Below, in pieces: positions 1 to 64,000 of a stretch of 64,000 nucleotides of DNA. Positions within the stretch are counted from its first letter, which is position 1. Every line of letters begins with the position of its first letter. Both the position numbers and the translations under genes were made by a program. This DNA is from a virus (taxonomy: Duplodnaviria > Heunggongvirae > Uroviricota > Caudoviricetes), in IMG/VR virus record IMGVR_UViG_2506381017_000002; one strand, given 5' to 3'. Under the pieces are notes generated by a model. It was not told where the DNA came from, made no database searches, and worked only from the letters and a program-made list of their open reading frames with translations.

Positions 1-161
1 TACTGATAGATGCAAATCTGTGACTTGCCTATCTTGAATTTTATATAATGACTGAGCATTGAGATATGAATTCTTAATGCTCTTTATTTTATGTTTAGTC
101 ACAACAAAAATACTAAAATAAATTAATTGCGACAGGAAAATTAATACATAGAACGAAAGGA

Positions 162-653
162 ATGTCTTACATAGCGAAGAATAAAGCAGGAACATGGTTT
201 GGACAAAAAATAGAAAAAGACGGTTATAAGTTCGATTCAATTAAAGAATATAACTTTTACGAAAACTTTGTTAAGCCGTCTGGATTAAAGTTCGAAGTGC
301 ATAAGGGATTTAAGTTGCATCCTATTATTGAACTGCAAAATGGTGATTTGAGACTTAGATCTAGTATTTATACACCAGACTTTGTTATCTATAACGAAGA
401 TGGCGGAATGAAGCATGTGATTGATATTAAGTCAGGATTTACTCAATTCGCTATTGATTCTGCTGCAGCATTAAGATTCAAGTTGTTTGCGGATAAATAC
501 AAAATCCCCGTTGAAGTTATTGTCCCAAGAGTTCATGACTTTCGAGTGAAGATCATGGGGACTACGAAGAAATTTGATCCACTTATTAGAGAAGATTTGA
601 CGTATAACACATCTGAATTAGTAAAGGAAGCTTTTTCGAATTTGAAGGACTGA
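162..653 (+). CDS. PD-(D/E)XK nuclease-fold protein (DUF1064-like phage protein)
   Basis: The 163 aa ORF contains a 'PDFVIY...VIDIKSG' D...(D/E)xK arrangement typical of restriction-endonuclease-like folds. Family assignment is from memory only. Confidence 0.4.
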   Translation: MSYIAKNKAGTWFGQKIEKDGYKFDSIKEYNFYENFVKPSGLKFEVHKGFKLHPIIELQNGDLRLRSSIYTPDFVIYNEDGGMKHVIDIKSGFTQFAIDSAAALRFKLFADKYKIPVEVIVPRVHDFRVKIMGTTKKFDPLIREDLTYNTSELVKEAFSNLKD

Positions 654-659
654 ATTAGT

Positions 660-950
660 ATGGTTTACAACATTTGGAACGATCCAGAAATTGAGATTGT
701 TGAGGCAGCTATTAGCAGGTATATAGATAATATTGACGATGAAGATATTATGTTAACCGTAAAAGCCTTAAAGGAACCATATCCTAAGGATATTGAAGGC
801 TACGAAAACATTCGGGCTAAATTGCTGATTGAAATGCGGGACACCTATTTCATTGACATTGAGGATGTAAACAATCTCAATTATTTTAACGATAAATTAA
901 AAGAAAGGTTGCTAAATAATGGCTTCAATTTGGGAAAAGACATTCGGTAA
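660..950 (+). CDS. hypothetical protein
   Basis: 96 aa ORF packed tightly with its neighbours; no recognisable motif. Confidence 0.4.
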   Translation: MVYNIWNDPEIEIVEAAISRYIDNIDDEDIMLTVKALKEPYPKDIEGYENIRAKLLIEMRDTYFIDIEDVNNLNYFNDKLKERLLNNGFNLGKDIR

Positions 951-1230
951 ACGAAACGCTAAGAAAAACGTTACCCGAGAATTGTCTGAAAAGATTATTG
1001 AATACAAAAATGCCTATGGTTACGAAACAATTGCAGAAGCAGTGGTTCAAGTAGGTAATTCATACGAATTTGCTAAAGATATGGACCATGCAGCTCCAAT
1101 TTACGCAGTATGGAGAAGTGCCAAGGAACTAAATGTACTTGATGTGGCTGTTATGAGAGCCATCGTGCATCAAGATGAGTATGAAAGTGATTCTGACGAT
1201 ACTTCGGGCACTAGCTTAGCAATGGTGTAG
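919..1230 (+). CDS. hypothetical protein
   Basis: 103 aa ORF with a modest RBS; acidic C-terminus. Confidence 0.4.
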   Translation: MASIWEKTFGKRNAKKNVTRELSEKIIEYKNAYGYETIAEAVVQVGNSYEFAKDMDHAAPIYAVWRSAKELNVLDVAVMRAIVHQDEYESDSDDTSGTSLAMV

Positions 1231-1264
1231 TTAGTAAAAGGTGGATTTTAACAGGAGGACATAT

Positions 1265-2539
1265 ATGAAGTTTATCGACTTTTTTGCCGGAATTGGAGGC
1301 TTCCATTCTGGTTTAGAAAATGCCGGTCATGAAATGGTCGGTTGGGTTGAATGGGATAAATTTGCTCGTCAATCATATGAAGCAATGTATGACACAGAAG
1401 GGAAGTATACAGCTAATGACATTAAATCAATTAAAGATGGAAAAGAACTCCCAGAAGCAGACCTCTGGGCGTTCGGTAGTCCATGCACCAACATCAGTTT
1501 GGCCGGCAATCGAAAAGGACTCCAAGGAGAACAATCAAGCATGTTCTTTGAAGTTATCAGACTCCTTAAAGACAGAACTTGGGAAGAGAAACCTTCCTAT
1601 CTCCTCATGGAAAATGTTAAAAACCTTCTTGGTTCAAACAAAGGATTTGACTTCTTCCGAGTTCTCTATGAAATGGACGAAGCTGGGTATGATGTCGAAT
1701 GGGAAGTGTTTAATTCCAGCTGGGTTATCCCTCAAAACCGTGAACGGGTATACATCATTGGGCACAAGCGCGGCATAGAATACAAACCCGTCTTTCCTAT
1801 CAATCGCGGTGAACTAGAGAAGAAGCGAAAGTACAACGTTCTACGTGATGTGCTTGAAACTAGTGTAGATAGCAAGTTTTACCTTTCTAAAGATAAGGTG
1901 GAACAATTACTAGTCAACGATAAAAAATCCACCTTTTTGAATACTGGTAAAGTCAAAATTTTTGGGAACACTTCAAACACAGGACATGGCAGTGAAGACG
2001 TGTTACAGGAAGACGGAGTATCAAAGACATTAACTGCTACCAATTATAGACATCCAGTTAAAGTCGCCACCGAAGTAAAGCAGGTTGGAAATATTAGTCA
2101 TTCAACTAGCTTTGGAGGAAATCCTCAAACAGGACGTGTTTATGATGAGTCTGGATTATCCCCTACATTAAATACGATGCAGGGTGGTGGAAGAGAACCA
2201 AAAGTTTTAGTCGAACCATGTTTAACTCCTGATAGAGTTAATAAACGGCAGAATGGACGGCGTTTTAAGAACAATGATGAACCAAATTTCACGTTAACTG
2301 CGGCCGATCGTCATGGAATTTTGCTTAGTAACGGTAAAACATATGTTATTAGAAAATTGACTCCACTTGAATGTTGGAGATTGCAAGGATTCACAGATGA
2401 ACAATTTAACAAAGCAAAGGAAGCTGGAGTAAGTAATAGTCAGCTTTATAAACAAGCCGGTAATGCGGTAACAGTACCAATCGTCGAAGCAATTGGAGAG
2501 AAATTAAATGAAAAACTGGTTAAAGAACAACAAGTATAA
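1265..2539 (+). CDS. DNA (cytosine-5)-methyltransferase
   Basis: AGGAGG sits 7 nt upstream of the ATG at 1265. The protein carries motif I FIDFFAGIGGF, motif IV GSPCTNIS (PC-T instead of PC-Q), motif VI ENVKNL, QNRERVYIIG, and C-terminal motif X GNAVTVPIV. Confidence 0.9.
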   Translation: MKFIDFFAGIGGFHSGLENAGHEMVGWVEWDKFARQSYEAMYDTEGKYTANDIKSIKDGKELPEADLWAFGSPCTNISLAGNRKGLQGEQSSMFFEVIRLLKDRTWEEKPSYLLMENVKNLLGSNKGFDFFRVLYEMDEAGYDVEWEVFNSSWVIPQNRERVYIIGHKRGIEYKPVFPINRGELEKKRKYNVLRDVLETSVDSKFYLSKDKVEQLLVNDKKSTFLNTGKVKIFGNTSNTGHGSEDVLQEDGVSKTLTATNYRHPVKVATEVKQVGNISHSTSFGGNPQTGRVYDESGLSPTLNTMQGGGREPKVLVEPCLTPDRVNKRQNGRRFKNNDEPNFTLTAADRHGILLSNGKTYVIRKLTPLECWRLQGFTDEQFNKAKEAGVSNSQLYKQAGNAVTVPIVEAIGEKLNEKLVKEQQV

Positions 2540-2768
2540 AATTATCATTTTACCTGCGGTTTTATTAGTTGGAATTTTCGTTGGCGGTTGCACTAATGGT
2601 GAGACAAAGGCAGATATTCAGGATATTCTCGATGATGCTAGTTTTACCTCTAAAATTGTTGTAGATAAGGAAACAAGCGTTGAATACATTGTTGTTAAAC
2701 GTGGAATTAATGTTTATGGAATTTCACCTCGTTTAAACAGTGATGGCAAACCTATTATTAAAAAATAA
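2508..2768 (+). CDS. small putative lipoprotein
   Basis: Signal peptide ending in a lipobox-like LVGIFVGGC-TNG; GGAGAG RBS upstream. Confidence 0.5.
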   Translation: MKNWLKNNKYKIIILPAVLLVGIFVGGCTNGETKADIQDILDDASFTSKIVVDKETSVEYIVVKRGINVYGISPRLNSDGKPIIKK

Positions 2769-2784
2769 GGAGAGAATTAATTAA

Positions 2785-2928
2785 ATGACAGGATTAAAAG
2801 CACAAATTAAGAAGTATTTACGTAGCAACGGAATTAACATGATTACTAACGATCAAGGGCGTTCAATTCGTTTGGGTAATGCGAAAACACAAGATTTACT
2901 CAAGGTAGCAGTAAAGCATGGTTTCTAA
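2785..2928 (+). CDS. small hypothetical protein (47 aa)
   Basis: ATG preceded by AAGGAGAG; too short for the ORF track; basic, no motif. Confidence 0.3.
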   Translation: MTGLKAQIKKYLRSNGINMITNDQGRSIRLGNAKTQDLLKVAVKHGF

Positions 2929-3154
2929 ATTAAAGAAAAAGTTTTCAACCCTACCAACCTGGTTTCAATACTATTTAATTATACTTTCTATATTTTTGGG
3001 CTTTGTACTTTTTATGTTTCTTCCAATATTTTTAGCAACCTTTTGTTTTTGTTCTGGACACTGGATTTGGGGATTGCTAACGGTGTTCTTTGTTGCTCTT
3101 CCTTCAATAACATTTATCACTGTTTGGACAAATGAACACGATGGATGGTGGTAA
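2918..3154 (+). CDS. small membrane protein
   Basis: 78 aa with two strongly hydrophobic helices. Confidence 0.45.
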   Translation: MVSKLKKKFSTLPTWFQYYLIILSIFLGFVLFMFLPIFLATFCFCSGHWIWGLLTVFFVALPSITFITVWTNEHDGWW

Positions 3155-3420
3155 CAATCGAGACATTAGTTAAAGAAAAGGAAGTTAAAAGCGCCCAGAC
3201 TATAACGGCGTTGGGCTGTACTTATTGCCAGGAACCATACAAGAAAATGTGGTTATTTGACGGCTTACTCTACTTGCAAATTGAACATGCCGATGGTCTG
3301 CATTATTTAAATGTAGTACCTAATGGTGATTCAGAAGACGTGGGGTTCTTGTATAATCTTTGCGCTAGTCAAGAAATACATTTTTGTCCTATGTGCGGAG
3401 AAGGATTTAAGGAGGAATAA
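3145..3420 (+). CDS. zinc-ribbon protein (paralog A)
   Basis: CTYCQEP ... CPMCGEGFKEE; the same arrangement appears in the next ORF. Confidence 0.5.
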   Translation: MVVTIETLVKEKEVKSAQTITALGCTYCQEPYKKMWLFDGLLYLQIEHADGLHYLNVVPNGDSEDVGFLYNLCASQEIHFCPMCGEGFKEE

Positions 3421-3626
3421 TGAAATTAACTGAAAAGCAAAAGAATTGTCCGTACTGTCAGGAACCTAAGATGACCTTTATTGGAGAAGATGGAGTTCTT
3501 TATCAAGTTAGTGAAGATGCCTTCACAACACCAAAGCTAATTACGATAACCAATGGTCAAACTCACATTGTTAAGATTGAATATTGTCCAATGTGCGGTC
3601 GTTCTCTGAAAGAGGAGGAAAAATAA
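3420..3626 (+). CDS. zinc-ribbon protein (paralog B)
   Basis: CPYCQEP ... CPMCGRSLKEEE; strong AAGGAGG RBS. Confidence 0.55.
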   Translation: MKLTEKQKNCPYCQEPKMTFIGEDGVLYQVSEDAFTTPKLITITNGQTHIVKIEYCPMCGRSLKEEEK

Positions 3627-3829
3627 TGAACATCTATGAAGTCATGCGCTCTAAGGGATTACATTTTGGTAGCCATATTGTGATAGCTAAGAACGAGGAA
3701 AACGCTAAAAGATTGGTTGCAGATATGCTAAATGAAACTCAAACTGCTATTTTTTATAAGCCTAGTGAGTTTGTAGTTAGTGGTCCAATTGATCCCGACA
3801 ATTACTTCGAAGAGACGGTGATCGCTTAA
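3626..3829 (+). CDS. hypothetical protein, paralog of the minus-strand gene at 21324-21539
   Basis: GAGGAGG RBS before the ATG at 3626. The protein shares 'IYEV...ENA.RLV...SGPIDPDNYFEETVIA' with the minus-strand gene at 21324-21539 (...SSPIDPNDYAEETIIN). Confidence 0.55.
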   Translation: MNIYEVMRSKGLHFGSHIVIAKNEENAKRLVADMLNETQTAIFYKPSEFVVSGPIDPDNYFEETVIA

Positions 3830-4089
3830 TGCTACATAAATACACAAAGATAACGGCTATTGAAGCTGAGCAGTTTGATGGTTCGGATGAAATGATGAAT
3901 AAATATTGTATTACTGATGATGGCTGGGGAGAAACGTTCACTTTTCGGAAAGATAATAATTGTCTACCACTAAAGCGTGGCTGGTGGATTATTAATCTTG
4001 GAAAGATTACCGTGTTTGATGTGACATTCACCGATTGGAGAACTATGAGTGATGAAAAATTTCGTAGAACTTACAAGAGGTGTGATTAA
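3829..4089 (+). CDS. hypothetical protein
   Basis: 86 aa ORF; start overlaps the preceding stop (TAATG). Confidence 0.4.
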   Translation: MLHKYTKITAIEAEQFDGSDEMMNKYCITDDGWGETFTFRKDNNCLPLKRGWWIINLGKITVFDVTFTDWRTMSDEKFRRTYKRCD

Positions 4090-4319
4090 TGAGTAGTAGC
4101 AGAGCGAGAAATCATCAAGATTTAGTATGGGAAGCCCAGCATTTCAAACACTCTCATAGAAGATACGTTAAGCACTTCATAATTCGCTCGTATCATTCAA
4201 GAACACGATGGCGTCAATTAAGGAGAGAATGTCATATGAATATTTTCTCTTACCTATATCTTCATGCTACTCGTATTAAATCAACACCTAGAGGAAAGTG
4301 GAGTGACAATAATGAATAA
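4089..4319 (+). CDS. hypothetical basic protein (doubtful)
   Basis: Arg/His-rich 76 aa with an AAGAGG-like RBS; composition looks odd for a real protein. Confidence 0.2.
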   Translation: MSSSRARNHQDLVWEAQHFKHSHRRYVKHFIIRSYHSRTRWRQLRRECHMNIFSYLYLHATRIKSTPRGKWSDNNE

Positions 4320-4518
4320 ATGGGAAATATTCATGCAAGGATTTTTCTCAGCGTTTAATTCTTATGCGTTATTTATATCTGTATTTGGCGATTATAGAGT
4401 AAAGCTTATCACTGGAGCTGAGTGGGTATTATCTGAACATCCTGGTTGGAAATTTGCTCTAGTATCACTTTTCTTGGTTGGATTAGTTTGTTCAATTTAC
4501 AGTGTACGGAAAGGGTAG
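4312..4518 (+). CDS. small membrane protein
   Basis: GGAAAGTGGAG RBS before the ATG at 4312; two hydrophobic helices. Confidence 0.4.
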   Translation: MNKWEIFMQGFFSAFNSYALFISVFGDYRVKLITGAEWVLSEHPGWKFALVSLFLVGLVCSIYSVRKG

Positions 4519-4528
4519 GAAAGACTGA

Positions 4529-4930
4529 ATGAGTAAAGAAAAATGTCCATACTGTCATTTTGTTGACATTAACGATCCCGATAGCGATCCATTAGATACC
4601 ATTATCAGCTCAGGTAACGACATAGAACTATTTATGCGACCCAATCGAACATTTGAAGCTATTCTTAACTGTTATGACGGAGTTGATGGAGATTATAGTT
4701 TCGCATACAAGATTCCTGACACACTTAATTATTGTTATCACTGTGGCCGTCGCCTAGATGGGAAAGAGGGTATAGACTGGAACGATTTATTAATAAAGAT
4801 TGGATTCACATTATCATTACTTCTCGTCCCTATTAGCATAACTTTAGCAGTTACAGTTAGTCCAAACTTCTTATGCGGAGTTATGTTGGGTATTATTTTG
4901 CCAGTCATTTCTATTGTTTGGGTGGATTAG
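4529..4930 (+). CDS. zinc-ribbon protein with C-terminal transmembrane anchor
   Basis: CPYCHF ... CYHCGRR followed by two hydrophobic helices. Confidence 0.5.
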   Translation: MSKEKCPYCHFVDINDPDSDPLDTIISSGNDIELFMRPNRTFEAILNCYDGVDGDYSFAYKIPDTLNYCYHCGRRLDGKEGIDWNDLLIKIGFTLSLLLVPISITLAVTVSPNFLCGVMLGIILPVISIVWVD

Positions 4931-4943
4931 GAGGTTAATAAAT

Positions 4944-5795
4944 ATGGCAATTAAATTATTTAGCATAGGATTATTTGACGAGAAAGATGAGCTCACCAGT
5001 ATCAATATGAAAATTTTCCCGGATCACACACCGCTTATTCATGTAGATATAGAAGGATTCGAGCTATCTACCCTCAAGCTCGAAATTAGATGGGATTATG
5101 AGAATGATTCTGAATTAATGGATCTCATTTATATTACTCGTTATCTACAAGACAAAGGTGCTCCTCATATTGGCTTGACGATGCCTTATATCCCTAATGC
5201 ACGTTATGATCGGATCAATAACGACGATGAAGTCTTTACACTCAAATATTTTGCCGAAGTAATTAATTCCCTTCACTTTGATTATGTGGATGTTTTAGAT
5301 GCACATTCGAACGTTAGTCTTGCATTGATTGATAGAGTACGGCAAATAGATGTTGCTCCGTTAATTCAAAAGGCTATTGACGACTTTAAACCAGATGTTC
5401 TGTTTATGCCTGATGAGGGAGCACATAAACGTTACTCAAAGATGTTCACCCTTCCGTCAACGTTTGGTATTAAGACACGTGATTGGAGAACGGGTGAGAT
5501 CAAAGATTACTTCTTGGCTGAACAAAATTTAGTTGAAGATAGGCGTGTATTAATTATCGATGATATTTGTTCAAGAGGTGGTACTTTCTATTACTCTTCA
5601 AAATTACTTCGTGATAATGGTGCTACTTCAACTGGTTTATATGTAACCCATTGCGAAGAGAACATCGCTAATGGCAATTTACTCAATAAAGAAAAATCAG
5701 GCATTGAACAAATTTATACAGCTAATCCACTATGGCATAGAGATATGACCACATCAGTATATTCGCCATTAGACGAGATTAAAGTCATTGACTAG
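4944..5795 (+). CDS. ribose-phosphate pyrophosphokinase family protein (Prs-like; candidate ADP-ribose pyrophosphokinase Adps of NARP1)
   Basis: GGAGG RBS before the ATG at 4944. PYIPNARYDR matches the Prs PYYGYARQDR region, MPDEGAHKR matches the Prs SPDHGGV region, and the PRTase loop VLIIDDICSRGGT is present. The protein is 283 aa. Confidence 0.8.
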   Translation: MAIKLFSIGLFDEKDELTSINMKIFPDHTPLIHVDIEGFELSTLKLEIRWDYENDSELMDLIYITRYLQDKGAPHIGLTMPYIPNARYDRINNDDEVFTLKYFAEVINSLHFDYVDVLDAHSNVSLALIDRVRQIDVAPLIQKAIDDFKPDVLFMPDEGAHKRYSKMFTLPSTFGIKTRDWRTGEIKDYFLAEQNLVEDRRVLIIDDICSRGGTFYYSSKLLRDNGATSTGLYVTHCEENIANGNLLNKEKSGIEQIYTANPLWHRDMTTSVYSPLDEIKVID

Positions 5796-5805
5796 GAGGA
5801 ATTAA

Positions 5806-7326
5806 ATGACAAAACCGTATTTAGCAACAGATTTTTATAAAGTATCACATGCAATGAATCGACTAAATAAGCCGGCTCTTCACCCAGAAAGTATTGAATA
5901 TATTTATGAGGTGTTGACTCCACGTCAGAATTCATTCTTCCCATACGATGACAAGATGGTTGTGTTTGGCTATGAATTCTTTGTTGCACGTCTGTTGGGC
6001 GAATGGCAAACAGAGTTCTTTGACAAAGATTGGGAAGATATTAAGTTAGACTTTTATGTATTTTTCGAAATGTCAGATAGCCTTGTTTATCGTTCAATGG
6101 TTGAAAAACTCAAGCAATTACATGATTTGGGACATTTACCATTAGAAATTCGGTCATTGCCTGAAGGGTCATTAGTCCCAATGAGAGTTCCTGTGTTATC
6201 AATCAAAAATACTGATCCAGATTTCTATTGGCTTCCAGGTTTCTTAGAAACGACACTACTCGCAAATACTTTTGTAACAACTGGTACTGCTAGTGTGGCA
6301 CGTCAATTCCGTAAGATCGCTGAACATTATGGTGATGTTTCAGCAGACGATAAGGCTTATATTGATTTCCAATTCCACGACTTTTCACAACGAGGACAAC
6401 ATGGAGATGATGCTGCCGTTCTTTCTGGTATCGGACACTTGTCTAGTTTTAAGGGGACAGATGCAGTTCCAGCCGTAGATGAATTATTAAGAGTATATGG
6501 TGGACTTACCCCAGATGAACTAATCGGTGGATCAGTTGTTGCTACAGAACATTCAATTATGGAATCACTTGGTGGTGAATTTGGAACAGATAAGGAAGGT
6601 CAACTTAAAGCTTATGAGTCTTTAATAGATCGAAATCCAGATGGCGTCATTTCTGTTGTTTCAGACACCTACCAATATTGGGACGTTATTGATTATGTAT
6701 TGCCACAACTTAAAGAAAAGATTATGGCTCGTGATGGCAAGTTAGTTATTCGTCCTGATTCTCTTGATGAGTATCGTAAGGCGACTGGTCAAACTATTAA
6801 GTCTACTGAAGATCAATTAGTAACAACACTCCAGGCGTTATATGACACTTTCGGCGGCCATATTAATTCTAAGGGATACAAAGTGCTTGACCAACATATC
6901 GGATTAATTCACGGCGAAGGAATTACCCTAGATAATATTCGACCAATGTTTGATGCCATCTTAAATGCTGGTTTCTCTGCCGAAAATATTGTTTTCGGAT
7001 TAGGAGCTTATGTTTATTCCGTTAAGGTTTCACGTGATGATTTCGGACAAGCTTTGAAAGCTACCGCTTGCGTTATTGATGGTAAAGAGAAAGTTATTTT
7101 TAAGGCGCCTCATTCAAAAAAAGAAGCGTTCAAGCGTTCTCCTCATGGGGCGGTATCAATCCATGGTAAATCTGGGGAATATCATATGATTGAAAATTTG
7201 ACTATGGAAGAAGCAGCTAACGATAAAGATAATCAAATGACTTTGCTGTACAGTCCCAAATACGGTAATCGTGTCACATCATTACGAGATATTCGTCAAA
7301 AAATCTTAGATGGATTAGATAAGTGA
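5806..7326 (+). CDS. nadV: nicotinamide phosphoribosyltransferase family protein (NadV / candidate Namat)
   Basis: N-terminal LATDFYKVSH matches the NAMPT LATDSYKVTH signature. The protein is 506 aa with a strong AGGAGG RBS, 10 nt after the Prs-like gene. Confidence 0.8.
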   Translation: MTKPYLATDFYKVSHAMNRLNKPALHPESIEYIYEVLTPRQNSFFPYDDKMVVFGYEFFVARLLGEWQTEFFDKDWEDIKLDFYVFFEMSDSLVYRSMVEKLKQLHDLGHLPLEIRSLPEGSLVPMRVPVLSIKNTDPDFYWLPGFLETTLLANTFVTTGTASVARQFRKIAEHYGDVSADDKAYIDFQFHDFSQRGQHGDDAAVLSGIGHLSSFKGTDAVPAVDELLRVYGGLTPDELIGGSVVATEHSIMESLGGEFGTDKEGQLKAYESLIDRNPDGVISVVSDTYQYWDVIDYVLPQLKEKIMARDGKLVIRPDSLDEYRKATGQTIKSTEDQLVTTLQALYDTFGGHINSKGYKVLDQHIGLIHGEGITLDNIRPMFDAILNAGFSAENIVFGLGAYVYSVKVSRDDFGQALKATACVIDGKEKVIFKAPHSKKEAFKRSPHGAVSIHGKSGEYHMIENLTMEEAANDKDNQMTLLYSPKYGNRVTSLRDIRQKILDGLDK

Positions 7327-7339
7327 GGTTAATAAAATA

Positions 7340-7507
7340 ATGATTTTATCATTCTTAATAACAGTAGGATTCTTTCTATTTACAGTTTTTCTAGCGTGCG
7401 CCATGTGTTCAGATATTCCATGGCTAGAAATTCCAGCGGGGATTTTTATATTAGTGATGGTGTTTGGGGCATTGTGGTGGGCTGTTTACACGAGCTTCAT
7501 ACAATAA
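7340..7507 (+). CDS. small membrane protein (55 aa)
   Basis: ATG after GTGAGGT; two hydrophobic helices; below the ORF-track length cutoff. Confidence 0.35.
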   Translation: MILSFLITVGFFLFTVFLACAMCSDIPWLEIPAGIFILVMVFGALWWAVYTSFIQ

Positions 7508-7522
7508 CGAAAGGTTGATTTA

Positions 7523-7939
7523 ATGGCAGAAAATAAAATTAATAAATTACGAAAGAAATTAAAGAAAACAATTAAAAAATTTAATGAAAGTCAATGTAAG
7601 TATGTAGCCGTTGGTAAACACGCAGACAATACAGATATTGTAATGATTATAGATAGTTGGGGCGCAGATTCTCTACGGCATATCTTAACTATTCGTCCTG
7701 GTGGGATTTATTCTACAGATAGATCAACATTTAAGATTAATGACAACTTGTTAGAATTTATGACAAATTCCTATGAGTTGGTTAAAAAATTAAACGATAC
7801 TGAAATTCACAGTGCTGACACTAAAGCTTTAGATACACATAAAATTCCAGCACCTAAAAATCCGTTTAATAACAATAACTCAATTGCACAGGGTATTCCA
7901 TTTGATTGCAAGGAACCAGGAAACAGAGCTGTATTATAA
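7523..7939 (+). CDS. hypothetical protein
   Basis: 138 aa with a GAAAGG RBS. Confidence 0.45.
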   Translation: MAENKINKLRKKLKKTIKKFNESQCKYVAVGKHADNTDIVMIIDSWGADSLRHILTIRPGGIYSTDRSTFKINDNLLEFMTNSYELVKKLNDTEIHSADTKALDTHKIPAPKNPFNNNNSIAQGIPFDCKEPGNRAVL

Positions 7940-7959
7940 GGAGGAAATTGACATATTAA

Positions 7960-8787
7960 ATGAGAGTAAGTGAATGCTATCCAGGGCTAAAGGTGGGATA
8001 TTTAATTCTATTAGAAAAGACACATTTAATAGTAGCGGGACATAACAGAACTGCATATAAATGCAAATGCGATTGTGGAAAAATTGTTACTCGTACAGCT
8101 TTGAGCCTTCATCCTAATGCGCATTGTGGAGCTAGTTTTCATAATAGAAAATACTATCATCCAGATGGTATGTCTAAAGATGGTTTTCGTAAGGTTTATA
8201 CAACATGGTATAAAATAAAAAGCCGGTGCGAAGATCCAAATGACAAAGATTATCACAATTATGGTGCGCGTGGTATTACTTTATGCGATGAATGGCACGA
8301 ACTAAATAATTTTGTCAAATGGTATTGGGAGGAAAGTAATCATGAGATCTTAAGCCCCAAATATCAAACTGTAGACAGAATAGACGTAAACAAAGGCTAC
8401 TCTCCAACTAATTGCAGATTACTTACTATGGTTCAACAATCGAATAATAAACGCACGAATAAAATTGTTGAAATTGATGGAGAAAAATTGACATATAGTG
8501 AAGCAGCTAGAAAATATAATATCAAAAAAGATACGGTACGGTGGAGATATTTACATGGCAAAAGAGGTTGGGACTTAGTTGATCATCATGATAGTTCTAA
8601 GGTATATGTGTTCATTGATGGTGAAGAAATGACTCTTAAAGAGATTAGTGAAGCCTACAATATCCCTATAACAACTCTATATCATTGGCGGAAACACAAA
8701 AAAGATAGATGTGAGTTTGAAACGAAAGTACATAATTATAAGGAGGAACAAAGCATTGAGCACGAACAAGAGCTTCAACTATCCTGA
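7960..8787 (+). CDS. Cys-rich phage protein, HNH/homing-endonuclease-like family (paralog of the minus-strand gene at 25118-25831)
   Basis: N-terminal CYPG..G.L.L.EK followed by CxCDCG...C. It shares W..M..RC..pnd..Y..YG.RGI.vC.EW..f.nF..W with the minus-strand gene at 25118-25831. The functional call is tentative. Confidence 0.5.
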   Translation: MRVSECYPGLKVGYLILLEKTHLIVAGHNRTAYKCKCDCGKIVTRTALSLHPNAHCGASFHNRKYYHPDGMSKDGFRKVYTTWYKIKSRCEDPNDKDYHNYGARGITLCDEWHELNNFVKWYWEESNHEILSPKYQTVDRIDVNKGYSPTNCRLLTMVQQSNNKRTNKIVEIDGEKLTYSEAARKYNIKKDTVRWRYLHGKRGWDLVDHHDSSKVYVFIDGEEMTLKEISEAYNIPITTLYHWRKHKKDRCEFETKVHNYKEEQSIEHEQELQLS

Positions 8788-9457
8788 TAACGAATTATAT
8801 CAATTTGTTCAGGAAGAATTACATAAACGAGGTATTACAGCATATTCTATTGGTGAGATTGCATACGAAATGCAGCATGATTATTTGCCAGATTATGAAA
8901 TTAGCGATTTTGCGGAACAATTCAGCGAAGTTCTTAAGAAGCGTGAGGTATTAAATCTTCTTGCATTTGCATTTGAACTAGACAATCTTGCTAATAAACG
9001 TATGTTTAGTGAACCAATTCAAAATATTATTGAAAATGATGCTGGCTTCTGGCAGATTGATGAAATTTTAGCTTCATCCTTGGCACAATTATTCGGCATG
9101 CTTGCGATTACGAATTACGGATACCTTGACAAAAATAAAGTAGGAATTGCAAGACGACTTGATGAGGAGGACAGTATTACTGTATTTTCAGACGATATTG
9201 TTTCTGCTCTTGCTTCGGCAGTAATTGGTCGCTGTGGTCATGGTTCCAAGCTGGAACTTGATGACAATACTGTAGAAGATAAACAAATTAATGATGAATT
9301 TAAAGAACTCAAGTTTGTGGTAAACGGTAAAGAAGTTGAACCCCAAGGCGATCTACGTTATTTTGCGAAGCCTATTAAGAGTGATCGTAAATTACCTAAT
9401 TGGGATCTAAATAAGTTTGCAAATGATTTAGGAAAAGCAATTAATAATTCACGGTAA
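8757..9457 (+). CDS. phosphatidylglycerophosphatase A family protein (PgpA/YutG-like)
   Basis: TTG start at 8757 with AAGGAGG 9 nt upstream. The blocks KRGITAYSIGEIAYEMQ, EPIQNIIENDAGFWQIDEILAS, ITNYGYLDK and FSDDIVSALASAV align with Bacillus YutG as I remember it. Confidence 0.65.
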
Positions 9458-9517
9458 CTCGCTGATAGCTTAGAAGAAGAATTCAGTCACGATTATTATG
9501 TCAACCTGAGTGTAGAC

Positions 9518-9910
9518 ATGGACGACGAATTTACTTGGCAACTAGCTATTGACCTATTAGATAATCAAATGGAATTAGTCGATGTAATTTTCGTCGATTT
9601 GGAATACTTCCTTGATTACGTATATCTCGAAGTTGATCCGCCTAGTGAGTTTGTTGATACAGCGCAAATGATTGCTCAATTCGTATTTGAACACGATCTT
9701 TATCCATATCCAGAGGACAGTAACGATTTAGAAGAAGCAGATGACGAAGACGATGAACTCGATATGAGTGAAATGACCAAGGCACTTGCTGCAATTACCC
9801 CATTATTCATGGAACACTTCAACTCATTGATAAAGTCTGGATCACTAGACAGTCTAATTGATATATTGAGTGACAAAGAAGATAATCGAAAGGATGATGC
9901 TAATGAATAA
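9518..9910 (+). CDS. acidic hypothetical protein
   Basis: 130 aa, very Asp/Glu-rich. Confidence 0.45.
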   Translation: MDDEFTWQLAIDLLDNQMELVDVIFVDLEYFLDYVYLEVDPPSEFVDTAQMIAQFVFEHDLYPYPEDSNDLEEADDEDDELDMSEMTKALAAITPLFMEHFNSLIKSGSLDSLIDILSDKEDNRKDDANE

Positions 9911-10265
9911 CGAAACACAAGAAAACATTGATATGAAATTGAGCCCAGATAATATTTACGGCTACATTTTTACAACCCAGGGCTATTCAGAAGATCAAGA
10001 CGACAAACGTAAGAAACCGTTATTCTTCTGGAAAGGATTCCATATGTATCCACTTGTTGTGCAAAATCCAGAAGACTATGATTTTGAAGATCCAGATTTT
10101 GATGCAACGGAATTGGAATTTTTGGTTTGTACAGAAGGCGGAGACCAAGATAACTATGAGTATGTTGAAATGAATGCAACAGAACTGCGTGATTTCTTAC
10201 GTGCGCATCCAGCATTCCGTATGTTCCCAGCAGCAGACTTATTTGAAGAATTACACGTGATTTAA
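9903..10265 (+). CDS. hypothetical protein
   Basis: ATG at 9903 overlaps the upstream stop; acidic. Confidence 0.45.
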   Translation: MNNETQENIDMKLSPDNIYGYIFTTQGYSEDQDDKRKKPLFFWKGFHMYPLVVQNPEDYDFEDPDFDATELEFLVCTEGGDQDNYEYVEMNATELRDFLRAHPAFRMFPAADLFEELHVI

Positions 10266-10266
10266 T

Positions 10267-10890
10267 ATGGCTCAATTATTCTTTAAATATGGGGCGATGA
10301 ATGCTGGCAAGTCATTGTCCCTATTGACTACAGCACACAATTATCAAGAACAAGATAAAGATGTTTTGATCATGACCAGTGCCATAGATGATCGCTATGG
10401 CGTTGGAAAGGTTTCAAGTCGAGTAGGATTAAGTTGTGAAGCACAACCAATTAAACAAGAAGATAACGTAATTGAATTGATTACAAAGTTATTGAAGTTA
10501 GACACAGAAGGAAAAACTGTTTGGCCACACTGTATTTTAATCGACGAAGCTGAATTCTTAACCGCACAGCAAGTCGTTGATTTAGCTAATATTGTTGACA
10601 CATATAATATTCCCATAATTTGTTATGGCTTACGGACTGATTTTCAATGCAATCTGTTTGAAGGCTCAAAAGCATTATTTGAAGTGGCCGACAAATTAGA
10701 AGAAATCAAAACAGTTTGTCAATGGTGTGACCACAAGGCAACAATGAATTTAAGAATGGTAGATGGCGCTCCAGCTTATGATGGAGATCAAATTCAAATT
10801 GGTGACCAGGAATATATTTCGGTTTGCCGATACCACTACACAAATCCATTAATTAAAGTAACTAAGAATAAAAAAGAAAAGGAAGTATGA
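10267..10890 (+). CDS. tdk: thymidine kinase
   Basis: P-loop GAMNAGKS, and a C-terminal zinc ribbon C.WC...A ... C..H; typical Tdk length of 207 aa. Confidence 0.9.
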   Translation: MAQLFFKYGAMNAGKSLSLLTTAHNYQEQDKDVLIMTSAIDDRYGVGKVSSRVGLSCEAQPIKQEDNVIELITKLLKLDTEGKTVWPHCILIDEAEFLTAQQVVDLANIVDTYNIPIICYGLRTDFQCNLFEGSKALFEVADKLEEIKTVCQWCDHKATMNLRMVDGAPAYDGDQIQIGDQEYISVCRYHYTNPLIKVTKNKKEKEV

Positions 10891-11516
10891 TATTTATTTT
10901 GAACACTAAGAATAACAACGGCGCAAAGATTGCATTAACAGCTATGGGAGCATTCGCACTAGGTCTTGTAGCAACAGGAACAACAGCAAATGCCGACACA
11001 ACTATTGACAGCAACCACGTGCAAGTAGAAGCGGGTGACACATTATCTGCCATCGCTCAAAAGCACGGAACCGACGTTGATACTCTTGTGCGTGAAAATC
11101 ATATTGCAAACAAACATTTAATTCACGTAGGAGATAAGTTGGTTGTTATGCCTGGTGTAAAGAACACCGATGTAAACGGGAAAGATACTGATAATCATGT
11201 AACGAACCCTGTAACTACACCAACTAGCGACCAACAAACAACTACAACTAATGACACACCAGTTACTCAACAAGCACCCGCTACAAGCGGTATTTCAAGC
11301 AACTCAGCTAAGGAAGCTATCGCCCAAAAGGAATCTGGCGGTAGTTACACAGCTACAAACGGTAAGTATATTGGGCGCTACCAACTTGATGCGAGTTATT
11401 TAAATGGTAATTACTCAATCGAAAATCAAGAAAAAGTGGCTGAACAATATGTGGCTCAAAGATACGGTAGTTGGGACGCTGCTTTAGCATTCCATAATGC
11501 ACATGGCTGGTACTAA
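10887..11516 (+). CDS. secreted LysM-domain protein with transglycosylase-like C-terminal domain
   Basis: Signal peptide; LysM block DTLSAIAQKHGTDVDTL...GDKL; C-terminal ESGGSYTATNGKYIGRYQ matching the ESGG..Y.A.N..G.YQ transglycosylase-like motif. Confidence 0.7.
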   Translation: MIFILNTKNNNGAKIALTAMGAFALGLVATGTTANADTTIDSNHVQVEAGDTLSAIAQKHGTDVDTLVRENHIANKHLIHVGDKLVVMPGVKNTDVNGKDTDNHVTNPVTTPTSDQQTTTTNDTPVTQQAPATSGISSNSAKEAIAQKESGGSYTATNGKYIGRYQLDASYLNGNYSIENQEKVAEQYVAQRYGSWDAALAFHNAHGWY

Positions 11517-11569
11517 ACTTAATTTCATTGTACTTAATTAACTAAGTATGATATTATAATTATGTAAAC

Positions 11570-11600
11570 AAAAAGAGCCATGCTGCAACATGACTCTTTC
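11570..11600. terminator. bidirectional rho-independent terminator
   Basis: Hairpin AGAGCCATG-CTGCAA-CATGACTCT with an A-run before and a T-run after. The same loop sequence recurs at 16083. Confidence 0.5.
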
Positions 11601-11637
11601 AGCGTCATCGGATTTTAGCGGTGGCAAGTTACTAACG

Positions 11638-11922
11638 TCATTTATTTTTATTAAACAAAGACTTCAGAAAACACTGCCCCGGTTCCAAAAGGCGGTGTTT
11701 TTCTTTTGCATCTCTGTCTAATTCTGTGTCATTCGGTGGAGATTTCCACGTCAACACAACCCTTTTTGCAGCTCGGATTACTGTGCCCACTGCATCAATA
11801 CAGTAAGCCACACTGAGTAACAATAGGCGTAGAGCCAGAAATATTCCGACCAAGCCTAGTATCGTTACAATCATCCCAACCGCCCAGGGGCAACTTGATT
11901 GCAAAAGTCCAATTAAGGACAA
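11638..11922 (-). CDS. small membrane protein (uncertain)
   Basis: 94 aa with two hydrophobic helices. It lies between the minus-strand ATGATATAAT promoter at ~12040 and the terminator at ~11600. An overlapping alternative ORF exists at 11795-12019. Confidence 0.3.
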   Translation of the reverse strand: MSLIGLLQSSCPWAVGMIVTILGLVGIFLALRLLLLSVAYCIDAVGTVIRAAKRVVLTWKSPPNDTELDRDAKEKHRLLEPGQCFLKSLFNKNK

Positions 11923-12039
11923 ACTTCACGGCGCACTCCCTTCTTACGGATAGAGGAGAGTACCACGAACTTACGCTCATAGTGACCACCATCCTTCCAT
12001 GGATTCGCGCCACCGCCATTAAATCTTTTTGACATTAAT

Positions 12040-12048
12040 ATTATATCA
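12040..12048 (-). promoter_or_regulatory. extended -10 promoter TGATATAAT (conserved ATGATATAAT motif, copy 1)
   Basis: Reverse complement of ATTATATCA; the same 10-mer recurs at 14241, 15194, 15680 and 61696. Confidence 0.4.
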
Positions 12049-12241
12049 TACGATTACAATAAAACAGTTAAACTATAGAATAATACTGCTCACAGCGTCT
12101 AAAATAATCCTTGACAAGTTTTGACTCCCACTAATTTACAAATGTGATACAATAACATTAAGGAAATCCAAATACGGATTCCTACCTTCCTAAGATGGCT
12201 CCACTTTATGTGGGGCTTTTCTTTTTACTTATTTTTAGTAA

Positions 12242-12353
12242 AGAAGTGTTATTTGTTTGTAATAACACTTCCTAATTTAAGCTATTTTAGCACTCATTTT
12301 TCTGGTAAAATAAAGAAGTGTTATAATTCTATATATCAAAAAATAACACTTGT
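12242..12353 (+). promoter_or_regulatory. two inverted-repeat operator-like sites (GAAGTGTTAT / ATAACACTTC)
   Basis: GAAGTGTTAT-N8-ATAACACTTC at ~12242-12272 and GAAGTGTTAT-N24-AATAACACTTG at ~12311-12353, directly upstream of the recombinase start at 12361. Confidence 0.4.
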
Positions 12354-12360
12354 ATTAGGT

Positions 12361-12960
12361 GGTTTTATGAAACAGTTAGTCTTACCCATAAAAGACTCTT
12401 ATGTGTTATCTGAAGTACAAGATACGTTACTAAATAACTTTAGAGCTGGTGTTAGAAACTACACTATCTTTCAAGTTGGAAAAGCTACCTTACTTCGAGT
12501 AAGTGACGTACTCAGATTAAAACAAGAAGATGTCTATGATAAATATGGTGAGGTAAAAAGAAATGCATTTATTAAAGACAAAAAGACGGGGAAGCAAAAT
12601 ACATTGTATTTAAAACCTGTCCGTGAAGATTTAGAAAATTACAAAAAATGGTTAGAAGAAAATGATTATTATTTAACAACGCCCTGGTTATTTCCTTCAA
12701 CTACCAGACCCAACAAACATATTGATGAAAGGCAATATTATACGGTCATGCACGAAGTTGGAGATCTCTTGGACATTCCATATCTTGGAACACACACTAT
12801 GAGAAAGACTGGGGCATATCGAGTTTATGTACAGAGTAATTATAATATCGGATTAGTCATGTCATTACTTAACCATTCATCAGAAGAAATGACCCTGAGA
12901 TATTTGGGATTAGATCAAGTATCCCGAGAAAGATTGTTGGACAAGGTCGATTTTGGGTAA
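12361..12960 (+). CDS. short tyrosine recombinase / phage-integrase-family protein
   Basis: AGGTGG RBS before ATG 12361. C-terminal catalytic signature LGTHTMRKTGAY ... LLNHSSEEMTLRYLGL (H-x-x-R ... H ... Y). Confidence 0.6.
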   Translation, partial: GFMKQLVLPIKDSYVLSEVQDTLLNNFRAGVRNYTIFQVGKATLLRVSDVLRLKQEDVYDKYGEVKRNAFIKDKKTGKQNTLYLKPVREDLENYKKWLEENDYYLTTPWLFPSTTRPNKHIDERQYYTVMHEVGDLLDIPYLGTHTMRKTGAYRVYVQSNYNIGLVMSLLNHSSEEMTLRYLGLDQVSRERLLDKVDFG

Positions 12961-12970
12961 GGAGAAAAAT

Positions 12971-13228
12971 ATGCAACCATTATATATTTTGCAGGGACTT
13001 ATATGTCTCAATATTCTATTTCAATTAATCGTTATTTCATTTTTTAATAGGAAGAAAAAGCATTGGATTGCCATTGCGCAAATGAGTTTAAGCGTTGTTG
13101 TTTTAGCTCTCGTCTCAACAGAGCTATTTGTTATTGGACGTGTCAACTTTCCAGTAGTGCTTACATTCATTATTCAATGCGCCTTGATTCGTATATTTTG
13201 GAAGACGCTTAGACAGTTCGAAAATTAA
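12971..13228 (+). CDS. small membrane protein
   Basis: AAGGAG RBS; hydrophobic throughout. Confidence 0.45.
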   Translation: MQPLYILQGLICLNILFQLIVISFFNRKKKHWIAIAQMSLSVVVLALVSTELFVIGRVNFPVVLTFIIQCALIRIFWKTLRQFEN

Positions 13229-13277
13229 CACTATATAATAGGAAGAAACTCGTTCAAAAAAGAAAAAGGTGAGGACT

Positions 13278-13952
13278 ATGGGAAGAAGATTTGGTAGCAA
13301 AAATGGTATGGGGACTGGTTCAACAAGGATGTCTAGGCATACTGGAAGTGGAAAATATGGTAGTGGTGGACGAAATTCTTCTATTCATGTTCCTACACGG
13401 CCATTCTGGACAACTAAGAAATGGAAAAAGAAACCATTATCTGCCAAGATATTTGATATTGTTATTATGTTAGCTGGATTAGCAATTATTTTGGTTGTAG
13501 CTATGTTTCTTGTTAATGGCACAAAGAACGGAAATAATAACGAGAATGTAACATCTGTATATTCAAGTAATAGCAAGAAAAAGAAGAATTCATCTTTTAG
13601 GGATAAGAATGAAGGAGTAGAGGGGACAAAAGAAACCGAAGAGGGGAGTACAGATACTATAAAAAGTGGAACGATCGATTCTTCACTTTCTAGAGAAGAA
13701 AGTATCGCTCGTGAAGAATCTATTGGTAGAAGCCATAGAGAATATAAGGATGATAACAACGGAAATAATAGTCGAGAATATTATGATGCAGATAGTATCT
13801 CATCTCGACTTCACATAACACCTACCCCTAAACGAAACCAGGACGAATACCCAAACCTGCAATCTCAGGAAACACCGCAACAAAGTCAATCCAATAACAC
13901 ATCAACTCAACCAGCCAAAAATAATGCTCCACAACCAATTAGTCCACAATAA
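13278..13952 (+). CDS. membrane-anchored low-complexity protein
   Basis: GGTGAGG RBS; a single TM helix followed by an S/N/E/K-rich disordered tail. Confidence 0.45.
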   Translation: MGRRFGSKNGMGTGSTRMSRHTGSGKYGSGGRNSSIHVPTRPFWTTKKWKKKPLSAKIFDIVIMLAGLAIILVVAMFLVNGTKNGNNNENVTSVYSSNSKKKKNSSFRDKNEGVEGTKETEEGSTDTIKSGTIDSSLSREESIAREESIGRSHREYKDDNNGNNSREYYDADSISSRLHITPTPKRNQDEYPNLQSQETPQQSQSNNTSTQPAKNNAPQPISPQ

Positions 13953-14240
13953 GCCTTATTATTATTCCTGCTTAGACGAAACGAAAAATTAATTAACATA
14001 TAGTTGATCATTTAGATTGCGCTGAGAGCTTGTTTTTAATGCTGAGTTGCAAGAAAAACTTCGGTAAAATAAAAAGGTAGATATTTTCCCACAAATATCT
14101 CACCCCAATATTCATATACTAAAATCTCCCTCAAGGAATTTTAGTGAAAATATGTTTCTTTATAACCTTTTGACATTCTACAATGAGTAGGATGTCTTTT
14201 TTTATACTCTGAAGCAGGATAAATGCCAAGTTTTATGTTA

Positions 14241-14249
14241 TGATATAAT
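14241..14249 (+). promoter_or_regulatory. extended -10 promoter TGATATAAT (copy 2)
   Basis: Context ATGTTATGATATAAT; no good -35 element. Confidence 0.35.
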
Positions 14250-14485
14250 TAGGGTATTATATGCTGCACAGTAAGAACCTAACAAAAATAGACATCTATC
14301 ATTACCTCAATTGAAGTAGTTAATAGATGCCTATTTTTCTTATTTCTATCAATTGTCCCCCCTGTGCAGGACACAAACCACCAATTTTATCATAACATTA
14401 AAATAATACTATGATCAAGTATGACTAATAGGGTATAATATACCTAGTTACTATTTAGAGTAACTATTTTCATCTTCATTGGAGC

Positions 14486-14519
14486 TCCAGGACATCTTCC
14501 CAGTCCTGGACTTCTTTTT
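14486..14519. terminator. rho-independent terminator (bidirectional)
   Basis: TCCAGGAC-ATCTTCCCA-GTCCTGGA followed by a T-run; it abuts the stop of the minus-strand gene at 14518. Confidence 0.5.
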
Positions 14520-15039
14520 ATCTAAATCCATAAAGAAACTGAACATACGAAAAAGACGTTACCATATTGTCTCCAAATCCGTCTAACATGTTTTTATTAT
14601 CCAGGAAAGGATATACCTTAATTCTCAATCCGATTAGTTCCTTATCAGAAAAACTGTCTAAATATTCATATACAGCTCGTGGTGAAGTAAACCATGTAGA
14701 CTCTAAGTCTTTTACAACCTCGAACTTATAGTTGATTGGATGAACTTCAATATTTTTCTTGCGTTTAATAGTTACTCGGAACTTTCTAGAGAACTTCCAT
14801 TCACCATATTTCATTCGTCCATGGACAGGCATTGATTGTTCTTGCCTTAAAGCAATCCACTTCTTGATTTGTATCCCCTTAGGGCGTGGCTGAAATTTCA
14901 TAGTTCGTGCAAACTTTTCTTTTAATTGTTCTCTAGTCAAACTAGTTGATTTATGTTCTAATTCCTTAATCCTTTTTTGTAATTGTTCATATTCTTGTAT
15001 TTCTTCTGGGGATAAATTTAATTTATTCATGTTTTTCAC
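14518..15039 (-). CDS. hypothetical protein
   Basis: 173 aa; GAGGTG RBS; basic with a coiled-coil N-terminus. Confidence 0.5.
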   Translation of the reverse strand: MKNMNKLNLSPEEIQEYEQLQKRIKELEHKSTSLTREQLKEKFARTMKFQPRPKGIQIKKWIALRQEQSMPVHGRMKYGEWKFSRKFRVTIKRKKNIEVHPINYKFEVVKDLESTWFTSPRAVYEYLDSFSDKELIGLRIKVYPFLDNKNMLDGFGDNMVTSFSYVQFLYGFR

Positions 15040-15193
15040 CTCAAAAAAAATATATCATACTCAGATTAAAAAATACGCAAATTTCAGTAATTACTGAAAA
15101 TGGAGTGAAATGCAGAAATTTTTGAAATTCTATTGACATCTTCATGTACAATACTAACTTTATAAAACATTCATTTTAGAAAATATTTGGCTA

Positions 15194-15202
15194 TGATATA
15201 AT
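15194..15202 (+). promoter_or_regulatory. extended -10 promoter TGATATAAT (copy 3)
   Basis: Context GGCTATGATATAAT. Confidence 0.35.
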
Positions 15203-15208
15203 AATAAT

Positions 15209-15292
15209 GTGCTATTTATCTCCCTAAGCGTAAATGGCATATTCATAAATAAATAACCCAGGAATCATTTCGGTTCCTGGGTCCCTTTTTAT
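15209..15292 (+). ncRNA. candidate small RNA (~85 nt) between the copy-3 promoter and its terminator
   Basis: No ORF; ends in the hairpin ACCCAGGAA-TCATTTCGG-TTCCTGGGT plus CCCTTTTTAT (15256-15292). Confidence 0.3.
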
Positions 15293-15551
15293 CTATATGA
15301 TATTTTTCACATTTTGTGCATAGTAAAAGACCGTCCTCGTATAACTTTGGCGAGTTGCAGGACGATCTTTTATTAGTTAATCTGTAACATGGCCACCGTC
15401 TTTTTAACGGGCCTGCTTTTTGCGTATCTATATTATAGCATGAAAGAAGGGAATTGAGTAGTCGGTGAATACTTAGTGAGGTGTTCATGAGTCTTTTGTG
15501 TTATAACCAGTCATTAAAATTTTTATTTTAATGCGACGAAAATAAGGCAAA

Positions 15552-15597
15552 CAAAAAAACACCATCTAATAAAGTTTTGACCGACTTTAGATGGTGC
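15552..15597 (-). terminator. rho-independent terminator (minus strand)
   Basis: CACCATCTA-loop-TAGATGGTG preceded by A7 on the top strand; the motif AAAAAACACCAT...ATGGTG.TTAGTCTC repeats at 15984-16032. Confidence 0.4.
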
Positions 15598-15679
15598 TTA
15601 GTCTCTACATTGTCTTATTATACACTATAGAAAAACTTAGTGTAAGTTGTAATCATTTAATTTCAAATAATCTTTCCTA

Positions 15680-15688
15680 TGATATAAT
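15680..15688 (+). promoter_or_regulatory. extended -10 promoter TGATATAAT (copy 4)
   Basis: Context TCCTATGATATAAT. Confidence 0.35.
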
Positions 15689-15820
15689 ATTTATGGATTA
15701 TAAGGAAGCGTTGGTGGTTCCTAATCTCTGGTTTATAATACTGGAGGTGCTGCCAATGAAAGCAGTTAAACAAACTTGACCCTAAGTTCAATTTTCGTAA
15801 GAAAGGAGAATGGCGGGTAA

Positions 15821-15970
15821 ATGAGTTTCAACAGCCTAGACCCATTTGAAGGCCTTGCAAAGGTTATTCGGGCTATGCGTGGACTCGATACCGGTGTGCA
15901 ATATGCCACCCTTGCCACATTTGTAATTGTGGTTGGCATTATTGCGTTTACTATTTGCTATACGCACTAG
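15821..15970 (+). CDS. small hydrophobic peptide (49 aa; holin or type I toxin-like)
   Basis: AAAGGAG RBS; MSFNSLDPFEGLAKVIRAMRGLDTGVQYATLATFVIVVGIIAFTICYTH with a C-terminal TM helix. Confidence 0.4.
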   Translation: MSFNSLDPFEGLAKVIRAMRGLDTGVQYATLATFVIVVGIIAFTICYTH

Positions 15971-15983
15971 CGTTAACAGCAAA

Positions 15984-16025
15984 TAAAAAACACCATTCGT
16001 GAGTTTAGCAGCGAACGATGGTGTT
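15984..16025 (-). terminator. rho-independent terminator (minus strand), repeat of the 15552 unit
   Basis: A-run plus an imperfect hairpin CACCATTCG...CGAACGATGGTG. Confidence 0.35.
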
Positions 16026-16082
16026 TAGTCTCAACGTCATTAAGAGATTAGGCATTATCAACAATACTTATTAATCTCAGGA

Positions 16083-16113
16083 AGAGCTATGCTGCAACAT
16101 AGCTCTTTTTGTT
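16083..16113 (+). terminator. rho-independent terminator
   Basis: AGAGCTATG-CTGCAA-CATAGCTCT plus TTTTTG; same loop as the hairpin at 11574. Confidence 0.55.
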
Positions 16114-16196
16114 TACACAAGTATTATAACATCTTATGTTCGTTACGTACATAAAAATTAAAAAATCTTCTTGACATTGTTATTTTGTAATAATTA

Positions 16197-16478
16197 CTAT
16201 GCTGCTTGCTCCATTTTAGTTAACTTAGTCCTCATCATTGCAGCTGCATGGCAATAAATTTCGTAACAAGGATCATCTTTTTCAAAGATTAATGCTTCGT
16301 TTAAATTAGGTGTCAAATATACTTCATTAACTTCAATATCAGAGGTCTTCATACCAAATCTACTCGTTAAGTGCTTGCCATCAACTCCACATACATATAA
16401 CTGTCCAACCTTGATTAAATAAAATGTCTCTTTTATAAGGATCACCGTTCCTCTCTTGGGGTATCTAAATAGTCCCAC
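16197..16478 (-). CDS. hypothetical protein (GTG start, uncertain)
   Basis: 93 aa with a non-ATG start. Confidence 0.3.
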   Translation of the reverse strand: MGLFRYPKRGTVILIKETFYLIKVGQLYVCGVDGKHLTSRFGMKTSDIEVNEVYLTPNLNEALIFEKDDPCYEIYCHAAAMMRTKLTKMEQAA

Positions 16479-16629
16479 AATAGCTGTTTTACAAATGGTG
16501 GAGCCGCATTAAAGTTAATTGCTGGTCGAATTAGCACATCTTTATTATCGCAAATACTAACCTCGACCTGTCCTCCAGCCATTTGTTCTAATCGTTGTTT
16601 AAATTCAGTTGCTAACAATTAACAACCTC

Positions 16630-16770
16630 CTAACTAACTTCTTTAACTAAGAATCCTGTTGCAATGATAATTGGGACAATAATAAATAGGCTGATACCAC
16701 CATATGCAATAGTAGATACGCCTAAAAACGCCAATATTACTAATAATGAAATAATTGCTGTGTAACTCAT
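16630..16770 (-). CDS. small membrane peptide (46 aa)
   Basis: MSYTAIISLLVILAFLGVSTIAYGGISLFIIVPIIIATGFLVKEVS; its ATG overlaps the upstream stop (TAATG). Confidence 0.35.
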   Translation of the reverse strand: MSYTAIISLLVILAFLGVSTIAYGGISLFIIVPIIIATGFLVKEVS

Positions 16771-17045
16771 TACGCCACCGCCCAATTAAATGTTTTTGCT
16801 TTTGACCGCAAATAATCTAGCTTTCCCCACATCATTTGTTTGTAATGTTTAGTAGCGTTAATTCCACAAAGATAATCTTTCGCGTCTTGAAACGAATCAA
16901 AAAACTCGTATTCACAGCACATAGTAGATAAGTTTTCTATGAAATGATAGAGCTCTAATGGATTCTCTGTATTTACCACGTCCCAATAATCTCTTTTAAG
17001 GTACGATGGACTTTCTGAAGTGGGCTGGACTAAAATAATTTTCAT
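16770..17045 (-). CDS. hypothetical protein
   Basis: 91 aa. Confidence 0.45.
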   Translation of the reverse strand: MKIILVQPTSESPSYLKRDYWDVVNTENPLELYHFIENLSTMCCEYEFFDSFQDAKDYLCGINATKHYKQMMWGKLDYLRSKAKTFNWAVA

Positions 17046-17052
17046 AATCTAC

Positions 17053-17271
17053 CTACCGTCTTACTACTTCGCCATCTACAATAATCTTGTAATGGTCCTC
17101 GTCAGTATATAAGCGAATAATCCCATCAGACATTTCTAGACGGACACCATTCATATTAACGATACTGCTGCCACATGAGTGGTATTGATTTAAGTTTTTG
17201 CCAGTACCCATGTTAATTGAAATTGCTTCTTGATCTAATACGTTTTTGATTTTTGTAAATAAGTTTTTCAA
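17053..17271 (-). CDS. hypothetical protein
   Basis: 72 aa. Confidence 0.45.
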   Translation of the reverse strand: MKNLFTKIKNVLDQEAISINMGTGKNLNQYHSCGSSIVNMNGVRLEMSDGIIRLYTDEDHYKIIVDGEVVRR

Positions 17272-17288
17272 AGTCTCTCTCCTTTCTA

Positions 17289-17630
17289 TTAACTTGCTTG
17301 AATGATTAAGAAAACTAGTGTAAAAACTACTTCTACAAGAAAAATGCCTATAATAACAATTCCAAGTTTTTCGTCTTTATCAGACATTTGGTTACTAGAA
17401 TTCTCATGCTCTCCTTCGCCTTGTTCTATGTTATCTGGATTTAACGGTGAGGCAGGATTAGCAGGATTAAGTGGGCTAATAGGACTCGCTGGGTTGCTTG
17501 GATTAGTTAAGCTTGTTGGACTAGCTGGATTAGATGGTGACATCATATCAGCATGTACAGTTGAACTTGGATAAAAAGAAAAGCCAATAATGACTAAAAT
17601 TACTGTTAAGGTTGTAATTATTTTCTTCAA
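17289..17630 (-). CDS. secreted/membrane protein with PxNPAS proline-rich repeats
   Basis: Signal peptide, then PSNPASPTSLTNPSNPASPISPLNPANPASPLNPDN, then a C-terminal TM helix. Confidence 0.5.
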   Translation of the reverse strand: MKKIITTLTVILVIIGFSFYPSSTVHADMMSPSNPASPTSLTNPSNPASPISPLNPANPASPLNPDNIEQGEGEHENSSNQMSDKDEKLGIVIIGIFLVEVVFTLVFLIIQAS

Positions 17631-17980
17631 GAGATATCTTCCTCGTCTTTTGACGTCTCTTCAGGTTTAACAGTGAGAATAATTACTTTGCGAAGGTCAA
17701 TCCCAACACCAGATGCGTCCTTAGTTGCGTACTGGAAAATACCTTCTGAGCCCTTATTCTTATGAGCAACTATCCATCCGACATCCTCTTTGTTCTGATG
17801 TGATAGATCGTATTCAGCGCCGTTTTCAAAAACTAAATGAATGGTGAAGAGCTTTTCGTTATCAAAATCGGAATAGCAATCAATAATGCCTTGTTTCGAA
17901 GCCTCAAAAGGTGATAACTCCTCTTTTTTCTCTAGTTCTTTTGCAGCCACATTTTCTGCTTTCTTATGAAAGAATCTCAT
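17627..17980 (-). CDS. hypothetical protein
   Basis: 117 aa; stop overlaps the next start. Confidence 0.45.
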   Translation of the reverse strand: MRFFHKKAENVAAKELEKKEELSPFEASKQGIIDCYSDFDNEKLFTIHLVFENGAEYDLSHQNKEDVGWIVAHKNKGSEGIFQYATKDASGVGIDLRKVIILTVKPEETSKDEEDIS

Positions 17981-17983
17981 GTA

Positions 17984-18307
17984 TTACTCCTCTTTATTTT
18001 TACTACTCTTTGCTTTTTTGAACGCATTTTTATCCTGACTTAAAATAAGCTGAGATATTTTTTTATAATTTTTCCAGCGACCTACCATGTCTCTACCCTT
18101 AACTCTTATGGAGCCACGATCTCCTCCTGGACGGTAGAAAATTCGAATATAGTTGAAACAATGATCAACATAAATCCACTCGTTATTATCGGTATCGTTA
18201 ACCCAGTACCATGGCCGATTTCTGCGATCAACTTCTTGGCTATATCGCTTTTTTCTTCGCTCAATTCTAGCAAGACGTTTCTTCTTTAATCGTTCTTTTT
18301 TTCGCAT
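17984..18307 (-). CDS. highly basic hypothetical protein
   Basis: 107 aa with K/R-rich termini. Confidence 0.45.
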   Translation of the reverse strand: MRKKERLKKKRLARIERRKKRYSQEVDRRNRPWYWVNDTDNNEWIYVDHCFNYIRIFYRPGGDRGSIRVKGRDMVGRWKNYKKISQLILSQDKNAFKKAKSSKNKEE

Positions 18308-18327
18308 AAAATATCCGTTTTATCTAA

Positions 18328-18936
18328 TTAGAACACCTTCCCGTCGTAAGGCTTGAACATAACATCGTGGAAATCAAAATCTCTCGCTTCGCTTAATGTA
18401 ATAATTCGAGTATTGCCACAACCGACCATCAAATTAAGCGGAATATCTTTTTCATCATCAGGAATGATCAAAATATTTGGCTTGTGTAAAGCATAAAGTA
18501 CCCCTTGTTCATACGTCTGACCAACGTCTGGTTTACTTGGCATAAATAATCCAATACCCATTTCCATGCCATACATTGCGTGCATATCCATTTGGTATGT
18601 ATTCTGTTGCCATTCACGGTCTCCCATTACTTCTGGGTGTTCATTTACATCAATGTCATTGTATTGATGGCTTAATGGGTGGTGACTGTATTGCAATGAA
18701 ACCGATGGATTTTGGCCTAATGCTTCTAATCCTTTTTCCATAAAATCAATTTCTTCTGGACTGAACCACGAGCATTGAATATATGCGCGGACTGCCGAAA
18801 CGCCATTATGAACTACTACATCTTCATATTTGCGCCCTGCTAATTCAACGGAGCCGTTTTGTACTGGCAATCCTCCAGCAATAGCCTCCAAGAATAATTT
18901 ACTTATTTCTGGTTGATGTGTGTTTTCTTGTGCCAT
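18328..18936 (-). CDS. nucleoside 2-deoxyribosyltransferase
   Basis: Aligns by eye with lactobacillus NDT: ...YSHHPLSHQYNDIDVNEHPE..., GMEMGIGLFMPSKPD...YALHKPNILIIPDDEKDIPLNLM...DFDFHDVMFKPYDGKVF at the C-terminus. Confidence 0.8.
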   Translation of the reverse strand: MAQENTHQPEISKLFLEAIAGGLPVQNGSVELAGRKYEDVVVHNGVSAVRAYIQCSWFSPEEIDFMEKGLEALGQNPSVSLQYSHHPLSHQYNDIDVNEHPEVMGDREWQQNTYQMDMHAMYGMEMGIGLFMPSKPDVGQTYEQGVLYALHKPNILIIPDDEKDIPLNLMVGCGNTRIITLSEARDFDFHDVMFKPYDGKVF

Positions 18937-19046
18937 AACTCTCTATTCCTCCATATTCTTTATGTATCATTACCATTTTCTTCTTGAATTCAATAGCACC
19001 AACAGACAAAGAATCGCTGTGGTGATTACTACTAATACTTCATTAC

Positions 19047-19400
19047 TCATGACCAGGGTTCCACATATGGTCCCGATTCAACACTAAAACTGTTACCTTT
19101 CCAAATCTTCTCTAACGCATCTTTCATCTCGGCATTAACCATAATCGGGTCACAACCGAAAACCGTAAGCTTGTATCTGCGTTCATTGTCCTGTGATAAC
19201 TCTTTTTCTGCGTCACGTCTAAATCTATATTCTTGACCATCTAGTTTGATATAGATATTTTGGTCGTAATTATTCTTTGGTACTTGTTCAAAGAACTTTT
19301 TTCGCTCGCCTGCGTCAGCAAACAGATCAACATTATTATCATAAGCACTGGCTAACAATACTTTGTTACCCTTAGTATCTTTGTAATATACAGTAATCAT
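19047..19400 (-). CDS. hypothetical protein
   Basis: 117 aa. Confidence 0.45.
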   Translation of the reverse strand: MITVYYKDTKGNKVLLASAYDNNVDLFADAGERKKFFEQVPKNNYDQNIYIKLDGQEYRFRRDAEKELSQDNERRYKLTVFGCDPIMVNAEMKDALEKIWKGNSFSVESGPYVEPWS

Positions 19401-19426
19401 TTTTATCCTCCTTAAAAACTGATATG

Positions 19427-19621
19427 CTACTTAAGTCTTAATCCCGCTTTAATAGATTGCTCAATGCCGTAATTACTTAAATCTAACTTACGCACTCGTT
19501 TATGTTTACCACATTTACTACACTGATAGATTTCTGACATATTGCTACCGTCCCAGTAGGGGTAATAGATGTCGTCTAACCACTTATAATCATGTTTACA
19601 AAATAACTGTTTAAGCTGCAT
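19427..19621 (-). CDS. small zinc-finger-like protein
   Basis: C.H ... CSKCGKH. Confidence 0.4.
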   Translation of the reverse strand: MQLKQLFCKHDYKWLDDIYYPYWDGSNMSEIYQCSKCGKHKRVRKLDLSNYGIEQSIKAGLRLK

Positions 19622-19949
19622 TTTTCTTAACCTTTACAAATTTATCCTGAGTCGCTGACCCTTCATATATTGTTTCATCATACTCAAATTCATTTCTATA
19701 CATTTCAATATTCCCGACAACTTTTTCTGCTTCAGATAAGTATCGGTTGTATCTATTAAGTTGATATCTGCGAATACGAATTGTGTCATGATCAAACCAA
19801 TAACGCTCATCATTATTAGTTGCTTCCGCTTCCTTGTCAGCATAACTTAACGCTAATTCATATGAATCAGTAACACCAACTACATATTCTGCATAATCGC
19901 TATACCAACCACTAGCGTGAATTACTACATAAATGTCTTTTGTTTTCAT
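19611..19949 (-). CDS. hypothetical protein
   Basis: 112 aa. Confidence 0.45.
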   Translation of the reverse strand: MKTKDIYVVIHASGWYSDYAEYVVGVTDSYELALSYADKEAEATNNDERYWFDHDTIRIRRYQLNRYNRYLSEAEKVVGNIEMYRNEFEYDETIYEGSATQDKFVKVKKNAA

Positions 19950-19978
19950 TTATTCTCCTTATAAAACTGGCATTTTAC

Positions 19979-20167
19979 TTAAAATGGCATGAAAGACATA
20001 ATGCCATAAATGCCCAAAATAATAGGCGCTGATAGCATTACAACACTTTCAGCGTTACTCTTTGCATGATTTTCTGATCCGTTATCAACTATTCTTATAG
20101 CGAGATACATCGTCACTTCAATTACGAACGTTGCAATAATTGGAATTAATAAGTGTTCAATCATCAA
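19979..20167 (-). CDS. small membrane protein
   Basis: 62 aa, hydrophobic. Confidence 0.4.
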   Translation of the reverse strand: MMIEHLLIPIIATFVIEVTMYLAIRIVDNGSENHAKSNAESVVMLSAPIILGIYGIMSFMPF

Positions 20168-20534
20168 AATTCACCGTTCTATCCTTATCTAAGTAGACCA
20201 ATCTTGGCTTAACAGAAATATCAGTTGCTCCCTCTTCACGTTGCTTTAAGACGAAAGCCCATGCGTCTTCTTCTCTTGAAAAGACATCGGTTTCGCGTAA
20301 TGGACCATAATCATCATGGGTCGTGTACTCGGCAATGTAAACACGTTGCATGCCTTGTTCTGTACGTTTCCATTTTGGGCGATCTTCTGATGCCTCATAA
20401 GTAATTTTTACACCTACACCCTCAGCAGATTGAATTACTGTACTTACAATCCTGTCAATGGCCTTTCCGTCAAAATAATCATCTTGACTAGGTTGAATTT
20501 TAATCATAGCTGTCTTTACTTCATCACTTAACAT
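20157..20534 (-). CDS. hypothetical protein
   Basis: 125 aa. Confidence 0.45.
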   Translation of the reverse strand: MLSDEVKTAMIKIQPSQDDYFDGKAIDRIVSTVIQSAEGVGVKITYEASEDRPKWKRTEQGMQRVYIAEYTTHDDYGPLRETDVFSREEDAWAFVLKQREEGATDISVKPRLVYLDKDRTVNFDD

Positions 20535-20536
20535 AT

Positions 20537-21061
20537 TTAACCCTCCGCAATCTTTTGCTTAGCCTCAGAAATAACCTGCATACTTCCGTCCAGTGTTTTC
20601 CTAATTTCACTGAATTCTTTCAATAACTGTTCCCAAGCAACATCAGCAAAACGGTGATTAACATGAGGACTCTTCATTCGTTCACAATAATCCATCATCG
20701 CTTGAATATTGTCGTAGATTTTACCGGCAGTTCGAACTTTCTTCTGCTTTACTAACAAATCTAATGCTTCATTAATAGCTGATTTAACTTCTGGATTGGT
20801 ATTCACCTTGAAACCATTATCGTCATGCTCATTCTCTGAATAAACAGTAATAACTTGCTTTTGGCGTGTATCAATGACAAACACAATATCGTGTAGTCGA
20901 TACTTTTCACGATTATTATTCTGTTTCTCAACGAATTCACCTTGAGATAATAAACGACTCATCCAGCCATCAAATTCAGTTTTAGTGATATTGAATCTTG
21001 TTAAGATTCGTTCTTTGGCATGTTCTGTTACTTTATAAAGCGGAAAGTTCTTAACTCCCAT
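20537..21061 (-). CDS. hypothetical protein
   Basis: 174 aa. Confidence 0.45.
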   Translation of the reverse strand: MGVKNFPLYKVTEHAKERILTRFNITKTEFDGWMSRLLSQGEFVEKQNNNREKYRLHDIVFVIDTRQKQVITVYSENEHDDNGFKVNTNPEVKSAINEALDLLVKQKKVRTAGKIYDNIQAMMDYCERMKSPHVNHRFADVAWEQLLKEFSEIRKTLDGSMQVISEAKQKIAEG

Positions 21062-21077
21062 CTAAAATCCTCCATTA

Positions 21078-21311
21078 TTACATTTTCATTATGTTAGACA
21101 ACATCATTGGCGTTGTTGTAATACTGTTTAAGTCATCAAGTTTACAAGTGAAAGACCCATCTTTTCCAAAGTCAATCGTGCATACTCCCTTAATTGGTTC
21201 GGTAATATTCTCAACTTTACCCGGAAATGACATAAGTGCTTGATGTTTCAGGTTGATTGTCGTTAGCCATGAAAAATCACCTGATACTGGTCTTCCTCGA
21301 AATGCTTTCAT
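21078..21311 (-). CDS. hypothetical protein
   Basis: 77 aa. Confidence 0.4.
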   Translation of the reverse strand: MKAFRGRPVSGDFSWLTTINLKHQALMSFPGKVENITEPIKGVCTIDFGKDGSFTCKLDDLNSITTTPMMLSNIMKM

Positions 21312-21323
21312 TTAAGGCGCTCC

Positions 21324-21539
21324 TTAATTAATAATCGTTTCTTCGGCATAATCATTTGGGTCAATTGGACTACTAGCCGCAAAGTCACTTGTTTTATAAC
21401 GCTCAAAACCAGCCATATCATTACAGCTATTTACTACTAGGCGTACTGCATTTTCTGGCGCTCTAGCAATTACCACGCTACTTTCAATTCCTTTAAACGC
21501 AATATTATCTTTAAGTGCTACCACTTCGTAAATGTGCAT
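21324..21539 (-). CDS. hypothetical protein, paralog of the plus-strand gene at 3626-3829
   Basis: MHIYEVV...ENAVRLV...SSPIDPNDYAEETIIN versus MNIYEVM...ENAKRLV...SGPIDPDNYFEETVIA. Confidence 0.5.
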   Translation of the reverse strand: MHIYEVVALKDNIAFKGIESSVVIARAPENAVRLVVNSCNDMAGFERYKTSDFAASSPIDPNDYAEETIIN

Positions 21540-21880
21540 TAATCTTCCTCCCTTACTGGTTCAATAATTGCTTTATCCCAGTCGATTGCTAAATCTTTTC
21601 GTTCTTTTAACTTATCAATTTCTTCTTGAGTGAAATGAGTTTGAAAATCACTATCTTTATCAATGTTGTTAAGAACAATATCTTCACCCTGAAAAACATT
21701 TAAATATCCACGTTCGCCAGGAAAGACTTGTACAGTATATTTTTGATTACTCAAAATTTGTCCACGAACTTTATAGAGCCAACTTAATGCGTCCTCGACA
21801 AGGATAGCCGGAGTCCCCTCATGTACATCCATGACAGCCTCTAATTGATTAATTTGGTCGTCAATTAATTTCATGTACAT
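21539..21880 (-). CDS. hypothetical protein, module gene B (paralog of 22943-23359)
   Basis: Shares YTVQV.P...QTHFTQ.EID..K......I.WD...IEPV with the gene at 22943-23359. Confidence 0.5.
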   Translation of the reverse strand: MYMKLIDDQINQLEAVMDVHEGTPAILVEDALSWLYKVRGQILSNQKYTVQVFPGERGYLNVFQGEDIVLNNIDKDSDFQTHFTQEEIDKLKERKDLAIDWDKAIIEPVREED

Positions 21881-22560
21881 TACTCTTCCACCTCAATTGG
21901 CTTGATAGCTTTAACCCAGTCGGGTCCATCAAGGATGTCTCTGCCTTGAACGGTAAATGTATCATTATGGTAGAGACAAGTTGAATGAAACGCCTCTTCA
22001 GCAGTACGTCCGTCTCCGATAAAGATCCATTTATCGAGGTCTTTTTTAGCAAATCTATCTGAACCTTCCATCGGTAAAATATACTTTTTATCTGGATCGA
22101 TCTTGGAAGATTCTAACTTGTTACCCTCGCCTCTTAGACAGATTTTAAGTCTTAACCCATAATCATCTTCAGGATCATAAATATCTACTCTATAACCATA
22201 TTTACGCAATGCTTCCGCTAAACTTTTGATATGGTATACGCGAACCATTTCATAACGAGGAAAATCGAAAGCAGTATAGCCATTATTTTCCTTAGTATAT
22301 TCGAACAATATCAAACTATCTTGTTCGTCATTAAGGGCTTTATCGATTGCAACAAACGCGTTGTTTAGCTCTTTAGGCAGTGCTTCTTCTTCAATTTGTT
22401 GTAATCGCCCCGCCGCTTCTTCGGCAGTAATTATATTCTTCTGATATTTGTCTTTTAACTCAAATTCTTTTAACTGATTTCTTATATCATCATAATCTGC
22501 CTCTAACCTATGAATAATAGGCCAAAGAGACTTAACTTCATTGTTTGTAAATAACCCCAT
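21880..22560 (-). CDS. hypothetical protein, module gene A (paralog of 23359-23877)
   Basis: Shares KKYILPMEGS ... PDWVKAIKPIEVEE with the gene at 23359-23877 (KKYILPMEGS ... PEWVKALEPVEVEE). Confidence 0.5.
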   Translation of the reverse strand: MGLFTNNEVKSLWPIIHRLEADYDDIRNQLKEFELKDKYQKNIITAEEAAGRLQQIEEEALPKELNNAFVAIDKALNDEQDSLILFEYTKENNGYTAFDFPRYEMVRVYHIKSLAEALRKYGYRVDIYDPEDDYGLRLKICLRGEGNKLESSKIDPDKKYILPMEGSDRFAKKDLDKWIFIGDGRTAEEAFHSTCLYHNDTFTVQGRDILDGPDWVKAIKPIEVEE

Positions 22561-22668
22561 TACGCAACCCCCTCTACTTCTCTACTCCAACAATACGGAC
22601 AGACATTTAACTCATCAGTGTCCTCTACAAAGAATCGTTCGCCACAATCAAGACATATACGAATCATT
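22561..22668 (-). CDS. tiny zinc-ribbon peptide (35 aa, tentative)
   Basis: MIRICLDCGERFFVEDTDELNVCPYCWSREVEGVA; C..C ... C..C. Confidence 0.25.
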
Positions 22669-22858
22669 TAAATCTCCTAACTATAATAAAGTTACAAATA
22701 ATTCCGACAAACATAGCAATCAAATAAATCCAAACAGTTATTTTTGACACTAATGCAAAGTTATTTATAGTAGCTGCTATCCATGATGCAATAATTAGCC
22801 CTGCAACCATAACACTTACTCCATAGCAAAAGCCGGAGAGAAAACTTAACTTATTCAA
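22664..22858 (-). CDS. small membrane protein
   Basis: 64 aa with two TM helices. Confidence 0.4.
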   Translation of the reverse strand: MNKLSFLSGFCYGVSVMVAGLIIASWIAATINNFALVSKITVWIYLIAMFVGIICNFIIVRRFK

Positions 22859-22942
22859 ACTTACTCCTCCACACGAATTGACTTCTTCTTGTTTTCTTTT
22901 CGCAGAATATACTTTTCAAAGAGCCACTTTAGACATTGATTG

Positions 22943-23359
22943 TTACTTGCTCTCTACTGGTTCAATCTTAACTTCGTCCCAATTAATAGTGGCAAAGAAT
23001 GGGTTGGTTTTCATTTCATCAATTTCTGATTGGGTGAAGTGCGTTTGATACTTCCCATCTCCCTCGTTATCATAAAGAAAATAGACGCCATCTCCTATAT
23101 CTTTATTCAAGAATCCATCATCATTTGGCAAAACTTGAACAGTATATTCACTATCGCCTTCTGCTAATTTAATGCGTTTATGCAGACTATCTCTATACAT
23201 TGCCATACCAACCATTTGATTAGCTAACAACATTTGATTAATGGTTGAAATACTTAGAAAATCATCGCAATCAATGAATTTTTGTAGCTTCTCAATTTTT
23301 GTTTCTAACTCAAATAATTCAAGATTTAAATTTTCAGTATCAATTATTTTATTTATCAT
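22943..23359 (-). CDS. hypothetical protein, module gene B'
   Basis: Paralog of the gene at 21539-21880. Confidence 0.5.
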   Translation of the reverse strand: MINKIIDTENLNLELFELETKIEKLQKFIDCDDFLSISTINQMLLANQMVGMAMYRDSLHKRIKLAEGDSEYTVQVLPNDDGFLNKDIGDGVYFLYDNEGDGKYQTHFTQSEIDEMKTNPFFATINWDEVKIEPVESK

Positions 23360-23877
23360 TATTCTTCTACCTCCACAGGTTCAAGCGCCTTTACCCATTC
23401 AGGTGCTTCTTCAATGTCTTTAGCGGTAACCAAATAGTTTGGAGTATATAGGGCTATATCATCTTTTTCTGGAAAAAAGCTCCCACAATCCCAAACTCCT
23501 AATTTATTTTTAAATGCACATCTTTGGACTTTCTCACCAAATGTATTGGTAATTGTTGAACCTTCCATAGGTAAAATGTATTTTTTATTAGGGTCAAGAT
23601 CTACATCAGACCAGTCAGCAGTTAAGTGATAGCAAGTCTTTTCTTTTTCAAGAGTTAAGCTGTAGTCTTGGGCAAGCAGCTCACGATATACCCGATTTAC
23701 TAAGCTCATTGAGTCATAAAAGAAGTGGGCATTTGTATAGCCATCTTTAATATTGCCCTGAATATCTGAGTAAACGTCCCTTAAAGTATTGAGATATTCT
23801 TCAGTACCAACAGATTGTTTATATGCTTCGCGAGCAGTAATCTTAATTGGCTTCACATCTTTTTCGTACGTAAGCAT
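23359..23877 (-). CDS. hypothetical protein, module gene A'
   Basis: Paralog of the gene at 21880-22560. Confidence 0.5.
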   Translation of the reverse strand: MLTYEKDVKPIKITAREAYKQSVGTEEYLNTLRDVYSDIQGNIKDGYTNAHFFYDSMSLVNRVYRELLAQDYSLTLEKEKTCYHLTADWSDVDLDPNKKYILPMEGSTITNTFGEKVQRCAFKNKLGVWDCGSFFPEKDDIALYTPNYLVTAKDIEEAPEWVKALEPVEVEE

Positions 23878-24311
23878 TAATTAGGCTCCTTAATTTCTTC
23901 AATTAGATTTGCGATTGCTGGGAATTGTTTCTTAGCTGCGTCTAATTCTTCTTGAGTGTACGCGTTTGGATTGTTTCCATAACCCACACCTAAGCCGTTA
24001 GGATTGATGCCTAGGTAATTAGCATCGCCATCCCGATCTACTCCGAGAGGAAGAATATATTTTTGCTGATTTTCTCGTTCATTTAAGTATTTACGAATGA
24101 TTTCAAGTGCCTCAATCGCACCATCATTAAGATGTTGAGCTAAAATAGTACCGTCAATATACCCGTCTCCATAGAGATCATTTGATCTTAAGTTAAATCG
24201 TACAAAATAATCACCATCACTCTTTTGACGGATATATAAATAATCGCCCTCAGCCTCTGCATAAAATTCATCTAGTTCGTTAATCTTCTTAGTTAACTTT
24301 GAAAGCTTCAT
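23877..24311 (-). CDS. hypothetical protein (distant member of the KYILP family)
   Basis: Contains QQKYILPLGVDRDG. Confidence 0.45.
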   Translation of the reverse strand: MKLSKLTKKINELDEFYAEAEGDYLYIRQKSDGDYFVRFNLRSNDLYGDGYIDGTILAQHLNDGAIEALEIIRKYLNERENQQKYILPLGVDRDGDANYLGINPNGLGVGYGNNPNAYTQEELDAAKKQFPAIANLIEEIKEPN

Positions 24312-24383
24312 TGATTTTTCCTCCTATGGATTATTATGTATAAGGGGAAGAACCCCTTGTTGTGTGTATATGTTTATTGCCTG

Positions 24384-25121
24384 CTAAGCTGCGACTGGAG
24401 CTGGATCGTTAAACTTTTCAGCGCGTTCAGCCTTAATTTGTTCAAATTCTGATTGAGTCAACTTACCAAGTTCGACTAAGCGTTGTTCAATCAGATCCAG
24501 TACAGCATTACGATCACTGTCGCTGTTTACAAAGTCATACTTTCTCATGTCAATTCTTAAAACAGAAGACTGAGAGTATCCTTGGTACCAATGGCTGTAC
24601 GTCTCCCAAACCGATCTGTAATAATCAACTAATTTAGGATCTTCTGTTTCCATTTCTCGGCCACGCAGTTTAATATGATCTAACATAACTTCAAATGGCG
24701 CATCTAGATAAATAATTAGGTCTGGAATTCCATTAAATGGATGGGCAGCCACATCAGAAATCATATTTTGGTTAAGTTCAATATAGAGATCAAACATTGT
24801 TTGAGGAAATTCTCCACGTTTATAAAGATTAAAGGCCATTAGAGAATCGCTAAGCAAAGAACTGTCATAAACTGTGTTTACCATATTTTCATGTTCAGCA
24901 AGATATAACCCCTCTTTCAGTTGCTTAAACCGATAATTTAAAAACGCTATTTGTAAAGCAAAACTTAAATCGTTTCTACTCTTATTCCCATCAGCATAAA
25001 ACTCCTTTAGCATTGGGATATTTTCAACGTCTTCATAAAATCCTTTTGTCCCCAAATCCTTGGTTAAAATGCGGGTTAAACTTGTCTTCCCAATTCCGAT
25101 TGGTGCGTTAATAAAAATCAT
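24384..25121 (-). CDS. deoxynucleoside kinase (dNK/dAK-dGK family)
   Basis: P-loop APIGIGKTSL, an ERS-like DSSLLSD block, and the lid KLRGREMETE. Confidence 0.8.
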   Translation of the reverse strand: MIFINAPIGIGKTSLTRILTKDLGTKGFYEDVENIPMLKEFYADGNKSRNDLSFALQIAFLNYRFKQLKEGLYLAEHENMVNTVYDSSLLSDSLMAFNLYKRGEFPQTMFDLYIELNQNMISDVAAHPFNGIPDLIIYLDAPFEVMLDHIKLRGREMETEDPKLVDYYRSVWETYSHWYQGYSQSSVLRIDMRKYDFVNSDSDRNAVLDLIEQRLVELGKLTQSEFEQIKAERAEKFNDPAPVAA

Positions 25122-25831
25122 GCTGCCGTTAATTCCTTTCTTTTATGTGACATATTTTCATTAATAGGAGCAATTAACTCTTCGTTCCTTTTACCATGTT
25201 TATATCGGGCGTAGAGAGTTAGTCTGTCTATTCCAGTTTCCCTTGCCAACTCGCCATATGTGTAATACTTTCCGCAAACTTTAATATAGACATTATTGCG
25301 TTTATTATTAGCTTGAACATATCTGTCAACCCATCTACAATTTTGGGGTTCATAATTGCCGTTAACGTCTATTCGATCAATAGATTGTTCGATACCTGTT
25401 TTATTAATATCAAATCCATTTTCTAGTGCCCATTTCTTAAAGTTCTTATAGTCGTTCCATTCAGTACATACGCTAATTCCTCGCCCACCATATTTTGGAT
25501 AGGCTTTGTCATTGGAGTTCATACACCGCTGTCGCATATGAGCCCAAGTATGATAAAGACGGTGATATTTACTATCTTTTTGGCTATCTGCTGTCTTATA
25601 TTTTTTATGAAAATTATTACCTTGTACGAGCTCTGCATTATAGCAACCACACGATAATGTCGATCGACTTTTATTCACACCTAGTCCATCGGTTCGAAAC
25701 ACCTTTTCAGTACCGCAATCACAGCGACATAGCCAACCGCCCCTTGTGTAACGACCATTAGGAATTCTTCTCTTCTCAATCAACGTCAGCCTTCCAACTC
25801 TTTTACCTGGATAGCATTCAGCCTCTTTCAC
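25118..25831 (-). CDS. Cys-rich phage protein, HNH/homing-endonuclease-like family (paralog of the plus-strand gene at 7960-8787)
   Basis: GTG start with an AGGAGGG RBS. Shares CYPGKRVGRLTLIEK ... CRCDCG ... YHTWAHMRQRC ... YGGRGISVCTEW..F..W with the plus-strand gene at 7960-8787. Confidence 0.5.
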   Translation of the reverse strand: MKEAECYPGKRVGRLTLIEKRRIPNGRYTRGGWLCRCDCGTEKVFRTDGLGVNKSRSTLSCGCYNAELVQGNNFHKKYKTADSQKDSKYHRLYHTWAHMRQRCMNSNDKAYPKYGGRGISVCTEWNDYKNFKKWALENGFDINKTGIEQSIDRIDVNGNYEPQNCRWVDRYVQANNKRNNVYIKVCGKYYTYGELARETGIDRLTLYARYKHGKRNEELIAPINENMSHKRKELTAA

Positions 25832-25957
25832 TCAATCCCTCCTCTTAAATTTTTGTATACAAAAAGCGTCACCAGATTCTAATCAATCTCGCAAAGTGAC
25901 GCTTATTTATATGTCTCGTTATAAATACGTAATAAAGAATTTCGCTAATTATAGCTA

Positions 25958-26024
25958 TGGGACGGGTGGGATTCGAACCCACGACATTGTGCACTTGTTC
26001 TACCAAACTGAACTACCGACCCTG
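25958..26024 (-). pseudogene. tRNA-like element (truncated anticodon arm; probable tRNA pseudogene)
   Basis: Acceptor GGGTCGG/CCGTCCC with one mismatch; D arm GTTC-AGTTTGGTA-GAAC; T arm GTGGG-TTCGAAT-CCCAC. Only ~65 nt, with about 8 nt missing between the D and T arms. Confidence 0.4.
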
Positions 26025-26295
26025 CTTGCTTTAGTACATTCAGAAAGCATTCCAAAGATCTTATTTTAAGCTCACAAATTTATTACACGGATAGGAGCTA
26101 GGTTCTACGTTTACCTGAATCGCCGTGGTTTCTATAAGAAATTTCTAACAACGAGGGAGCTACCCTCCGGCTACATATTAACGGTGGTGTAACCTTAGAT
26201 GCCACGTTTCCATTTCAATTAAGAAGGTTGATAAAAACCTTTCATCACTGCGCTATAGCGCGTCTGCCAATTCCGCCACTCCGGCGATTCAGAAT

Positions 26296-26440
26296 TTGAT
26301 CCTATACGCCAGAGGTAGGACTCGAACCTACAAAATCTATAGCATTTTGTGACTATGGAGTAGACGGGAGTCGAACCCGTGTCCAACCAAACCAGTTTCC
26401 AAATACATTTTAGACTTATTAGGATTATGTACTTAATTCT
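26296..26440 (-). other. two abutting tRNA-like elements of non-canonical structure
   Basis: T-arm-like CACGGG-TTCGACT-CCCGT plus CTACTCCA at ~26356-26400, directly followed by hairpin ACAAAAT-GCTATAG-ATTTTGT plus T arm GTAGG-TTCGAGT-CCTAC plus CTCTGGCG at 26307-26355. No matching 5' acceptor strands were found. Confidence 0.3.
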
Positions 26441-26791
26441 TAAATCAAAATAGTCACATAATCATTTTCCAAAGACTATTTTAATCGATCTAGTTTTAAT
26501 ACTTAGTCACACTTAAACTAGCAAATCATGAACTAAGACCAGAGGGGTGAAATGTGATAGCTAGTATCCTTATCTGGTATCAAGATATTAACCAAGTGCC
26601 TATAAGCTAGGCAGCTAAAGCTGTAACTCTATGGTTATTTGCTTTTATATTTAAATGAAAGTATTTCGGCGTTATCTTCCGTAAGTCGTATTTAGGGCTT
26701 TATTTGACTGTCGAATCCATAAACTACCCCAGAATAGAGCTTTAAATCATAGCTCCAAATAATAATTCAAATAGACTTCTTGATGAAGTCT

Positions 26792-26865
26792 ATAACATAG
26801 AAGGGATTTGAACCCTTGCTCTTACCCGCTAAGATAAAGCTCTACCAAGCTGAGACTTACTATGT
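26792..26865 (-). tRNA. tRNA-like gene (74 nt; perfect acceptor and T arm, internal arms not resolved)
   Basis: Acceptor AACATAG/CTATGTT 7/7, T arm AAGGG-TTCAAAT-CCCTT, D-loop-like CAGCTTGGTAGAGC. I could not fold the anticodon arm by eye. Confidence 0.45.
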
Positions 26866-27209
26866 TACTTATATATCAAAATATTTCTTGTGGTGGAACC
26901 CCTAACAGCTTTTGCCTTATTCCACATTTATTCCTACTAGCTTCATAGGATGGGCATAGTCCTTATCCCTGCTAAGGGGGCGCTGTCGTTACTCGCTGAA
27001 TATTTTAATATGTTCTTGTTAAGGGAGACTCATTTCAAGACCTCAACATCGGTCGGTTGAATGACTACTTACGCGCTAAGGATGTATACTATCCTTTCAT
27101 CATCTTCCCACCTGGTAGCTAACCCCACTCACGGATTCCGCACATGACTACGCTCCGTCAGCGAATATTGTACCTGTCTTTTATAAAATCCTGATTTTAA
27201 AAACCAGAA

Positions 27210-27282
27210 TGGACCTTGCAGGACTCGAACCTACGACCGAGCGGTTATGAGCCGCCTGCTCTACCAACTGAGCTAAAGGTCC
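27210..27282 (-). tRNA. tRNA-Met (anticodon CAT; could be Ile2 if lysidinylated)
   Basis: GGACCTT-TA-GCTC-AGTTGGTA-GAGC-A-GGCGG-CTCATAA-CCGCT-CGGTC-GTAGG-TTCGAGT-CCTGC-AAGGTCC-A gives a full canonical cloverleaf; no encoded CCA. Confidence 0.9.
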
Positions 27283-27428
27283 AAAATTTAGAGAACACGA
27301 TTAATCACTTCATGTTCTCAAAGTAACAAGGATAGTTGATTAGTCCTATCGCCGAGACGCCCATTCAAGTGCGTTGCTCTCCTTTACATACCAACCACTA
27401 CATTCAAAGCGTTGACGCTTGCTACTCT

Positions 27429-27515
27429 AACTACGAAGACAGGATTCGAACCTGCAACCTAGGATCAAGTTTTATCGGTGTACACCCCTATGCTCTAGCC
27501 AATTGAGCTACTTCG
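27429..27515 (-). tRNA. tRNA-like gene (~87 nt, long-variable-arm type; anticodon unresolved)
   Basis: Acceptor TACGAAG/CTTCGTA 7/7, D arm GCTC-AATTGGCTA-GAGC, T arm GCAGG-TTCGAAT-CCTGT; 36 nt between the D and T arms that I could not fold unambiguously. Confidence 0.4.
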
Positions 27516-27888
27516 TAAGAATAATGTCCACCCAGAAACGTTAGATGGTGAACTGATAAGTTAAGAGCTTGTTGACTGTGCTAAGTATCAGTCTGATTAC
27601 TCTTAGAGCTTATATCTTTTTGATGGACATTGACTTAGCAATTCTGTCCACGAATGATTAATTAGTAGGTTTACCACCAACCTACCTTGTAGAAACGCCG
27701 TTAAGCTTTCGTGGTCATGGTCACTCATTCTACTTTCACGGGGTTTGCCATGACACAAGCCGCTTGGTTTTTCTTAATAGCCTGACTAGGGCTACCAAAA
27801 TACAACAACTACCAATGGGCAGTGAAACGCCATGATTTAGGCGTATATCCAAATTCACTTGGTGTTCTCCTTGCATACCAAGGAGAAT

Positions 27889-27950
27889 AGCTTGGGAGGG
27901 AATTGAACCCTAAACGTACGCTGGCACCCTGCCATTATCACCAAGCCCCA
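27889..27950 (-). pseudogene. truncated tRNA-like element (~60 nt)
   Basis: Acceptor GGCTTGG/CCAAGCT and T arm TAGGG-TTCAATT-CCCTC, but only 26 nt between; no D or anticodon arms. Confidence 0.3.
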
Positions 27951-28800
27951 AACATAATACATGTATCGTTTTCGTTACTGTATTTTTACGTGCCAGTTGA
28001 AAACTGTTAATAAAAGTCGCAATGCACGGGCCCGTAGGCCATTGCCGTTTTGATAGGCTCGGCAACCTCTATATAAGACCGTTTTATTTTAACGGTGACG
28101 GTGCACCCCATCATTCAACCAATTAAGAGAGGGTTGATTCTCTCGACAATAACTGTCGATTAAGGAGTCAAGCTCCACGTTAATCTGATTAATCTTTAAC
28201 AAGACAGCCTCTTTCTTATCTGTCATACCTATTTCTTTTGCATTCACACGAACACCGAGGTGGGTAATTATTCTGTATTTCGAAGCCCTACGTGAGCCGT
28301 AATCAGATTTTATAAAAGAAGCATTTTACAGATGTATCTCCGTATGTTTATAGGGCTGGGCGCTGATTTAACAATATCTAGCCGATTTCAAGAGGTGATC
28401 AACCCCTCTAGCGCACTTGTTCATCGGGTATCCAACATGTCTCGTCCCGGGAAGCCCACACTTCCAGTGTAAGAGACTATATCTTCAAATACTTCCCGCC
28501 ATTAAATGACTTGCAATCTTATGTTTGTATTATTCAGGGTGTAGATTACTAGATCACCCGAACCCGCAACCTGAGAATTAAACCCAGCATTAACTTAGGC
28601 AATATCTGCATCGCAGGTAGTCGCACACGCAACCATAACAATAAGAAGCGTGGCATCAATCACATTACGAGCATTAGAAACTCCTCCAGTTGTGAGTAGG
28701 ATACCTCGTATAAATCACATTACTGCCATTTATACTCAAGCGCTTCAACCGACATACCTGTTGCCGGTTTTCCTATTATACATATCCATATAACAGAAAC

Positions 28801-28885
28801 ACCTAGAGAGGGATTTGAACCCCCGAACCCGAAGGAACGGTTTTGGAGACCGTCGCGTTTGACCAGACTTCGCTATCTAGGTATT
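28801..28885 (-). tRNA. tRNA with long variable arm and anticodon CCA (85 nt)
   Basis: ACCTAGA-TA-GCG-AAGTCTGGTCAAA-CGC-G-ACGGT-CTCCAAA-ACCGT-TCCTTCGGGTTC-GGGGG-TTCAAAT-CCCTC-TCTAGGT-G. The acceptor is a perfect 7/7, the D stem is 3 bp (class II like) and the variable arm is 12 nt. A UGG reader with class II architecture is unusual. Confidence 0.6.
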
Positions 28886-29037
28886 AATAACGTGCCATGC
28901 CAGCGTAAACACGTTATTAGATCGAATTGAAAAATGTAAAGGTAAAGGTATATGGAAAATATAACCTATTGAACATACGTTAGGTGTTTTTACATTCCAA
29001 ACGTTTTCCGTCATTTGGAACAACCTATTACTAGGAA

Positions 29038-29110
29038 TTTCGGTAATGGGAATCGAACCACATATCTACACTACATAATGTTGCTCTACCATTGAGCTAT
29101 ACCGAACCTT
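29038..29110 (-). tRNA. tRNA-like gene (T stem imperfect)
   Basis: Acceptor TTCGGTA/TACCGAA, D arm GCTC-AATGGTA-GAGC, anticodon-like ACATT-ATGTAGT..., but T stem TGTGG/CCCAT is mismatched. Confidence 0.3.
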
Positions 29111-29179
29111 GTCAAGATAAGACCACACATATCTTATCTGACTAACCAATCTTTCATATTTCGGAGGTGCTTAACCATG

Positions 29180-29260
29180 AAAGGAGTTCCCCAGCCCAAC
29201 CACTTAGCTGGGAATAACACAAAACGGAATCGAACCGCAGTGTGCCAACAAAAGTAGATA
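29180..29260 (-). other. tRNA-like fragment(s)
   Basis: CGG-TTCGATT-CCG T-loop-like motif and a D-loop-like GCTAAGTGGTTGGGC; no complete cloverleaf found. Confidence 0.2.
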
Positions 29261-29339
29261 AAAAGAAATGACAATTTATGAATCAACAATTTTTGATTAT
29301 CAAACACAGCACGTAAATGTTTAATAATTTCGGGCATTT

Positions 29340-29420
29340 CTGCCCTATGCGAAGCAGAGGAGTCGAACCTCTGTAAAGGACAAACATGGATGATTAAAAA
29401 TTAGAAAGGTGTGTTTGTAT
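29340..29420 (-). other. tRNA 3'-half-like element
   Basis: T arm AGAGG-TTCGACT-CCTCT plus acceptor 3' strand GCTTCGC-A; no matching 5' strand within 400 nt. Confidence 0.25.
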
Positions 29421-29500
29421 TATCAATTTAAAAGATATATAGGGAGTGTGTACTTCCAAAATGTACGTATTGCCTTTCCACTCTTCGCGATAGACCCACT

Positions 29501-29573
29501 TGGACTCGAACCAAGGTTGGTAGTTTAGAAGACTACTGTTCTATCCAGTTAAACTATAGGTCCATAATCAGGA
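29501..29573 (-). tRNA. tRNA-Arg (anticodon TCT)
   Basis: GGACCTA-TA-GTTT-AACTGGATA-GAAC-A-GTAGT-CTTCTAA-ACTAC-CAAC-CTTGG-TTCGAGT-CCAAG-TGGGTCT-A; all stems pair (two G-U wobbles in the acceptor); 73 nt. Confidence 0.85.
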
Positions 29574-29728
29574 TTACTCCTGAAATGTTGAAGTGATCAT
29601 TTGATCTGTGTGATTTATTAACGGGTCGCAACTGCGTTGCTCCTCATCAACGATATCTATAATAACCCAAATAAAAATATTTGTCAATTGATTTACCTAC
29701 AATTTAATATAAAATATTTTTGTTGTGT

Positions 29729-29971
29729 TCAAATAAAAGTTACTTTACCTTTTTGATCGCTATTAGAGAGGTAATATACAACAATATCTTCCATAGTCCA
29801 TTGCGCTTTAGGATCACCCTTTGTTAAAAGTTCATAACGATCTTTAGGATATTCAAACGTATCCTTTGAATGTTTTTTATAGTAGTCAAGTACGAAGTTA
29901 CGAAAACCATCTTCGCCATTCTCTTTGTTAAACATTTCTTTTTCAAACAATTTAATTAATGCTTTGTCCAT
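29729..29971 (-). CDS. hypothetical protein
   Basis: 80 aa. Confidence 0.45.
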   Translation of the reverse strand: MDKALIKLFEKEMFNKENGEDGFRNFVLDYYKKHSKDTFEYPKDRYELLTKGDPKAQWTMEDIVVYYLSNSDQKGKVTFI

Positions 29972-30227
29972 AATAACTGGCTACCTCCTTAATATTATCT
30001 GGTTTAAATCCTGACCAAGCGTCTCCTACGCCTTCTTCGTCCAGCCATTCTACTACGGGAAAACTGTGCCACCCCTGTTTACGTAAAACTTCTAACATTG
30101 GACTATCTTGAAGAACTGTTACCTCTTTATAATCTACGCCCAGCTTATTAAATAACTTCTTAGTCATCATACAAGCAGGACAATGCTCTTTTGTATAAAT
30201 CTTTACTTTAATGATGAATCCACCCAC
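29952..30227 (-). CDS. glutaredoxin-like protein (NrdH/Grx fold)
   Basis: KIYTKEHCPACMMTKKLF...VD (CPAC active-site-like) then ...FPVV. Confidence 0.6.
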   Translation of the reverse strand: MGGFIIKVKIYTKEHCPACMMTKKLFNKLGVDYKEVTVLQDSPMLEVLRKQGWHSFPVVEWLDEEGVGDAWSGFKPDNIKEVASYYGQSIN

Positions 30228-30558
30228 TTAATGTATCTTGTCATATTATCGCTCCTTAAACAAAAATGACCATCCTAACTCTTTTGTCAGAATAGCCATT
30301 TTATCTGTTATAATTAAAAAGTGCATTGGTCGAGACCCAATACACCAAAACCGTTTAAAGGGTGTGATTAAGTCGCAAGCCTTTTTGTCGAGTGTTTGGT
30401 TGGTGGTGTACGGCAATACACCAGAATAGGAACACTTGCCAGCTAACTTATCAACCCAACTATTGAAGTAATATAATTCTTTGATACGGTTATATTATAG
30501 CATGAGTTAGTGTTTTTATCTACCGTCTAGTTTTTCGGGACTAGGCGGTTTTTCTGTA

Positions 30559-31308
30559 TTATTGTACTTTATTTGGGCGCCAGTTGATCTTACCTACTAT
30601 CGCTGTTGCCGTGTAAAATAGCGTCATAGCAAGCATTGGTAACGCAGCCTGAGAATATCCATCCTTAAGTGCAGTAAACCATAATAGTACGTTCACAAAA
30701 TCAGAAATCAACCATAATGTGTATGTTGTTGAATATTGCCGGAAACATAACCAACTAGCCGTTCCACCAATAGCAAGTGCCAATGCGTCCCAAAGAGGGT
30801 TTGTATCATGAAGATAGATTCCAACATAATAAAGCACAAACCAAGCTGCTAAGATTGCAACAATTACATATAACCAGCCCATCTTAGTTAATCCTTTAAT
30901 TTCCGTACTCTTACCGCTCCATGTACGCCAATTCTTTAACAAAGGTAAATCAATCAAGAATAGAAATACCAGTTGATCTAAGACACTCCAATAATGGCCG
31001 GCACTAACATTGATAATGACATAAGCAATTACAGAAATACTTCCAAGCAATCCATTAATAGCATGACTGGATACTCGATTTCCTTCTGAATCATATCCAC
31101 CTGCGCCCATAGCAACTGTACACCACATACCAAAGAATATTCCGATAAATGATACAACCGCAATCCAATTAATTGGGTTTAATAACAGAATAGCTAATTG
31201 AAATCCTACGCCAAATCCAAATAGTGCCCAGGGGAACCGATCCCAACCTGTTAATTCTTCTTTTAACCATTGAAGATAAGTACCTTCAAAACGATATGCT
31301 TTATCCAT
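30559..31308 (-). CDS. multi-pass membrane protein, possible PnuC-like nicotinamide riboside transporter
   Basis: 249 aa with about 7-8 TM helices and W/N/G-rich helices typical of the NMN_transporter family. Its size fits PnuC (~230-250 aa). The call is tentative and motivated by the NAD genes elsewhere in the window. Confidence 0.4.
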   Translation of the reverse strand: MDKAYRFEGTYLQWLKEELTGWDRFPWALFGFGVGFQLAILLLNPINWIAVVSFIGIFFGMWCTVAMGAGGYDSEGNRVSSHAINGLLGSISVIAYVIINVSAGHYWSVLDQLVFLFLIDLPLLKNWRTWSGKSTEIKGLTKMGWLYVIVAILAAWFVLYYVGIYLHDTNPLWDALALAIGGTASWLCFRQYSTTYTLWLISDFVNVLLWFTALKDGYSQAALPMLAMTLFYTATAIVGKINWRPNKVQ

Positions 31309-31467
31309 CTTTCTACATTCCCTCTTTCTTATTAGTAGCTTTCACTCGTTTATTTTCGAGCTGCTTATCCGAGTTATTACTCTTCTTATCAGATAGAAAT
31401 AAAATACCAAAAATCAATATTCCGATGACAATAATCATCGTTAATGACTTAATAATGAAATACCCCA

Positions 31468-32278
31468 TTACTTGTTACCTGTTTGATCTACAATCACACC
31501 ATTTGCACCTTGAACAGTAACGAAACCATGCTTAAGGTGTGCTTGTGCTTCCATGTATTGAATATTCTTATCAGTGATTGAATCAGAAATCTTCTTATTT
31601 GCCTTAGCTTCCCCTTCTGCACGTGCAATCTTTGCATTTGCATCAGCTTCGGCCTCGGTCTTCTTAGTCTTCGCTTCTAACTTAGCCCGTTCGTTATCTT
31701 GACTGGCCTTAATTAAATCATCAATTGATTTTTTGAGTTTGAGCATCAACATCAGGAACGCCGAAACTTAAATCTTCAACAATGAATCCTTGGTCTTCAA
31801 CTGACTTTTGGAAGTCCTTCAAAATAGCGCCTTGGACCTTAGCAGAGCCAGAACCCATTACATCAAGCAAGCTATACTTAGATAATTCATCACGACTAGC
31901 TTTTTGAAGCTTTTGATTAAGCCAACCATTTTCAATTGACTTAATATCTGCTGATCCAAATTTCTTATATACCTTAGTGGCTTTAGTTGGATCTACATGG
32001 TAAGCGTAAGTAATGTTAACAGTAGTCTTCTTCCCATCTTTAGTAGCAGACCCAACCTTTTGTTTAACAGTTTGACTGCAAATAGGGTACTGAGTAACCT
32101 TATCTAACCCAACGAATCGTACTCCCTGGCCTAAACTTTCGTCACGAACCCCTCCCGACATCGAATAACGAATACCAACGTTACCATTATCAATCTTCTC
32201 AAAGAATCGGAAGCCTCCAATAGTGACACCCAATAATACAACAACTGCTCCAATAGACCATTTAACTGATTTTTCCAT
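31468..32278 (-). pseudogene. SPFH/band-7 (prohibitin/stomatin-like) protein gene split by a frameshift at an A6 run
   Basis: The N-terminal ORF (31721-32278) has a TM helix plus SPFH core and ends ...DVDAQTQKIN*. The C-terminal ORF (31468-31752) carries the coiled-coil AEADANAKIARAEGEAKANKK. The reading frames join if CAAAAAATCA loses one A (...QKSIDDLIKA). Confidence 0.55.
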
Positions 32279-32483
32279 TTACTTCCTCCCTATTTGGTAA
32301 TACATGAATTTTACTTACAACAATTTTCTTTGCAGGCAATCCAGTCATTTCACGCCCTGTTCTAACATTAATTGCATCAATAAACTGAACTGTCCCACTA
32401 TCACCATCTACTTCCCACTGATTAGTAGGAATAATTTGAATTCCTTTATAGTAAAAATACATAGGTTCTCTATTTAACTTCAC
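32262..32483 (-). CDS. hypothetical protein
   Basis: 73 aa. Confidence 0.4.
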   Translation of the reverse strand: MKLNREPMYFYYKGIQIIPTNQWEVDGDSGTVQFIDAINVRTGREMTGLPAKKIVVSKIHVLPNREEVNGKIS

Positions 32484-32811
32484 TTATCTTGTATCCTTTA
32501 TGTGTTTTTACTACGCCTTCAAGACAATTTTGAATCATTGCTTTATTTAATTTATTATCGGCAACAAACTTTTCGTATTCGTTAGAGTCTAACCAAAAGA
32601 TATATTCCTCATCGCCCTTTGAAAAACGAATTCTAGGAACTCTTTTTTCAACTACAGCTTTCTTTTTTATTGCTTTCTTCTTACCTAAATCCTCAACTGG
32701 AATACTTTCAAAGTCTTCTCCAGCTTGATTACGCAAATCTACATATTGATTATTATCAACTTTATAAGCACGAATAACACGCATAGATTCGCCGTTATAC
32801 TCTTTCATCAT
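32470..32811 (-). CDS. hypothetical protein
   Basis: 113 aa. Confidence 0.45.
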   Translation of the reverse strand: MMKEYNGESMRVIRAYKVDNNQYVDLRNQAGEDFESIPVEDLGKKKAIKKKAVVEKRVPRIRFSKGDEEYIFWLDSNEYEKFVADNKLNKAMIQNCLEGVVKTHKGYKISEVK

Positions 32812-35062
32812 ATTGCTTCTCCTCCCTCTTTAATAACAATTCTAGATTACTATGATGAACAGTCTCACCAGTTTTTTTAACAGTTGATTTAAGTGATTTT
32901 GTTGATGTAAGCAAGAAACAAAGCTCACTGGCTCGGGTCAAAGCCGTATATAATAATTCCCGATTATTTAGCATGTAATGGAATGGCAACACCACAATCA
33001 CACATGGAATAGTAGACCCTTGAGACTTATGAACTGTCATCGCGTACCCTAATTGGATAGTCTCAAGCTCCTTATCTCTAAGAAATACTTTACCGACCCC
33101 GTCGAAATCAATAACGGCCTCAACATGGCTAACGCCACCTTTGCTATTAAATTCAAGGTCTATACTTTCAATAATTCCTGTGTTCCCGTTGAAAATAGGG
33201 CGATACATCTGATGATTCTCTGCCGCTGTTGCTCGATAGTTATTTGACGTGTTAAGAACTTTATCGCCTTCACGTAGAATATAAGCATCAGCACTATTAG
33301 CTTTGACCTTGTACTGGTTCTTAGTAGGACTCTTAGGGTTAGCAATTGTTTGCGCTAAGTCATTAATACGAGTACAACCACTAACTGTCTGAGTGAGTAT
33401 TTGAATATCGCTAACATCATACTTATTTAACGCCTGGGCAAAAATCCTATAAGCATCTGTGTTTAGCTTCTCTTCTTCTGCCGAATCTTCAAACACATAG
33501 CCTAGATCGTTCTTATTACCTAGCATTGTCCAACTATCTTTCGGGCTAACCTCAGGCATCTTGCCCATTCGATATTGTAATGAATGAGTAATAATTGCTG
33601 AATCCTGTGCTTGACGATGAATCTTAGTCAAAGAAACAGTAGGGACAATTTTAGAAGAAATAATATCTCTCATAACCCCAACACCAATAGAATCTAATTG
33701 AGCGATATCACCGACCATAATAAATTTAGTACCATCGCCCAAAGCATTAACTAGCGCCTCAAATAAGCTATCATTAACCATTGACACCTCATCTAAGATA
33801 ACCACATCAACTGGCAATGGATTTTCTTCATGTTCAAAACCGCCAAATGGATCACCGATTCCAAGCAAACGGTGAATAGTCTGTCCTCGTTTACCTGTTA
33901 ATTGAGTAAGATTATCAGCTGCCTTCCCAGACAATGCACAGGTAGCTACCTGGTAGTCATTCTCCTGTAATACTTTAATCACGGCATTTAAGGCGGTAGA
34001 TTTACCTGTACCGGCTAATCCCTGTAACATTGATACATTTTTATCAAGCATCATATTAATTGCTTCGGTCTGTTCGTCTGAGTATTTCCAACCTTGTTCT
34101 TCTTGAATTCTGTCGATAATTTTATCGCGCTCTTTATACTCAAATTTATTTTCAGAGTGAAGTAATCTCAATAGATTCTTTGCAATAGATTTTTCGGTGT
34201 TATACAAACGCTTAGTAGCCACTCGTCTTACATCATCAGCTTCATAAATGACAAACTCATCGCTATCGTTAATCCATTGAAGTGTCTCTTCAACGTCACA
34301 ATCAAACACCTCTTGGCGAAGATATTTCATCAAATCTATTTCTTTTGTCCAGGAGCTTCCATCCATAGCCAATTTATCAAAGTAATCTTTTACAAAAGCA
34401 TGGACACGACGTGGATCATTAGATGGAATACCAAAGTTAAGCGCCTTTTCATCTATAGTCTTAAAACCTACTCCCGGAACGTCCATAAACTCATAAGGAT
34501 CTTTATTAAGCATTTCGATAGCACCTTCCACTGAATGAACGTGGCGCACTAATTTTCGTGTCATATGAGGGTTAAAGCCCCACTTACCAAAAGCAACATA
34601 GGCTTCGCTATAATCTTTTTGCTCTTCATAGGCGTTAATCAACTTGTCAGCACTGACAGGTCCAATGCCCTTGATAGCCATCAATTCTTTTACCCTATGC
34701 TCTTGAAAAATAGGTCGAGGATCATCAAATTGAGCATTAACAAGTACCCCTTTGGGGGAGATATCAGTAAGGAATTGCCGGAAGTCTTCTCGAGACATAC
34801 CTTCAATTGGATCTCGACGCTTGCTACTAATGTATTGATATTGCGGGCCATATTTTTCATCGTTAATAAATTCACCGCGAATAATATATTCGTTCTGAGG
34901 AATGAGTGACATCTCACCCTTGAACACTACATCGCCAAAAGAATTTTTAACAATATTCCCTTCTCGTACCTCTGACACCCTCATCGTAGCAATTTTGAAT
35001 AATGAATCGTTGGCGGCAAACCTTATGCGTTGAATTGAACCTACAATTTCTACTTCGGCCAT
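32795..35062 (-). CDS. RecD-like SF1 DNA helicase
   Basis: N-terminal HhH segment GIGPVSADKLI, Walker A QGLAGTGKSTAL, Walker B VVILDEVSMV, and C-terminal TVHKSQGST; 755 aa. Confidence 0.85.
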   Translation of the reverse strand: MAEVEIVGSIQRIRFAANDSLFKIATMRVSEVREGNIVKNSFGDVVFKGEMSLIPQNEYIIRGEFINDEKYGPQYQYISSKRRDPIEGMSREDFRQFLTDISPKGVLVNAQFDDPRPIFQEHRVKELMAIKGIGPVSADKLINAYEEQKDYSEAYVAFGKWGFNPHMTRKLVRHVHSVEGAIEMLNKDPYEFMDVPGVGFKTIDEKALNFGIPSNDPRRVHAFVKDYFDKLAMDGSSWTKEIDLMKYLRQEVFDCDVEETLQWINDSDEFVIYEADDVRRVATKRLYNTEKSIAKNLLRLLHSENKFEYKERDKIIDRIQEEQGWKYSDEQTEAINMMLDKNVSMLQGLAGTGKSTALNAVIKVLQENDYQVATCALSGKAADNLTQLTGKRGQTIHRLLGIGDPFGGFEHEENPLPVDVVILDEVSMVNDSLFEALVNALGDGTKFIMVGDIAQLDSIGVGVMRDIISSKIVPTVSLTKIHRQAQDSAIITHSLQYRMGKMPEVSPKDSWTMLGNKNDLGYVFEDSAEEEKLNTDAYRIFAQALNKYDVSDIQILTQTVSGCTRINDLAQTIANPKSPTKNQYKVKANSADAYILREGDKVLNTSNNYRATAAENHQMYRPIFNGNTGIIESIDLEFNSKGGVSHVEAVIDFDGVGKVFLRDKELETIQLGYAMTVHKSQGSTIPCVIVVLPFHYMLNNRELLYTALTRASELCFLLTSTKSLKSTVKKTGETVHHSNLELLLKREEKQYDERV

Positions 35063-35367
35063 TAATATTTCACCACCAAGTTCAGTAATTCGAATTCATC
35101 GGGATAATTATATGCATCTAATTTACTATTGGCTTCATAATAAATTAGGGTTTTACGACCAGCCTCAATAAGCTTCTCCACATCTTCTTGCGCTAAGTTA
35201 ATATTATCTTTTAGCTTCACATTAGAAGTTGTGTTGGTGCGGACTAATTCTTTTGATAATTCAGTCTTAGTTCTAAATGCTTCATCGGGTTTTGCTTTTA
35301 GTAAAAAACCAGTCATATTGAAGTCGTTTTTTAACGTAAAAGTAAATGGCTTCTTGGACACTTCCAT
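35062..35367 (-). CDS. hypothetical protein
   Basis: 101 aa. Confidence 0.45.
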   Translation of the reverse strand: MEVSKKPFTFTLKNDFNMTGFLLKAKPDEAFRTKTELSKELVRTNTTSNVKLKDNINLAQEDVEKLIEAGRKTLIYYEANSKLDAYNYPDEFELLNLVVKY

Positions 35368-35370
35368 AGA

Positions 35371-35898
35371 TTACGCTACCTCCTCAAGATTGAATTCAGG
35401 GTGTTGTTCCTTCCAGACATCAGTCTTATATAAATGACGACCGTTTCGCATCACTCTATGACCTTCAAGATTAACGAATGACCGTCTACTTAGTTCAGGT
35501 GCAACTCTTAAGCCATGAGAAATACTCTTAACGAATACCGGATTATCATTATTCTTATCAGTAATCACATAACCGACTTTCGCATAGTACGCAAGACGTT
35601 GTTTTCTTAGCAGGTCATACTTAACTAATAGATTGTGCATCTTACGTACCGATAATTCTAAATCATCGGCAATTTCTTTAATCGTAACCAGTCCACGACT
35701 AATGCAATTGTTAAGCATTCTTTCTAGCCGATCATGACTATATTCGTCAAATAAATTATTTTCTTTAATATAATTGCGTATCCAAATTAAATCCGGGTTA
35801 TTTTTGTCAGCTTTTCGTGACCAGCTCTCGCCAACCTTGTTATATGATTCCAAACGGTACAAATGATTGTAAAATTCGTCTGAGTATGTTTGCTTCAT
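35371..35898 (-). CDS. hypothetical protein (possible DNA-binding/regulatory)
   Basis: 175 aa, basic, helix-rich. Confidence 0.4.
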   Translation of the reverse strand: MKQTYSDEFYNHLYRLESYNKVGESWSRKADKNNPDLIWIRNYIKENNLFDEYSHDRLERMLNNCISRGLVTIKEIADDLELSVRKMHNLLVKYDLLRKQRLAYYAKVGYVITDKNNDNPVFVKSISHGLRVAPELSRRSFVNLEGHRVMRNGRHLYKTDVWKEQHPEFNLEEVA

Positions 35899-36030
35899 GC
35901 CTCCCAGCCTTTCTAAACTAAAATACTACTTTATTTTATTTTCAACTAAAATCAATATAAAATATTTTTGTTGTGATTAACAATATACATAATATCATAC
36001 AACCCAAGTCCATGACACTAGAAAAATAAA

Positions 36031-37515
36031 TTATTCTAAATCATTATTAATTTGTGTTTTTCCAACATCACGAATAAGATTAAGGCCGCGATCGACCTCC
36101 AGAACAACCTGTCGATTAGTCTGACCTTGTCGGTTTTTATCCCAGAAAACAATCATGTAATCATTATCTTCGTCTAACATTTCTGAGTGTCCCTTTGAGT
36201 TAACTACCTTAATAGCATTCTTCCCACTCACCTCTGATTGAGAGGCCATACGTACTAAAATCAATGACGATACTACGTCGGTAATATTCTTCGCCATTCC
36301 AATCATGCTTTGATCTAAATAACGCGCTCGTCGATTAGTCTTGGTCATCTGTGTAGTAACCCAAACATGGACGTTCAAATTACTAGGCTTAATCACGTTA
36401 TATAGCTTCACCATATTCTGTTGTAATTGTAGCCAAGAACTATCGTTGACCCGACTATATGTATCGTTATCCAATTTCAATGTATCAAGGATAAAATACC
36501 GTACATCATATAATCGAGCATACTTCTTAATAAGTCGAATTGTCTTTGCCATACTAAACTCATTCATATTAACAAAACGGACTAGACCTTCTGACACCTT
36601 TCTCAAATACCATTCTTTGGCCTCGTTTAAATATTCCCATTCTTCATCGGTAAAACTACCTCGCAAGAACCTATTCTTGTTAAACATGGCACCCTTATGG
36701 CGAGCGTTAATATAAGCTGTTAGTAATCCTTGAACATATCGGCTTTTTTCTTCTTCATTAGCGATAATTAAGACAGGTTCCTCGTTGTTAATTGAACTTT
36801 GAATATGCAAAAGGGTAGTGAGAAACGTCTTCCCTACCCCCGAATTAGCAGCTAACATTGTAATATTTCCTAGTGCTAACCCGTTTTGAATTGAATCCAT
36901 TAATGGACTTCCTAATGGTAGTCCTTGTGCAATACCCTCATCTGCCTCTTTAAGCATTTCATCAACATCATCAAACATTTCTTCAACTCGGTCATTTCCA
37001 AATTGAGAATCTACAAATGCCTCTGCTATAAGACCTTCTAATACTTCATTGAGGGTTTCCAGGTCCATTTCCTGGTATTTATCCCAGTTCTGCTTAATAG
37101 GAAATCCCATCTCAGTCAGTTTCATTAACGTTTTATAACGTTGCAATTCGTTGTAATAACTATCGACATTTTCTTTTTCGACAATGGCGATACCCTTTTC
37201 AATGGTTTCGTAACCACCAGCTTCTGAATATGCTTTTTGAATTTTCTCTTCTTTGGAATTTACGTAGGCACCTACGGATACTGCATCCAAAGTTTTAAGC
37301 CCACGATCCTCGACCATCTCTTTCAGCATATGATAGTAGAAACGCCACATCGAATTAGAAATATCGTTTGGATTTACAGGGTAATCAAAAAAGTAATTTG
37401 TATCACCATAAAGAGAAAAAATTAATTGACTCTCGATGATACCTCTTTGAGTTTTCAGCTCTTTATAAAAGTCAGATTTTATAATGGTATTTTCTTGTTT
37501 TACCTTTTCTGCCAA
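36031..37515 (-). CDS. DnaB-like replicative DNA helicase
   Basis: C-terminal RecA-fold with Walker A LAANSGVGKTFLTT and a DnaB-like N-terminal helical domain; 494 aa. Confidence 0.6.
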   Translation of the reverse strand: MAEKVKQENTIIKSDFYKELKTQRGIIESQLIFSLYGDTNYFFDYPVNPNDISNSMWRFYYHMLKEMVEDRGLKTLDAVSVGAYVNSKEEKIQKAYSEAGGYETIEKGIAIVEKENVDSYYNELQRYKTLMKLTEMGFPIKQNWDKYQEMDLETLNEVLEGLIAEAFVDSQFGNDRVEEMFDDVDEMLKEADEGIAQGLPLGSPLMDSIQNGLALGNITMLAANSGVGKTFLTTLLHIQSSINNEEPVLIIANEEEKSRYVQGLLTAYINARHKGAMFNKNRFLRGSFTDEEWEYLNEAKEWYLRKVSEGLVRFVNMNEFSMAKTIRLIKKYARLYDVRYFILDTLKLDNDTYSRVNDSSWLQLQQNMVKLYNVIKPSNLNVHVWVTTQMTKTNRRARYLDQSMIGMAKNITDVVSSLILVRMASQSEVSGKNAIKVVNSKGHSEMLDEDNDYMIVFWDKNRQGQTNRQVVLEVDRGLNLIRDVGKTQINNDLE

Positions 37516-37527
37516 TCGCCGAACCCC

Positions 37528-37818
37528 CTAATTATTAATAACTTTCAACCCTACCAAACTTTTCTCTTCTGAGATAAATCTATCAACTTCGCTTAATCTA
37601 AACTGTTTGAATTGAGAATCAGCAAGATAACGCTCACGTAATTCGTCAAAAAAGATTGTTACATTTTCGATTGCGCTCCCTGGCATTTCTCTTATAATCT
37701 TTAGAATCAATGGAAGCTTTAATTTTGATTTCAATAGACCTTGAAAACCAAATGAGGCCATTAATACATGTTTATGCTCTTCGATTTTTTGATCTACCCA
37801 CATGTGTTTATCTTTCAT
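37528..37818 (-). CDS. hypothetical protein
   Basis: 96 aa. Confidence 0.4.
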   Translation of the reverse strand: MKDKHMWVDQKIEEHKHVLMASFGFQGLLKSKLKLPLILKIIREMPGSAIENVTIFFDELRERYLADSQFKQFRLSEVDRFISEEKSLVGLKVINN

Positions 37819-38432
37819 TAAATAAAATCAACCTTCCGTCTCCCGGAGCCTTTGCGCTTGTAAGCGACTGTAGGCTGTTCGATCTTCTTCTTTTCCTCTT
37901 TACTAATTTTCTCTACTTTTTTCCGCTCTTTATCCAAAGCATCTAACCTTCTCTGAATAAAATTAATATTTCCTGTCACGATTTTCATGATGTAATTAAT
38001 TTCATGTTCTTCGTTGTTAAATTCAACTGTTTTCTGCGCTTTTTTTATGGCGTCATAAGAATATAACAGCGTATAATAAATTGTTTTGAACGAGTATCCC
38101 TGCTTATTCCCACGAACATTTGTGCTCGCGGGTCTAAATTTACCTACTCTCAATCCCAACAGGCGCTCAACGCAATATTTTGATAGGTTAGCACCAGCAG
38201 GAAGATTTAATATTTCTGACTTGAAATATTGATAAACTTGATCCCAATCACTATTTTCCTGTTCCCTAAACTTGATATCTTCATGTTCTTTAAGATATTT
38301 GGGTAAGCAGTCAATATGGAATTTACGCTTATAATTTCTGTACCCGCTCTTAGTTTTTAGCGGAATTGGTTTGATTACCATATCTTCTTCATTTAATGGA
38401 TTGGCACAGTAATAGCACTTTTGAATAGCCAT
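37818..38432 (-). CDS. hypothetical zinc-finger protein
   Basis: N-terminal CYYC ... HIDC; basic C-terminus. Confidence 0.4.
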   Translation of the reverse strand: MAIQKCYYCANPLNEEDMVIKPIPLKTKSGYRNYKRKFHIDCLPKYLKEHEDIKFREQENSDWDQVYQYFKSEILNLPAGANLSKYCVERLLGLRVGKFRPASTNVRGNKQGYSFKTIYYTLLYSYDAIKKAQKTVEFNNEEHEINYIMKIVTGNINFIQRRLDALDKERKKVEKISKEEKKKIEQPTVAYKRKGSGRRKVDFI

Positions 38433-39535
38433 TATAGTTTAACCTTTCGAATTTCAAATTCATTTTGGTTAACTAAAACTACACCTTGAGAACGACTAGA
38501 TTTCGCACTTATTTTTTTGCTGTATTCATCCATTCCTTTGATCGATCCAAAAGTTGCTTGGAAACGATTATCACCCACTTCTAACATTGAGAAACGATGT
38601 AAATGTCCTCCAAGAACTGCATCATAATGACGATCATATTGTTCTCCCAATTCAGCTAATGTAGTCTTTTTATTCAAATTATTTCTATCACCATGTACAA
38701 ATGCAAAATTCCAACCTTGTACATTAATGTCTGTAAAATAGCTATCTGAATCAATAAATTCTACGTCTGATCCTGATAATTCAATCCACATCTTAATAAT
38801 CTGATTGCTAATATTTACTGCATGATCTGAATTTAGATTAGAATTTTTGTCTCCTTGCATACGGTCGTGATTACCAGCAATTCCACGATAAGTAATTAGC
38901 TCTACATGTTGCCGAATTCGTTGAATAAAATCAATAATTAATTTTGTTACATGAACGATTTGTTCAGACAAAGTTTCTTCCGAGTCGTATAAGTTCTGGT
39001 TACGCATGTAAGCATGTTCTACAATGTCACCAAGATTAACAATATCAACGCTATAAACTTTATTTTCTTCGATAAGTTTAATGACTTTATCAGCATATTT
39101 AATTAATAAACCTTCAACCACTTGTGTATCATAATAGTTTTCTGGCATATCAACATATGCACCATAATGAATGTCAGATAAACAAACGATCATTGCGCTA
39201 TTTGTATCCTGTCCAGCGTCAGGAAGAATTACTGGATTTTCCGCTAAAACAAAATCGGTCTTTTCTAACGCTGACTTAATTTCATTAATAAACAACAGAT
39301 CTTTATTAGTTTGACGAACTAATCGCCGAATTACTCGACCCTGCTCTTGCGTTTCCAGCTTCTTACTATTCAATTGACCAATTGCATTCTGAATACTTTG
39401 TAACTTATTATCTGCAATCAAGTCCGCATGAGTAGTTGCATCTTTTAAACGACCAGAATCTTTTTGAAACCGTTTAATAAGCCCACGATAGTTTTCGTTA
39501 GTATCACTATCATAGAACCCTTCTTGTTCCATCAT
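38432..39535 (-). CDS. calcineurin-like metallophosphoesterase (Mre11/SbcD-like nuclease candidate)
   Basis: Motifs SDIHYG, NLGDIVEH, GNHDRMQG, FVHGDRN and GGHLHRF. Confidence 0.65.
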   Translation of the reverse strand: MMEQEGFYDSDTNENYRGLIKRFQKDSGRLKDATTHADLIADNKLQSIQNAIGQLNSKKLETQEQGRVIRRLVRQTNKDLLFINEIKSALEKTDFVLAENPVILPDAGQDTNSAMIVCLSDIHYGAYVDMPENYYDTQVVEGLLIKYADKVIKLIEENKVYSVDIVNLGDIVEHAYMRNQNLYDSEETLSEQIVHVTKLIIDFIQRIRQHVELITYRGIAGNHDRMQGDKNSNLNSDHAVNISNQIIKMWIELSGSDVEFIDSDSYFTDINVQGWNFAFVHGDRNNLNKKTTLAELGEQYDRHYDAVLGGHLHRFSMLEVGDNRFQATFGSIKGMDEYSKKISAKSSRSQGVVLVNQNEFEIRKVKL

Positions 39536-39758
39536 CTTCTTGTGCTTAGGCCATGAGCAACGTCTCGATGGGGACGTTTTTTGTAATTCTTCTTTTATTT
39601 CACTAGCTACATTTAAATGTTGGTGAGTAACATTAATATGTTCTCCCTTTTTATTAACATAGCTGTATTCTTTTGTAGCGATACTAATTACCCTCCATAG
39701 TTTTAGTTTTATATATGTACACGAGGAAAATCCTCGTAATTAAATATGTTATGTGTTA

Positions 39759-40754
39759 TTAAGCTGCTACCGGTGTTTCGTCTAAAATTTTCACCTTTTG
39801 TTCATTCATATACTTAATAACCTTATTTTGTTGTTCTTTAGTTAATGCGCTTAAAGTCTTGCTTCCAGTCATCTCTTTAACTTTAGTAGCAAATTCTTGC
39901 TTCTTATCTTGACCTTCTAACAAAGATAAGAAATCTGCCACTTGATCTTCAAACGGCATTTCAGAAGTAATACTTTCTTCATATGCGACCTTGGCCTTTT
40001 TCTTATCCTTACTAAAGTCTTTAACAATAACATTACCCTTGTTGTCATCTGCTTCTAAGCGTTTGGCCCAGTTGACATACGAAGGATTTTCGATTTCGGC
40101 TCCCCGAGCATAGGTATCAGTACGGTCTTTTTCAACTACACCAAAGTACTTATTATCACGAGTAAATAATCGAAGAACCACGTCGTAATCGAATGGCGCC
40201 TTCTTTGCCATATCCGGCTTCTCGCCAGTCTTAACACGGACACCGCCACCTGCATCTTTCATTACATCTGAAGCCTGAGCAATTGACACAATATTAATTC
40301 CTTGACTTGCTAATTTAAGTTTTAAGTTCTGCAAGCGACTCGCTAATTGCTTAATCTTTCCCCATGAACGTACAGACAAATTAGCATCAAGTACATCTTT
40401 TCCCTTACGAATCGCACGAGATTCTTCAACTTCTTGAAGGGCCTCTTGAATGTTTTCGTAAATCTTAGTTTCTGAATCAATAATTAATGTCTTGAAGTCG
40501 TCCACATTTTCATCTAATTCATCAATTAAATTAGCTAAATCATCAAATGATTGGGAATCAACAATTCCTAATAAATTCTTGGCCCGTTCTGTTCCTTCGT
40601 ACCACGCATACCCGTCTTCACTATCCATTGCAATTATTTCCGGGAATGAAAGACCAAAAACAGTCTTACCAACACCTGTTGGTCCGTATACTAAAATTTT
40701 CAAGCCCTTTTTACGGCTGTTAGGCTTTCGCAACATATCCAAATCCAATGCCAT
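39759..40754 (-). CDS. RecA-fold AAA ATPase (Sak4-like recombination/replication ATPase candidate)
   Basis: Walker A ILVYGPTGVGKTVF and Walker B LIIDSE; 331 aa. Confidence 0.5.
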   Translation of the reverse strand: MALDLDMLRKPNSRKKGLKILVYGPTGVGKTVFGLSFPEIIAMDSEDGYAWYEGTERAKNLLGIVDSQSFDDLANLIDELDENVDDFKTLIIDSETKIYENIQEALQEVEESRAIRKGKDVLDANLSVRSWGKIKQLASRLQNLKLKLASQGINIVSIAQASDVMKDAGGGVRVKTGEKPDMAKKAPFDYDVVLRLFTRDNKYFGVVEKDRTDTYARGAEIENPSYVNWAKRLEADDNKGNVIVKDFSKDKKKAKVAYEESITSEMPFEDQVADFLSLLEGQDKKQEFATKVKEMTGSKTLSALTKEQQNKVIKYMNEQKVKILDETPVAA

Positions 40755-40812
40755 ACAATAACTCCTTTAATTAATATCATTTCGTATTTTTGTTGTGGTT
40801 GATGAAAAATTT

Positions 40813-41964
40813 TTATTTAAATAAACCGCCAAACATATCATCGACGCCAGATTCTTCTTCTTCCTTGTTGTCGTCCTCATTGAATACGCTGGTATTTTCT
40901 TCAATATCTTCATCATCTTCAACAACAATCAAGGCCTCTGGAGAATACTTATCAGCCAACATGAAATCGGACTTTTCGCCATCGACGTTCATTAATGGCA
41001 TCTTAAAAATAACCTTGTCAACACTGCGGTCACCAATTGTTTCTTCGTTTTCAATTTGTTCTTCGGTCATAATACCAAGTTGAATCAATTCCATAACCTG
41101 CTTACTTCGTTGAATCTTACCCGTACTCTTTTCATAACCGTGAACAATATTATTCTTAAGACCAATTTCACGAACTACGCCTTTCTTAACCTTAAAAAGC
41201 GTTTCGATAGCCTTGGTCATCATATCTACTTTTTCTTCCGTAGTTTGAATAGTAAATTGTTGTGGGAAGGCAAGCGTCTTTTTAATTTCCTTGCCATTTT
41301 CTTTGCCAATGTATTGTGGGACAAGGGCATTAACAACAATTTCGTTTCTTTCCTTTAATGTCTTTTCCCAATCTCGTGGCAACGCCGTACTTTCAAGCAA
41401 GTAGGTTTGACGCATTTCTGCCTTTTCTTCTACTTCTTCATTATCCTTACCGTCATACAAGCCAATATTTGTAATATTAAAACTACGACTGATCTTTCCA
41501 TCGTAACGTTGATATTCAATATTCCCACTAACATAAATTTCTTGGCCGTCATGTAAGTGTTCGTCCATGTAATTAATAGCATCTAGCTCAGACAAGAAAC
41601 GTTTTCGGATTAACTTCCCTTTTTCGTCACGTTCAAGGGCAACGTTAATAAATGAGAACTCAGCAACATTTTCAAGAGCATCTTCGTTATCACGTAGGTC
41701 CCAATCAAGTTCCATATGTTGATTAGTATCCTTGTTAAATACATGAACAACTGGCTTGCGCTTTGAGTAGCCACCCATCATTTGCACATAAATCGAATTG
41801 CTATCACCAATCTTAACTGGGAAGCCCACTCGTTTATATACCCAACCTGACTTAGATTCAGTAGTTTGTGCAGGGAATGTGTCGCTTGAAATAGAAGCTC
41901 GTCCACGAGCAGTAAAACGAGCAATTCCCGGTTTTAATTCTTTTTCTAACTTAGCCTTTGGCAT
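40813..41964 (-). CDS. putative ssDNA-binding protein (acidic C-terminal tail)
   Basis: 383 aa ending ...EEEESGVDDMFGGLFK, reminiscent of SSB acidic tips; no further motif. Confidence 0.3.
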   Translation of the reverse strand: MPKAKLEKELKPGIARFTARGRASISSDTFPAQTTESKSGWVYKRVGFPVKIGDSNSIYVQMMGGYSKRKPVVHVFNKDTNQHMELDWDLRDNEDALENVAEFSFINVALERDEKGKLIRKRFLSELDAINYMDEHLHDGQEIYVSGNIEYQRYDGKISRSFNITNIGLYDGKDNEEVEEKAEMRQTYLLESTALPRDWEKTLKERNEIVVNALVPQYIGKENGKEIKKTLAFPQQFTIQTTEEKVDMMTKAIETLFKVKKGVVREIGLKNNIVHGYEKSTGKIQRSKQVMELIQLGIMTEEQIENEETIGDRSVDKVIFKMPLMNVDGEKSDFMLADKYSPEALIVVEDDEDIEENTSVFNEDDNKEEEESGVDDMFGGLFK

Positions 41965-42550
41965 TAACTAGTTCCTCCTTAGAAATTTTCTTAAATTGTA
42001 ATTGTTGTTTTTCAGGATCTGTATACGAGATCAGTATTACTCCATCATTTAACTCTTCAAAGTTAAATTCCATTTCATCATCTAATCCAGCTTCTTTGCG
42101 GATAACATCAAAATTGGGAGCAATACTAATGTAGGCTGCATCAATATCCACCTTGATAATTTCTCCATCATTATCAGAAATCTTTTTCTGCTCATCCTTT
42201 AAAAGTGAAACTAGCGCACTACTAAATTCTTCAAGGCTTAATTGGTTACCTTTTTGTTTACTGCTAGATCCACGATCTGTAGCTTCATTTAAAGGTGACG
42301 TACTTGTACTTTTTTGTTCGTCACGATCTCTTCCTTCAATTCTTGAGAATCCCGCTCGAATAACTTCAAAGCCAGCCTCTTGCAATGCTTGGACTAATTT
42401 TTGGTATCTATCTTCTGCAATAGCACTCAAGAGCTCATTATCGTTATCAACACCTAAATAGGCTTTAATACCAGGAATAGCTTCTGGAGTAAGAATTTTA
42501 GTCAAATCTAATCCAACTTGTATGTCATACTTGTGTGTAAAATTACTCAT
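41951..42550 (-). CDS. hypothetical protein
   Basis: 199 aa. Confidence 0.45.
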   Translation of the reverse strand: MSNFTHKYDIQVGLDLTKILTPEAIPGIKAYLGVDNDNELLSAIAEDRYQKLVQALQEAGFEVIRAGFSRIEGRDRDEQKSTSTSPLNEATDRGSSSKQKGNQLSLEEFSSALVSLLKDEQKKISDNDGEIIKVDIDAAYISIAPNFDVIRKEAGLDDEMEFNFEELNDGVILISYTDPEKQQLQFKKISKEELVNAKG

Positions 42551-43118
42551 GAATCAATTCCCACCATTCATTTAATTGCCGATACGTATCTTGGAGTGAA
42601 CCCGAGTTATCAATAACATAAATTTCACTGAATGGATATGGTGCATTTAATTGTGTAACGAAACGTTTAGGGAATTGTTCACGGCCATATTCTTGTAAGA
42701 AATCCATTTGTCGTTCACTATTCTTTCCTAAATCTTCTTCGTTATAACCACCATCCCGATCTTTCAGTCTCTTTTTTGCGACTTCTGGGTCGGTATAAAC
42801 ATACAAGGGCTTAAAACCCTTTTCGATGCAGTAATGTGAATATTCTAATAATTTGCGAATATCTGGGATTATTAACGGTGTATCAATACTGCCATATTTT
42901 TCGTCAAGTAGATTAATCCACGCTTCATGACCGAAAATACTTCTGATACTTTCTCCCAAATCTTGCAGGTGATGACGCTGTACCTTGTCCCCGGCAAATT
43001 GCTCAGCTAATTCATGAATAGGTTCTCCTAATGCGTGTTTAACAGCACGGCCGTTAAACAAATTATCTTTAATATAATTTGCCACTGTATCTTTACCTGC
43101 ACCACCACTAGAACCCAT
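42543..43118 (-). CDS. deoxynucleoside monophosphate kinase (T4 gp1-like)
   Basis: N-terminal MGSSGGAGKDTVANYI (SG...SGKDT P-loop variant) and IIPDIR (compare T4 gp1 IVPDTR). Confidence 0.65.
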   Translation of the reverse strand: MGSSGGAGKDTVANYIKDNLFNGRAVKHALGEPIHELAEQFAGDKVQRHHLQDLGESIRSIFGHEAWINLLDEKYGSIDTPLIIPDIRKLLEYSHYCIEKGFKPLYVYTDPEVAKKRLKDRDGGYNEEDLGKNSERQMDFLQEYGREQFPKRFVTQLNAPYPFSEIYVIDNSGSLQDTYRQLNEWWELIHE

Positions 43119-43292
43119 AATGGCTATATTTAAGATAGATATTCCTCCTTTTGATATATATTAGTATTTTTGTTGTGATTAATAATGCTCAGTTATCATA
43201 TCAAAAAAGATATAAGCAAGTCATAAAATTGCATCTACCGGTAACGTTTTTTTGAAGAAACTAAAAAAAGCAGTAGTTACACTGCAAAATAA

Positions 43293-44561
43293 CTACTGCT
43301 TGATTTTCATTAAGTTTTCTCTATCGTGATAGTACATAAGTCCACGATGCCAAATTGAGTTTGCGAATTTTTGAGAAGAAATAGCTTCTTTAATCTTATC
43401 TTCTGGATAGTCGCCAACCTCACCAAATACCTCTACAATCTCAGTCACCACGTCAGATTGATGTTCTGGTTGTAAAGTACCATATTTGGCTATCAATCTA
43501 CGATTAACCAGGTCAATTATACCAGATATTCTTAATTTATTAGCGCTAACCTTTGAATCCTTACCATACACAGTTTTCCACGCCTCATTAAGTCTCTTGT
43601 TAAGAGTCCAATGTCCAAGTGGAGTTTCTTCACTACTTAAAAATTTTAATTTACGAAATAGGTAAGAGTCTTGTGTTACAGGTATAAAGTATTTGTCAGT
43701 TTGAGGACTGGCCCCTCCTCCATTCTTCACCTTAACTTCCTTTATCCCTAAATTTATCCACTCCATTTCTTTTGGAGTAAACTTAACTATTCTATCACCA
43801 TATTTACCATGGACAGTTAATTCATTTCCGTTAAAGTCTTTTAGTTTAATGCGAGCAATTTCGCTATCTTCCGTTTCTCTAGCAAGATATATACCTTTAA
43901 ATAGAAATAGAGCAATTAAGTTTTCTGGACTTGGCGATTCCGGCATAAAATTGTCCATAAGCTCATTATAGGTAATTAATTGTAATTTTCTAGGCTTCCA
44001 TTTATGCGAGTGTAAAGCCCAATTATCTTCGATCGCTATTTTCTTGTCGTTATATTTTGATAACAGGTCATTAATTGATCGCACTAAAGTACGACAATAG
44101 CCCAATTTATTATTGACCGTCTTTTCGTTCAGTTGCTTCTCTTCAAGTAAATATTTGCGAAATTCTTTTATCTGAGCTTTATTGAATTCCCAAAATGGAA
44201 TGTTATACTTTTTTTCGATTGTTTCTACATCGGTCAACGCAGCATTAGCACCTGCCGCACTTATTTCGTTATGCCGTTCTGCATAGTAATACCATGATAA
44301 TTGTTTTATGTTATTCCCAATCTCATATTTAGGATTAAAAGACCTATATTTTTCAATTCGATATGTTCGGAGTTGAAGGTATTTATTTAACTTATCATTC
44401 ATAAAGTTATTAAAAAACACATGGAATATAATTTCAACCTGTTCTGAATTATATTCCACTGACAATAACAATTCACTAATTTCTTTCTGATCTTTCTCCC
44501 CTAGATCATTAATTATCTCATTAAGATTACCGATTCTGTCTAATATTATCTTATTTTCCAT
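43293..44561 (-). CDS. hypothetical protein, possibly recombinase-associated
   Basis: 422 aa immediately downstream of the tyrosine recombinase; no clear catalytic motifs. Confidence 0.35.
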   Translation of the reverse strand: MENKIILDRIGNLNEIINDLGEKDQKEISELLLSVEYNSEQVEIIFHVFFNNFMNDKLNKYLQLRTYRIEKYRSFNPKYEIGNNIKQLSWYYYAERHNEISAAGANAALTDVETIEKKYNIPFWEFNKAQIKEFRKYLLEEKQLNEKTVNNKLGYCRTLVRSINDLLSKYNDKKIAIEDNWALHSHKWKPRKLQLITYNELMDNFMPESPSPENLIALFLFKGIYLARETEDSEIARIKLKDFNGNELTVHGKYGDRIVKFTPKEMEWINLGIKEVKVKNGGGASPQTDKYFIPVTQDSYLFRKLKFLSSEETPLGHWTLNKRLNEAWKTVYGKDSKVSANKLRISGIIDLVNRRLIAKYGTLQPEHQSDVVTEIVEVFGEVGDYPEDKIKEAISSQKFANSIWHRGLMYYHDRENLMKIKQ

Positions 44562-44727
44562 GTTCTTCCCCTATATGCCTGTCCTAATTAATCTAAACAA
44601 TTGTATTATACCTTTAGTTATAGCTTAAATCCATACATCAAATACAATTGTGTTGTTATATTAACACTTTCTTATATTATAGCAAGCAGAATAGGCTATT
44701 AATTTACCCCAACCAGATATTAGTGAA

Positions 44728-45768
44728 TTATTTTAGTACTTTGTGCTCCTTACCAGTACGATAAACTGTATTTTCTATTTCTGGACGTGAGTGAATTAAC
44801 ATTAATAATTGTTCTTTTGAGAGCTTATCAATTTCTGTGTAATCATAATTGGTTGTTAGCATTGCTGCTCCAGTCATTGTTGGGTCTTGTTGTGAATGGA
44901 TATATTTTTCTGTGTTCACGATACTCTCGTGATCTAGGAAATCTTTTACTAACATAATATCTTTAGTTTGGTAATAAAGAGTAGTGGCAGCTCCTGCACG
45001 CAATGAGTGTGGTGTTAATTGGTGATTTATTTTCTTACTAAATTCTCTAAGCGCATTCTTTAATGTTTCATGCGAAAGAGAGTTAAATACGAATTCATTT
45101 TTATCTCCGTTAAACAATTTTTCTTTTAACTTATTGTAATAACTCAATTCAAGATATTTAGTATTTAATTTTTTCCCTTTATCAATAACGTCTAATCGTG
45201 CAAAACGTGTTCCATCATGTGCAATGACGAATTGAAAATCTTCCCATTTGATCGAAAATATCGCTGAAACACGGACGCCTGTTCTAAACATAAAATCTAC
45301 TAATAACGCATATTTTATTCCTAACGTTTCATCGGGATCATTACGATATCTTCTCTCTTTTAAAAATTCTTTTAATTGTTCTAACTCTTCACGAGAAATT
45401 GCCTCATGGTGCTTAACGTCATTTGTCTTTAATGATTTATTTGTTAAAACGTAATTATTTAAATCGTCAATATTTACACTTTTATAAATTCCCTCCTTCT
45501 TAATCATTTTCATAAGTGAACGAACTGCTATCAAGTGACCTTTAATCGTTGAATCCTTAATGTCTTTTTCTCGTAAAGGTGCAATAAATTTATTTAATAC
45601 ATCACTGAACCGAAGATGATTTAGGTCATATTCGCTAATCTCAACTGGCTCTTTATTAAACACCATTTTGCTGAAAAGCGTTACTGATGTTTTGTAATTG
45701 TGAATTGTATTAGCTGTAGCCAACGAATTAATCCAAGTTAAGTATACTTCGTGCATTTCTCTTTCCAT
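44728..45768 (-). CDS. tyrosine recombinase / phage integrase family protein
   Basis: GGAGGA RBS before MEREMHEV; FRTGVRVSAI (box I Arg), HSLRAGAAT, and LDHESIVNTEKYIH (His...Tyr). Confidence 0.75.
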   Translation of the reverse strand: MEREMHEVYLTWINSLATANTIHNYKTSVTLFSKMVFNKEPVEISEYDLNHLRFSDVLNKFIAPLREKDIKDSTIKGHLIAVRSLMKMIKKEGIYKSVNIDDLNNYVLTNKSLKTNDVKHHEAISREELEQLKEFLKERRYRNDPDETLGIKYALLVDFMFRTGVRVSAIFSIKWEDFQFVIAHDGTRFARLDVIDKGKKLNTKYLELSYYNKLKEKLFNGDKNEFVFNSLSHETLKNALREFSKKINHQLTPHSLRAGAATTLYYQTKDIMLVKDFLDHESIVNTEKYIHSQQDPTMTGAAMLTTNYDYTEIDKLSKEQLLMLIHSRPEIENTVYRTGKEHKVLK

Positions 45769-46012
45769 TGTAATTCCTCCATATCTCCTATAACACAATG
45801 CGGATTTTATAAATCAATACTAAAAACAGATAATTTTTATAGCACCTACAAATAAGTCAATTTCGAGCATTTAATTTTACTTACTCTTAAATAAATGATA
45901 TAAAAGCTATAATAAAAAAACGGAGCCATTTAATACAGCTCCGTTTTTTCAATATCAAGTGTATAAATATTTTAATTAAATATTATAAAATCCGCATTTT
46001 ATTTCGTTTTTC

Positions 46013-46540
46013 TTACCATTGAAATTTATATTGTTGTGGTGACAGTTGATACGTGTAAGTCTCAACTATATTTCTATCCTTGTCGATTACATAATCTACT
46101 GTAAAATTATTCGGATCATCACCATTGATTTTGCACCACTTAGGCCCATTCTGACCATCAAGTTTTATTTTATCTCCAGATTTCGTATGTTTTATTTTCA
46201 TCCATCCTTCTTTTACTGGATAAAAGTCACTGTCGTCACTTTGCTTTTTATTATAGCCATTTTTGCTAGATAGCATATTGTTGTAATCTTTCTTTTCATT
46301 AGAGTTTAGTTTTGACTCGTCTATATTGTTATTCCCATCTACTTCAGCAACAAATTGACGATAACCAGTTCCTTTTCCGTTAAATAAAATGACAATACGT
46401 CGATTTTCTGATTTCGGACTACTACGTAAGTAGATTTTTCCTGCTAAGTCCTTATTAGACATAGCATGAACATCATTAGGAATAATAACTATCCCAATTG
46501 CCACTAAAAATGCAATAATAATTCCAAAATATTTTTTCAT
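46013..46540 (-). CDS. secreted protein
   Basis: Signal peptide ending ...NDVHA; 175 aa. Confidence 0.5.
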   Translation of the reverse strand: MKKYFGIIIAFLVAIGIVIIPNDVHAMSNKDLAGKIYLRSSPKSENRRIVILFNGKGTGYRQFVAEVDGNNNIDESKLNSNEKKDYNNMLSSKNGYNKKQSDDSDFYPVKEGWMKIKHTKSGDKIKLDGQNGPKWCKINGDDPNNFTVDYVIDKDRNIVETYTYQLSPQQYKFQW

Positions 46541-46563
46541 AGTAAATTTTCTCCTGTCGCTAA

Positions 46564-47223
46564 CTATAGGTCTTGAAGTTCTTCTACATGGTCAGCTACT
46601 TTTTGGTCCAATTCATTATGCTTATCCATAAAGTCATCGTAGCTTCCACTAATATTCGTAGCATGGTTAGCAAAATGTTTTGCGTCTAAATAAGCATTAT
46701 GAATTTTCTCTTTGTCTGAATCGTCAACAGAATCATTTTTCTGAATCTTCTGGTCTAAGTCATGAAGATCGCTAAGTTTACTATCAACATCATCAATCTC
46801 ATCAGTATGATTATTTTGAATAGTATCAATTGTAGAATCTACATCAAAATCATCGTCAGAATTTTCTATAGCATCATTCCATTCGTTACCTTCTTTGGAA
46901 GATAATTGTTCTACCTTGTGACCAAGTGCAAAGTATTGAGTAGCAAATTCTTCTTTATCATCTTTGTAATTTGATTTGTTTTTCTTCTGTTGTTGGGCTG
47001 TTTCTGCCTGCTCTTCCGCTTCATCGGCACTATTTTGAGCCATTCCACCGAAAATAAATGTACATACAACTACTACACACGTAATGATAAATTTCTTTTT
47101 GCTTTTCTTAAACTGATCGCTCTCTTTATCTTTTCTTTGTTTAAACCACTTAACACCGTAGACTATTGCAACAATAAATGAGACTAAAAACGCCAATTCT
47201 AATAAGCCAGCTAAAGTTTCCAT
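46564..47223 (-). CDS. membrane protein with acidic C-terminal domain
   Basis: Two TM helices then a D/E-rich tail. Confidence 0.45.
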   Translation of the reverse strand: METLAGLLELAFLVSFIVAIVYGVKWFKQRKDKESDQFKKSKKKFIITCVVVVCTFIFGGMAQNSADEAEEQAETAQQQKKNKSNYKDDKEEFATQYFALGHKVEQLSSKEGNEWNDAIENSDDDFDVDSTIDTIQNNHTDEIDDVDSKLSDLHDLDQKIQKNDSVDDSDKEKIHNAYLDAKHFANHATNISGSYDDFMDKHNELDQKVADHVEELQDL

Positions 47224-47340
47224 AATATAAATATCCTCCTAATTACACAAAAATGGTCAATCAGCGTAGCTAATTGCGTCGATTGACCATTTAGTTTTAA
47301 AACTCCTTTATTTTACCAAAAATTTCTTTCGCTGAAAACG

Positions 47341-47688
47341 CTATATACAAAAGTCATTAATTACTTTACTAAGTTGTCTTTTAACCTTGTTGAAATCTTC
47401 TAGTCGTAATTTATCCATTGGTAAAGAACGCACTCTTTCACGAGAATAACAATGTATTTGTGTTGCATTTACTCGACCATATATATTTGCATAGCCCTGT
47501 AAATTAACGTAACCATTAAAATAAGTTCCACCAGAAGTGATTGGTGCTACCATAAGATAATTTGTATTGCGATTATATCGATCGTTAGAAATAATTACCG
47601 CTGGATGAATACCTTCCATCTCAGTATCTATAGCCGGACTAAAGTCTAAATAGATAATATCTCCCTGTTTATACTGTACTTTACTCAT
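47341..47688 (-). CDS. MazF/PemK-family endoribonuclease toxin
   Basis: GGAGAA RBS before MSKVQYKQGDIIYLDFSP...GIHPAVIISNDRYN...YLMVAPITSGG (PemK signature). Confidence 0.7.
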   Translation of the reverse strand: MSKVQYKQGDIIYLDFSPAIDTEMEGIHPAVIISNDRYNRNTNYLMVAPITSGGTYFNGYVNLQGYANIYGRVNATQIHCYSRERVRSLPMDKLRLEDFNKVKRQLSKVINDFCI

Positions 47689-47736
47689 AATTTTCTCCAT
47701 TCTACATTGTAAAAATGTCATTTTAACGACTGCTTA

Positions 47737-47880
47737 TTCTAAAAAGAGGATCGCCTAGAATGACGACCCCCTTTTTGGTTGATTTTATTTTTCTTTCCAA
47801 TTTTTGGAGGAAAATTTCCTTCCCACCAATCAATACAAATTGCTATTAAGAAACAAATTCCGATAATAATTAAATGTGTC
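47737..47880 (-). CDS. small membrane peptide upstream of the MazF-like gene
   Basis: AGGAGAA RBS; MTHLIIIGICFLIAICIDWWEGNFPPKIGKKNKINQKGGRHSRRSSF; not MazE-like. Confidence 0.3.
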
Positions 47881-47890
47881 ATACATTCTC

Positions 47891-48256
47891 CTATAATTTC
47901 ATATATCCTCTAGAAACAGTTAGATCAGCTAATTTAATACTAAAATTATCAAAATAATCTCGATCATTAATACTTAAATCAGAATATGGAGTACTATCAA
48001 GCCCACCAAATGATAATTTTGAAATAATATCTTTAGTAATTTCCACGCGTGTATCATTTTTATCCCAGCCAGCAGCAATATTCTCTAACCAATCATCATT
48101 TAATTCGTAAGCACGAACTCCACCTTCGGGAGCAATAACGCAAAGAAAATTTTTTCCAACATTACTATTCAAAATTTTCCCAGTTACGCCCATATAGCCA
48201 CATAGGTTACTAAAAATCTCTACTGCATCATCAATTAATGTTCTATGTTTCCACAT
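47891..48256 (-). CDS. hypothetical protein
   Basis: 121 aa with a GGAGGAG RBS. Confidence 0.45.
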   Translation of the reverse strand: MWKHRTLIDDAVEIFSNLCGYMGVTGKILNSNVGKNFLCVIAPEGGVRAYELNDDWLENIAAGWDKNDTRVEITKDIISKLSFGGLDSTPYSDLSINDRDYFDNFSIKLADLTVSRGYMKL

Positions 48257-48525
48257 AATTTTCTCCTCCTACATAAATAAATCTGCAATTGCTACCAATA
48301 AGCACGTTAACAATAATCCGACCTTTACAAAATTAAAGGCAAAGCCTAATTCTTCACCGATCCGATTAATTAAATTCATAATATATTTCCTCCTAAATAA
48401 TAAAGACTTCATTTGAATGCTGCCTAGTTTCCTCACTAAACATAATTCAAATGAAGTCTTTTAACTTCTATTAAAATTTCTTTTGCAAAAAACGTTTTAT
48501 AAAGAAAGACCACCGTTGATATAAA

Positions 48526-48939
48526 TTAGTGGTGGTCTTGCTCTTTGATTCGACTTGAATGTTCTTTTAAGAACTTTGCTACTTTAAGCATAATTTCTTC
48601 GGTATCATCCTGTGTAGTAATACCAAGCATTAAAGCTATACCCTCATCCTTAGTAACTTTGAGATGATAATCATTTTTCATTAAGAACAGCTTTGTAGCA
48701 ACGTAAGCTGTTCTTTTATTTCCATCAGAAAATATATGCTTTTTTGTAATCTTCTGCATTACATACGCGGCTTTAACCCAAATTGTTGGGTATAATTCCG
48801 CACCAAAAACAACCATCTGTGGCTGTTCAACTACTAAACTTAAACCTTCCGGGTATTGTAGCCCATAAACTCCTTCACCCGCTTTTCTAATCACTTGTTT
48901 ATTTACAGCTAAAATTTCTTTTTCTGTTAAATATTCCAT
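48526..48939 (-). CDS. doc: Doc (Fic-family) toxin
   Basis: Fic/Doc motif HIFSDGNKRTAYV; 137 aa. Confidence 0.8.
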   Translation of the reverse strand: MEYLTEKEILAVNKQVIRKAGEGVYGLQYPEGLSLVVEQPQMVVFGAELYPTIWVKAAYVMQKITKKHIFSDGNKRTAYVATKLFLMKNDYHLKVTKDEGIALMLGITTQDDTEEIMLKVAKFLKEHSSRIKEQDHH

Positions 48940-48940
48940 A

Positions 48941-49186
48941 CTACAAATCCTTGAGAGCGTCTATTAAATCGGAGTCTTCATCGAAAATTTTATCTATCAT
49001 TTTCTGTGTATCTTTACTTATACTTTCTTTCTTTTTAAATGTTATTACTCGACCATCGGAAGAAATATCTTTTTCATATTCGTCACCTGGTTGAGCGTGC
49101 ATTTTTTCTTTGTCACTCTTGGTCAATCGTAAACCAAATGAATTTCCAGACTTAAAAAATTTTGAATTTTCATGAATTTCTTGCAT
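48941..49186 (-). CDS. AbrB/MazE-fold antitoxin
   Basis: KSGNSFGLRLTKS swapped-hairpin motif; 1 nt spacing to the doc gene. Confidence 0.65.
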   Translation of the reverse strand: MQEIHENSKFFKSGNSFGLRLTKSDKEKMHAQPGDEYEKDISSDGRVITFKKKESISKDTQKMIDKIFDEDSDLIDALKDL

Positions 49187-49270
49187 AATATCACCTCGTA
49201 ATTACATTATAGCATATTAGTGATTACAATTTCTCCAATTCTTACTTTTGTAAAAGACGTGTTTTATAAG

Positions 49271-49588
49271 TTAAGCGATTTCTTCCCAAGTGGACCAATC
49301 ATCGTAGTAATCAACAATTCCGTCAACGTAATTGTCGATTTCCTTATCTTCACCGCCGTTTTCCCAATAATTATCAAATTGTTCTTCAGTCCAATTTAAG
49401 TCATACATATAATAATCAATAGCGGAGTCGTACACTACCCCTGATAAACCAGTGTGAGCGATAACAAGTTCTTTTTCTTCTTTACCACGTTGCATTGTCA
49501 AAATGGCCTCGCCATAAGTTGTTTCCACAAGACTCACTAATTCGGTTTTTGCATTATCTGTTAAAATTTTCATAATAATTTCCTCCAA
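49271..49588 (-). CDS. acidic hypothetical protein
   Basis: 105 aa. Confidence 0.45.
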   Translation of the reverse strand: MEEIIMKILTDNAKTELVSLVETTYGEAILTMQRGKEEKELVIAHTGLSGVVYDSAIDYYMYDLNWTEEQFDNYWENGGEDKEIDNYVDGIVDYYDDWSTWEEIA

Positions 49589-49614
49589 TTCTTACCTTTT
49601 CTAAAATATCTGTT

Positions 49615-49917
49615 TTATAAATCAATCCAAATTTCATTCATATCTTCGTCGTAGAATAACGCTTGCCATTTATCGGCGTTTCCTTCAAAATCAACTAGCC
49701 AAACAATTGAGTCATGTTCTGCGCTTAATTGATCCAAAAATTCATCGGTTGCATACTTTGTTTCTAAAACCCGAAAAATTTCGTCTAGTTCCGAGTTAGT
49801 AATTAAATTTTCTGTACTATTACCAATGCTGTACCAGCCTTCTGTAAGATAGGTAACATTTAATTCATCTAGTCGTGCTAATGCGTCTTTTGCTGTTAAA
49901 ATTTCCATTTTATTCAC
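49615..49917 (-). CDS. hypothetical protein
   Basis: 100 aa. Confidence 0.45.
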   Translation of the reverse strand: MNKMEILTAKDALARLDELNVTYLTEGWYSIGNSTENLITNSELDEIFRVLETKYATDEFLDQLSAEHDSIVWLVDFEGNADKWQALFYDEDMNEIWIDL

Positions 49918-50096
49918 TCTCCTAAAATTTCTTTTTCTTTTAACTGTTCTACTTTGTACCCAACATTTTCTAATGCTTCAATTGCCTCGGATAATGTCAT
50001 TTCTATACCAATTCCAAATGACTCTCCCCATTTAATTAACTCTTGTTCATTAACTCGTTCACGAAATCCGTCGTGAGTGTCAATTAAAAATCTCAC
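49914..50096 (-). CDS. hypothetical protein (GTG start, tentative)
   Basis: Downstream part of the 93 aa track ORF that does not overlap the clamp gene. Confidence 0.3.
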   Translation of the reverse strand: MRFLIDTHDGFRERVNEQELIKWGESFGIGIEMTLSEAIEALENVGYKVEQLKEKEILGE

Positions 50097-50121
50097 TCTA
50101 AAATCATCTCCAAATTTTCTT

Positions 50122-50934
50122 TTAGTGCAAACGAATAGGGCAAACCAAACCAAGCCCACCATTTTCTCGTGAAATTGTGAATGGACGGTAAGCATTTTGG
50201 TAGAATCTAAATGTTAGATTTTCTCGACTACTAAGATGTTGTAAACGTTGCTTTAATTTTTTCATGTTGAAATTAATTTCAAACTCACCTTCTACTTCTA
50301 CATTAGTGACTGCGAGTGGGAACTCTAAATCTTTTCTCCCATCAAAGTATTCAAGTTTTACTACATTACCTTTTACCAAAAGTGCTCCTACATCAGACTT
50401 TTTTACTATTTCTTTCAACACTGGAAAAATTTCTTTTTGTTGTACATCAAACTTAACGGTTGCATCATTAAGATATGGTGTAACTCGTACTAAATCTGGA
50501 TAACCAAACACACTTATATTTCCTCGGCTGTCATCAATAAATTCTTCACCACCGCCAACGATTGAAATAATTCCCTTGTACTTTCCATCATTAAATTGAG
50601 GGTAAACTCCCAATGTCTTCCCGTATTTCGTCGGTGTCTTAGATAAATTCTTTGCAAACTTACCATCAATTAAAAATTCTTTACCAACTAACTCAGATGG
50701 AATACTTGCTGCCACGTGTGAACGTTCTAATACATGGCTATCTGTTGCTTCTAAGATCAAGTTATTTTCTGTAATCCGAACATGAACAAATGTAAGGTTA
50801 GGACGATGGTCAGATGGCTTAGCAACAGCAGTCGCCACTTGACGTAACTTTTGTAAAAATTCTTTTGCGTTTACAAAAATACCGTTATCTTTATTAATAG
50901 TTGCTACATTGTTTAATAGTGTTTGTGTATTCAT
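50122..50934 (-). CDS. DnaN-like DNA polymerase sliding clamp (short, 270 aa)
   Basis: N-terminal LQKLRQVATAVAKPSDHRPNLTFVHVRITENNLILEATDSHV matches DnaN domain I, and the C-terminus ...VCPIRLH resembles DnaN ...VVMPMRL. Confidence 0.5.
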   Translation of the reverse strand: MNTQTLLNNVATINKDNGIFVNAKEFLQKLRQVATAVAKPSDHRPNLTFVHVRITENNLILEATDSHVLERSHVAASIPSELVGKEFLIDGKFAKNLSKTPTKYGKTLGVYPQFNDGKYKGIISIVGGGEEFIDDSRGNISVFGYPDLVRVTPYLNDATVKFDVQQKEIFPVLKEIVKKSDVGALLVKGNVVKLEYFDGRKDLEFPLAVTNVEVEGEFEINFNMKKLKQRLQHLSSRENLTFRFYQNAYRPFTISRENGGLGLVCPIRLH

Positions 50935-50998
50935 GATAATTACCTCTTAATAGTGAATTTATTTTTAATAGTGTATTTGTTATGAGAATTTCTTTTGA

Positions 50999-51334
50999 TT
51001 AGTACGATAGCGGGTGTTTATACATATCGATTGCCTTATCTTTCTTACCAGCCTTCCATGCGTTCATAATTTTTTCACCCATGCAGCTTTCCATGGTATG
51101 GAAATAATTGCAACTATAGAAATCAACATTACTTTTTTCTTCCTCGGTCAAACTTTCAATTAACGCCTTATGGAATTCCTCGGTTTCACTCAAAGCAATT
51201 GCACATTTGGCTTCAATTATCGCTAACGGCTCGCCTAACTTATAAGCGACGGCTTTCTTCAAATGCAACTTTACTACCCTGTCTAATTCTTTCTTAAATG
51301 ACTTTTCATCAAAATTTGCATCAAAATAACTCAT
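50999..51334 (-). CDS. hypothetical protein
   Basis: 111 aa. Confidence 0.45.
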   Translation of the reverse strand: MSYFDANFDEKSFKKELDRVVKLHLKKAVAYKLGEPLAIIEAKCAIALSETEEFHKALIESLTEEEKSNVDFYSCNYFHTMESCMGEKIMNAWKAGKKDKAIDMYKHPLSY

Positions 51335-51357
51335 TTTCTATTTCCTCCAAAAATTTT

Positions 51358-51552
51358 TTACTGTGATACCTTACAAATTCCACATTCCTGTAATGCTTCA
51401 TTCAATTCTTCAATGCTTACTGGACTAATTCCAACACTTTCAATAAATTCCTGAACAGTTTCACCAATATGGTCAATTCCACCTGTAACCGTTGCGTCAT
51501 CTTTTAATTCAATTCCCAAAGTCTTTTTTGATAACATTTCTATTTCCTCCAA
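51358..51552 (-). CDS. hypothetical protein
   Basis: 64 aa. Confidence 0.4.
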   Translation of the reverse strand: MEEIEMLSKKTLGIELKDDATVTGGIDHIGETVQEFIESVGISPVSIEELNEALQECGICKVSQ

Positions 51553-51616
51553 TTCATAAATACCGTTATATCAACGTTTCTAGCATCTGAATTTCTTTAT
51601 AAAATACATATTTTAT

Positions 51617-51886
51617 CTAATCTTCTGCTTCGCTCAGTAATTCGTTTAGATTAATTCCAAATGTTATCCTTGGTTTCAAAGCATCAATTTCTTGCTCCCA
51701 AATTTCGATACTATTATTTAATTCTTGCCCAAAATCTACTGCGCTATATTCGTTGAATTGTAGATATTGAACTAATAATTTCTTTGCCTTGTCTAACGTG
51801 GTTGCTGTAGTAATGTAATCAGTCGGTTCCTGCCAAAACTCTTGATGATCGACAATAACAACAACATAAACTTTTTTATTTTCCAT
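51617..51886 (-). CDS. hypothetical protein
   Basis: 89 aa. Confidence 0.45.
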   Translation of the reverse strand: MENKKVYVVVIVDHQEFWQEPTDYITTATTLDKAKKLLVQYLQFNEYSAVDFGQELNNSIEIWEQEIDALKPRITFGINLNELLSEAED

Positions 51887-51959
51887 CTTTATTTCCTCCG
51901 TTTATCTAAAAATTCTTTTTGCTCCAGCCTATGGAAATATCTAATTTTGTTAATCGTTT

Positions 51960-52523
51960 TTATGCTTCGACGATTTTCAAGCCGTAACTCTCAACCCAAC
52001 CAAGGTCAGTAAGACGCTTCATCATTTCATTTGCCGCATCAAGGCTGTAAAATTTCTTCCAACGATCATAGCTTAATTTTGTATAACGAGATGTAACTTT
52101 TACTCCAATTCTTTCACCATCTGTAATTATCCATACTTTTGGCTTAACTCTTTTTTCTCCAACAAGCACTTTGAATGTCTCTTCATCACGTTTCACCACA
52201 AACCATTCTTTGTACCAGGCATCTTCCGGCTTATTGGACTTTACCTTTTCTGGGTAACGATATTCTAATTTGTTATTCTGTGATAACCATGTCAATCGTT
52301 TACTCATCGTACTCGAATTACTGAATCTTAAGCTTCCATTAAGCGCGTCATCAGCAAAGCCGAAAACTCCTTCCTTAAAATCTTCAAATGTTTCATATGC
52401 TTTCGTGTAATCTTCTACCGTGCGTTTTCCGTTCCAGTCCCAACTATTGCTAGATCGATAGGTCCCTGCAATGGTCATATTCTCACGGTCAATTCTGAAC
52501 CTTACTACTGTGTCGTAACTCAT
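51960..52523 (-). CDS. hypothetical protein
   Basis: 187 aa. Confidence 0.45.
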   Translation of the reverse strand: MSYDTVVRFRIDRENMTIAGTYRSSNSWDWNGKRTVEDYTKAYETFEDFKEGVFGFADDALNGSLRFSNSSTMSKRLTWLSQNNKLEYRYPEKVKSNKPEDAWYKEWFVVKRDEETFKVLVGEKRVKPKVWIITDGERIGVKVTSRYTKLSYDRWKKFYSLDAANEMMKRLTDLGWVESYGLKIVEA

Positions 52524-52561
52524 TTTAATTTCCTCCGTTTATCTAAAAATTCTTTTTCTAC

Positions 52562-52897
52562 TTACCAAATAGGAAAAACATATTTTTCTTTAACAATAGT
52601 TGTTTGACTAACTGGCATCGCCCCTGCTATACCAACTAATTCATGCTTTTCTACACTTTCACCATCTTCAAGTGGATAAGCGAAAATTTGAATATCCTCG
52701 ACTTCTTCATCTGATAAGTTCTCTAAAGACTCAATCATTTCGTTTTCATCATAGAAACCTTCAAGCTCATTGCCGAACCAATCGCAAACACTGAAATACC
52801 AAGACTTACGAATTAGCTCACCATCAAAGTAGTCGTCTGGCTTAATCCATTTGAAAGTAACTGGATAGTTTTCTCGGCGATAGTGTAATTTCTTCAT
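52562..52897 (-). CDS. hypothetical protein
   Basis: 111 aa. Confidence 0.45.
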   Translation of the reverse strand: MKKLHYRRENYPVTFKWIKPDDYFDGELIRKSWYFSVCDWFGNELEGFYDENEMIESLENLSDEEVEDIQIFAYPLEDGESVEKHELVGIAGAMPVSQTTIVKEKYVFPIW

Positions 52898-52924
52898 GAT
52901 TATTTTCTCCTCAATAATTTTTTC

Positions 52925-53149
52925 TTAGTGTTCGATACGTAGGCACCACCAGTAGTTATCAACTACCGCTTGATTGATTACGTCATACTCCCACAACTTG
53001 TTGAATGTAAAAACTGCGATTGCGTCATTACATAAGCTCGCAATTCTAATACCCTTTTTGTCAGCTTTCGTTAAGACAAGTTCGATAAACTTATCAAGTT
53101 TCTTCTGGCTCGCTTTTGTCTTAAATTCATTCATTTTTATTTCCTCCAA
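52925..53149 (-). CDS. hypothetical protein
   Basis: 74 aa. Confidence 0.4.
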   Translation of the reverse strand: MEEIKMNEFKTKASQKKLDKFIELVLTKADKKGIRIASLCNDAIAVFTFNKLWEYDVINQAVVDNYWWCLRIEH

Positions 53150-53176
53150 GTGGTTAATTTATTTTCTGTTCAGTAA

Positions 53177-53524
53177 TTAATAGTGATAATTTCTTTTATT
53201 CTTAACGTTGACCAATTCAATACCATCAGCACCTTCACCTTGTTGACCCACAATTTTTTGTGATTTATCAGTAGGAACAACAACGAGGGTGTAGTCACCA
53301 TTGCCTTGGTCGTGGTACTCAACCTCGAAATTCTGAGTTTTAATAGTGTCGTCATTCTTGAGCGATAAATTTTTCTGTTTGTGACCAATAGTCTTACTAA
53401 TAATTTTTGCCTCACTGTGCATTGTGATTGCGTTTGAGTTGGCTTCATGCTTTGACATAATCCAGCCGGTAACGCTTACGATAGTTGTTAGGGTTAATAC
53501 GATTAGTGCAATATTTTTCTTCAT
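53177..53524 (-). CDS. secreted protein
   Basis: Signal peptide MKKNIALIVLTLTTIVSVTGWI. Confidence 0.45.
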   Translation of the reverse strand: MKKNIALIVLTLTTIVSVTGWIMSKHEANSNAITMHSEAKIISKTIGHKQKNLSLKNDDTIKTQNFEVEYHDQGNGDYTLVVVPTDKSQKIVGQQGEGADGIELVNVKNKRNYHY

Positions 53525-53564
53525 GGTTATTTATCCTCCGAGTGGTTGTATTGTGTGGTTGTGG

Positions 53565-53921
53565 TTAGTCTTCTAATTCTTCGATAGCATCATCAATCGC
53601 TTGACTTAATACATAGCAACGCAAGGAAACATCAATTGATTCATAGCAATCATCAAGCCACCATTCAGCAGTTTTTTGACGGTCCATAAACCCTTCATCA
53701 ATTGCTTCGCGGATTAAGTCCTTGTTATCATCAACGTATTCCTTGGCTTTGTTGGCGTTGAAAGTATATGATCCTGAGCCATTACCAGTTACAGAATCTT
53801 CGATCCAAAGTTGTTCGTTGAGTTCTTCACGATCAACCTCGTTGACATTGATTTCGTTGTCCTTGATGAAGTCGATTACATCGTTCTTAACATTTTCAAA
53901 GTAGTCATATTGTTGTGTCAT
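53565..53921 (-). CDS. acidic hypothetical protein
   Basis: 118 aa. Confidence 0.45.
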   Translation of the reverse strand: MTQQYDYFENVKNDVIDFIKDNEINVNEVDREELNEQLWIEDSVTGNGSGSYTFNANKAKEYVDDNKDLIREAIDEGFMDRQKTAEWWLDDCYESIDVSLRCYVLSQAIDDAIEELED

Positions 53922-53984
53922 GATATTTACCCCTCAATTAATATATTTTAGTATTTTTGTTGTGATTAATAGTGTAAGATTACA

Positions 53985-54197
53985 TTAGTTTAGCAAGTTC
54001 GTCAATAGTACCCGTAGAAGTGGTAAGGTCACTGCAATAACAATAACTGTAATGAATACAGCTAAAATACTGTACTTCTTGAACCTGATTAGCCTTTCGC
54101 TATCTCGTTCTAACTGCTTAATGTATTCAGGATCAACCAACTTGTAATCCTGTTCAGCGTATTTCTGTAGTTCCTTTTGTGACATCATAATTGTCAA
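53985..54197 (-). CDS. small membrane-anchored protein
   Basis: 70 aa with a C-terminal TM helix. Confidence 0.4.
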   Translation of the reverse strand: MTIMMSQKELQKYAEQDYKLVDPEYIKQLERDSERLIRFKKYSILAVFITVIVIAVTLPLLRVLLTNLLN

Positions 54198-54719
54198 AAC
54201 CTTTCTAATTTGCTTCAGCGGTTATTATTAATCGCTTTATATAGAGTCTTATCGTGTTGATAAGGCTCTCTAAAAACAATTAATAGTGTCTTTTTCACTT
54301 TCACAGGCTTAAACCAAGGAATATTAGCAAGTCCCTGCTGGTAGTATCACGGTGCCTTTATCTACTATTGATTAGGCGGTTGACGTGGAATCACCTCCCC
54401 CTACCGTACCGGGTTATTTACCAACTTTTGATATTGCGGAGTTGTTCTCAGTTCTACTGAAAGATTGAACCGCCGTTATTTTGTTTTCAAAGTTCAGCAT
54501 ATGTTGGTTTGAAAGTGATTGAGTATGCTCTCGCTCACACTGTCCGCCACCTTAACTTTTAGCTTGAATACAGTTATGGCTTTATCCTGCCCTAGGTGAT
54601 ATATGGAATCCTACACCCTTGCGGTTTATCAAGTTATTATGTTAAGCCTGTTCAGCCCGTTGACTTTTGCGACTTGTTAACGTTTTTTGAATTGGTAACT
54701 TTCCAATTAGTTTGAACAA

Positions 54720-55490
54720 TTTTATATAACATCGTAAGTTATATAAGGATAACCTTTTATTTCTTAATCGCTTCAAGGCTTGCGATTGCCTGCTCCTTTA
54801 TCGTGTCTTTATTATAACTTCCGATGTTATAATTGTCAAGACTTAATTTTTTGAATTGTAGCGGTTGACCTTGAAGTCAAAGTTAGATACTCAAGTGAAC
54901 TCACTTTCAATCCATTTATTAAGTTTGTGCTTTTTATTATAACTTCGTAAGTTATAAATTGTCAAGAAGTAAATTTGATTAATTTTTAATCACCTAGGCT
55001 AGTTCGATGACTGCTCTTTATTGTGATTGTCCTAATCAACTTTACGGCTTTATTATAACTTCCGATGTTATAAATGTCAATACCTTTTTCAAATTATTTT
55101 TGATACCTGGTATTTATTGCCGTTGTCCTTTTGACGATTCCAATTATAACATCGCAAGTTATAAAGTCAACTATTTTTTGTAAAAAAATAAGAGTAGTTA
55201 TAATAACTACTCTTGTAATTCTTTTAGGCGCTTATCTAATTCAATTTTAAACTCTTTCAAATCACTGATATAAGTATCTCTTATATCTATATTAGATTTT
55301 ATTAATTGATATAATCTTGTTTTAGATGATGGGCGAATAAAGCCCCCCGCCTCACTCTTACGCTTCCAATAGTAAGCTTTATCTGGATTAGCTTTTTCAT
55401 AATTCTTTTTTGCTTGTTTTTGTGCTTCACTAACCAAGACTTCACCTCCTTTTTACTTTATAACATGGTAAGTTATAAGTATTATACCAT
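54720..55490. repeat. array of six TTATAAC-N7-GTTATAA palindromic promoter/operator elements
   Basis: Copies at ~54731, 54810, 54943, 55076, 55144 and 55462. Several embed TGTTATAAT/TGTTATAAA extended -10 sequences, and several are followed by ATTGTCAAG. Confidence 0.6.
55207..55437 (-). CDS. small basic protein (TTG start), candidate regulator; inverted paralog of the plus-strand gene at 56715-56912
   Basis: AAAGGAGGTGAA RBS; one TTATAAC-N7-GTTATAA element sits between its -10 and its RBS. The C-terminus ...DKRLKELQE matches ...ERLKELKK in the paralog. Confidence 0.5.
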   Translation of the reverse strand: MVSEAQKQAKKNYEKANPDKAYYWKRKSEAGGFIRPSSKTRLYQLIKSNIDIRDTYISDLKEFKIELDKRLKELQE

Positions 55491-56714
55491 ACTCAACAGA
55501 AATAAAACTACACAATCAGTAATTGACTATTACAATACTTAAGTTTAAAATTGTTATATCTCCTTGAGTAAGGAGGTGACAACATGAAACATAATGAAAA
55601 AGAAAAGAAACAACCCTATAAGGCTTTTTACTTTGAGTGTAGCCTAATAAAGTTATTTCTTAAAATCATCATTATAAAGTAGTGTAATCACTTCCCTGAG
55701 TTGTTGTGTGACGGCTCAACCCAGGGAGATTTTTATTACAATTACATTATATCACAATTTATTGTGGTATTATATATTTGTTGATATGATATTACTAGAT
55801 TGTTATAATATAGATACAAGAAAACCCCTAAAGGTTGTTAACTTGTCCGTTAACCTTTAGGGCGGTGAGTTATTCACTACTTAATAATAAAGAATTTAAA
55901 GAATAATCTTAAAAGGCTGAACTCGCAATATACAACCTTAAAAGATTGTTCTTTTTTCTTTTTATTGTTCATGTTCCCACCCCCTTTCCTTAAGGGGTTA
56001 AAATAATTTAAACATCGTTATTTCTGAAAGTCAATAATTGAAAAAGAAAAAGCCAAAACGCAAAAGTAAAAAACGTTAAGGCTTAAAGGCTTAAAAGCTT
56101 ACATATTGAGGGAACGTGGCGCCGTTCCCTTTTTGTATAATTATCATATCATACTTACAACCCTAACAGAATAGAAAAATAACACCCCTTTATTTTTCTA
56201 TATAAGGAAGAAAAAACATAATAAAAAAACGATAAAGAAAAAAATAAATATACATGTTGACAACATGAAGAATTGTGTTATTATAATATACGTAAGCTAT
56301 TAATATAGTTTACAAGGCGACACACTAACAACAAATAATAAAGGTTTGAGGTGGTCAAATTGTATTCTATATTGTTGCATGCTGCAACCTTGTTTAGTTT
56401 GGTAAGTGGTGGAATTCTGGCGATAGTAACATCAATCGAAAAAGTTCTTATCATAAAAGAAAAAGCCCACAAGTCAGATAAGGACAAGGGGCAAAAATAA
56501 CTTACATTTATGAATATTTGGGAAGTGTTGCGACCACTTCCCTTTTTCTACAGTGTTATAATAACATAATAAAAAGGGTGTGACAATATGAAATGGATCA
56601 TATTAATTGGTCTATATCTTTTCGGGTTTGTTTGTCTAACGGTTGCGATCAAAAAGGCGAGAAAAATATATAATACTTTAAAGCATAATAAATAATTAAA
56701 ATAAATATAGAATT

Positions 56715-56912
56715 ATGGAAAACAAACAAAACAAAACAAGTAAAGCAAAATTACAAGCAAATAAACGCTATCAAGAAAGACATAAAAAAGAAGTTTATCG
56801 CAATCAGAAAAAATCTAGGGCGAAAAATTTTCTATTGAATGATGCAAGGATTGACGAACTAGAATTTTTTTCTGAATTAATTTCTGAAAGATTGAAAGAA
56901 TTAAAAAAATAA
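56715..56912 (+). CDS. small basic protein, inverted paralog of the minus-strand gene at 55207-55437
   Basis: 65 aa, K/R-rich then IDELEFFSELISERLKELKK. Confidence 0.45.
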   Translation: MENKQNKTSKAKLQANKRYQERHKKEVYRNQKKSRAKNFLLNDARIDELEFFSELISERLKELKK

Positions 56913-56939
56913 TAATAGTAATTAGGGTAATGCGTTAGT

Positions 56940-57620
56940 GTTTAGCGTGTTGCCCTTTTGTATTGTGGTTATATGATAACGCTTACATAGTGATGTATAG
57001 CAGTGTATAGGTATTACAGTGATATGTATATAGTAGCGTGCATAGTGTTGTTATGATAGTGATATATAGTAGTGTTATTTGTGTCTGTGTATAGATGTAT
57101 ATAGGTTAGTGAGTGAGTAGTGTTACATAGTGATATGCATAGTGAAGTAATATGATAGTGTAGTGATGTATATAATGTATTGAGTTAGTAACTGATTTAC
57201 GTTTGTAGATATTAGATTGTCAAGGCTGAGAGTGAGTGCGGTGTATGGGGTGTAGTGTGATTAGTATGTTTGATATATGATAATGTTTTCATATGTTATT
57301 GTAATGATATAGTAAGTGAGTAGTATATTGATATGTATGTATTGAGTGAGTAAGTAGGCGGATTGCGTGAGTGTGTTTGGTTAGTTAGTTATTATATTAG
57401 GGGTGTGTATTAAGTTACGTTTGTAAATTTTAAATTGTCAAGAGTGAATTTTTATGGTCTGGGTTTATTATTGTGTTGGTTGTGATATGTATTAGTTAGA
57501 TTTTATTTATTAGGGGTGTGGGTGAATTATTGGGCGGTGTTAGGTTAGGTAAACGGTTATTATATTAATTTATTGGGTGTTTGGTGTGGTGTGTGAGTAT
57601 GTGTGAACATTTGTTCATAG
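56940..57620 (+). repeat. cytosine-depleted GT/A-rich degenerate repeat tract
   Basis: About 2% C over ~650 bp on the top strand; reiterated GTGATA / TAGTG / GTATAG units; two copies of TTACGTTTGTA..ATTGTCAAG. Confidence 0.6.
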
Positions 57621-58099
57621 CAGATTATAATATATGAAATTTTGTTCATATGAATTAGTGAAAAGTACCCTACCCAGCCCACCAAAATAAATATATTAAG
57701 TTTACAACTGTAGCCCCTTATAAATAAAATTACCCCTTATCAAAAGATAGGGGCTTTCTTTTTCGATATTAAAATATTCTTGTAACCGTTTACACATAAC
57801 AACAACTATTATTGTGTCTTAAATTTGCAAATAGGCGGGGGTTATTTTACTCAAAACGCCTTAATTTTTAGGGAAAATTTTAGGGTAGTTGCTTCACTCA
57901 CACACCACAAAATTTTTTCCATTCACCCCATTTCTCGCACCCTATCACCCCTCAAATATCCCAATAAATTAATACCAAATTTAACCTTTTCAAAACTATG
58001 AAAATATCTTTCATAATCTTTCAACACAATATCCCTACCCATTCCTCTCACCCTTTCCCATTCAACTATAAATAAAGAGCCTAGGAATTACCCTAGACT

Positions 58100-58426
58100 C
58101 TAATTCATCTCATTATTAATATACTCTTCTAACCCAACTCTGGTCTCGTCATCTAAATTGGCAACATACTCCCTATATTTACTCAAATAGCCCTCATTAA
58201 TACTACTAATTACATATAATATATACCCTTCGTATAGACCATCTGGACACTTTAATAATCGCTGCATCAGTCTCATTAAATAGTAATACTGTTCATCATA
58301 ACCATCATTCATATATTTATTCTCAAATATATAATATGCAGTCCAAATAATATTATCGTCCCTATTTTCTAAACTGGATATACCCCATAGTTCCTTAATT
58401 ATAGTATCTAGTTTAATAATCTCCAC
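58100..58426 (-). CDS. hypothetical protein
   Basis: 108 aa, Tyr/Glu-rich. Confidence 0.45.
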   Translation of the reverse strand: MEIIKLDTIIKELWGISSLENRDDNIIWTAYYIFENKYMNDGYDEQYYYLMRLMQRLLKCPDGLYEGYILYVISSINEGYLSKYREYVANLDDETRVGLEEYINNEMN

Positions 58427-59857
58427 TGTCGTTTCCCCATTCTTATATTAAACGTATGTTCCCTTGTTATAATACACGAACGAATGTTCTTTATCAAGTA
58501 TTATCAGTAAATAGATACATATATCGCTTTATAGTACATTTTTATATTTATGTTCTTAATGCCATATACCCAATTATTCTGATTTATGAAAATATTGCGC
58601 ACCCAAAATAGCCATTTTTTGAAACAAAGAAAATTGCCTCTCGCTTTCATAACAATTATTTTCATAAAATTACTCAAAACTACCCTATTTTGCACCCAAT
58701 AAAATCTTCGAAACTCCCTATGAGGAATTCCTCAATTCACAAACTTTCGACTTCTACACAAACAACATTACTGAATTTAATTATACTTTGTGAATTTTTC
58801 TTCACTAATTCAAGAATTCAATTCTAAATAACTAAAATATGAACAAAAATTGTTATGAAAACATCGTTTTATGCATACCTAACTTATTTACGAAATAATC
58901 TGTCTTATTGTACAAAACTAAAAATTCATCATTCTTAATATTTCGCACCCTACTACTCATGTAACTAACCCTATCGAAACTCCCTATTTTTCATTTTGAT
59001 ATTTTTACTCAAATCACTGAATTTTTAACCAAAAAAAATGAACTAATACCAAATCCTATTTAATAGGATCTAGTAGTACTTTTTTATAATTATTATTCAC
59101 TTGAGACATTCATTAGTACATCTTCGATAATACAAGGGGTTTCAAACATCTAATTCCAGAAAATTTCACAAACTTAAAAAGGGTGCGGGGTATTTTTACT
59201 CTAATAACCTATAATTATATGTTTCGTATTGGTTCATTATTTCCACTCAGACTATTTTTCATAATTCCGCCGCCATCTATCCATTGTAATAGGAAGAAAA
59301 CCTCTATTTTCTATCACTGCTTTTATTGTCGCTTGTGAAGTCATCAAAAAATGCTGTTTCATTTTTATGTAACTATTCTCGCCTTCTTTTTCTCTTTAAA
59401 CACAGCCAAACACCAACGTAGAATGGAGTTAACGGGTCATAAATCAAAATTACATTAATTTATCTAAATCAGCTCTTAGCCCCATTATTCATTGTTCGTT
59501 TTGATTATTTATGAGCAATAATTATGTAGGTCAATTATTAAAACAGCTATTCCACAAGTTCCTTTAAATAAAAAACAGCGACAGTAAATACCACCGCTGA
59601 AATAATTACGGATTACTTACATAACCACTTACTAATCTTTTTAATTAAATGTTTAACGTGCTTATTAGGCACAATCAATATTATTAGACACCAATGCGTC
59701 ATAAAGGAGTTGCCTCCTTTCTGCACTAGTCGGGTTTCCTAAGCCCGCTCAAATGTGCCTAATTATTGTATCATATTTATTTTATGCTATAATATAGTTA
59801 TCAATATTATTAGGCCGTGTGATGTGGGTGCTTCCTAGCTCACGCATTGGTTTAACG

Positions 59858-59935
59858 TGGGGCGCCCTGATAGGCGCTCTTTTTTTTATTTAAAATAAAA
59901 GCCACAGTAACTAGTTTATCTGTTACTGTGGCTTT
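59858..59935. terminator. two consecutive rho-independent terminators
   Basis: GGGCGCC-CTGATA-GGCGCTC plus T8, then GCCACAGTAAC-loop-GTTACTGTGGC plus TTTT. Confidence 0.5.
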
Positions 59936-59997
59936 TCACATTTTATATTACTTTATATGTTTAATTCCGATTAAATCATATATAATCAGATTAAGTA

Positions 59998-60387
59998 TTA
60001 CGATAACATGTCTAAATTAGGCCTGTTTTTCAATTTAGAACTCAAAGAACTGTCATCAGTTTTAGAGTCATTATCGTTTTTCTTATTTCCAATTCTTGTC
60101 CTTAATTTGCGCTTGGGCTTTTCTTCAACATCGACATCATCATTCTCTTCTACCGACGTCTTTTCTTCTAGTTTTGAAACTGAGTTAATAGTACCTAACT
60201 GTCCATCTAAGCTTGCACTATCTAAAATAGCTTGGATAAGATCACCAGTTCCATATTTCCTAACTACCATTTCTAATGCCCTAATAGCAGCCGGAGAAAA
60301 TTGTGACTGGTTTTTAGACCATTCTGCAACTTTTGAATCCTCGGGAATAAGGATAGTTTTTCTAATCATTTTCGCCATAAAAATCAC
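59998..60387 (-). CDS. putative ParR-like centromere-binding adaptor (type II partition)
   Basis: Immediately downstream of the actin-like ATPase; N-terminal basic ribbon-helix-helix-like segment and acidic/Ser-rich tail. Confidence 0.4.
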   Translation of the reverse strand: MIFMAKMIRKTILIPEDSKVAEWSKNQSQFSPAAIRALEMVVRKYGTGDLIQAILDSASLDGQLGTINSVSKLEEKTSVEENDDVDVEEKPKRKLRTRIGNKKNDNDSKTDDSSLSSKLKNRPNLDMLS

Positions 60388-60392
60388 ACTCT

Positions 60393-61604
60393 CTATAAGG
60401 CTTCAACAATTACTTGTAATCCTAATTCATTTAAATATTGTGCATATTCCTTATCAATCCAAATTACTGGAACATCATATCCACCACTGAAGCTCTTAAG
60501 TTTTTCGTTCAATACTTCGCGAAGATTACTCTCATCTAGCATTGGAATGGAACCACCACCATATACGTAAACAAGTTCAGTATCCTTAGCGATACGCATT
60601 GTTTGACTAACTGTATCGATAATCTTGTCAGCTAATGGTTCTAATTGGTCGTAAACAACTTGACGTACTTTATCTTGGCGAGCTCGACGCAATGGACTGA
60701 CCTTTTCAGATAAGAAACTCTGTAATTGTGAACGTTCCTCAAAATTCATTTGTTGATCTTGAAGAACACGCACTGCATCTTGTAATACATTTCCGTATCC
60801 TTGTGGTAACGAAGCTGATGCTGCTGGATTAGCTTTACCGTTAATAATTGCTACTACATCAGTAGTCCCTTCTCCGATATCAATTCCAAGTACATTTCGT
60901 GAATTAATAAGGTCGTCAGCTCCAACTTCATCCTTCATTTCTGAATAGTTCTTATCAAAGTCTTCCTTAATTTTATCTGTTAATCCATCATAATCGGAGG
61001 AAATAAGCATTTGGGCTGTTTCACCTTCTAATGCAACATATACTTTATTAAATTCAATGGTTACATTAATTGGATCCTTAAAGTTATGGAAAGTTACTGT
61101 ATGCGTACTACCCATGTAACGTTCTTTGTAACGATCTTTTGCATTATTAACCTTACCTTCTGAAATAGGTAACGCAGTCGCCATATTAACTTTTACCTTT
61201 AGAGTCTCCTTTAAGTCTTGTCCAGCTTCATATGCTTCTTTTACTTTCTTTCCAGCTATCAAACTTAAAGTAAGAATAATTGCTAAATCTGTTTCTGATT
61301 TACCAGTAAAGTCATTAACATCAAAAGCCCTCATAGATAGACCACTGTCGATCGCAGCATTACCAATTAAAAATCTTCCAGAGGTTTTTACTGCATTACT
61401 TGACACACTAACGTCCATGTTATTAAGAAAGTTCTTCATATATGTATCTTGATCTTGTTTAGAATCAAATTCCATAGGAGCTTGTACATCTTGTGGACGT
61501 TCTGCTGCTATAACTGACGGAAACTTAATATTTTCACCATCAACATTTGCTTTTACAGAACCATATCCCAAATCATTTGCAACCTTCATAATCTTCTCAA
61601 CCAT
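60393..61604 (-). CDS. actin-like ATPase (ParM/Alp-family segregation protein)
   Basis: N-terminal phosphate-1 motif KVANDLGYGSVKA, later VLGIDIGEGTTDV and VYVYGGGS (actin-fold phosphate-2/adenosine motifs); 403 aa. Confidence 0.65.
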   Translation of the reverse strand: MVEKIMKVANDLGYGSVKANVDGENIKFPSVIAAERPQDVQAPMEFDSKQDQDTYMKNFLNNMDVSVSSNAVKTSGRFLIGNAAIDSGLSMRAFDVNDFTGKSETDLAIILTLSLIAGKKVKEAYEAGQDLKETLKVKVNMATALPISEGKVNNAKDRYKERYMGSTHTVTFHNFKDPINVTIEFNKVYVALEGETAQMLISSDYDGLTDKIKEDFDKNYSEMKDEVGADDLINSRNVLGIDIGEGTTDVVAIINGKANPAASASLPQGYGNVLQDAVRVLQDQQMNFEERSQLQSFLSEKVSPLRRARQDKVRQVVYDQLEPLADKIIDTVSQTMRIAKDTELVYVYGGGSIPMLDESNLREVLNEKLKSFSGGYDVPVIWIDKEYAQYLNELGLQVIVEAL

Positions 61605-61695
61605 TATTTCTACCTCCGATTTATAACATAATCATATTATATCATACTTAATACAAATTTAAGTGTAACTAAATAAGATATTTTATTTTTTTATA

Positions 61696-61704
61696 TGATA
61701 TAAT
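61696..61704 (+). promoter_or_regulatory. extended -10 promoter TGATATAAT (copy 5)
   Basis: Context TTATATGATATAAT in the parM upstream/centromere region; the hairpin AACGCT-TTGGT-AGCGTT at ~61803-61822 lies downstream. Confidence 0.3.
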
Positions 61705-61825
61705 CTTCTTTTTGATTACCACAATGTTAATAATACTATGTATTTAACATAATGTAAATAACATTTAACACTTTTAGAAAGTTTTATGAAGGCAAATAAA
61801 AAACGCTTTGGTAGCGTTTCATAGT

Positions 61826-62155
61826 TTACTTAAGGCTTTTAGACATGTAGTCCTTTTGCTCTAATATATTATACATTCTATCAAATCGAGTTTTTTCACT
61901 CTCGTTTAATTCAGCAATTTCACTCTCAATCATATGTTCGACAACTGCCTTTGCATTTTTTGCAACACCAAGATTAATTAAGGCAGAAACCTTATTACGA
62001 ATATGATTGTCAACACGTATATTAACTGGAAAGGACACTTCTTTATTGTCTGTTAAGATGTCTTCTTTTTTTGTTATCTCCTTGAATGATGGCTTTGCAT
62101 CTACCTCACTATTTTTCAAGGAATTCTTTGATTTAGCTGGCTTTGATATTGCCAT
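61826..62155 (-). CDS. small ParB/ParG-like centromere-binding protein (partner of ParA)
   Basis: 109 aa; overlaps the ParA stop; basic N-terminus and predicted RHH-like C-terminal region. Confidence 0.45.
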   Translation of the reverse strand: MAISKPAKSKNSLKNSEVDAKPSFKEITKKEDILTDNKEVSFPVNIRVDNHIRNKVSALINLGVAKNAKAVVEHMIESEIAELNESEKTRFDRMYNILEQKDYMSKSLK

Positions 62156-62967
62156 TATTCATGTGCCTCCTTAATACGCCCTAAAAGTTCAACTGCAACT
62201 TCTTTATAAACATTGAGAGTTTTTTTGTCCCATGCATCTCTATCTTCTGTAATACCTGTGACGTCATAATTTTTAGCTCTTTCCATAATCCTAATATGAC
62301 TATTAAAAACGTCAGCTCCCCATTCTTCTCTTGATTTTTCCAAAATCAATTGATCGACTTTAGCATTGTCTTTAGATAAAACAGGAACAACTGCTAATAC
62401 TTCTGTGTCAGCAATATACTCATCAATTATGTCGTCTTGAATATATTCAATAAAGTCTTTTGCATCGTCAAAAGCTCTTTGTTGAGTTTGAAGAACAATT
62501 ACTAATTCGTCACAAGCATACAAAGCTGTATCATTTTGTAAACTCAACGTAGGACTAACATCTATAAAAATGTAATCATACTTGTCCTTTATATCACTTA
62601 GCTTATTTTTAAAGGATGCGACACGCTCCTTTTCATTAAGATAAGCATGTTCAAGATATCTAGGATATAGATAAAAATCACTAGCAGTTGGGACAAGATA
62701 AAGATTATCCATTACCTGAACTGTAACATTATCCAAACTTTCATTATCTTTAATAGCGCTCATTAGCGTCTTGTTAAATGATAAAATCTCATCAGACTTT
62801 TGACTCTTTGTCTTTACCATCAATGTTGTCAAATCTGCCTGTGGATCAAAATCAATTAATAATACCTTATTCCCCATTTTTGCCAAACTATACGCTACCA
62901 ATGCAGTGGTCGTTGTCTTACCAACACCACCCTTTTGATTACACATTGAAATTACTTTTGCACTCAT
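62155..62967 (-). CDS. parA: ParA/Soj-family partition ATPase
   Basis: Deviant Walker A MCNQKGGVGKTTTTALVAYSLA; 270 aa. Confidence 0.85.
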   Translation of the reverse strand: MSAKVISMCNQKGGVGKTTTTALVAYSLAKMGNKVLLIDFDPQADLTTLMVKTKSQKSDEILSFNKTLMSAIKDNESLDNVTVQVMDNLYLVPTASDFYLYPRYLEHAYLNEKERVASFKNKLSDIKDKYDYIFIDVSPTLSLQNDTALYACDELVIVLQTQQRAFDDAKDFIEYIQDDIIDEYIADTEVLAVVPVLSKDNAKVDQLILEKSREEWGADVFNSHIRIMERAKNYDVTGITEDRDAWDKKTLNVYKEVAVELLGRIKEAHE

Positions 62968-62979
62968 TTCAATTCCACC

Positions 62980-63700
62980 TCACCTATTTATTAAGTACTA
63001 TAATATCAAACCTTTCGGATTGTGTTAAGTGTAATATGTAATGTATATTATATGAATCGCATAAAACTACACAAAAGTGTTAAATGTGATTTATATAATG
63101 CATAATGTGAAATATATTATTAATTATAAATTATGTATAAAACATATCCCATTATATATAATGTTTTTAATACTATACATAATGGGATATACACGACTTA
63201 TTAATATCTATTGACTTTTTAGGTTTTTGATGGGATTATCTACTTGTAACAACAAACTATCCAAATGTGTTACAGGTGAGAGTTATTTATATGATTGGCT
63301 CACACAAAACAATTTTATATCTGCCCGAAAATAAGTCACTATCAAAGTATATGTTCGTGAGATAGTGTTATTTAAGCGTGATTTAATATGGTTCACGCAA
63401 AATATATTGAACATTATTGTTATATTGCTATTTAAATTCGGGTATGGTATCTTATATTACATACCACAATAAGTGGTATTTTAGGCGAACCAAGTTTGAG
63501 AAGGATTAGGCACCCTTTGATAACTATTACAACTGAATAAAGAGTATAAAAAAAGACCCAACCATTAGGCATTTGGTTAGATCGACAAAAAACTTTTATT
63601 CATATATTGTATGTATTTATAATACCATACTTTGTCGATTAATCAATAGGTTGAGCTTGTTTTCTTATACTCATTTTCAAATAAATGATTAGGAGAAAAA
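62980..63700. repeat. AT-rich centromere/origin-like region with inverted and direct repeats
   Basis: ATATCCCATTATAT ... ATAATGGGATAT inverted repeat at ~63143-63195, and GTGTTAA(G/A)TGT(A/G)AT direct repeats at ~63023 and ~63078. Confidence 0.45.
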
Positions 63701-63703
63701 CAA

Positions 63704-64000
63704 TGAATAACCAAAAAGCATTTCTAGGTATCAACCTAGATTTACTCGAAAATCCCAAATATAAGAATCTAGACTCCCGTGCAATGATGTTGTACGCTCT
63801 TTACGCTGACCGCTATTCTGCATCAATGAATAACGCTCGTTTAGGGAATACTGCATTCGTTGATGATATGGGAGTTTTTATTCGTTTTACTAATGAATTA
63901 GCTGCCAAGGTACTTCACACAACAGCCAAAATGATTAGTAAATTTCGTAAGCAATTAGAATCAGAGAATTTAATTAAGATTGTTCGTGAAGGACTTAAGG
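63704..64000 (+). CDS. replication initiator / replisome organizer (RepA_N-type wHTH), 5' partial
   Basis: AGGAG RBS; FLGINLDLLENPKYKNLDSRAMMLYALYADRYSAS...GNTAFVDDMGVFIRFTNELAAKVLHTTAKMISKFRKQLESENLIKIVREG matches the RepA_N / phage replisome-organizer N-terminal pattern. Truncated by the window end. Confidence 0.7.

Follow-up and report, generated by a model that had tools for sequence, protein, structure and literature searches.

The window analysed here is a stretch of 64,000 nucleotides from the viral record IMGVR_UViG_2506381017_000002, and carries two adjacent genes whose products resemble a ribose-phosphate pyrophosphokinase (Prs) and a nicotinamide phosphoribosyltransferase (NAMPT). 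This locus raises the question of whether the pair rebuilds NAD+ after its depletion by host defences, like the NARP1 pairs formed by an Adps and a Namat, or is a classical salvage pair. A preliminary description had put forward both readings and held that the sequence alone could not distinguish them, which no longer applies to the first gene, a clear Adps by prediction, and still applies in part to the second. A NARP1-type pair of Adps and Namat is the best-supported reading, given the clade and residues of the first protein and the clade of the second. We consider it likely that the two genes are a NARP1-type NAD+ reconstitution module on an SPβ-like phage-plasmid of Limosilactobacillus reuteri. 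NARP1 itself is already known, and the pair is most likely a further member of this pathway, a rather unremarkable one with a second enzyme from a subfamily apart from the validated ones.

The coordinates, the sizes and the 10-nucleotide (nt) gap given in the preliminary description were exact to the base in the list of open reading frames (ORFs), and the motifs quoted there are present (PYIPNARYDR at amino acids [aa] 81-90 and IIDDICSRGGT from aa 204 in the first protein, and LATDFYKVSH at aa 6-15 in the second). The first gene, hereafter Adps-like (4944..5795, + strand, 283 aa counted from the ATG), encodes a predicted ADP-ribose pyrophosphokinase identical to WP_019253486.1. The second, hereafter Namat-like (5806..7326, + strand, 506 aa), encodes a predicted nicotinamide-ADPR transferase identical to WP_019253487.1. 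The start at ATG 4944 is supported by a GGAGG (4930-4934) that forms a Shine-Dalgarno site 10 nt upstream. An alternative start at TTG 4914, giving a longer ORF that overlaps the 3' end of the preceding gene and has no ribosome-binding site, was rejected, since it lies inside the end of that ORF and the Shine-Dalgarno site serves ATG 4944. The operon structure is compact: the 10-nt intergenic spacer (5796..5805, + strand) carries AGGAGG, the Shine-Dalgarno site of the second gene, and no terminator-like site was found between or around both genes in 2800-9600. For 97% of the Adps clade a Namat homolog has been reported within ten genes, and here it starts 10 nt 3' of the Adps-like gene. The same order, with the Adps-like gene 5' of a Namat of the subclade found here (subclade B), was seen in all the loci examined (8/8).

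The homology of both proteins to their families is far above chance. For the Prs-like protein, the matches were PF00156 and phrog_619 (E = 3e-62), and for the NAMPT-like protein they were PF04095 (E = 6e-25), NF006629 (E = 8e-117), and phrog_448 (E = 7e-142). Searches with curated profiles had been proposed to separate the two readings, but this check is not discriminating, since the available PHROG, NCBIfam, and Pfam models match Namat and Nampt alike. PHROG 448 and NF006629 recognize the Namats of SpβL1, Bas63, and ICP1 and the Nampt of KVP40 alike, and phrog_619 also matches Escherichia coli Prs. Profile libraries were set aside as uninformative for telling Namat from Nampt, and only the low scores with Prs models were useful. 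The Adps-like protein fell short of the curated NCBIfam Prs cutoffs, for example with 81 bits for TIGR01251 (cutoff of 113 bits; 98-138 for validated Adps and 423 for E. coli Prs) and 50 bits for NF002320 (cutoff of 297 bits; 533 for E. coli Prs).

All trees, for Adps and Namat, are neighbour-joining trees with Kimura distances and small taxon samples, not maximum likelihood trees. In the Adps tree, the split between Adps-like proteins and cellular Prs had a 100% bootstrap, with a limited sampling of six cellular Prs and 26 Adps-like sequences. The Adps clade has been described as separate from cellular Prs (Osterman et al.). The Adps-like protein is 36% identical to the validated Adps of SpβL1, and both fall in one subclade of the neighbour-joining tree (100% bootstrap). 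In the alignment, its residues F25, R87, H121, D157, K177, and D206/D207 correspond to F18, R87, H121, D161, K185, and D212/D213 of ICP1 Adps. K177 opens the catalytic beta-hairpin (K177-TRDWRTGE-I186; 5472..5501, + strand) and is equivalent to K185 of ICP1 and K162 of SpβL1; the role of this lysine in Adps has been described (PMC13586617; bioRxiv 10.1101/2024.02.11.579819). The hairpin motif K-x-R-[DN]-x-x-T-G-x-I is common to the validated Adps and missing in the six cellular Prs.

The alignment also points to a remodelled PP-loop, or ATP-donor site (D206-D-I-C-S-R-G-G-T-F-Y-Y217; 5559..5594, + strand), and this PP-loop, DDICSRGGTFYY, carries DDIC as in ICP1 and Bas63. The lid aromatics F215 and Y217 are equivalent to F221 and F223 of ICP1, and the F221 position is a Phe in every Adps aligned and a Leu in E. 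coli Prs; the structural roles of the PP-loop and lid residues have been reported (PMC13586617). ICP1 Adps contacts the adenine of ADPR through F18, R87, and F92, and the last of these positions is Asn in the Adps-like protein, Glu in the validated SpβL1 enzyme, and Met in Bas63. The chain has 78 residues after the DD of the PP-loop, compared with 96-108 in cellular Prs, and its alignment stops short of the E. coli Prs tail. Since it ends there, the alpha11-alpha12 module is absent, and the lack of this C-terminal module of PRPS has been called the “defining evolutionary signature” of Adps (PMC13586617). The 120 closest homologs are all 258-298 aa long. Judged by these features, the Prs-like protein is clearly a predicted Adps and not a cellular Prs. 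The SpβL1 Adps has been reported to be active on ADPR and to give no product from ribose-5-phosphate.

The NAMPT-like protein is placed by its sequence within the Namat clade and not in the Nampt/NARP2 clade. Compared with proteins of the PDB, it scored 322 bits with the solved SpβL1 Namat, 160 with Xcc Nampt, and 148 with human NAMPT, and the reciprocal control with KVP40 Nampt as the query gave the mirror-image pattern. Its clade had a 100% bootstrap in the neighbour-joining tree and is far from KVP40, cellular, and human Nampt. Within it, the protein falls in subclade B, of which 99 sequences were compared and which is sister to that of SpβL1 (98% support). An AF2 monomer model (pLDDT of 94.8) had Namat structures as the top Foldseek matches, 9w5x/9w5w being the best. 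The catalytic core of SpβL1 Namat (D13, Y15, F189, R192, D215, the catalytic His, R306, and D308) is entirely kept, the catalytic residues of the Namat-like protein being D9, Y11, F193, R196, D219, H249, R316, and D318. Other traits are shared with the validated Namats, unlike 119 Nampts: a Ser at position 190 and, in the two segments of the adenine clamp, a long selectivity-clamp loop (SCL) and a selectivity-clamp helix (SCH) with an aromatic at position 3, a Tyr at position 5, and a Ser/Thr before RD. Homologs of 820-882 aa were considered as Adps-Namat fusions and rejected, since they have no similarity to Adps and carry instead an insertion of ~300 aa inside Namat. The validated NARP1 modules are those of Bas63, SpβL1, Fado, ICP1, Gary, P. 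foliorum, and DyoEdafos; the literature found reports no biochemically or genetically tested member of subclade B.

The NadV of Haemophilus ducreyi also lies inside the Namat clade and is 57% identical to SpβL1 Namat. Since it is a working, NMN-forming Nampt, placement in this clade does not fix the donor preference, and the argument is carried by the partner gene and the behaviour of the cassette, because clade membership does not prove the use of ADPR-PP. For the same reason, placement in a NadV clade, which had been envisaged as a refutation of the NARP1 reading, is ill-posed: the founding NadV is that of H. ducreyi.

The adenine clamp is where the Namat-like protein departs from the published description. 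Namats have been reported to have an SCL longer than that of Nampt, with an Arg as the third residue, or a Lys/Tyr followed by a stacking fourth residue (PMC12774641). The SCL equivalent, assigned by alignment (Q41-N-S-F-F-P-Y-D-D-K50; 5926..5955, + strand), has the length of a Namat (a segment of 14 residues, versus 10 in Nampt), and its third residue is a Ser, not Arg, Lys, or Tyr, and the fourth a Phe. In Bas63 Namat an SCL Trp stacks on adenine, and by analogy this Phe could do the same. The SCH equivalent (G400-A-Y-V-Y-S-V-K-V-S-R-D411; 7003..7038, + strand), also assigned by alignment, is a subclade-specific variant. It does not match the published Namat consensus, G-S-X-Φ-X-Φ-X-Φ-T-R-D, in which the aromatics at positions 3 and 7 stack on adenine (PMC12774641). 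Position 7 is a Val (V406), position 2 an Ala, a Ser stands in place of the Thr, and one extra residue lengthens the segment; the aromatics at positions 3 (Y402) and 5 and the R-D are kept. Y402 occupies the position of SpβL1 F392, whose loss in combination had the largest effect in that enzyme, and the AF2 model predicts a helix at 401-406. Since the SCH consensus is not matched, we class the protein as a variant member of the Namat clade rather than a canonical Namat. The variant is a property of the subclade: the pattern G-A-[YF]-V-Y-S-V-x-x-[ST]-R-D is common to the 99 sequences of subclade B, and 93 of them have a Val at the equivalent of SpβL1 Tyr396. The subclade also has a conserved insertion of one residue in the SCH, a D361-to-E change, and a conserved Phe/Tyr and Pro-Tyr/Trp in the SCL.

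The carrier is not a plain phage, as the preliminary description had it, but an SPβ-like phage-plasmid of ~127 kb from L. reuteri, a host recognized through exact protein matches and PLSDB. The element has genes for plasmid replication and partition (RepA_N, ParA, and ParM/Alp7A), toxin-antitoxin systems, and homologs of YorH and YonG. The pair is a precise two-gene cassette, bounded by 12-bp direct repeats and either entire or missing among L. reuteri phage-plasmids. The left repeat (GAGGTTAATAAA; 4931..4942, + strand) directly follows the TAG stop (4928-4930) of an upstream 133-aa ORF and overlaps the GGAGG of the Adps-like gene. The right repeat, of identical sequence (7325..7336, + strand), overlaps the TGA stop of the Namat-like gene (7324-7326) and supplies the Shine-Dalgarno site of the next ORF (ATG 7340). 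In the related plasmid p53608_1, the flanks meet at a single copy of the repeat. The cassette lies inside the early/replication block and is co-directional with genes for DNA polymerase III alpha, ligase, and thymidine kinase. Elsewhere in the window, a gene with a Sequestin (anti-Thoeris sponge) domain was observed, which fits a counter-defence repertoire. We found no near-identical phages in INPHARED (megablast), no near-identical IMG/VR contigs (two distant loci only), and no near-identical chromosomal loci in the GTDB representative bacterial genomes (only proteobacterial homologs with ~30% identity).

No other NAD-pathway enzyme was identified on the element. Neither an NMNAT (PF01467-type) nor a NadR-type protein was present among the genes called in the window and in its flanks, or in the PGAP annotation of a complete relative of 128.8 kb. 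The annotation of the element also lists no Nudix or Macro gene, and no Macro-domain match was obtained for the neighbouring ORFs. Hence, an NMN-producing pair would be incomplete alone. A PnuC-family transporter gene (PF04973, 82 bits) is encoded on the - strand at 30559-31308, 23 kb from the pair. Some genes were considered for a related function and rejected. The PgpA-family phosphatase two genes downstream (8756-9457) has no evidence in support of an Adpp-like role, the known Adpp being an unrelated Macro-domain protein. Beside the tRNA block, the dNK considered as a NadR-like kinase/NMNAT matches the ordinary deoxynucleoside kinase family, and a 237-aa ORF considered for the same role has no profile match.

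In the mechanism that we propose, a host NADase defence (Thoeris ThsA, DSR, SIR2-HerA, SEFIR, or similar) would cut NAD+ into ADP-ribose (ADPR) and nicotinamide. The Adps-like enzyme would pass the beta,gamma-pyrophosphate from ATP onto the terminal ribose of ADPR (ADPR + ATP -> ADPR-PP + AMP), and the Namat-like enzyme would exchange the pyrophosphate for nicotinamide (ADPR-PP + nicotinamide -> NAD+ + PPi). NAD+ would thus be regenerated directly, with neither an NMN intermediate nor an NMN adenylyltransferase. We infer in this way which substrates the two proteins use, that the Namat subclade favours ADPR-PP over PRPP, and that the module has an anti-defence phenotype.

Could the pair instead perform classical salvage, with a divergent PRPP synthetase and a NadV/Nampt making NMN, and the host NadR/NadD or PncC completing NAD+? 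Prs and NAPRT/NAMPT are the names given by all profile libraries, H. ducreyi NadV is a working Nampt of the same clade, SpβL1 Namat itself retains activity on PRPP, and the Namat-like protein lacks one of the two clamp aromatics. Nevertheless, we regard this as very unlikely: the Prs-like protein scores far under every curated Prs cutoff and behaves as validated Adps do. It groups with the Adps clade, where it shares a subclade of 100% support with the SpβL1 Adps that yields no product from ribose-5-phosphate, and it has the Adps-specific hairpin, the lid Phe, and a truncated C terminus. Moreover, the PRPP-type phage Nampts surveyed in the discovery paper form another clade, with Nmnat in 94% of their genomes, and neither Nmnat nor NadR turned up among the genes of this element. 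Another possibility concerns only the second enzyme. The Adps-like protein would make ADPR-PP, and the subclade-B transferase would use it and host PRPP comparably, both recycling ADPR and raising NMN. The Val at the Tyr396 equivalent, the conserved insertion, and the D361-to-E change suggest such a relaxed specificity, as does the finding that clamp double mutants of SpβL1 Namat lose NAD+ synthesis and keep NMN synthesis. This is unlikely, since the more influential F392 is retained as Tyr402, the conserved aromatic at SCL position 4 could, as the Bas63 Trp, replace the lost stacking contact, and the strict pairing with Adps in the eight loci points to selection for ADPR-PP as the substrate. 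In a bolder version, which we hold to be improbable, these changes and those of the SCL mean that the subclade (~100 protein clusters, including Herelleviridae phages and Lactobacillales elements) rebuilt its clamp and has a donor specificity different from that of Namat and Nampt, e.g., dual for PRPP and ADPR-PP or for another ADPR derivative. On a phage-plasmid, this might combine with import by PnuC into a hybrid NAD+ supply benefiting the carrier cell.

The chemistry could also be the proposed one and serve another end. Since the element also exists as a plasmid, the pair might have a housekeeping function in the NAD supply of a niacin-dependent host. The pair would then act, possibly with PnuC, in the NAD+ homeostasis of the host-plasmid partnership, for example in repair after ADP-ribosylating or NADase toxins or in support of a niacin-dependent host, and counter-defence in lytic growth would not be its primary role. 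The plasmid replication and partition genes, the toxin-antitoxin systems, and the PnuC of the element are consistent with this, and there are bacterial NARP1 homologs with no known physiological role. We find it quite improbable as the primary role, since phage-type genes for replication and nucleotide metabolism run in the same direction in the block that holds the cassette, the cassette is dispensable (missing from p53608_1), and every tested NARP1 had an anti-defence phenotype.

L. reuteri is a widely used probiotic and gut symbiont. If the assignment to NARP1 is right, a common extrachromosomal phage-plasmid of this species carries a counter to NAD+-depleting immunity, which matters for phage-host dynamics and for the stability of such elements in lactobacilli. 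The FN041-type (cassette-plus) and p53608_1 (cassette-minus) elements are a natural near-isogenic pair. Our alignments show that the clamp signature published for Namats fits only one of two large subclades, and the trees place a genuine NMN-forming NadV within the “Namat” clade. Therefore, NARP1 annotation should be based on the presence of an Adps partner and on the clamp residues, since neither clade nor profile matches suffice alone.

The known systems resemble the pair to different degrees. NARP3 of phage Bas30 consists of a PnuC-like transporter and a NadR-like enzyme, both of them required; the window also has a PnuC-family gene, but it is 23 kb away on the other strand, and a NadR-like partner was not found in the annotation of the window or the element. 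NARP1-AP adds to NARP1 the Macro-domain ADPR-1''-phosphatase Adpp, a domain with no match in the neighbouring ORFs. The NARP2 of Vibrio phage KVP40 (NadV/Nampt and Nmnat) also counters NAD+-depleting defences, and its Nampt, which prefers PRPP, has the Nampt-family fold and catalytic residues in common with the Namat-like protein. Unlike the latter, it clusters with cellular and eukaryotic enzymes in the Nampt clade and has a short SCL and the SCH GGGLLQQLDRD; NARP2 also needs the Nmnat that was not found on the element of the pair. H. ducreyi NadV (HdNadV; 9ke8/9keo) is closer, with 322 bits to the Namat-like protein, the same 100%-supported clade, and a similar SCL (…PY…). Neither stacking position is aromatic in its SCH (GAQTYQ-RNTRD), and it makes NMN in vivo and was crystallized with NMN. 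HdNadV is not known to have an Adps partner.

Among named phages, the nearest relatives of the Namat-like protein are the Namats of two Herelleviridae, Brochothrix phage A9 (gene pair gp144-145) and Listeria phage P100 (gene pair gp63-64), which are 44-45% identical to it and belong to the same subclade with the same variant SCH (GAFVYSVNVSRD and GAYMYSFSLSRD). Their Adps genes adjoin the Namat genes, as in our pair, and both are entered as “Adps-associated” NARP1 (Osterman et al. Tables S1/S2); the literature found reports no experimental tests of these pairs. The P100 Namat has an insertion of ~100 aa, and both phages are strictly lytic myoviruses, unlike the carrier of the pair. Among the validated systems, the NARP1 of Bacillus phage SpβL1 (Adps WIT26982.1 and Namat WIT26983.1; structures 9w5w/9w5x) is also carried by a large SPβ-like temperate element of Bacillota, although the carrier of our pair replicates as a plasmid (RepA_N, ParA, and ParM/Alp7A). 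Its Namat, reported to form exclusively NAD+ when offered both PRPP and ADPR-PP, differs in the clamp (SCH GSFTYQY-NTRD and SCL TSR, versus GAYVYSVKVSRD and QNSFF in the Namat-like protein). The gene order is the same, the sizes are similar (272 and 491 aa, versus 283 and 506 aa), the two proteins each share 36% identity with their counterparts, and the catalytic residues of both enzymes are all kept.

The preliminary description had reported adjacent Prs-like and NAMPT-like genes, and the ORF list reproduced their sizes and the 10-nt gap between them exactly (4944-5795, +, 283 aa; 5806-7326, +, 506 aa). The motifs quoted for them were also found, at aa 81-90 and from aa 204 onward in the first protein and at aa 6-15 in the second. 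A strong Shine-Dalgarno site precedes both genes, and a terminator scan revealed no terminator-like site across 2800-9600. A TTG at 4914 was rejected as the start of the first ORF: it falls within the 3' end of the upstream ORF, and the ATG at 4944 is the real start. The first protein matched PF00156 and phrog_619 and the second PF04095, NF006629, and phrog_448 (E-values 1e-25 to 1e-142). Profile libraries, proposed earlier as a means of telling NARP1 (ADP-ribose pyrophosphokinase, Adps, plus nicotinamide-ADPR transferase, Namat) from a Prs plus NadV pair, did not separate the Namat and Nampt classes or the Adps and Prs classes: in the profile search, phrog_448 and NF006629 matched validated Namats and the PRPP-preferring KVP40 Nampt alike, and phrog_619 also matched E. 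coli Prs. The defining features were drawn from the discovery paper of NARP1 (bioRxiv 10.1101/2024.02.11.579819) and from the structure papers of Namat (PMC12774641) and Adps (PMC13586617), with further criteria from the papers describing NARP1-AP, NARP3, and RyDEP.

By its sequence, the first protein is predicted to be an Adps, not a Prs. It shares 36% identity with SpβL1 Adps, which pyrophosphorylates ADPR and gave no product from ribose-5-phosphate (bioRxiv 10.1101/2024.02.11.579819), and it scored 81 bits against the general Prs model TIGR01251, compared with 98-138 for validated Adps and 423 for E. coli Prs. A bootstrapped neighbour-joining tree, based like the others in this analysis on a small sample, set all Adps-like proteins apart from six cellular Prs (E. 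coli and five actinobacterial proteins from Table S1 of the discovery paper) with 100% support and placed the first protein and SpβL1 Adps in one 100%-supported subclade. Equivalents of ICP1 F18, R87, H121, D161, K185, D212, and D213 are all present in the alignment. The PP-loop is DDIC with a lid Phe (Leu in Prs), the hairpin motif K-x-R-[DN]-x-x-T-G-x-I is present, and the C-terminal alpha11-alpha12 module is absent. The only differing residue is an Asn at the equivalent of ICP1 F92, a position that also varies among validated enzymes.

The second protein scored 322 bits with SpβL1 Namat in a PDB search, 160 with Xanthomonas Nampt, and 148 with human NAMPT, a pattern reversed by the KVP40 Nampt control (401 and 359 bits with Nampt, 240 with Namat). 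The best structural matches of its AlphaFold2 model (pLDDT 94.8) were Namat (E 2e-45, TM 0.86-0.89), compared with E 2e-38 and TM ~0.8 for NAMPT, and its catalytic residues are all conserved in the alignment. It forms one 100%-supported clade with SpβL1, Bas63, and ICP1 Namat in a tree that included 14 Nampt-type sequences, cellular and eukaryotic among them. This clade splits into two groups: every validated enzyme belongs to group A, and the second protein belongs to group B (98% support), as do the Brochothrix A9 and Listeria P100 proteins and reported homologs in assemblies of Lactococcus, Vagococcus, and Paraclostridium. The same 100% clade contains Haemophilus ducreyi NadV (PDB 9ke8/9keo, with NMN), represented in the tree by residues 15-489 only, as transcribed from the HMMER alignment. 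This protein shares 57% identity with SpβL1 Namat, matches the second protein as closely as SpβL1 Namat does, and serves as a Nampt for NMN production in E. coli. Since an NMN-forming enzyme lies inside the Namat clade, the clade alone cannot decide between ADPR-PP and PRPP, which leaves the partner gene and the clamp residues to settle the question.

The selectivity clamp, a helix (SCH) with two aromatics stacking on adenine and a loop (SCL), was compared in 247 sequences (29 of group A, 99 of group B, and 119 Nampt). The SCH is G-S-[YF]-[ST]-Y-Q-[YF]-x-T-R-D (11 aa) in group A, G-A-[YF]-V-Y-S-V-x-x-[ST]-R-D (12 aa) in group B, and G-G-[GA]-L-L-Q-x-x-[ND]-R-D (11 aa) in Nampt; SCL lengths are 13-14, 14, and 10, respectively, and position 190 is Ser in both Namat groups and Gly in Nampt. 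Group B therefore retains most of the characters separating Namat from Nampt. Missing is the second of the stacking aromatics (V406 occupies the SpβL1 Y396 position), and the SCL reads Ser-Phe at a place where the published rule calls for Arg, or for Lys/Tyr and then a stacking residue (PMC12774641). The strict SCH signature published in that study was not found in the second protein or its group. The clamp of H. ducreyi NadV differs in having no aromatic at either stacking position (GAQTYQ-RNTRD).

In each of the eight loci examined, the subclade-B Namat has an Adps-like gene upstream, either immediately or with two small ORFs between. Proteins identical to the pair (WP_019253486.1 and WP_019253487.1) occur in Limosilactobacillus reuteri on 123-139 kb contigs, and the complete 128.8-kb plasmid of strain FN041 (NZ_CP102426.1) carries the pair at 95% identity. 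This plasmid encodes phage functions (terminase, a 9.1-kb tape-measure gene, holin/XhlA, and tail genes), plasmid-type ones (RepA_N, ParA, ParM/Alp7A-like actin, RepC, PemK, RelE, and ArdA), and homologs of the SPβ-family YorH and YonG; the carrier is an SPβ-like phage-plasmid. Strain ATCC 53608 has a syntenic plasmid, p53608_1, from which exactly window positions 4943-7324 are missing. A 12-bp direct repeat carrying a ribosome-binding site, GAGGTTAATAAA, bounds the cassette (4931-4942 and 7325-7336) and is present in one copy in p53608_1. This precise absence and the single repeat copy indicate that the two genes were gained or lost as one unit.

The Adps-like first protein, the Namat-clade second protein, and their linkage make the NARP1-type reading put forward earlier the most likely one, and we consider its two-step mechanism probable. 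Judging from homologs, the first enzyme would convert ADPR and ATP to ADPR-PP and AMP, and the second would use ADPR-PP and nicotinamide to form NAD+ and PPi, which would restore NAD+ after its cleavage by host NADase defences. The missing aromatic of group B would suit a transferase with relaxed specificity, a reading that we find unlikely beside the Namat characters retained by the group and its constant Adps-like partner. The precedent of H. ducreyi NadV would fit a classical PRPP/NMN salvage pair, a very unlikely reading for a first protein resembling Adps. The plasmid genes of the carrier leave room for identical chemistry that maintains NAD+ levels while the element resides as a plasmid; this is quite unlikely as the main role and is compatible with the NARP1 mechanism.

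Genes for NMNAT, NadR, Nudix, Macro, or RyR-domain proteins were found neither by gene calling in the window and its flanks nor in the NZ_CP102426.1 annotation (for NMNAT beyond the window, the PLSDB/PGAP annotation of this 93-95% identical relative), so NARP2, NARP1-AP, a full NARP3, and an operon extended by RyDEP are excluded. A PnuC-family nicotinamide riboside transporter (30559-31308, -, 249 aa; PF04973, 82 bits; identical to WP_019253525.1) adjoins Band_7/prohibitin and glutaredoxin genes. PnuC is the transporter half of NARP3, whose NadR-like partner is missing here, and elements carrying both NARP1 and an unpartnered PnuC may merit a survey. At 22943-23359 (-), a 138-aa protein matches PF21825 over its N-terminal residues 10-64 (40.5 bits; cutoff 24.8), the family of "Sequestin" sponges with which phages reportedly bind up the Thoeris signal 3'cADPR (bioRxiv 10.1101/2025.07.12.664507). 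About twice the usual sponge length, it is, from its domain match, a candidate second countermeasure against NAD+-depleting defence on the same element.

The ~127-kb element is filed as a "plasmid" in complete L. reuteri genomes (NZ_CP102426.1 and LN906635.1), and hundreds of metagenome assemblies contain its proteins. One half is devoted to phage structure and lysis, and the second half carries RepA_N (~63703-64788), ParA (62155-62967), Alp7A/ParM-like actin (60393-61604), PemK, Fic genes, and at least three tyrosine recombinases. Upstream of the partition genes, 53900-59600 is gene-poor (only very short ORFs in public annotations), with a local GC-skew inversion (+0.26 at 56-58 kb) and just one, weak tandem repeat (57129-57164); it is possibly a plasmid origin or a non-coding region. 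Upstream of the cassette, a Dcm-type cytosine methyltransferase gene (1241-2539; 5426-6734 in the compared locus L002) is intact (424 aa) in some public copies and split or partly inverted in others (225-aa minus-strand and 200-aa plus-strand pieces), a pattern suggestive of a segment that inverts or has been disrupted. Farther on, two genes past the pair (7960-9457, +), come a 275-aa HTH protein and a 233-aa phosphatase of the PgpA family that overlaps it (PF04608, 56 bits), where FN041 has a single 371-aa "phosphatidylglycerophosphatase A"; this puts a lipid-phosphatase family gene inside a phage early operon. An RNA gene block (25958-29563, -) includes a tmRNA (26353-26730; Rfam, 75 bits; ARAGORN tag peptide ANNHRVTALAA) and seven tRNA matches, one of which (27430-27518) was given an unusual anticodon of four bases, "tgta," by ARAGORN.

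Among related loci, the human gut phage Phass-1 ("code 15 clade"; locus L009, OQ749652.1, 4435-7537) is annotated with the order nicotinamidase, Adps-like, and Namat-like, which is puzzling because nicotinamidase destroys the co-substrate of Namat; its Namat-like protein aligns an Ala with the nicotinamide-binding Asp215. Large insertions (~100 to ~330 aa) around residues 260-320 are present in many genes of the Namat clade and may be inteins or inserted domains (homologs P0039, P0062, P0063, P0068, P0070, and P0074, 820-882 aa; Bas63 and P100 Namat, 593-597 aa). In a subclade-B relative on a 140-kb metagenome scaffold (L041, 1606-3389), a gene of the Gad2 family (PF26128), an anti-Gabija family, directly precedes the Adps-like gene and hints that the Adps/Namat locus is an anti-defence island in related elements.

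The L. reuteri phage-plasmid as carrier, the clean cassette polymorphism between strains, the clamp variant common to a large subclade, and the position of H. ducreyi NadV within the Namat clade are of modest added interest. NARP1 is present in about 4% of sequenced phages (bioRxiv 10.1101/2024.02.11.579819), the nearest phage relatives were previously counted as NARP1, and the pair is most likely a further member of this already known pathway.

What the first reader, a model, noticed from the sequence alone, without database searches (positions are those of the whole stretch)
12040..61704. Five copies of an identical ATGATATAAT extended -10 element, each heading a tiny terminator-bounded unit
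The 10-mer ATGATATAAT (TGnTATAAT extended -10, no good -35) occurs at 12040 (minus), 14241, 15194, 15680 and 61696. A near-variant TATGATATTATAAT sits at 11547. Four copies are followed within 80-450 nt by strong hairpin terminators. The units carry no ORF at 14250-14519 (~260 nt) and 15209-15292 (~85 nt), a 49 aa hydrophobic peptide at 15821-15970, and a 94 aa membrane ORF at 11638-11922. This looks like a dedicated promoter class, perhaps using a phage sigma factor or RNAP modifier, driving small RNAs and micro-proteins.
Basis: seen in the sequence. Interest (0 to 1): 0.65.

Follow-up and report, generated by a model that had tools for sequence, protein, structure and literature searches.

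The report
Host-type promoters heading toxin–antitoxin modules
The repeated 10-mer is the textbook consensus promoter of Gram-positive bacteria, not a phage-specific signal; in this Limosilactobacillus reuteri phage-plasmid it mostly switches on small RNA-controlled toxin genes, a partition operon and small RNAs that probably keep the element in the cell.

Summary
The motif is real and non-random: ATGATATAAT occurs six times, not five, against 0.77 expected. All six copies have a T upstream, giving TATGATATAAT. That is a perfect match to the Gram-positive sigma-A "-16/extended -10" consensus T-R-T-G-n-TATAAT.

The window is part of a ~130 kb L. reuteri phage-plasmid. A 94%-identical relative has no annotated sigma factor and no copy of the motif in its 50 kb structural block. 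At orthologous promoters position -13 varies or the wider 10-mer is replaced. The same promoter type heads the same modules on non-phage Lactobacillaceae plasmids. A dedicated phage promoter class is therefore not supported.

What the copies drive:
- **Two convergent type I toxin–antitoxin-like pairs.** The toxins are a 94-aa and a 49-aa membrane peptide under purifying selection. Each mRNA is closed by a 5'-3' helix (covariation-supported for the 49-aa locus, invariant in the two 94-aa sequences) and faces a RatA-like antisense RNA.
- **A third module whose toxin has been deleted.** Relatives keep a Pfam Hol_Tox toxin there.
- **An Alp7A/ParM-like partition operon.**
- **Two structured small RNAs** of unknown target.
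- **One unstructured stretch** carrying a partition-locus inverted repeat.

The promoter is ordinary. The modules are new members of a known kind.

The parts
12040..12050 (-). Promoter a: TATGATATAAT (TRTGnTATAAT) with no usable -35. It drives the toxin-a mRNA.
   Evidence: Conserved in p53608_1.
11562..12033 (-). Predicted toxin-a mRNA of about 470 nt, carrying the 94-aa membrane ORF 11638-11922. The 5' UTR is highly conserved. A 5'-3' closing helix joins 12024-12009 with 11618-11603. The mRNA ends at hairpin 11572-11599.
   Evidence: Fold z = -7.8. dN/dS 0.19 against L002. 58.6% identical homologue in p53608_1 and a copy with in-frame stops in L006. Both helix arms are invariant islands within diverged sequence.
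11547..11708 (+). Antisense RNA a. Promoter TATGATATTAT(AAT) at 11547-11560, RNA about 11564-11708, convergent with and fully overlapped by the toxin-a mRNA. It has a 5' hairpin at 11572-11599 and a terminator at 11669-11700.
   Evidence: Rfam RatA 33.8 bits against a gathering score of 49, E = 0.08, full-length match with the shared 5' motif AUGUAAACAAAAAGAG. Compensatory changes in the 5' hairpin.
14239..14519 (+). Unit b. Promoter TATGATATAAT at 14239-14249. It is followed by a hairpin/terminator at 14284-14338, a second -10 (TAGGGTATAAT, 14429-14439), and a 74-nt two-hairpin RNA at 14447-14519 ending at terminator 14486-14510. It is convergent with the 173-aa ORF 14518-15039(-).
   Evidence: z = -4.8 and -4.3. 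L006 shows the basic unit is a promoter plus the 74-nt RNA. The window, L001 and L005 carry a ~190-nt insertion with a duplicated promoter. It is 91-94% conserved in four L. reuteri plasmids.
15192..15292 (+). Unit c. Promoter TATGATATAAT at 15192-15202 and an 84-nt RNA at 15209-15292. The RNA has a 5' hairpin, a 15-nt A/U linker and terminator 15256-15282.
   Evidence: Fold z = -6.8. 95% conserved in p53608_1. Interrupted by an IS/cargo insertion in L004. No significant complementarity to the three toxin mRNAs.
15296..15440 (-). Remnant of a third toxin-antitoxin module. The truncated toxin promoter TATGATAT (15296-15303, plus strand) is fused to the last codons of a deleted Hol_Tox toxin gene (15304-15323). 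The antisense RNA is retained: promoter TGCTATAAT at 15432-15440(-), RNA about 15425 to 15320.
   Evidence: The alignment with six intact loci shows the deletion. Intact toxin in relatives scores PF16935 Hol_Tox 43.9 bits against a cut-off of 23.3. The orphan RNA folds with z = -4.1.
15678..16113 (+). Promoter d (TATGATATAAT, 15678-15688) and the predicted ~420-nt toxin-d mRNA (15695-16113). It contains a 7-codon leader ORF with a GGAGGTG Shine-Dalgarno (15747-15770), the 49-aa ORF 15821-15970, an internal hairpin at 15988-16026 and terminator 16082-16107. The 5' end pairs with 16046-16079.
   Evidence: Fold z = -7.6. For the 5'-3' helix, 31 pairs are 95% paired, 11 are compensatory, 0 of 500 shuffles match, and slid controls reach at most 49%. 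The helix is kept with a fifth sequence. dN/dS 0.13.
15978..16131 (-). Antisense RNA d. Promoter TGTTATAAT at 16123-16131(-), RNA about 16115 to 15980. It is a homologue of antisense RNA a and lies entirely inside the 3' part of the toxin-d mRNA. Its 5' hairpin is the toxin terminator read from the other strand.
   Evidence: Rfam Ref66 30.4 bits, E = 0.005, against a gathering score of 92. Alignment of six copies. Fold z = -3.5.
59998..61646 (-). Promoter e (TATGATATAAT, 61636-61646) and the partition operon: an Alp7A/ParM-like actin (60393-61604) plus a 129-aa ORF (59998-60387).
Evidence: Pfam ALP_N, MreB-like_C and Alp7A_like_C. Sequence read.
61694..61825 (+). Promoter-like copy f (61694-61704) and the 115 nt after it. 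The stretch is unstructured. It contains one arm (61748-61788) of a 41-nt inverted repeat whose partner (63060-63100) lies upstream of the ParA-DUF5388 operon. The hairpin at 61801-61818 has its U-tract on the minus strand.
   Evidence: z = -0.64; ParA AAA_31, DUF5388.
59566..59887 (.). A further toxin-antitoxin-like pair on one-mismatch variants of the motif. TATGATACAAT (59765-59775, minus) drives a 29-aa ORF (59702 to 59613, MTHWCLIILIVPNKHVKHLIKKISKWLCK). The divergent TATGCTATAAT (59783-59793, plus) drives an ~88-nt RNA (59800-59887) complementary to the 5' UTR, Shine-Dalgarno and first codons of that mRNA.
   Evidence: RNAduplex -66.6 kcal/mol against -44.0 +/- 4.5 for shuffles. Peptide homologue in L004.

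Best explanation
**What the motif is.** TATGATATAAT is the optimal Gram-positive sigma-A "-16 region / extended -10" promoter. T-17, R-16, T-15 and G-14 plus a perfect TATAAT let the host holoenzyme start transcription without a -35 element. On this L. reuteri phage-plasmid it marks constitutively expressed maintenance and accessory cassettes that must work in the plasmid-prophage state.

**What it drives**
- Two copies drive mRNAs for small membrane toxins (94 aa and 49 aa).
- In relatives, a further copy of the motif (a seventh site; truncated to TATGATAT in the window) drove a Hol_Tox toxin that has been deleted here.
- One copy drives the Alp7A/ParM-like partition operon.
- Two copies drive structured small RNAs of unknown target.
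- One copy faces a partition-site repeat and may be idle.

**How the toxin modules most likely work (inferred).**
1. The toxin mRNA is made continuously but kept inert. A long-range 5'-3' helix closes it and a local hairpin covers the Shine-Dalgarno sequence.
2. A convergent RatA-like antisense RNA of about 140 nt comes from its own extended -10 promoter. It is fully complementary to the 3' part of the toxin mRNA, including the 3' arm of the closing helix. It probably triggers RNase III-type decay, as in txpA/RatA.
3. If the element is lost, the labile antisense RNA would decay first, the toxin would be translated, and the plasmid-free cell would be killed.

**Shown.** Motif enrichment and its identity with the consensus; ORF conservation; RNA structure with covariation; the gene layout; family membership of the deleted toxin.

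**Inferred.** Transcript ends, toxicity, RNA decay, and the addiction role.
For: **Promoter**
- The motif is enriched and intergenic.
- It equals the TRTG+TATAAT consensus.
- No -35 is present.
- Position -13 is free between orthologues.
- No sigma factor is annotated in the relative or found among the window ORFs I scanned.
- The motif is absent from the relative's structural module.
- The same promoter type heads the same cassettes on non-phage plasmids and a cargo operon.
- The window's operator-controlled early promoters are canonical TTGACA-N17-TATAA.

**Toxin-antitoxin modules**
- The ORFs are under purifying selection.
- The mRNAs fold with z = -7.6 and -7.8.
- The 5'-3' helix has 11 of 31 compensatory pairs, 0 of 500 shuffles reach it, and it persists with a fifth sequence.
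- The antisense RNAs are homologous to each other. They are the best, though sub-threshold, Rfam matches to RatA and Ref66, sharing the 5' motif.
- The neighbouring module is a bona fide Hol_Tox type I toxin locus in relatives and is precisely deleted here.
- Toxin-a is pseudogenised in another plasmid.
- The literature describes convergent ~110-nt antisense RNAs and 100-140 bp overlaps for TxpA-family loci in Bacillus and Lactobacillales (PMC2887945; PMC6562991).
Against: - There are no transcript data, so every start and end is predicted.
- Six of the ten TRTGnTATAAT sites share A at -16 and -13. That is more uniform than the consensus demands.
- Most ORFs of the element have unknown function, so a divergent RNAP-binding factor cannot be excluded.
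- The 49-aa and 94-aa proteins hit no Pfam, NCBIfam or PHROG toxin family.
- 94 aa is large for a type I toxin. The 49-aa peptide has its transmembrane segment at the C-terminus, which is atypical.
- The RatA and Ref66 matches are below their gathering scores.
- Covariation rests on only 4-5 sequences.
- For toxin-a, the closing helix is invariant in the two available sequences, so it is neither supported nor contradicted.
- Units b, c and f have no assigned function.
Confidence: 0.7

Rival explanations
1. The 10-mer is a dedicated phage promoter class, read by a phage-encoded sigma factor or a modified RNA polymerase, that times the expression of small RNAs and micro-proteins during infection.
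For: - The 11-mer is identical at six sites with no -35.
- The element is a phage-plasmid with many ORFs of unknown function.
- Six of ten TRTGn sites share the same -16 and -13 bases.
Against: - The sequence is the host consensus.
- No sigma factor is annotated or detected.
- The motif is absent from the structural and replication blocks of the relative.
- Orthologous promoters differ at -13 or carry TGCTATAAT.
- The same cassettes and promoter type are found on non-phage plasmids of other genera.
- The genes driven are partition and addiction functions, which are needed when lytic genes are silent.
Confidence: 0.05
2. The promoters are host-type, but the convergent pairs are not addiction toxins. 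They could be antisense-regulated small membrane proteins with another role, such as superinfection exclusion, holin/antiholin-like lysis timing or abortive infection. Units b and c would be trans-acting sRNAs aimed at host or phage mRNAs.
For: - No known toxin family matches the two proteins.
- Their size and topology are atypical for type I toxins.
- The family is narrow, with only 2 hits among 1.84 billion representatives.
- Units b and c are well-folded RNAs without a cis target.
- Hol_Tox relatives are described as holin-like.
Against: - The layout, the RatA-like antisense RNAs and the fold-back mRNA are those of type I toxin-antitoxin loci.
- The pairs sit beside a true Hol_Tox locus and beside partition and resolvase genes.
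- Toxin genes have been deleted or pseudogenised while the antisense gene is kept. That is the decay pattern expected of toxins.
Confidence: 0.2
3. The repeats are chance occurrences of an AT-rich word in AT-rich intergenic DNA, or copies spread by duplication of one cassette, with no promoter function.
For: - The window is 30-40% GC, and intergenic DNA is richer in AT.
- The two antisense RNAs and three toxin 5' UTRs are paralogous.
Against: - Six copies against 0.77 expected, with 0 of 100 shuffles reaching six.
- The flanks of the six sites are unrelated.
- All six lie in intergenic DNA. Five sit at a sensible distance upstream of a gene or structured RNA; the sixth, 61694(+), precedes an unstructured stretch and may be idle.
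- The -10 is conserved in diverged relatives while the flanks change.
Confidence: 0.03

Closest known systems
Gram-positive sigma-A promoters with the '-16 region' (TRTGn extended -10; Helmann 1995; Voskuil and Chambliss 1998, 2002, as cited in PMC2613000)
   Same: The match is exact: T-17, A-16 (R), T-15, G-14, n, TATAAT. There is little or no -35, and the upstream DNA is AT-rich.
   Different: Nothing at the sequence level. Activity and start sites are untested here.
txpA/RatA of the B. subtilis skin element, and the TxpA-family locus EF3263 of E. faecalis with its ~110-nt antisense RNA (PMC2887945, PMC6562991)
   Same: - Toxin mRNA and antisense RNA are convergent.
- The overlap is about 140 nt at the 3' end.
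- The antisense RNA starts with the RatA-like motif AUGUAAACAAAAAGAG followed by a hairpin.
- The toxin Shine-Dalgarno is partly buried in a local hairpin.
- The locus sits on a mobile element.
   Different: - The toxins (49 and 94 aa) do not match TxpA/Hol_Tox models.
- The Rfam RatA score is below the gathering score.
- The mRNA is additionally closed by a long 5'-3' helix whose 3' arm lies inside the antisense overlap.
Hol_Tox (PF16935) family type I toxins; by Pfam the deleted module belongs here. By my reading of the N-terminal motif and a weak NCBIfam PepG1 hit it resembles BsrE/BsrH and PepG1-like loci.
   Same: The 29-aa toxin of relatives is a member at 43.9 bits. It has a convergent antisense RNA from a conserved TGCTATAAT promoter and a shared bidirectional terminator. 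It occurs on L. reuteri, L. brevis, L. plantarum and L. kefiranofaciens plasmids.
   Different: In the window the toxin gene is deleted from inside its -10 to its last codons. Only the antisense gene survives.
hok/sok of plasmid R1 (fold-back inhibition plus the mok leader ORF); comparison from my own knowledge of the system
   Same: The full-length toxin mRNA is closed by 5'-3' pairing. A short upstream ORF with a strong Shine-Dalgarno precedes the toxin ORF. An addiction role on a low-copy replicon is presumed.
   Different: The sequences and toxins are unrelated. The host is Gram-positive. The antisense RNA pairs at the 3' end, not the 5' end. 3' processing has not been shown.
Alp7A/Alp7R actin-like plasmid partition system (Bacillus pLS20)
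   Same: Pfam ALP_N and Alp7A_like_C domains. A small downstream ORF sits where the adaptor would be. The promoter lies in a short divergent control region.
   Different: Only distant similarity, 23% to the nearest phage homologue. The centromere has not been identified.

Membership tests
Sigma-A extended -10 (TRTGnTATAAT) promoter | TG at -15/-14 and T-R at -17/-16 upstream of a TATAAT-like hexamer | tested here: met
   All six sites read TATGATATAAT. Consensus taken from PMC2613000.
Sigma-A extended -10 (TRTGnTATAAT) promoter | Intergenic, and correctly placed upstream of a gene or RNA | tested here: met
   All six lie in intergenic DNA. Five of the six are followed by a conserved ORF, operon or structured RNA. 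The copy at 61694(+) is doubtful.
Sigma-A extended -10 (TRTGnTATAAT) promoter | Transcription starts 6-8 nt downstream, by host holoenzyme alone | not testable with these tools
   Needs 5'-end mapping or in vitro transcription.
Phage-specific sigma / modified-RNAP promoter class | The element encodes a sigma factor or a known RNAP modifier | tested here: not met
   No sigma among the 147 annotated CDS of the 94% relative. Thirty-four window ORFs scanned against Pfam show no Sigma70_r2. The only r4 hit is an HNH endonuclease. Many ORFs remain unknown.
Phage-specific sigma / modified-RNAP promoter class | A motif distinct from the host consensus, distributed over a temporal gene class of the phage | tested here: not met
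   The motif equals the host consensus. It is confined to maintenance and accessory regions, with none in the structural block of the relative. It is also found on non-phage plasmids.
Type I toxin-antitoxin system | Small hydrophobic protein that is genuinely coding | tested here: met
   The 49-aa and 94-aa ORFs have transmembrane segments, dN/dS 0.13 and 0.19, and homologues at 41-69% identity.
Type I toxin-antitoxin system | Antisense RNA gene with its own promoter and terminator, complementary to the toxin mRNA | tested here: met
   Convergent units with extended -10 promoters and terminators; complementarity follows from the overlap. Transcripts are predicted, not observed.
Type I toxin-antitoxin system | The toxin is toxic and is neutralised by the RNA | not testable with these tools
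   Indirect support only: the toxin is deleted in the window and pseudogenised in L006, while the antisense genes persist.
RatA antitoxin RNA (Rfam RF01776) / Ref66 (RF02839) | Score at or above the family's gathering score | tested here: not met
   RatA scores 33.8 against 49. Ref66 scores 30.4 against 92. The match is full-length with a shared 5' motif, so these are relatives at best, not members.
TxpA / Hol_Tox toxin family (PF16935) | Pfam model match above its cut-off | tested here: not met
   No hit for the 49-aa and 94-aa proteins even at E <= 10 or E <= 1. Met only by the 29-aa toxin of relatives that is deleted in the window (43.9 against 23.3).
Alp7A/ParM actin-like partition ATPase | Actin-like N-terminal and Alp7A-like C-terminal domains | tested here: met
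   ALP_N 41.6 bits, MreB-like_C 45 bits and Alp7A_like_C 25.2 bits, all above their cut-offs.

The most novel reading that the evidence does not exclude
The 49-aa and 94-aa proteins would define two previously unclassified type I toxin families restricted to Limosilactobacillus plasmids and phage-plasmids. Each would be controlled by a RatA-like antisense RNA, a hok-like 5'-3' fold-back whose 3' arm lies inside the antisense overlap, and a short leader ORF. Together with the Hol_Tox module and a divergent 29-aa/sRNA pair, they would make at least four RNA-controlled toxin cassettes, plus two orphan small RNAs. These would stabilise a 130 kb plasmid-prophage or give abortive-infection immunity.
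Probability: 0.45. Interest if true: 0.45.

Novelty: new member of a known kind. Interest (0 to 1): 0.3.

Why it matters
The promoter observation is ordinary. It shows that this phage-plasmid relies on perfect host-consensus, -35-independent promoters for its maintenance genes.

The useful by-product is an unannotated cluster of RNA-controlled toxin cassettes on a family of large L. reuteri phage-plasmids. L. reuteri is a probiotic species. The published description of the ATCC 53608 megaplasmid could point only to one type II toxin-antitoxin system to explain its stable maintenance (PMC4667477).

If the cassettes are functional, they would:
- explain the persistence of these elements;
- add toxin families that HMM libraries miss;
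- give a Gram-positive example of 5'-3' fold-back control combined with 3'-end antisense pairing.

The six fragments are also ready-made strong constitutive promoters for Limosilactobacillus engineering.

Tried and rejected
- **Rfam at gathering thresholds.** Only tmRNA and tRNAs were found. Nothing matched in the small units.
- **Phage collection.** Megablast of 11-17 kb found no match.
- **Genome-contig scan.** I searched with the 14-mer GTAAACAAAAAGAG, the RatA-like 5' motif. It was too unspecific for 596 Gb and returned random taxa. The scan was wasted.
- **IMG/VR.** Scans with both toxin proteins found no relatives.
- **Protein homologue searches.** Word-indexed and exhaustive searches found only close Limosilactobacillus relatives.
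- **Family libraries.** Pfam, NCBIfam and PHROGs gave nothing for the two toxins, the 173-aa ORF, or the other accessory ORFs tested (13269-13952, 12953-13228, 59998-60387, 16197-16478, 58100-58426; the small peptides only against Pfam).
- **Unit c as a trans-antitoxin.** I tested whether its RNA could pair with the Hol_Tox, toxin-a or toxin-d mRNAs. Duplex energies were within the shuffle range (z = -1.6 to +0.8), so I rejected this.
- **Unit f as an sRNA.** It has no structure (z = -0.6). Its hairpin belongs to the opposite strand and it carries a partition-locus repeat, so I rejected this.
- **ORF 7960-8787 as a sigma factor.** The Sigma70_r4 hit is an HNH homing endonuclease, so I rejected this.
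- **Alternative frame for toxin-a.** The GTG-initiated frame downstream of the good Shine-Dalgarno is not conserved in p53608_1 and has dN/dS above 0.7, so I rejected it.

Full report
**1. The observation**

The 10-mer ATGATATAAT occurs six times in the window: 12040(-), 14240, 15193, 15679, 61636(-) and 61695. Dinucleotide shuffles give 0.77 +/- 0.80, and 0 of 100 reach six.

All six copies carry a T upstream, so the shared word is the 11-mer TATGATATAAT. The flanks are otherwise unrelated. No site has a usable -35 at 16-18 bp; the best is TTTAGA, 4 of 6, at 15193.

The broader classes are also enriched:
- TGNTATAAT: 25 against 6.9 expected.
- TRTGNTATAAT: 10 against 1.15 expected.
- 19 of the 25 TGNTATAAT sites fall in the 27.5% of the window that a crude ORF map leaves intergenic. 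Two more (12317, 15432) lie in ORFs that are over-extended or spurious.

**2. What the window is**

The window is 94% identical over 15 kb to two L. reuteri "plasmids" of 129-133 kb, and 76% identical to p53608_1 of strain ATCC 53608.

The annotated relative NZ_CP102426.1 carries:
- terminase, tape-measure, holin and tail genes;
- replication initiator RepA, ParM/StbA, nucleotide-metabolism genes and type II toxin-antitoxin systems.

It is therefore a phage-plasmid. The window itself adds a tmRNA and seven tRNAs, a RecD-like and a DnaB-like helicase, an Alp7A/ParM-like actin, and a plasmid-type tyrosine recombinase. It also has ParA plus DUF5388. The ATCC 53608 paper describes that replicon as a RepA/ParA megaplasmid with an "incomplete prophage", and noted only one type II toxin-antitoxin system as a stability function (PMC4667477).

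**3. What the motif is**

In Gram-positive promoters the extended -10 motif reaches to -17, with consensus -17 TRTG -14 (PMC2613000, citing Helmann 1995 and Voskuil and Chambliss). T-A-T-G-A-TATAAT matches that consensus and the -10 hexamer perfectly.

Several tests argue against a phage-specific class:
1. **No sigma factor.** None is annotated among the 147 CDS of the relative. Thirty-four window ORFs scanned against Pfam gave no Sigma70 region 2. The single region-4 hit, ORF 7960-8787, is an HNH homing endonuclease (PHROG 374, E = 5e-44).
2. **Restricted distribution.** The relative has the 11-mer three times in 128.8 kb and never in its 50 kb structural block.
3. **Position -13 is free.** Window 55481(-) reads TATGGTATAAT where the relative reads TATGATATAAT in an otherwise aligned promoter.
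4. **Variation at the toxin-d promoter.** A 55%-identical metagenomic homologue of the 49-aa gene uses GTGCTATAAT, and its antisense gene uses TATGGTACAAT.
5. **Ordinary cargo use.** In NZ_CP065541.1 the 11-mer also heads an ABC-permease/glycosyltransferase/EAL operon.
6. **Non-phage plasmids.** The Hol_Tox cassette described below sits on MOBQ-mobilizable plasmids of L. brevis ATCC 367 and L. plantarum and on a non-mobilizable L. kefiranofaciens plasmid. Its antisense promoter TGCTATAAT is conserved in L. reuteri, L. brevis and L. plantarum (TGGTAAAAT in L. kefiranofaciens). Its toxin promoter is TATGATATAAT, TATGACATAAT or CCTGTATAAT depending on the genus.
7. **Canonical early promoters.** The window's operator-controlled leftward early promoters are TTGACA-N17-TATAA, with a 21-bp palindrome (TTATAAC-N7-GTTATAA, five copies) in the spacer.

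By inference, partition and addiction genes have to be expressed while the prophage is silent. That also points to unaided host sigma-A.

**4. What the copies drive: two convergent toxin/antisense pairs**

*Unit d.*
- The promoter at 15678-15688 is followed by a ~125-nt leader and the 49-aa ORF (15821-15970: an amphipathic N-terminus and a C-terminal transmembrane segment).
- A hairpin lies at 15988-16026 and a strong terminator at 16082-16107.
- On the other strand, TGTTATAAT (16123-16131) starts an RNA of about 135 nt. Its 5' hairpin is that same terminator read backwards. It ends with a U-tract at about 15980.
- The RNA therefore lies wholly inside the toxin mRNA.

*Unit a is the mirror image.*
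- The promoter at 12040-12050(-) drives the 94-aa membrane ORF 11922-11638.
- A bidirectional hairpin lies at 11669-11700 and the terminator at 11572-11599.

*The two antisense RNAs.*
- They are homologous, sharing GTAAACAAAAAGAGC plus a hairpin.
- They are the best Rfam matches in the region: RatA 33.8 bits (gathering score 49, full-length, shared 5' motif) and Ref66 30.4 bits (gathering score 92), both sub-threshold.
- Six copies share a 5' hairpin and a terminator with some compensatory changes.

*The ORFs are real genes.*
- dN/dS is 0.13 (d, window against NZ_CP102426.1) and 0.19 (a, window against p53608_1). The other frames give 0.8-3.
- Homologues exist at 68%, 55% and 41% identity for d, the last in L. 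mucosae. For a there is one at 59%.

*The mRNAs are unusually structured.*
- Fold z-scores are -7.6 and -7.8.
- Each is closed by a long-range helix between the first ~40 nt and a 3' segment that lies inside the antisense overlap.
- For d, on four sequences including L. mucosae: 31 pairs, 95% of cells paired, 11 pairs with compensatory changes, 0 of 500 shuffles as good, and slid controls at most 49% paired. A fifth sequence keeps the helix and adds compensatory pairs.
- For a, both arms are invariant islands within diverged sequence. That is uninformative for covariation.
- In d, the Shine-Dalgarno GAAAGGAG is half-buried in a local hairpin. A conserved 6-7-codon leader ORF with a GGAGGTG Shine-Dalgarno lies upstream in four of the five sequences; the L. 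mucosae homologue has a longer upstream ORF (read).

This is the architecture of txpA/RatA-type type I systems: convergent genes, 100-140 bp of 3' overlap, and a buried ribosome-binding site (PMC6562991). An antisense RNA of ~110 nt has been reported for a TxpA homologue in Enterococcus, and TxpA-like loci occur in Lactobacillales (PMC2887945). Here a hok-like fold-back is added.

**5. A third module, with its toxin deleted**

In p53608_1, NZ_CP065541.1 and NZ_CP041677.1, another TATGATATAAT lies just after terminator 15256-15282. It drives a 29-aa peptide, MSAYQALMLMLAFATFIIALLTFIFNFIG. This is a clear member of Pfam Hol_Tox (43.9 bits against a cut-off of 23.3).

The window retains TATGATAT (15296-15303) fused directly to the last codons, TTTTCACATTTTGTGCATAG. 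It also keeps the complete convergent antisense gene (TGCTATAAT at 15432-15440, minus strand). Toxin-a is likewise interrupted by stop codons in NZ_CP041677.1. Loss of the toxin with retention of the RNA is the decay pattern expected of toxin-antitoxin systems.

**6. The remaining copies**

*Unit c (15192-15292).*
- An 84-nt RNA with a 5' hairpin, an A/U linker and a terminator, z = -6.8.
- 95% conserved in p53608_1, and split by an IS/cargo insertion in NZ_CP065541.1.
- It shows no significant pairing to the three toxin mRNAs. Its target is unknown.

*Unit b (14239-14519).*
- NZ_CP041677.1 shows that the core is a promoter plus a 74-nt two-hairpin RNA (14447-14519, z = -4.8).
- The window and two other plasmids carry a ~190-nt insertion with a duplicated promoter and a bidirectional hairpin.
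- The unit is convergent with a 173-aa ORF of unknown function and could be antisense to that gene's 3' UTR. This is inference.

*The copy at 61636(-).* It drives the Alp7A/ParM-like gene and a 129-aa ORF.

*The copy at 61694(+).* It faces the end of the ParA-DUF5388 operon. The 115 nt after it are unstructured (z = -0.6). They contain one arm of a 41-nt inverted repeat whose partner lies upstream of parA. I read this as a partition or operator site rather than an sRNA.

**7. A further pair on one-mismatch variants**

- TATGATACAAT (59765-59775, minus) precedes a 29-aa peptide with a hydrophobic N-terminus and a basic C-terminus (59702 to 59613).
- The back-to-back TATGCTATAAT (59783-59793, plus) precedes an ~88-nt terminated RNA. 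That RNA can pair over ~80 nt with the 5' UTR, Shine-Dalgarno and first codons of the peptide mRNA, at -66.6 kcal/mol against -44.0 +/- 4.5 for shuffles.
- A peptide homologue exists in NZ_CP065541.1.

**8. Verdict**

The motif is a true, enriched promoter element, but it is the host consensus and not a new class. Its concentration at 11.5-16.2 kb and 59.6-61.8 kb reflects the clustering of plasmid-type maintenance cassettes: a recombinase, partition systems, type I toxin-antitoxin-like modules and small RNAs. All of these use strong, -35-independent sigma-A promoters.

The modules are the more interesting part. Two of the putative toxins match no curated family, and the family is narrow, with 2 hits among 1.84 billion representatives. 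They are still new members of a well-known kind, and nothing has been tested experimentally.

- Confidence in the promoter reading: about 0.85.
- Confidence that pairs a and d are functional type I toxin-antitoxin systems: about 0.6-0.65.

Noticed in passing
window 25958-29564 (-): RNA gene cluster on the phage-plasmid: a tmRNA (26353-26730, tag ANNHRVTALAA) and seven tRNAs. One 87-89-nt tRNA (27430-27518) is reported by ARAGORN with a four-base anticodon, 'tgta'.
   Followed up: no
window 54812-55478: Five copies of a 21-bp palindrome, TTATAAC-N7-GTTATAA (0.09 expected). Each sits in the spacer of a minus-strand TTGACA-N17/18-TATAA promoter upstream of the leftward early genes. This looks like a repressor-operator array, possibly the lysogeny switch. 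Several TGTTATAAT matches are part of these repeats.
   Followed up: partly
window 56940-59200: A ~2 kb stretch with only one ORF of 80 aa or more (58100-58426, minus strand) and extreme strand asymmetry. It is G+T-rich up to about 57650, then C+A-rich. GC skew is +0.26 and then -0.32. It is 88% conserved in NZ_CP102426.1. It could be a replication origin/terminus or a former genome end. The relative's record is deposited as linear.
   Followed up: no
window 56351-56500 and 56588-56695 (+): Two more small membrane peptides (49 aa and 35 aa). Each has its own promoter (TTGACA...TTATTATAAT; TGTTATAAT at 56554) and a hairpin terminator. No family match.
   Followed up: partly
window 59566-59887: Divergent pair: a 29-aa hydrophobic/basic peptide and an ~88-nt RNA, with ~80 nt of imperfect complementarity covering the peptide's ribosome-binding site. 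This is a candidate divergent-type type I toxin-antitoxin system.
   Followed up: partly
window 12112-12226 (+): Another tiny unit. TGTGATACAAT (12144-12154) is followed by a ~75-nt two-hairpin RNA ending at terminator 12197-12217 (z = -4.1), just upstream of the plasmid-type tyrosine recombinase gene (true start 12368). It is highly conserved in p53608_1. It could be a leader/attenuator or an sRNA.
   Followed up: partly
window 7960-8787 (+): An HNH homing-endonuclease gene (PHROG 374, E = 5e-44) appears to be inserted next to, or into, the phosphatidylglycerophosphatase A (PgpA) gene. In the relative, PgpA is a single 371-aa CDS.
   Followed up: partly
window 61748-61788 and 63060-63100: A 41-nt inverted repeat (83% complementary) brackets the ParA-DUF5388 operon. 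These are candidate centromere/operator sites, or the boundaries of an inserted partition cassette. The window thus carries two partition systems side by side: Alp7A-like and ParA-type.
   Followed up: partly
L004 (NZ_CP065541.1) 1300-9600: In this relative a cargo block is inserted into unit c. It carries GGDEF and EAL proteins, a glycosyltransferase, an ABC permease, an MFS transporter, and IS66/ISL3 elements. This shows the region is a hot spot for accessory DNA.
   Followed up: no
window 14518-15039 (-): A 173-aa ORF with no Pfam, NCBIfam or PHROG match, driven by TATGATATATT (15049-15059). It is convergent with the unit b RNAs and lacks a terminator of its own before the bidirectional hairpin at 14284-14338.
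   Followed up: partly

Follow-up and report, generated by a model that had tools for sequence, protein, structure and literature searches.

The gene-poor islet analyzed here probably carries one complete unit resembling a type I toxin-antitoxin (TA) system, termed cassette B, in which a membrane peptide is the candidate toxin and a predicted antisense RNA is the antitoxin, with the rest of the islet consisting of decayed relatives and sRNA-like modules. The islet lies in a 64-kb window (the whole stretch of DNA that was analyzed), which is a Limosilactobacillus reuteri megaplasmid or phage-plasmid-like element, and it occupies the point at which two operon blocks run toward each other. One cassette (15678-16131) is intact; besides it there are a decayed Hol_Tox/rli28 locus, a 77-nt cassette remnant, two to three sRNA-like modules, and an orphan 170-aa gene. 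The islet probably represents an accretion zone for small addiction- or defense-type modules between these converging blocks of the element. A module of this type would be expected to kill cells that lose the element, or to arrest growth when triggered by stress or phage.

A type I TA-like locus had been proposed for this islet in the first-pass annotation. The core of that idea is supported comparatively by selection on the peptide, by antisense signals conserved in four lineages, and by the genomic context in L. albertensis, and the locus stands as a candidate.

The intact cassette and its conservation

The predicted components of cassette B are as follows.

15678-16131: cassette B, the intact cassette
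15678-15688 (+): sense promoter, extended -10 TATGATATAAT, predicted from motif enrichment; predicted transcription start site (TSS) ~15695
15695-16112 (+): predicted toxin mRNA, ~418 nt, with a 125-nt 5'UTR, the 49-aa ORF, and a 142-nt 3'UTR ending in an intrinsic terminator
15695-15729 (+): 5' arm of a long-range helix, with alternative local pairing to the uORF SD and start codon (15740-15758)
15756-15779 (+): leader uORF, MKAVKQT and stop, with a strong SD, GGAGG, upstream at 15743-15747
15821-15970 (+): ORF of the 49-aa candidate toxin MSFNSLDPFEGLAKVIRAMRGLDTGVQYATLATFVIVVGIIAFTICYTH, RefSeq hypothetical protein WP_019253498.1
15980-16131 (-): predicted antisense (antitoxin) RNA gene, extended -10 TGTTATAAT at 16131->16123
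15984-16032 (-): intrinsic terminator of the antisense RNA, hairpin and U-run, beginning 14 nt past the ORF stop
16043-16077 (+): 3'UTR arm of the long-range helix, within the region covered by the antisense RNA
16083-16113 (+): intrinsic terminator of the toxin mRNA, AGAGCTATG-CTGCAA-CATAGCTCT and U-run, with a compensatory UA to CG change

The 49-aa peptide with one transmembrane (TM) helix, already noticed at first pass, is borne out. It has an N-terminal amphipathic part, a conserved motif (AMxGLxxGVQYA), and a C-terminal TM helix, and its single strongly hydrophobic stretch spans residues 29-47 (Kyte-Doolittle KD19 = 2.32). Members of the peptide family are 47-51 aa long with one stretch of KD19 1.7-2.6, in agreement with the small (<60 aa), hydrophobic character of type I toxins. 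Judged from codon substitutions (dN/dS 0.09-0.22, with dS saturated), the peptide is under purifying selection and the gene is real. The ORF is retained in four lineages at 48-67% identity, and alignment of the four types shows that AMxGLxxGVQYA is invariant and that the hydrophobic helix is kept. The peptide matches no Pfam, NCBIfam, or PHROG family (Pfam and NCBIfam down to E <= 0.1 or E <= 1), and a HMMER scan of 1.84 billion representatives returned only two clusters, which are the peptide's own family. The distribution of the cassette B family is so far confined to the Limosilactobacillus reuteri group.

The peptide is atypical among type I toxins in that its TM helix is C-terminal and its N-terminal motif is strongly conserved. 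Such conservation hints at a specific partner, as opposed to nonspecific damage to the membrane.

The non-coding parts of cassette B are, by the same comparative approach, also constrained: UTR identity between lineages is 63-85%, compared to 46-48% at third codon positions. Homology with diverged cassettes begins exactly at the sense promoter, and the sense -10 element is found at the same place in all cassette lineages. Like type I toxin mRNAs, whose structure restricts their own translation, the mRNA is highly structured (minimum free energy -142.6 kcal/mol; z = -7.0 versus shuffles), with a conserved helix between its 5' end and 3'UTR and a predicted alternative hairpin over the uORF SD. 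A uORF of 6-7 codons occurs at a constant position in every lineage (MKAVKQT, MQAVRQI, MTVRKT, MKAVRKT, MVVLEET, and MEVVKFC), with an SD spacing of 8-9 nt and a distance of 23-24 nt from the uORF stop to the main SD in all of them. The geometry of the uORF is thus invariant, while its peptide sequence is variable.

On the opposite strand, the predicted antisense RNA would start at ~16117, end at ~15980, and form three stem-loops over ~135 nt; like both promoters and both TSSs of the cassette, it is a prediction. It would be fully complementary to the mRNA 3'UTR, with ~130 nt of perfect complementarity over 15980-16113, and its 5' stem-loop (SL1) is the complement of the mRNA terminator. In type-2 cassettes, wobble pairs read from the alignment favor the plus strand for this terminator. 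The antisense -10 element stands at the same place in all lineages, accompanied by either a TG extension or a TTGAAA -35, and the antisense terminator is likewise conserved in all lineages, with its U-run on the minus strand in each. Homology of close relatives stops at 16132, which is at the antisense -10. The RNA has a fold z of -3.4, and its consensus structure of three hairpins contains 5 compensatory pairs.

Contextual evidence comes from chromosomal copies in L. albertensis and L. caviae, in which the cassette has no downstream convergent operon, and the minus-strand promoter and terminator are nonetheless intact. These copies adjoin type II TA genes, namely MazE/PemK (MazEF) and ParE. 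In the window and in most plasmid relatives, a leftward operon without a terminator of its own ends at the cassette, which means that antisense transcription there could partly be read-through.

A second cassette, designated cassette A, is found outside the islet.

11519-12050 (-): cassette A, inverted relative to cassette B, with the same promoter type and a conserved 190-nt 5'UTR
11638-11922 (-): ORF of a 94-aa single-TM protein unrelated to the cassette B peptide
~11563-11712 (+): predicted antisense RNA, with its terminator inside the ORF end

A copy of the CTGCAA-loop hairpin had been reported at 11574 at first pass. The copy is there (16082-16108 against 11573-11599, an 89% match), but the two sites are in fact related by an 80-nt inverted repeat (11519-11598 against 16082-16161) that marks this second, inverted cassette. 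Covariance model R1, built only from cassette B antisense RNAs, scores the cassette A antisense RNA at 56.4 bits (E = 1e-8), and a homologous antisense RNA is therefore predicted to serve an unrelated membrane protein in cassette A. The cassette A mRNA has a fold z of -7.6, and its 5' end and 3'UTR form a helix of the same kind as in cassette B. Compared to L002, its UTRs are conserved and its coding part has diverged, with the ORF retained. The cassette A antisense RNA also gives a weak full-length alignment to Rfam RatA (33.8 bits, E = 0.19, against a gathering threshold of 49).

A proposed switch at the ends of the mRNA

The long-range helix of cassette B, joining the mRNA 5' end to the 3'UTR, comprises 30 bp, was predicted independently in the variants, and has a duplex energy of -28 to -37 kcal/mol across 8 variants. 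In the covariation sample, 8 sequences representing about 4 lineages, pairing is seen in 96.2% of cells and 6 pairs are compensatory; none of 500 shuffles was as good, and slid controls reached 27-47%. An in silico block of the 3'UTR, imitating occupancy by the antisense RNA, lowered the unpaired probability of the uORF SD to 0.00-0.07 in 8 of 8 variants; the free mRNAs of types 1, 3, and 4 gave values of 0.19-0.43. The free mRNA of type-2 cassettes is already predicted to form the local anti-SD hairpin (uORF SD unpaired probability only 0.02-0.11), and the switch model is therefore not uniformly supported.

From these folds, a control scheme may be proposed. The strong extended -10 promoter would drive the ~418-nt mRNA for the 49-aa membrane peptide, which is the candidate toxin, and the convergent promoter at the far end would drive the ~135-nt antisense RNA, the candidate antitoxin, ending shortly after the stop codon. 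As long as the mRNA is free, its first 35 nt would pair with the 3'UTR and leave the uORF ribosome-binding site accessible; translation of the uORF, stopping 23-24 nt before the main ribosome-binding site, would then open this region and allow the peptide to be made. Antisense RNA bound to the 3'UTR would displace the mRNA 5' end, which could refold onto the uORF ribosome-binding site and start codon and turn translation off. The long mRNA/antisense duplex would likely also be an RNase III substrate.

Cassette B is a probable new family within type I TA systems. A more complete account is tentative, though possible: a new type I TA family of the L. reuteri group, in which competition between the antisense RNA and the mRNA 5' end for the 3'UTR controls translation ~350 nt away through the uORF anti-SD hairpin, one antisense family serves two unrelated membrane toxins, and the conserved motif points to a specific target instead of pore formation.

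The remainder of the islet and alternative explanations

Outside cassette B, the islet contains the following elements.

14231-14402 (both strands): convergent promoter-like pair TGTTATGATATAAT (+, 14236-14249) and TGTTATGATAAAAT (-, 14397-14384), with 41-nt inverted repeats
14445-14522 (+): hairpin and CCAGGA terminator module, the leftover terminator of a deleted two-gene operon
14518-15039 (-): orphan protein gene, 170-173 aa, with a likely start at ATG 15030 (170 aa); the only long gene of the islet
15192-15292 (+): sRNA-like module, ~85 nt RNA, with promoter TATGATATAAT, a 5' hairpin with C-rich loop CUCCCUAA, and a CCAGGA terminator
15294-15323 (+): scar of a deleted Hol_Tox/rli28-type toxin gene, with truncated promoter TATATGATAT and junction 15303/15304
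15326-15440 (-): antisense RNA gene orphaned when the Hol_Tox toxin was deleted, extended -10 TGCTATAAT at 15440->15432
15537-15613 (-): 77-nt remnant of a paralogous ('type 2') cassette, covering its 3' end from the last codons through the antisense terminator

The repeated signals that first drew attention to the islet are real and exceed chance. The motif ATGATATAAT, which reads as an extended -10 promoter (TGnTATAAT), lies on the plus strand at 14240, 15193, and 15679, as the claim of three promoters had it; the window has 6 copies compared to 0.77 expected, a number reached in 0 of 100 shuffles. The CCAGGA...TCCTGG plus-strand stems, also noted earlier, are found at 14487-14509 and 15258-15280 (2 versus 0.03 expected), each followed by CTTTTTATCTA. 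The two AAAAAACACCAT...ATGGTG hairpins (15554-15599 and 15985-16030; 2 versus 0.15 expected) are both minus-strand terminators, with the stem followed by a U-run on that strand. Both members of this repeat pair are present as described, but only the one at 15984-16032 is a working terminator, the one at 15552-15608 being part of the 77-nt recombination remnant. This remnant is 93-95% identical to L004 and L006 and scores 50.8 bits with model R1.

Comparison with sister plasmids indicates that the islet is gene-poor partly because of deletions. It lacks two genes at 14210/14220 and a toxin gene at 15303/15304, and its module boundaries are mosaic among relatives. The two genes at the former site are present in L001, L016, and L002, and in plasmid LL7 the same 78 nt as in the 14445-14522 module lie directly 3' of them. 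The hairpin at 14486, one of the two plus-strand hairpins noted at first pass, is in light of LL7 the leftover terminator of the deleted operon.

At the latter site, alignment with relatives reveals a clean 163-nt deletion that removed the toxin and left its last codons (..FTFCA and stop) at 15306-15323. Relatives carry here an rli28-like RNA (Rfam rli28, 48-77 bits; gathering threshold 45) that encodes a 29-aa Pfam Hol_Tox peptide (42.4 bits), with a convergent antisense promoter and a shared terminator. By these profile matches, the spot adjoining cassette B is, in relatives, the site of a genuine Hol_Tox/rli28 type I toxin. The orphaned antisense gene has a bidirectional terminator (15326-15371) and a fold z of -3.4, and is the most conserved block of the Hol_Tox-locus alignment; it has no match in Rfam. 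The layout corresponds to that described on Listeria plasmids (PMC9484302), where a convergent rli28/RatA pair is expressed at high levels.

Conservation of the 15192-15292 module (fold z = -6.5) extends to L002, L003, and L007; one stem change in L007 is compensatory. The module has no Rfam match. The pair at 14231-14402, which flanks a bidirectional terminator (14286-14338), would give two overlapping sRNAs of ~90-100 nt (fold z = -3.9 and -6.7). It is 92% conserved in L001 and L016 and has no conserved ORF, the ATG of its sole small ORF being lost in both. The orphan gene was correctly recognized at first pass as the only solid protein gene. Its homologs are found in L. reuteri-type sequences only; it matches no family, and its AlphaFold2 model (pLDDT 63.5) matches no PDB fold.

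These observations bear on three other readings of the islet. It is unlikely that cassette B is an ordinary convergent-gene junction, at which 15984-16032 terminates the leftward operon, the 49-aa ORF encodes a harmless small membrane protein, and there is neither a dedicated antisense RNA nor a TA system. Such a junction would account for the lack of a minus-strand terminator between the operon's last stop codon (16197) and 16032, for the presence of the same leftward operon next to the cassette in most plasmid relatives, and for the position of cassette A, which likewise abuts a rightward operon (LysM). However, it does not explain an antisense -10 fixed in four lineages with different compensating features (TG extension or -35), a homology break immediately upstream of this -10, or the intact minus-strand signals of L. 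albertensis and L. caviae, where the convergent operon is missing. Furthermore, the crossed terminators produce a 130-nt overlap that ordinary junctions do not need, and the same antisense unit occurs with a different membrane-protein gene in cassette A.

It is equally doubtful that the islet is chiefly a set of trans-acting sRNA genes with the peptide ORF secondary, in which RNAs from 14256-14345 (+), 14378-14282 (-), and 15209-15292 (+), together with the antisense RNA, regulate mRNAs encoded elsewhere on the plasmid or in the host. These RNAs all combine a strong promoter motif with a terminator, with folds of z -3.9 to -6.7 versus shuffles; the 15209-15292 hairpin has preserved both its stem, by a compensatory change, and its C-rich loop, whose CUCCC could pair with ribosome-binding sites; and the 14231-14402 pair is devoid of a conserved ORF. 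On the other hand, no Rfam family match and no target were found, the available relatives of these modules are 82-96% identical and too close for a structure test, and the 14445-14522 module is explained as a leftover operon terminator. In cassette B, the peptide is under clear purifying selection and so is not a by-product. Regulation by sRNAs may hold for the side modules without displacing the main explanation. That the islet is mostly evolutionary debris, with recombination scars, pseudogenes between operon blocks, and small elements now functionless, is very unlikely. Three decay events (the two-gene deletion at 14210/14220, the 163-nt deletion at 15303/15304, and the remnant at 15537-15613) and the mosaic boundaries fit this view, but cassette B is intact, and purifying selection acts on its coding and non-coding parts alike in four lineages, chromosomal copies from other species among them.

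Comparison with known type I systems

The reading of cassette B as a type I TA-like unit can be compared to several described systems. For this cassette, no Pfam, NCBIfam, PHROG, or Rfam family reaches threshold, and the earlier claim of no described counterpart holds to that extent; the islet as a whole, however, includes a decayed copy of the well-described (BsrH-like) Hol_Tox/rli28 locus. Ref66 (Rfam RF02839, an Enterococcus antisense sRNA) was rejected at 29.5-30.4 bits versus a gathering threshold of 92, seen only with type-1 cassettes. Hol_Tox (PF16935)/rli28 (RF01492), which is BsrH/BsrE-like, occupied 15303/15304 in sister plasmids, and its toxin part is deleted in the window; cassette B itself was rejected as a member, its peptide having no PF16935 match and its mRNA no RF01492 match.

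The par locus (Fst RNA I/RNA II, pAD1) and Lpt (Lacticaseibacillus plasmids) are Lactobacillales plasmid type I TA systems in which convergent transcripts have common terminator sequences. In Fst-type control, 5' direct repeats pair with the translation-initiation region of the toxin. The mRNA 5' end of cassette B resembles the antisense RNA and is not complementary to it, which excludes direct 5'-end pairing of this type, and the 49-aa peptide has no Fst-family match in Pfam or NCBIfam.

In hok/mok/sok of plasmid R1, translation of a leader frame is needed for toxin translation, and pairing of the 5' and 3' ends holds the full-length mRNA state. Cassette B is similar in its leader reading frame, its 5'/3' end pairing, and its plasmid location. 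It differs in that its antisense RNA covers the 3'UTR, whereas Sok acts at the 5' leader, and in that its uORF is separate and 6-7 codons long, whereas mok overlaps hok. The hok/mok/sok host is Gram-negative, and the 49-aa peptide has no Hok/Gef Pfam match.

By analogy, the architecture of the intact cassette appears to be that of txpA/RatA and bsrG/SR4. The txpA/RatA system (B. subtilis skin element, Rfam RF01776; relative EF3263 in Enterococcus faecalis) likewise encodes a small peptide with one TM helix and belongs to a mobile or prophage-like element, and in both systems the antisense 5' stem-loop is the complement of the toxin mRNA terminator. The cassette B peptide, in contrast, is outside the toxin families, with its TM helix C-terminal after a conserved soluble motif, and its antisense RNA has no match to RatA RF01776 in the window or five relatives. 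Homology of the peptide to TxpA or related toxin families is not supported by the Pfam and NCBIfam profiles, which gave no match, or by the scan of 1.84 billion representatives, which yielded only its own family. To our knowledge, neither a leader uORF nor a helix between the 5' end and 3'UTR has been described for txpA.

In bsrG/SR4 (B. subtilis SPbeta prophage), SR4 promotes bsrG mRNA decay and alters structure around the distant ribosome-binding site, the same logic as in the remote switch proposed for cassette B. The two have no sequence or Rfam relation, and the sole BsrG match is a 19.6-bit fragment within the neighboring rli28-like RNA of L007. Compared to bsrG/SR4, the relay proposed for cassette B would be explicit: a 30-bp helix that joins the 5' end of the mRNA to the 3'UTR and works via the leader uORF.

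Cassette B: gene, lineages and signals

The gene-poor islet at window positions 13953-16200 holds one intact cassette, termed cassette B (15678-16131, plus strand), which is rather probably a functional type I toxin-antitoxin (TA) module, judging by its sequence. It comprises a promoter, a leader open reading frame (uORF), a 49-aa ORF (15821-15970) and a predicted convergent antisense RNA. Pairwise comparison with the 129-kb plasmid of Limosilactobacillus reuteri strain FN041 (L001) reveals a homologous unit of only 73.5% identity, which runs from the sense -10 element (15678) to 16128. In close relatives, homology is lost at 16132, directly upstream of the minus-strand extended -10 element TGTTATAAT (16131->16123, minus strand). 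Further copies were obtained from metagenomes, exact-protein look-ups and a genome scan, and the copies form four lineages.

Lineages of cassette B (L numbers denote related loci)
Type 1: the window, L003 and L007-L015
Type 2: L001, L004, L005 and L006
Type 3: L017-L022
Type 4: chromosomal copies of L. albertensis (L098) and L. caviae (L093)

The genome scan found no cassette copies by peptide pattern, and by DNA pattern it found those of L. albertensis and L. caviae only. A scan of IMG/VR with a conserved 17-mer returned 53 loci, and the sole model match among them was rejected as a false positive inside a serine recombinase gene. So far, cassette B is confined to the L. reuteri species group. 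In L. albertensis (2790-4640, Lr3000 scaffold) and L. caviae, MazE/PrlF-like and PemK/MazF-like genes lie directly next to the chromosomal cassette, followed by a ParE-type pair, a setting that amounts to a toxin-antitoxin island.

The 49-aa ORF is a real gene, since it is retained in all lineages and dN/dS between them is 0.09-0.22 with dS saturated (approximately 0.9 or more, and 1-3 in most pairs). The peptide is 48-67% identical across lineages and features an invariant AMxGLxxGVQYA motif, after which come a hydrophobic helix and a short basic tail. RefSeq lists the peptide solely as a hypothetical protein; it has no relative in Pfam, NCBIfam or PHROG, and its family gave no match in a profile search of the PDB. 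A HMMER scan of 1.84 billion cluster representatives returned only two sequences, both from the peptide's own family. In the metagenome variants P0001-P0003 and P0006, the recorded product is 61-75 aa long in several assemblies, owing to a replacement of the stop codon (..CYTHQ..) that lets the frame continue through the antisense terminator. The loci retrieved for these variants did not reproduce the exact 61-75 aa products.

Between lineages, the untranslated regions (UTRs) are 63-85% identical, compared to 46-48% at third codon positions. The leader uORF contains 6-7 codons and is preceded, at a distance of 8-9 nt, by a GGAGG or GAGG Shine-Dalgarno sequence. A gap of 23-24 nt separates its end from the main Shine-Dalgarno sequence, which in turn lies 11-12 nt from the start codon. 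The length and position of the uORF are constant across lineages, while its peptide sequence is variable (MKAVKQT, MQAVRQI, MTVRKT, MKAVRKT, MVVLEET and MEVVKFC). A minus-strand terminator, its U-run on that same strand in all lineages, lies directly 3′ of the stop codon of the 49-aa ORF, and a plus-strand terminator, whose stem varies by compensation, is found about 110 nt beyond it. Just past the latter lies the conserved minus-strand -10 element; in type 2 a TTGAAA -35 element supports it, in the other three types (1, 3 and 4) a TG extension.

The conserved -10 element, both terminators and the leader uORF jointly predict an antisense RNA about 135 nt long, which would be fully complementary to the 3′UTR. 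Its consensus features three stem-loops with five compensatory pairs. In the window, there is no terminator between the leftward operon (last stop 16197) and cassette B, so read-through could contribute to antisense transcription. The predicted minus-strand promoter and terminator are, however, intact in L. albertensis and L. caviae, where the cassette has no convergent gene downstream of it.

Pairing of the mRNA ends and a possible relay

The fold of the window mRNA has z = -7.0 relative to shuffled sequences, and nucleotides 15695-15729 are predicted to pair with 16043-16077. This helix between the 5′ end and the 3′UTR is predicted independently in the other variants as well, where duplex energies range from -28 to -37 kcal/mol. 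In an alignment of eight sequences, which represent approximately four independent lineages and from which the structure itself was derived, 96.2% of cells pair, compared to 27-47% with the partner slid; six pairs are changed on both sides, and none of 500 shuffles reaches the observed values. The compensatory changes are located at exactly the positions that separate the lineages.

The 3′UTR arm of this helix is inside the antisense target, so the mRNA 5′ end would compete for it with the antisense RNA. The 5′ arm has a predicted alternative local pairing with the Shine-Dalgarno sequence and start codon of the uORF. With the 3′UTR blocked in silico as a mimic of bound antisense RNA, the unpaired probability of the uORF Shine-Dalgarno sequence was 0.00-0.07 in all eight variants, compared to 0.19-0.43 in the free mRNA of types 1, 3 and 4; in type 2, it is already low in the free mRNA (0.02-0.11). 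The folding models suggest a relay from the 3′ end to the leader uORF via the 5′ end. Binding of the antisense RNA to the 3′ end would set the mRNA 5′ end free, and the freed 5′ end would close the leader uORF and thereby the coupled translation of the 49-aa peptide. In addition, the long RNA duplex may be a substrate of RNase III. As a specific mechanism for cassette B, this relay is a tentative proposal, placed somewhat below an even chance.

The islet and the element that carries it

Among 50,697 phage records, searches for close and for distant matches to the islet and to the first 25 kb of the window found nothing relevant; the sole resemblance was two matches of approximately 50 nt each to L. 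reuteri phages. A phage identity was set aside, as L. reuteri plasmids match instead. Large plasmids of this species match window positions 9000-21000, of which 73% aligns to the FN041 plasmid at 91% identity, and p53608_1 (L002) and others match parts. The tmRNA, several tRNAs, RNA ligase and thymidine kinase encoded on the element make it look phage-plasmid-like. The tmRNA gene, with tag peptide ANNHRVTALAA, and the tRNA genes (Met, Trp, Arg and one with an odd anticodon loop) are found at 26356-26730 and 27209-29564, both on the minus strand, on DNA otherwise matching L. reuteri plasmids. A tmRNA on such an element is unusual, and in keeping with a phage-plasmid. In the region 61636-61830, divergent ATGATATAAT promoters lie at 61636 (minus strand) and 61695 (plus strand). 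Downstream of the latter, about 110 nt show no obvious ORF and lead up to a hairpin near 61795-61822, which doubles as the end of a convergent gene; this unit may be another sRNA.

GC skew switches sign near 14-16 kb, so the islet is a meeting point of rightward and leftward gene blocks. The first-pass annotation had described it as gene-poor and rich in repeated motifs. All listed motifs were recovered in place, and each is enriched: six copies of ATGATATAAT (0.77 expected), two AAAAAACACCAT...ATGGTG hairpins (0.15 expected) and two CCAGGA...TCCTGG stems (0.03 expected). The 49-aa ORF and a 173-aa gene are likewise as claimed. The scarcity of genes is real, and it is due in part to loss, as sister plasmids have two additional genes between 14210 and 14220 and, between 15303 and 15304, 163 additional nt. 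The islet is a snapshot of TA turnover, in which a cassette fragment and an orphaned antitoxin (15326-15440) lie next to the intact cassette.

Further features of the islet
14231-14402: two convergent promoter-like elements around a bidirectional terminator, conserved
14445-14522: leftover terminator of the deleted two-gene operon
15192-15292: candidate 85-nt sRNA with a CUCCC loop, its stem kept in L007 by one compensatory change
15537-15613: type-2 cassette remnant, 77 nt

The stretch 15294-15440 is a type I locus, now decayed, from a known family. Exactly at 15303|15304, relatives carry an RNA above the Rfam rli28 threshold (48-77 bits versus 45), which encodes a 29-aa peptide, MSAYQALMLMLAFATFIIALLTFIFTFCA, a member of Pfam Hol_Tox (42.4 bits). 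In the window, a clean 163-nt deletion has removed the promoter end, the leader and 23 codons of the Hol_Tox gene; its last codons are kept, as are the convergent antisense promoter and the bidirectional terminator. Listeria plasmids have an rli28 that overlaps the gene for a BsrH-like toxin and is convergent with RatA (PMC9484302).

No conserved ORF is found in 14231-14402, and the small ORFs in 14250-14380 are not conserved (their ATG is lost in L001 and L016). This stretch is bounded by 41-nt inverted repeats (14231-14271 and 14362-14402), each with a promoter-like TGTTATGATA(T/A)AAT element. Plasmid LL7 (L102, 2470-2520) has a single copy of the repeat with the hairpin/terminator module directly after it, which argues that the convergent promoter pair is a variable insert. 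A miniature inverted-repeat transposable element was considered and rejected, as the LL7 comparison gives neither a clean empty site nor a target duplication.

The 170-aa gene (the 173-aa gene above, read from its likely start) is an orphan without a recognisable fold. Its homologs are found in L. reuteri-type sequences only, and the protein has no match in Pfam, NCBIfam or PHROGs. Its AlphaFold2 model (pLDDT 63.5) gave no Foldseek match in the PDB at E <= 0.001. A perfect 18-nt palindrome, TTTCAGTAATTACTGAAA, at 15082-15099, just upstream of the promoter region of this gene, could be an operator.

A shared antisense family and its place among known systems

Outside the islet lies an inverted second cassette, cassette A (12050->11519, minus strand), with the same promoter type as cassette B and a 94-aa single-TM protein (11638-11922). 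Compared to its counterpart in L002, the 190-nt 5′UTR is highly conserved and the coding sequence is strongly diverged with its frame kept, the coding divergence being much faster than that of the UTRs. A 74-aa frame that overlaps the ORF start is open in both copies, without protein conservation. The mRNA of cassette A also has a predicted helix between its 5′ end and 3′UTR (z = -7.6). Covariance model R1, built from cassette B antisense RNAs only, finds three further elements.

Elements found by covariance model R1
11563-11708, plus strand: antisense RNA of cassette A, full-length match, 56.4 bits, E = 1e-8
L002: counterpart of the cassette A antisense RNA, 37.8 bits
15549-15665: remnant, 50.8 bits

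The 94-aa protein has no match in Pfam, NCBIfam or PHROGs, and homology with the 49-aa peptide was rejected because BLASTP gave no alignment between the two. Since R1 matches the cassette A antisense RNA and the proteins are unrelated, one antisense-RNA family appears to accompany two different membrane proteins. The CTGCAA-loop hairpin noted in the first-pass annotation is indeed duplicated (11573-11599 and 16082-16108), but the whole repeat is larger, an 80-nt inverted repeat at 11519-11598 and 16082-16161. These repeats bound a 4.5-kb segment with a small tyrosine recombinase gene (12208-12960, Pfam Phage_integrase). An invertible segment (11519-16161) was considered but rejected, as the repeats are read as homologous antisense modules, one in each cassette, and not as recombination sites.

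Membership in RatA or Ref66 was rejected, as no score reaches its threshold and the hits do not recur from lineage to lineage. A RatA-like Rfam alignment was obtained for the antisense RNA of cassette A alone, and at 33.8 bits it falls short of the threshold (49). As cassette B does not pass the Rfam and Pfam thresholds tested for any named family, it is filed as a putative new sequence family of a known kind, type I TA. To our knowledge, new families still come mostly from chance observations. Cassette B would add one from lactobacilli, including strains used as probiotics. It would also be a convenient model, with a compact, covariation-supported mRNA in which events at the 3′ end are apparently relayed to the ribosome-binding site via the 5′-3′ helix and leader uORF. 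Moreover, an antisense RNA scaffold common to two unrelated candidate toxins bears on how modules evolve by exchange of parts. In L. reuteri strains, such modules influence how stable plasmids are and possibly how well phages are tolerated, and they could serve as plasmid-retention or counter-selection tools.

The architecture of cassette B is that of the Firmicutes 3′-overlap type I systems, which include txpA/RatA and EF3263 (PMC2887945) as well as bsrG/SR4. Its leader uORF and 5′-3′ pairing, in turn, recall hok/mok/sok.
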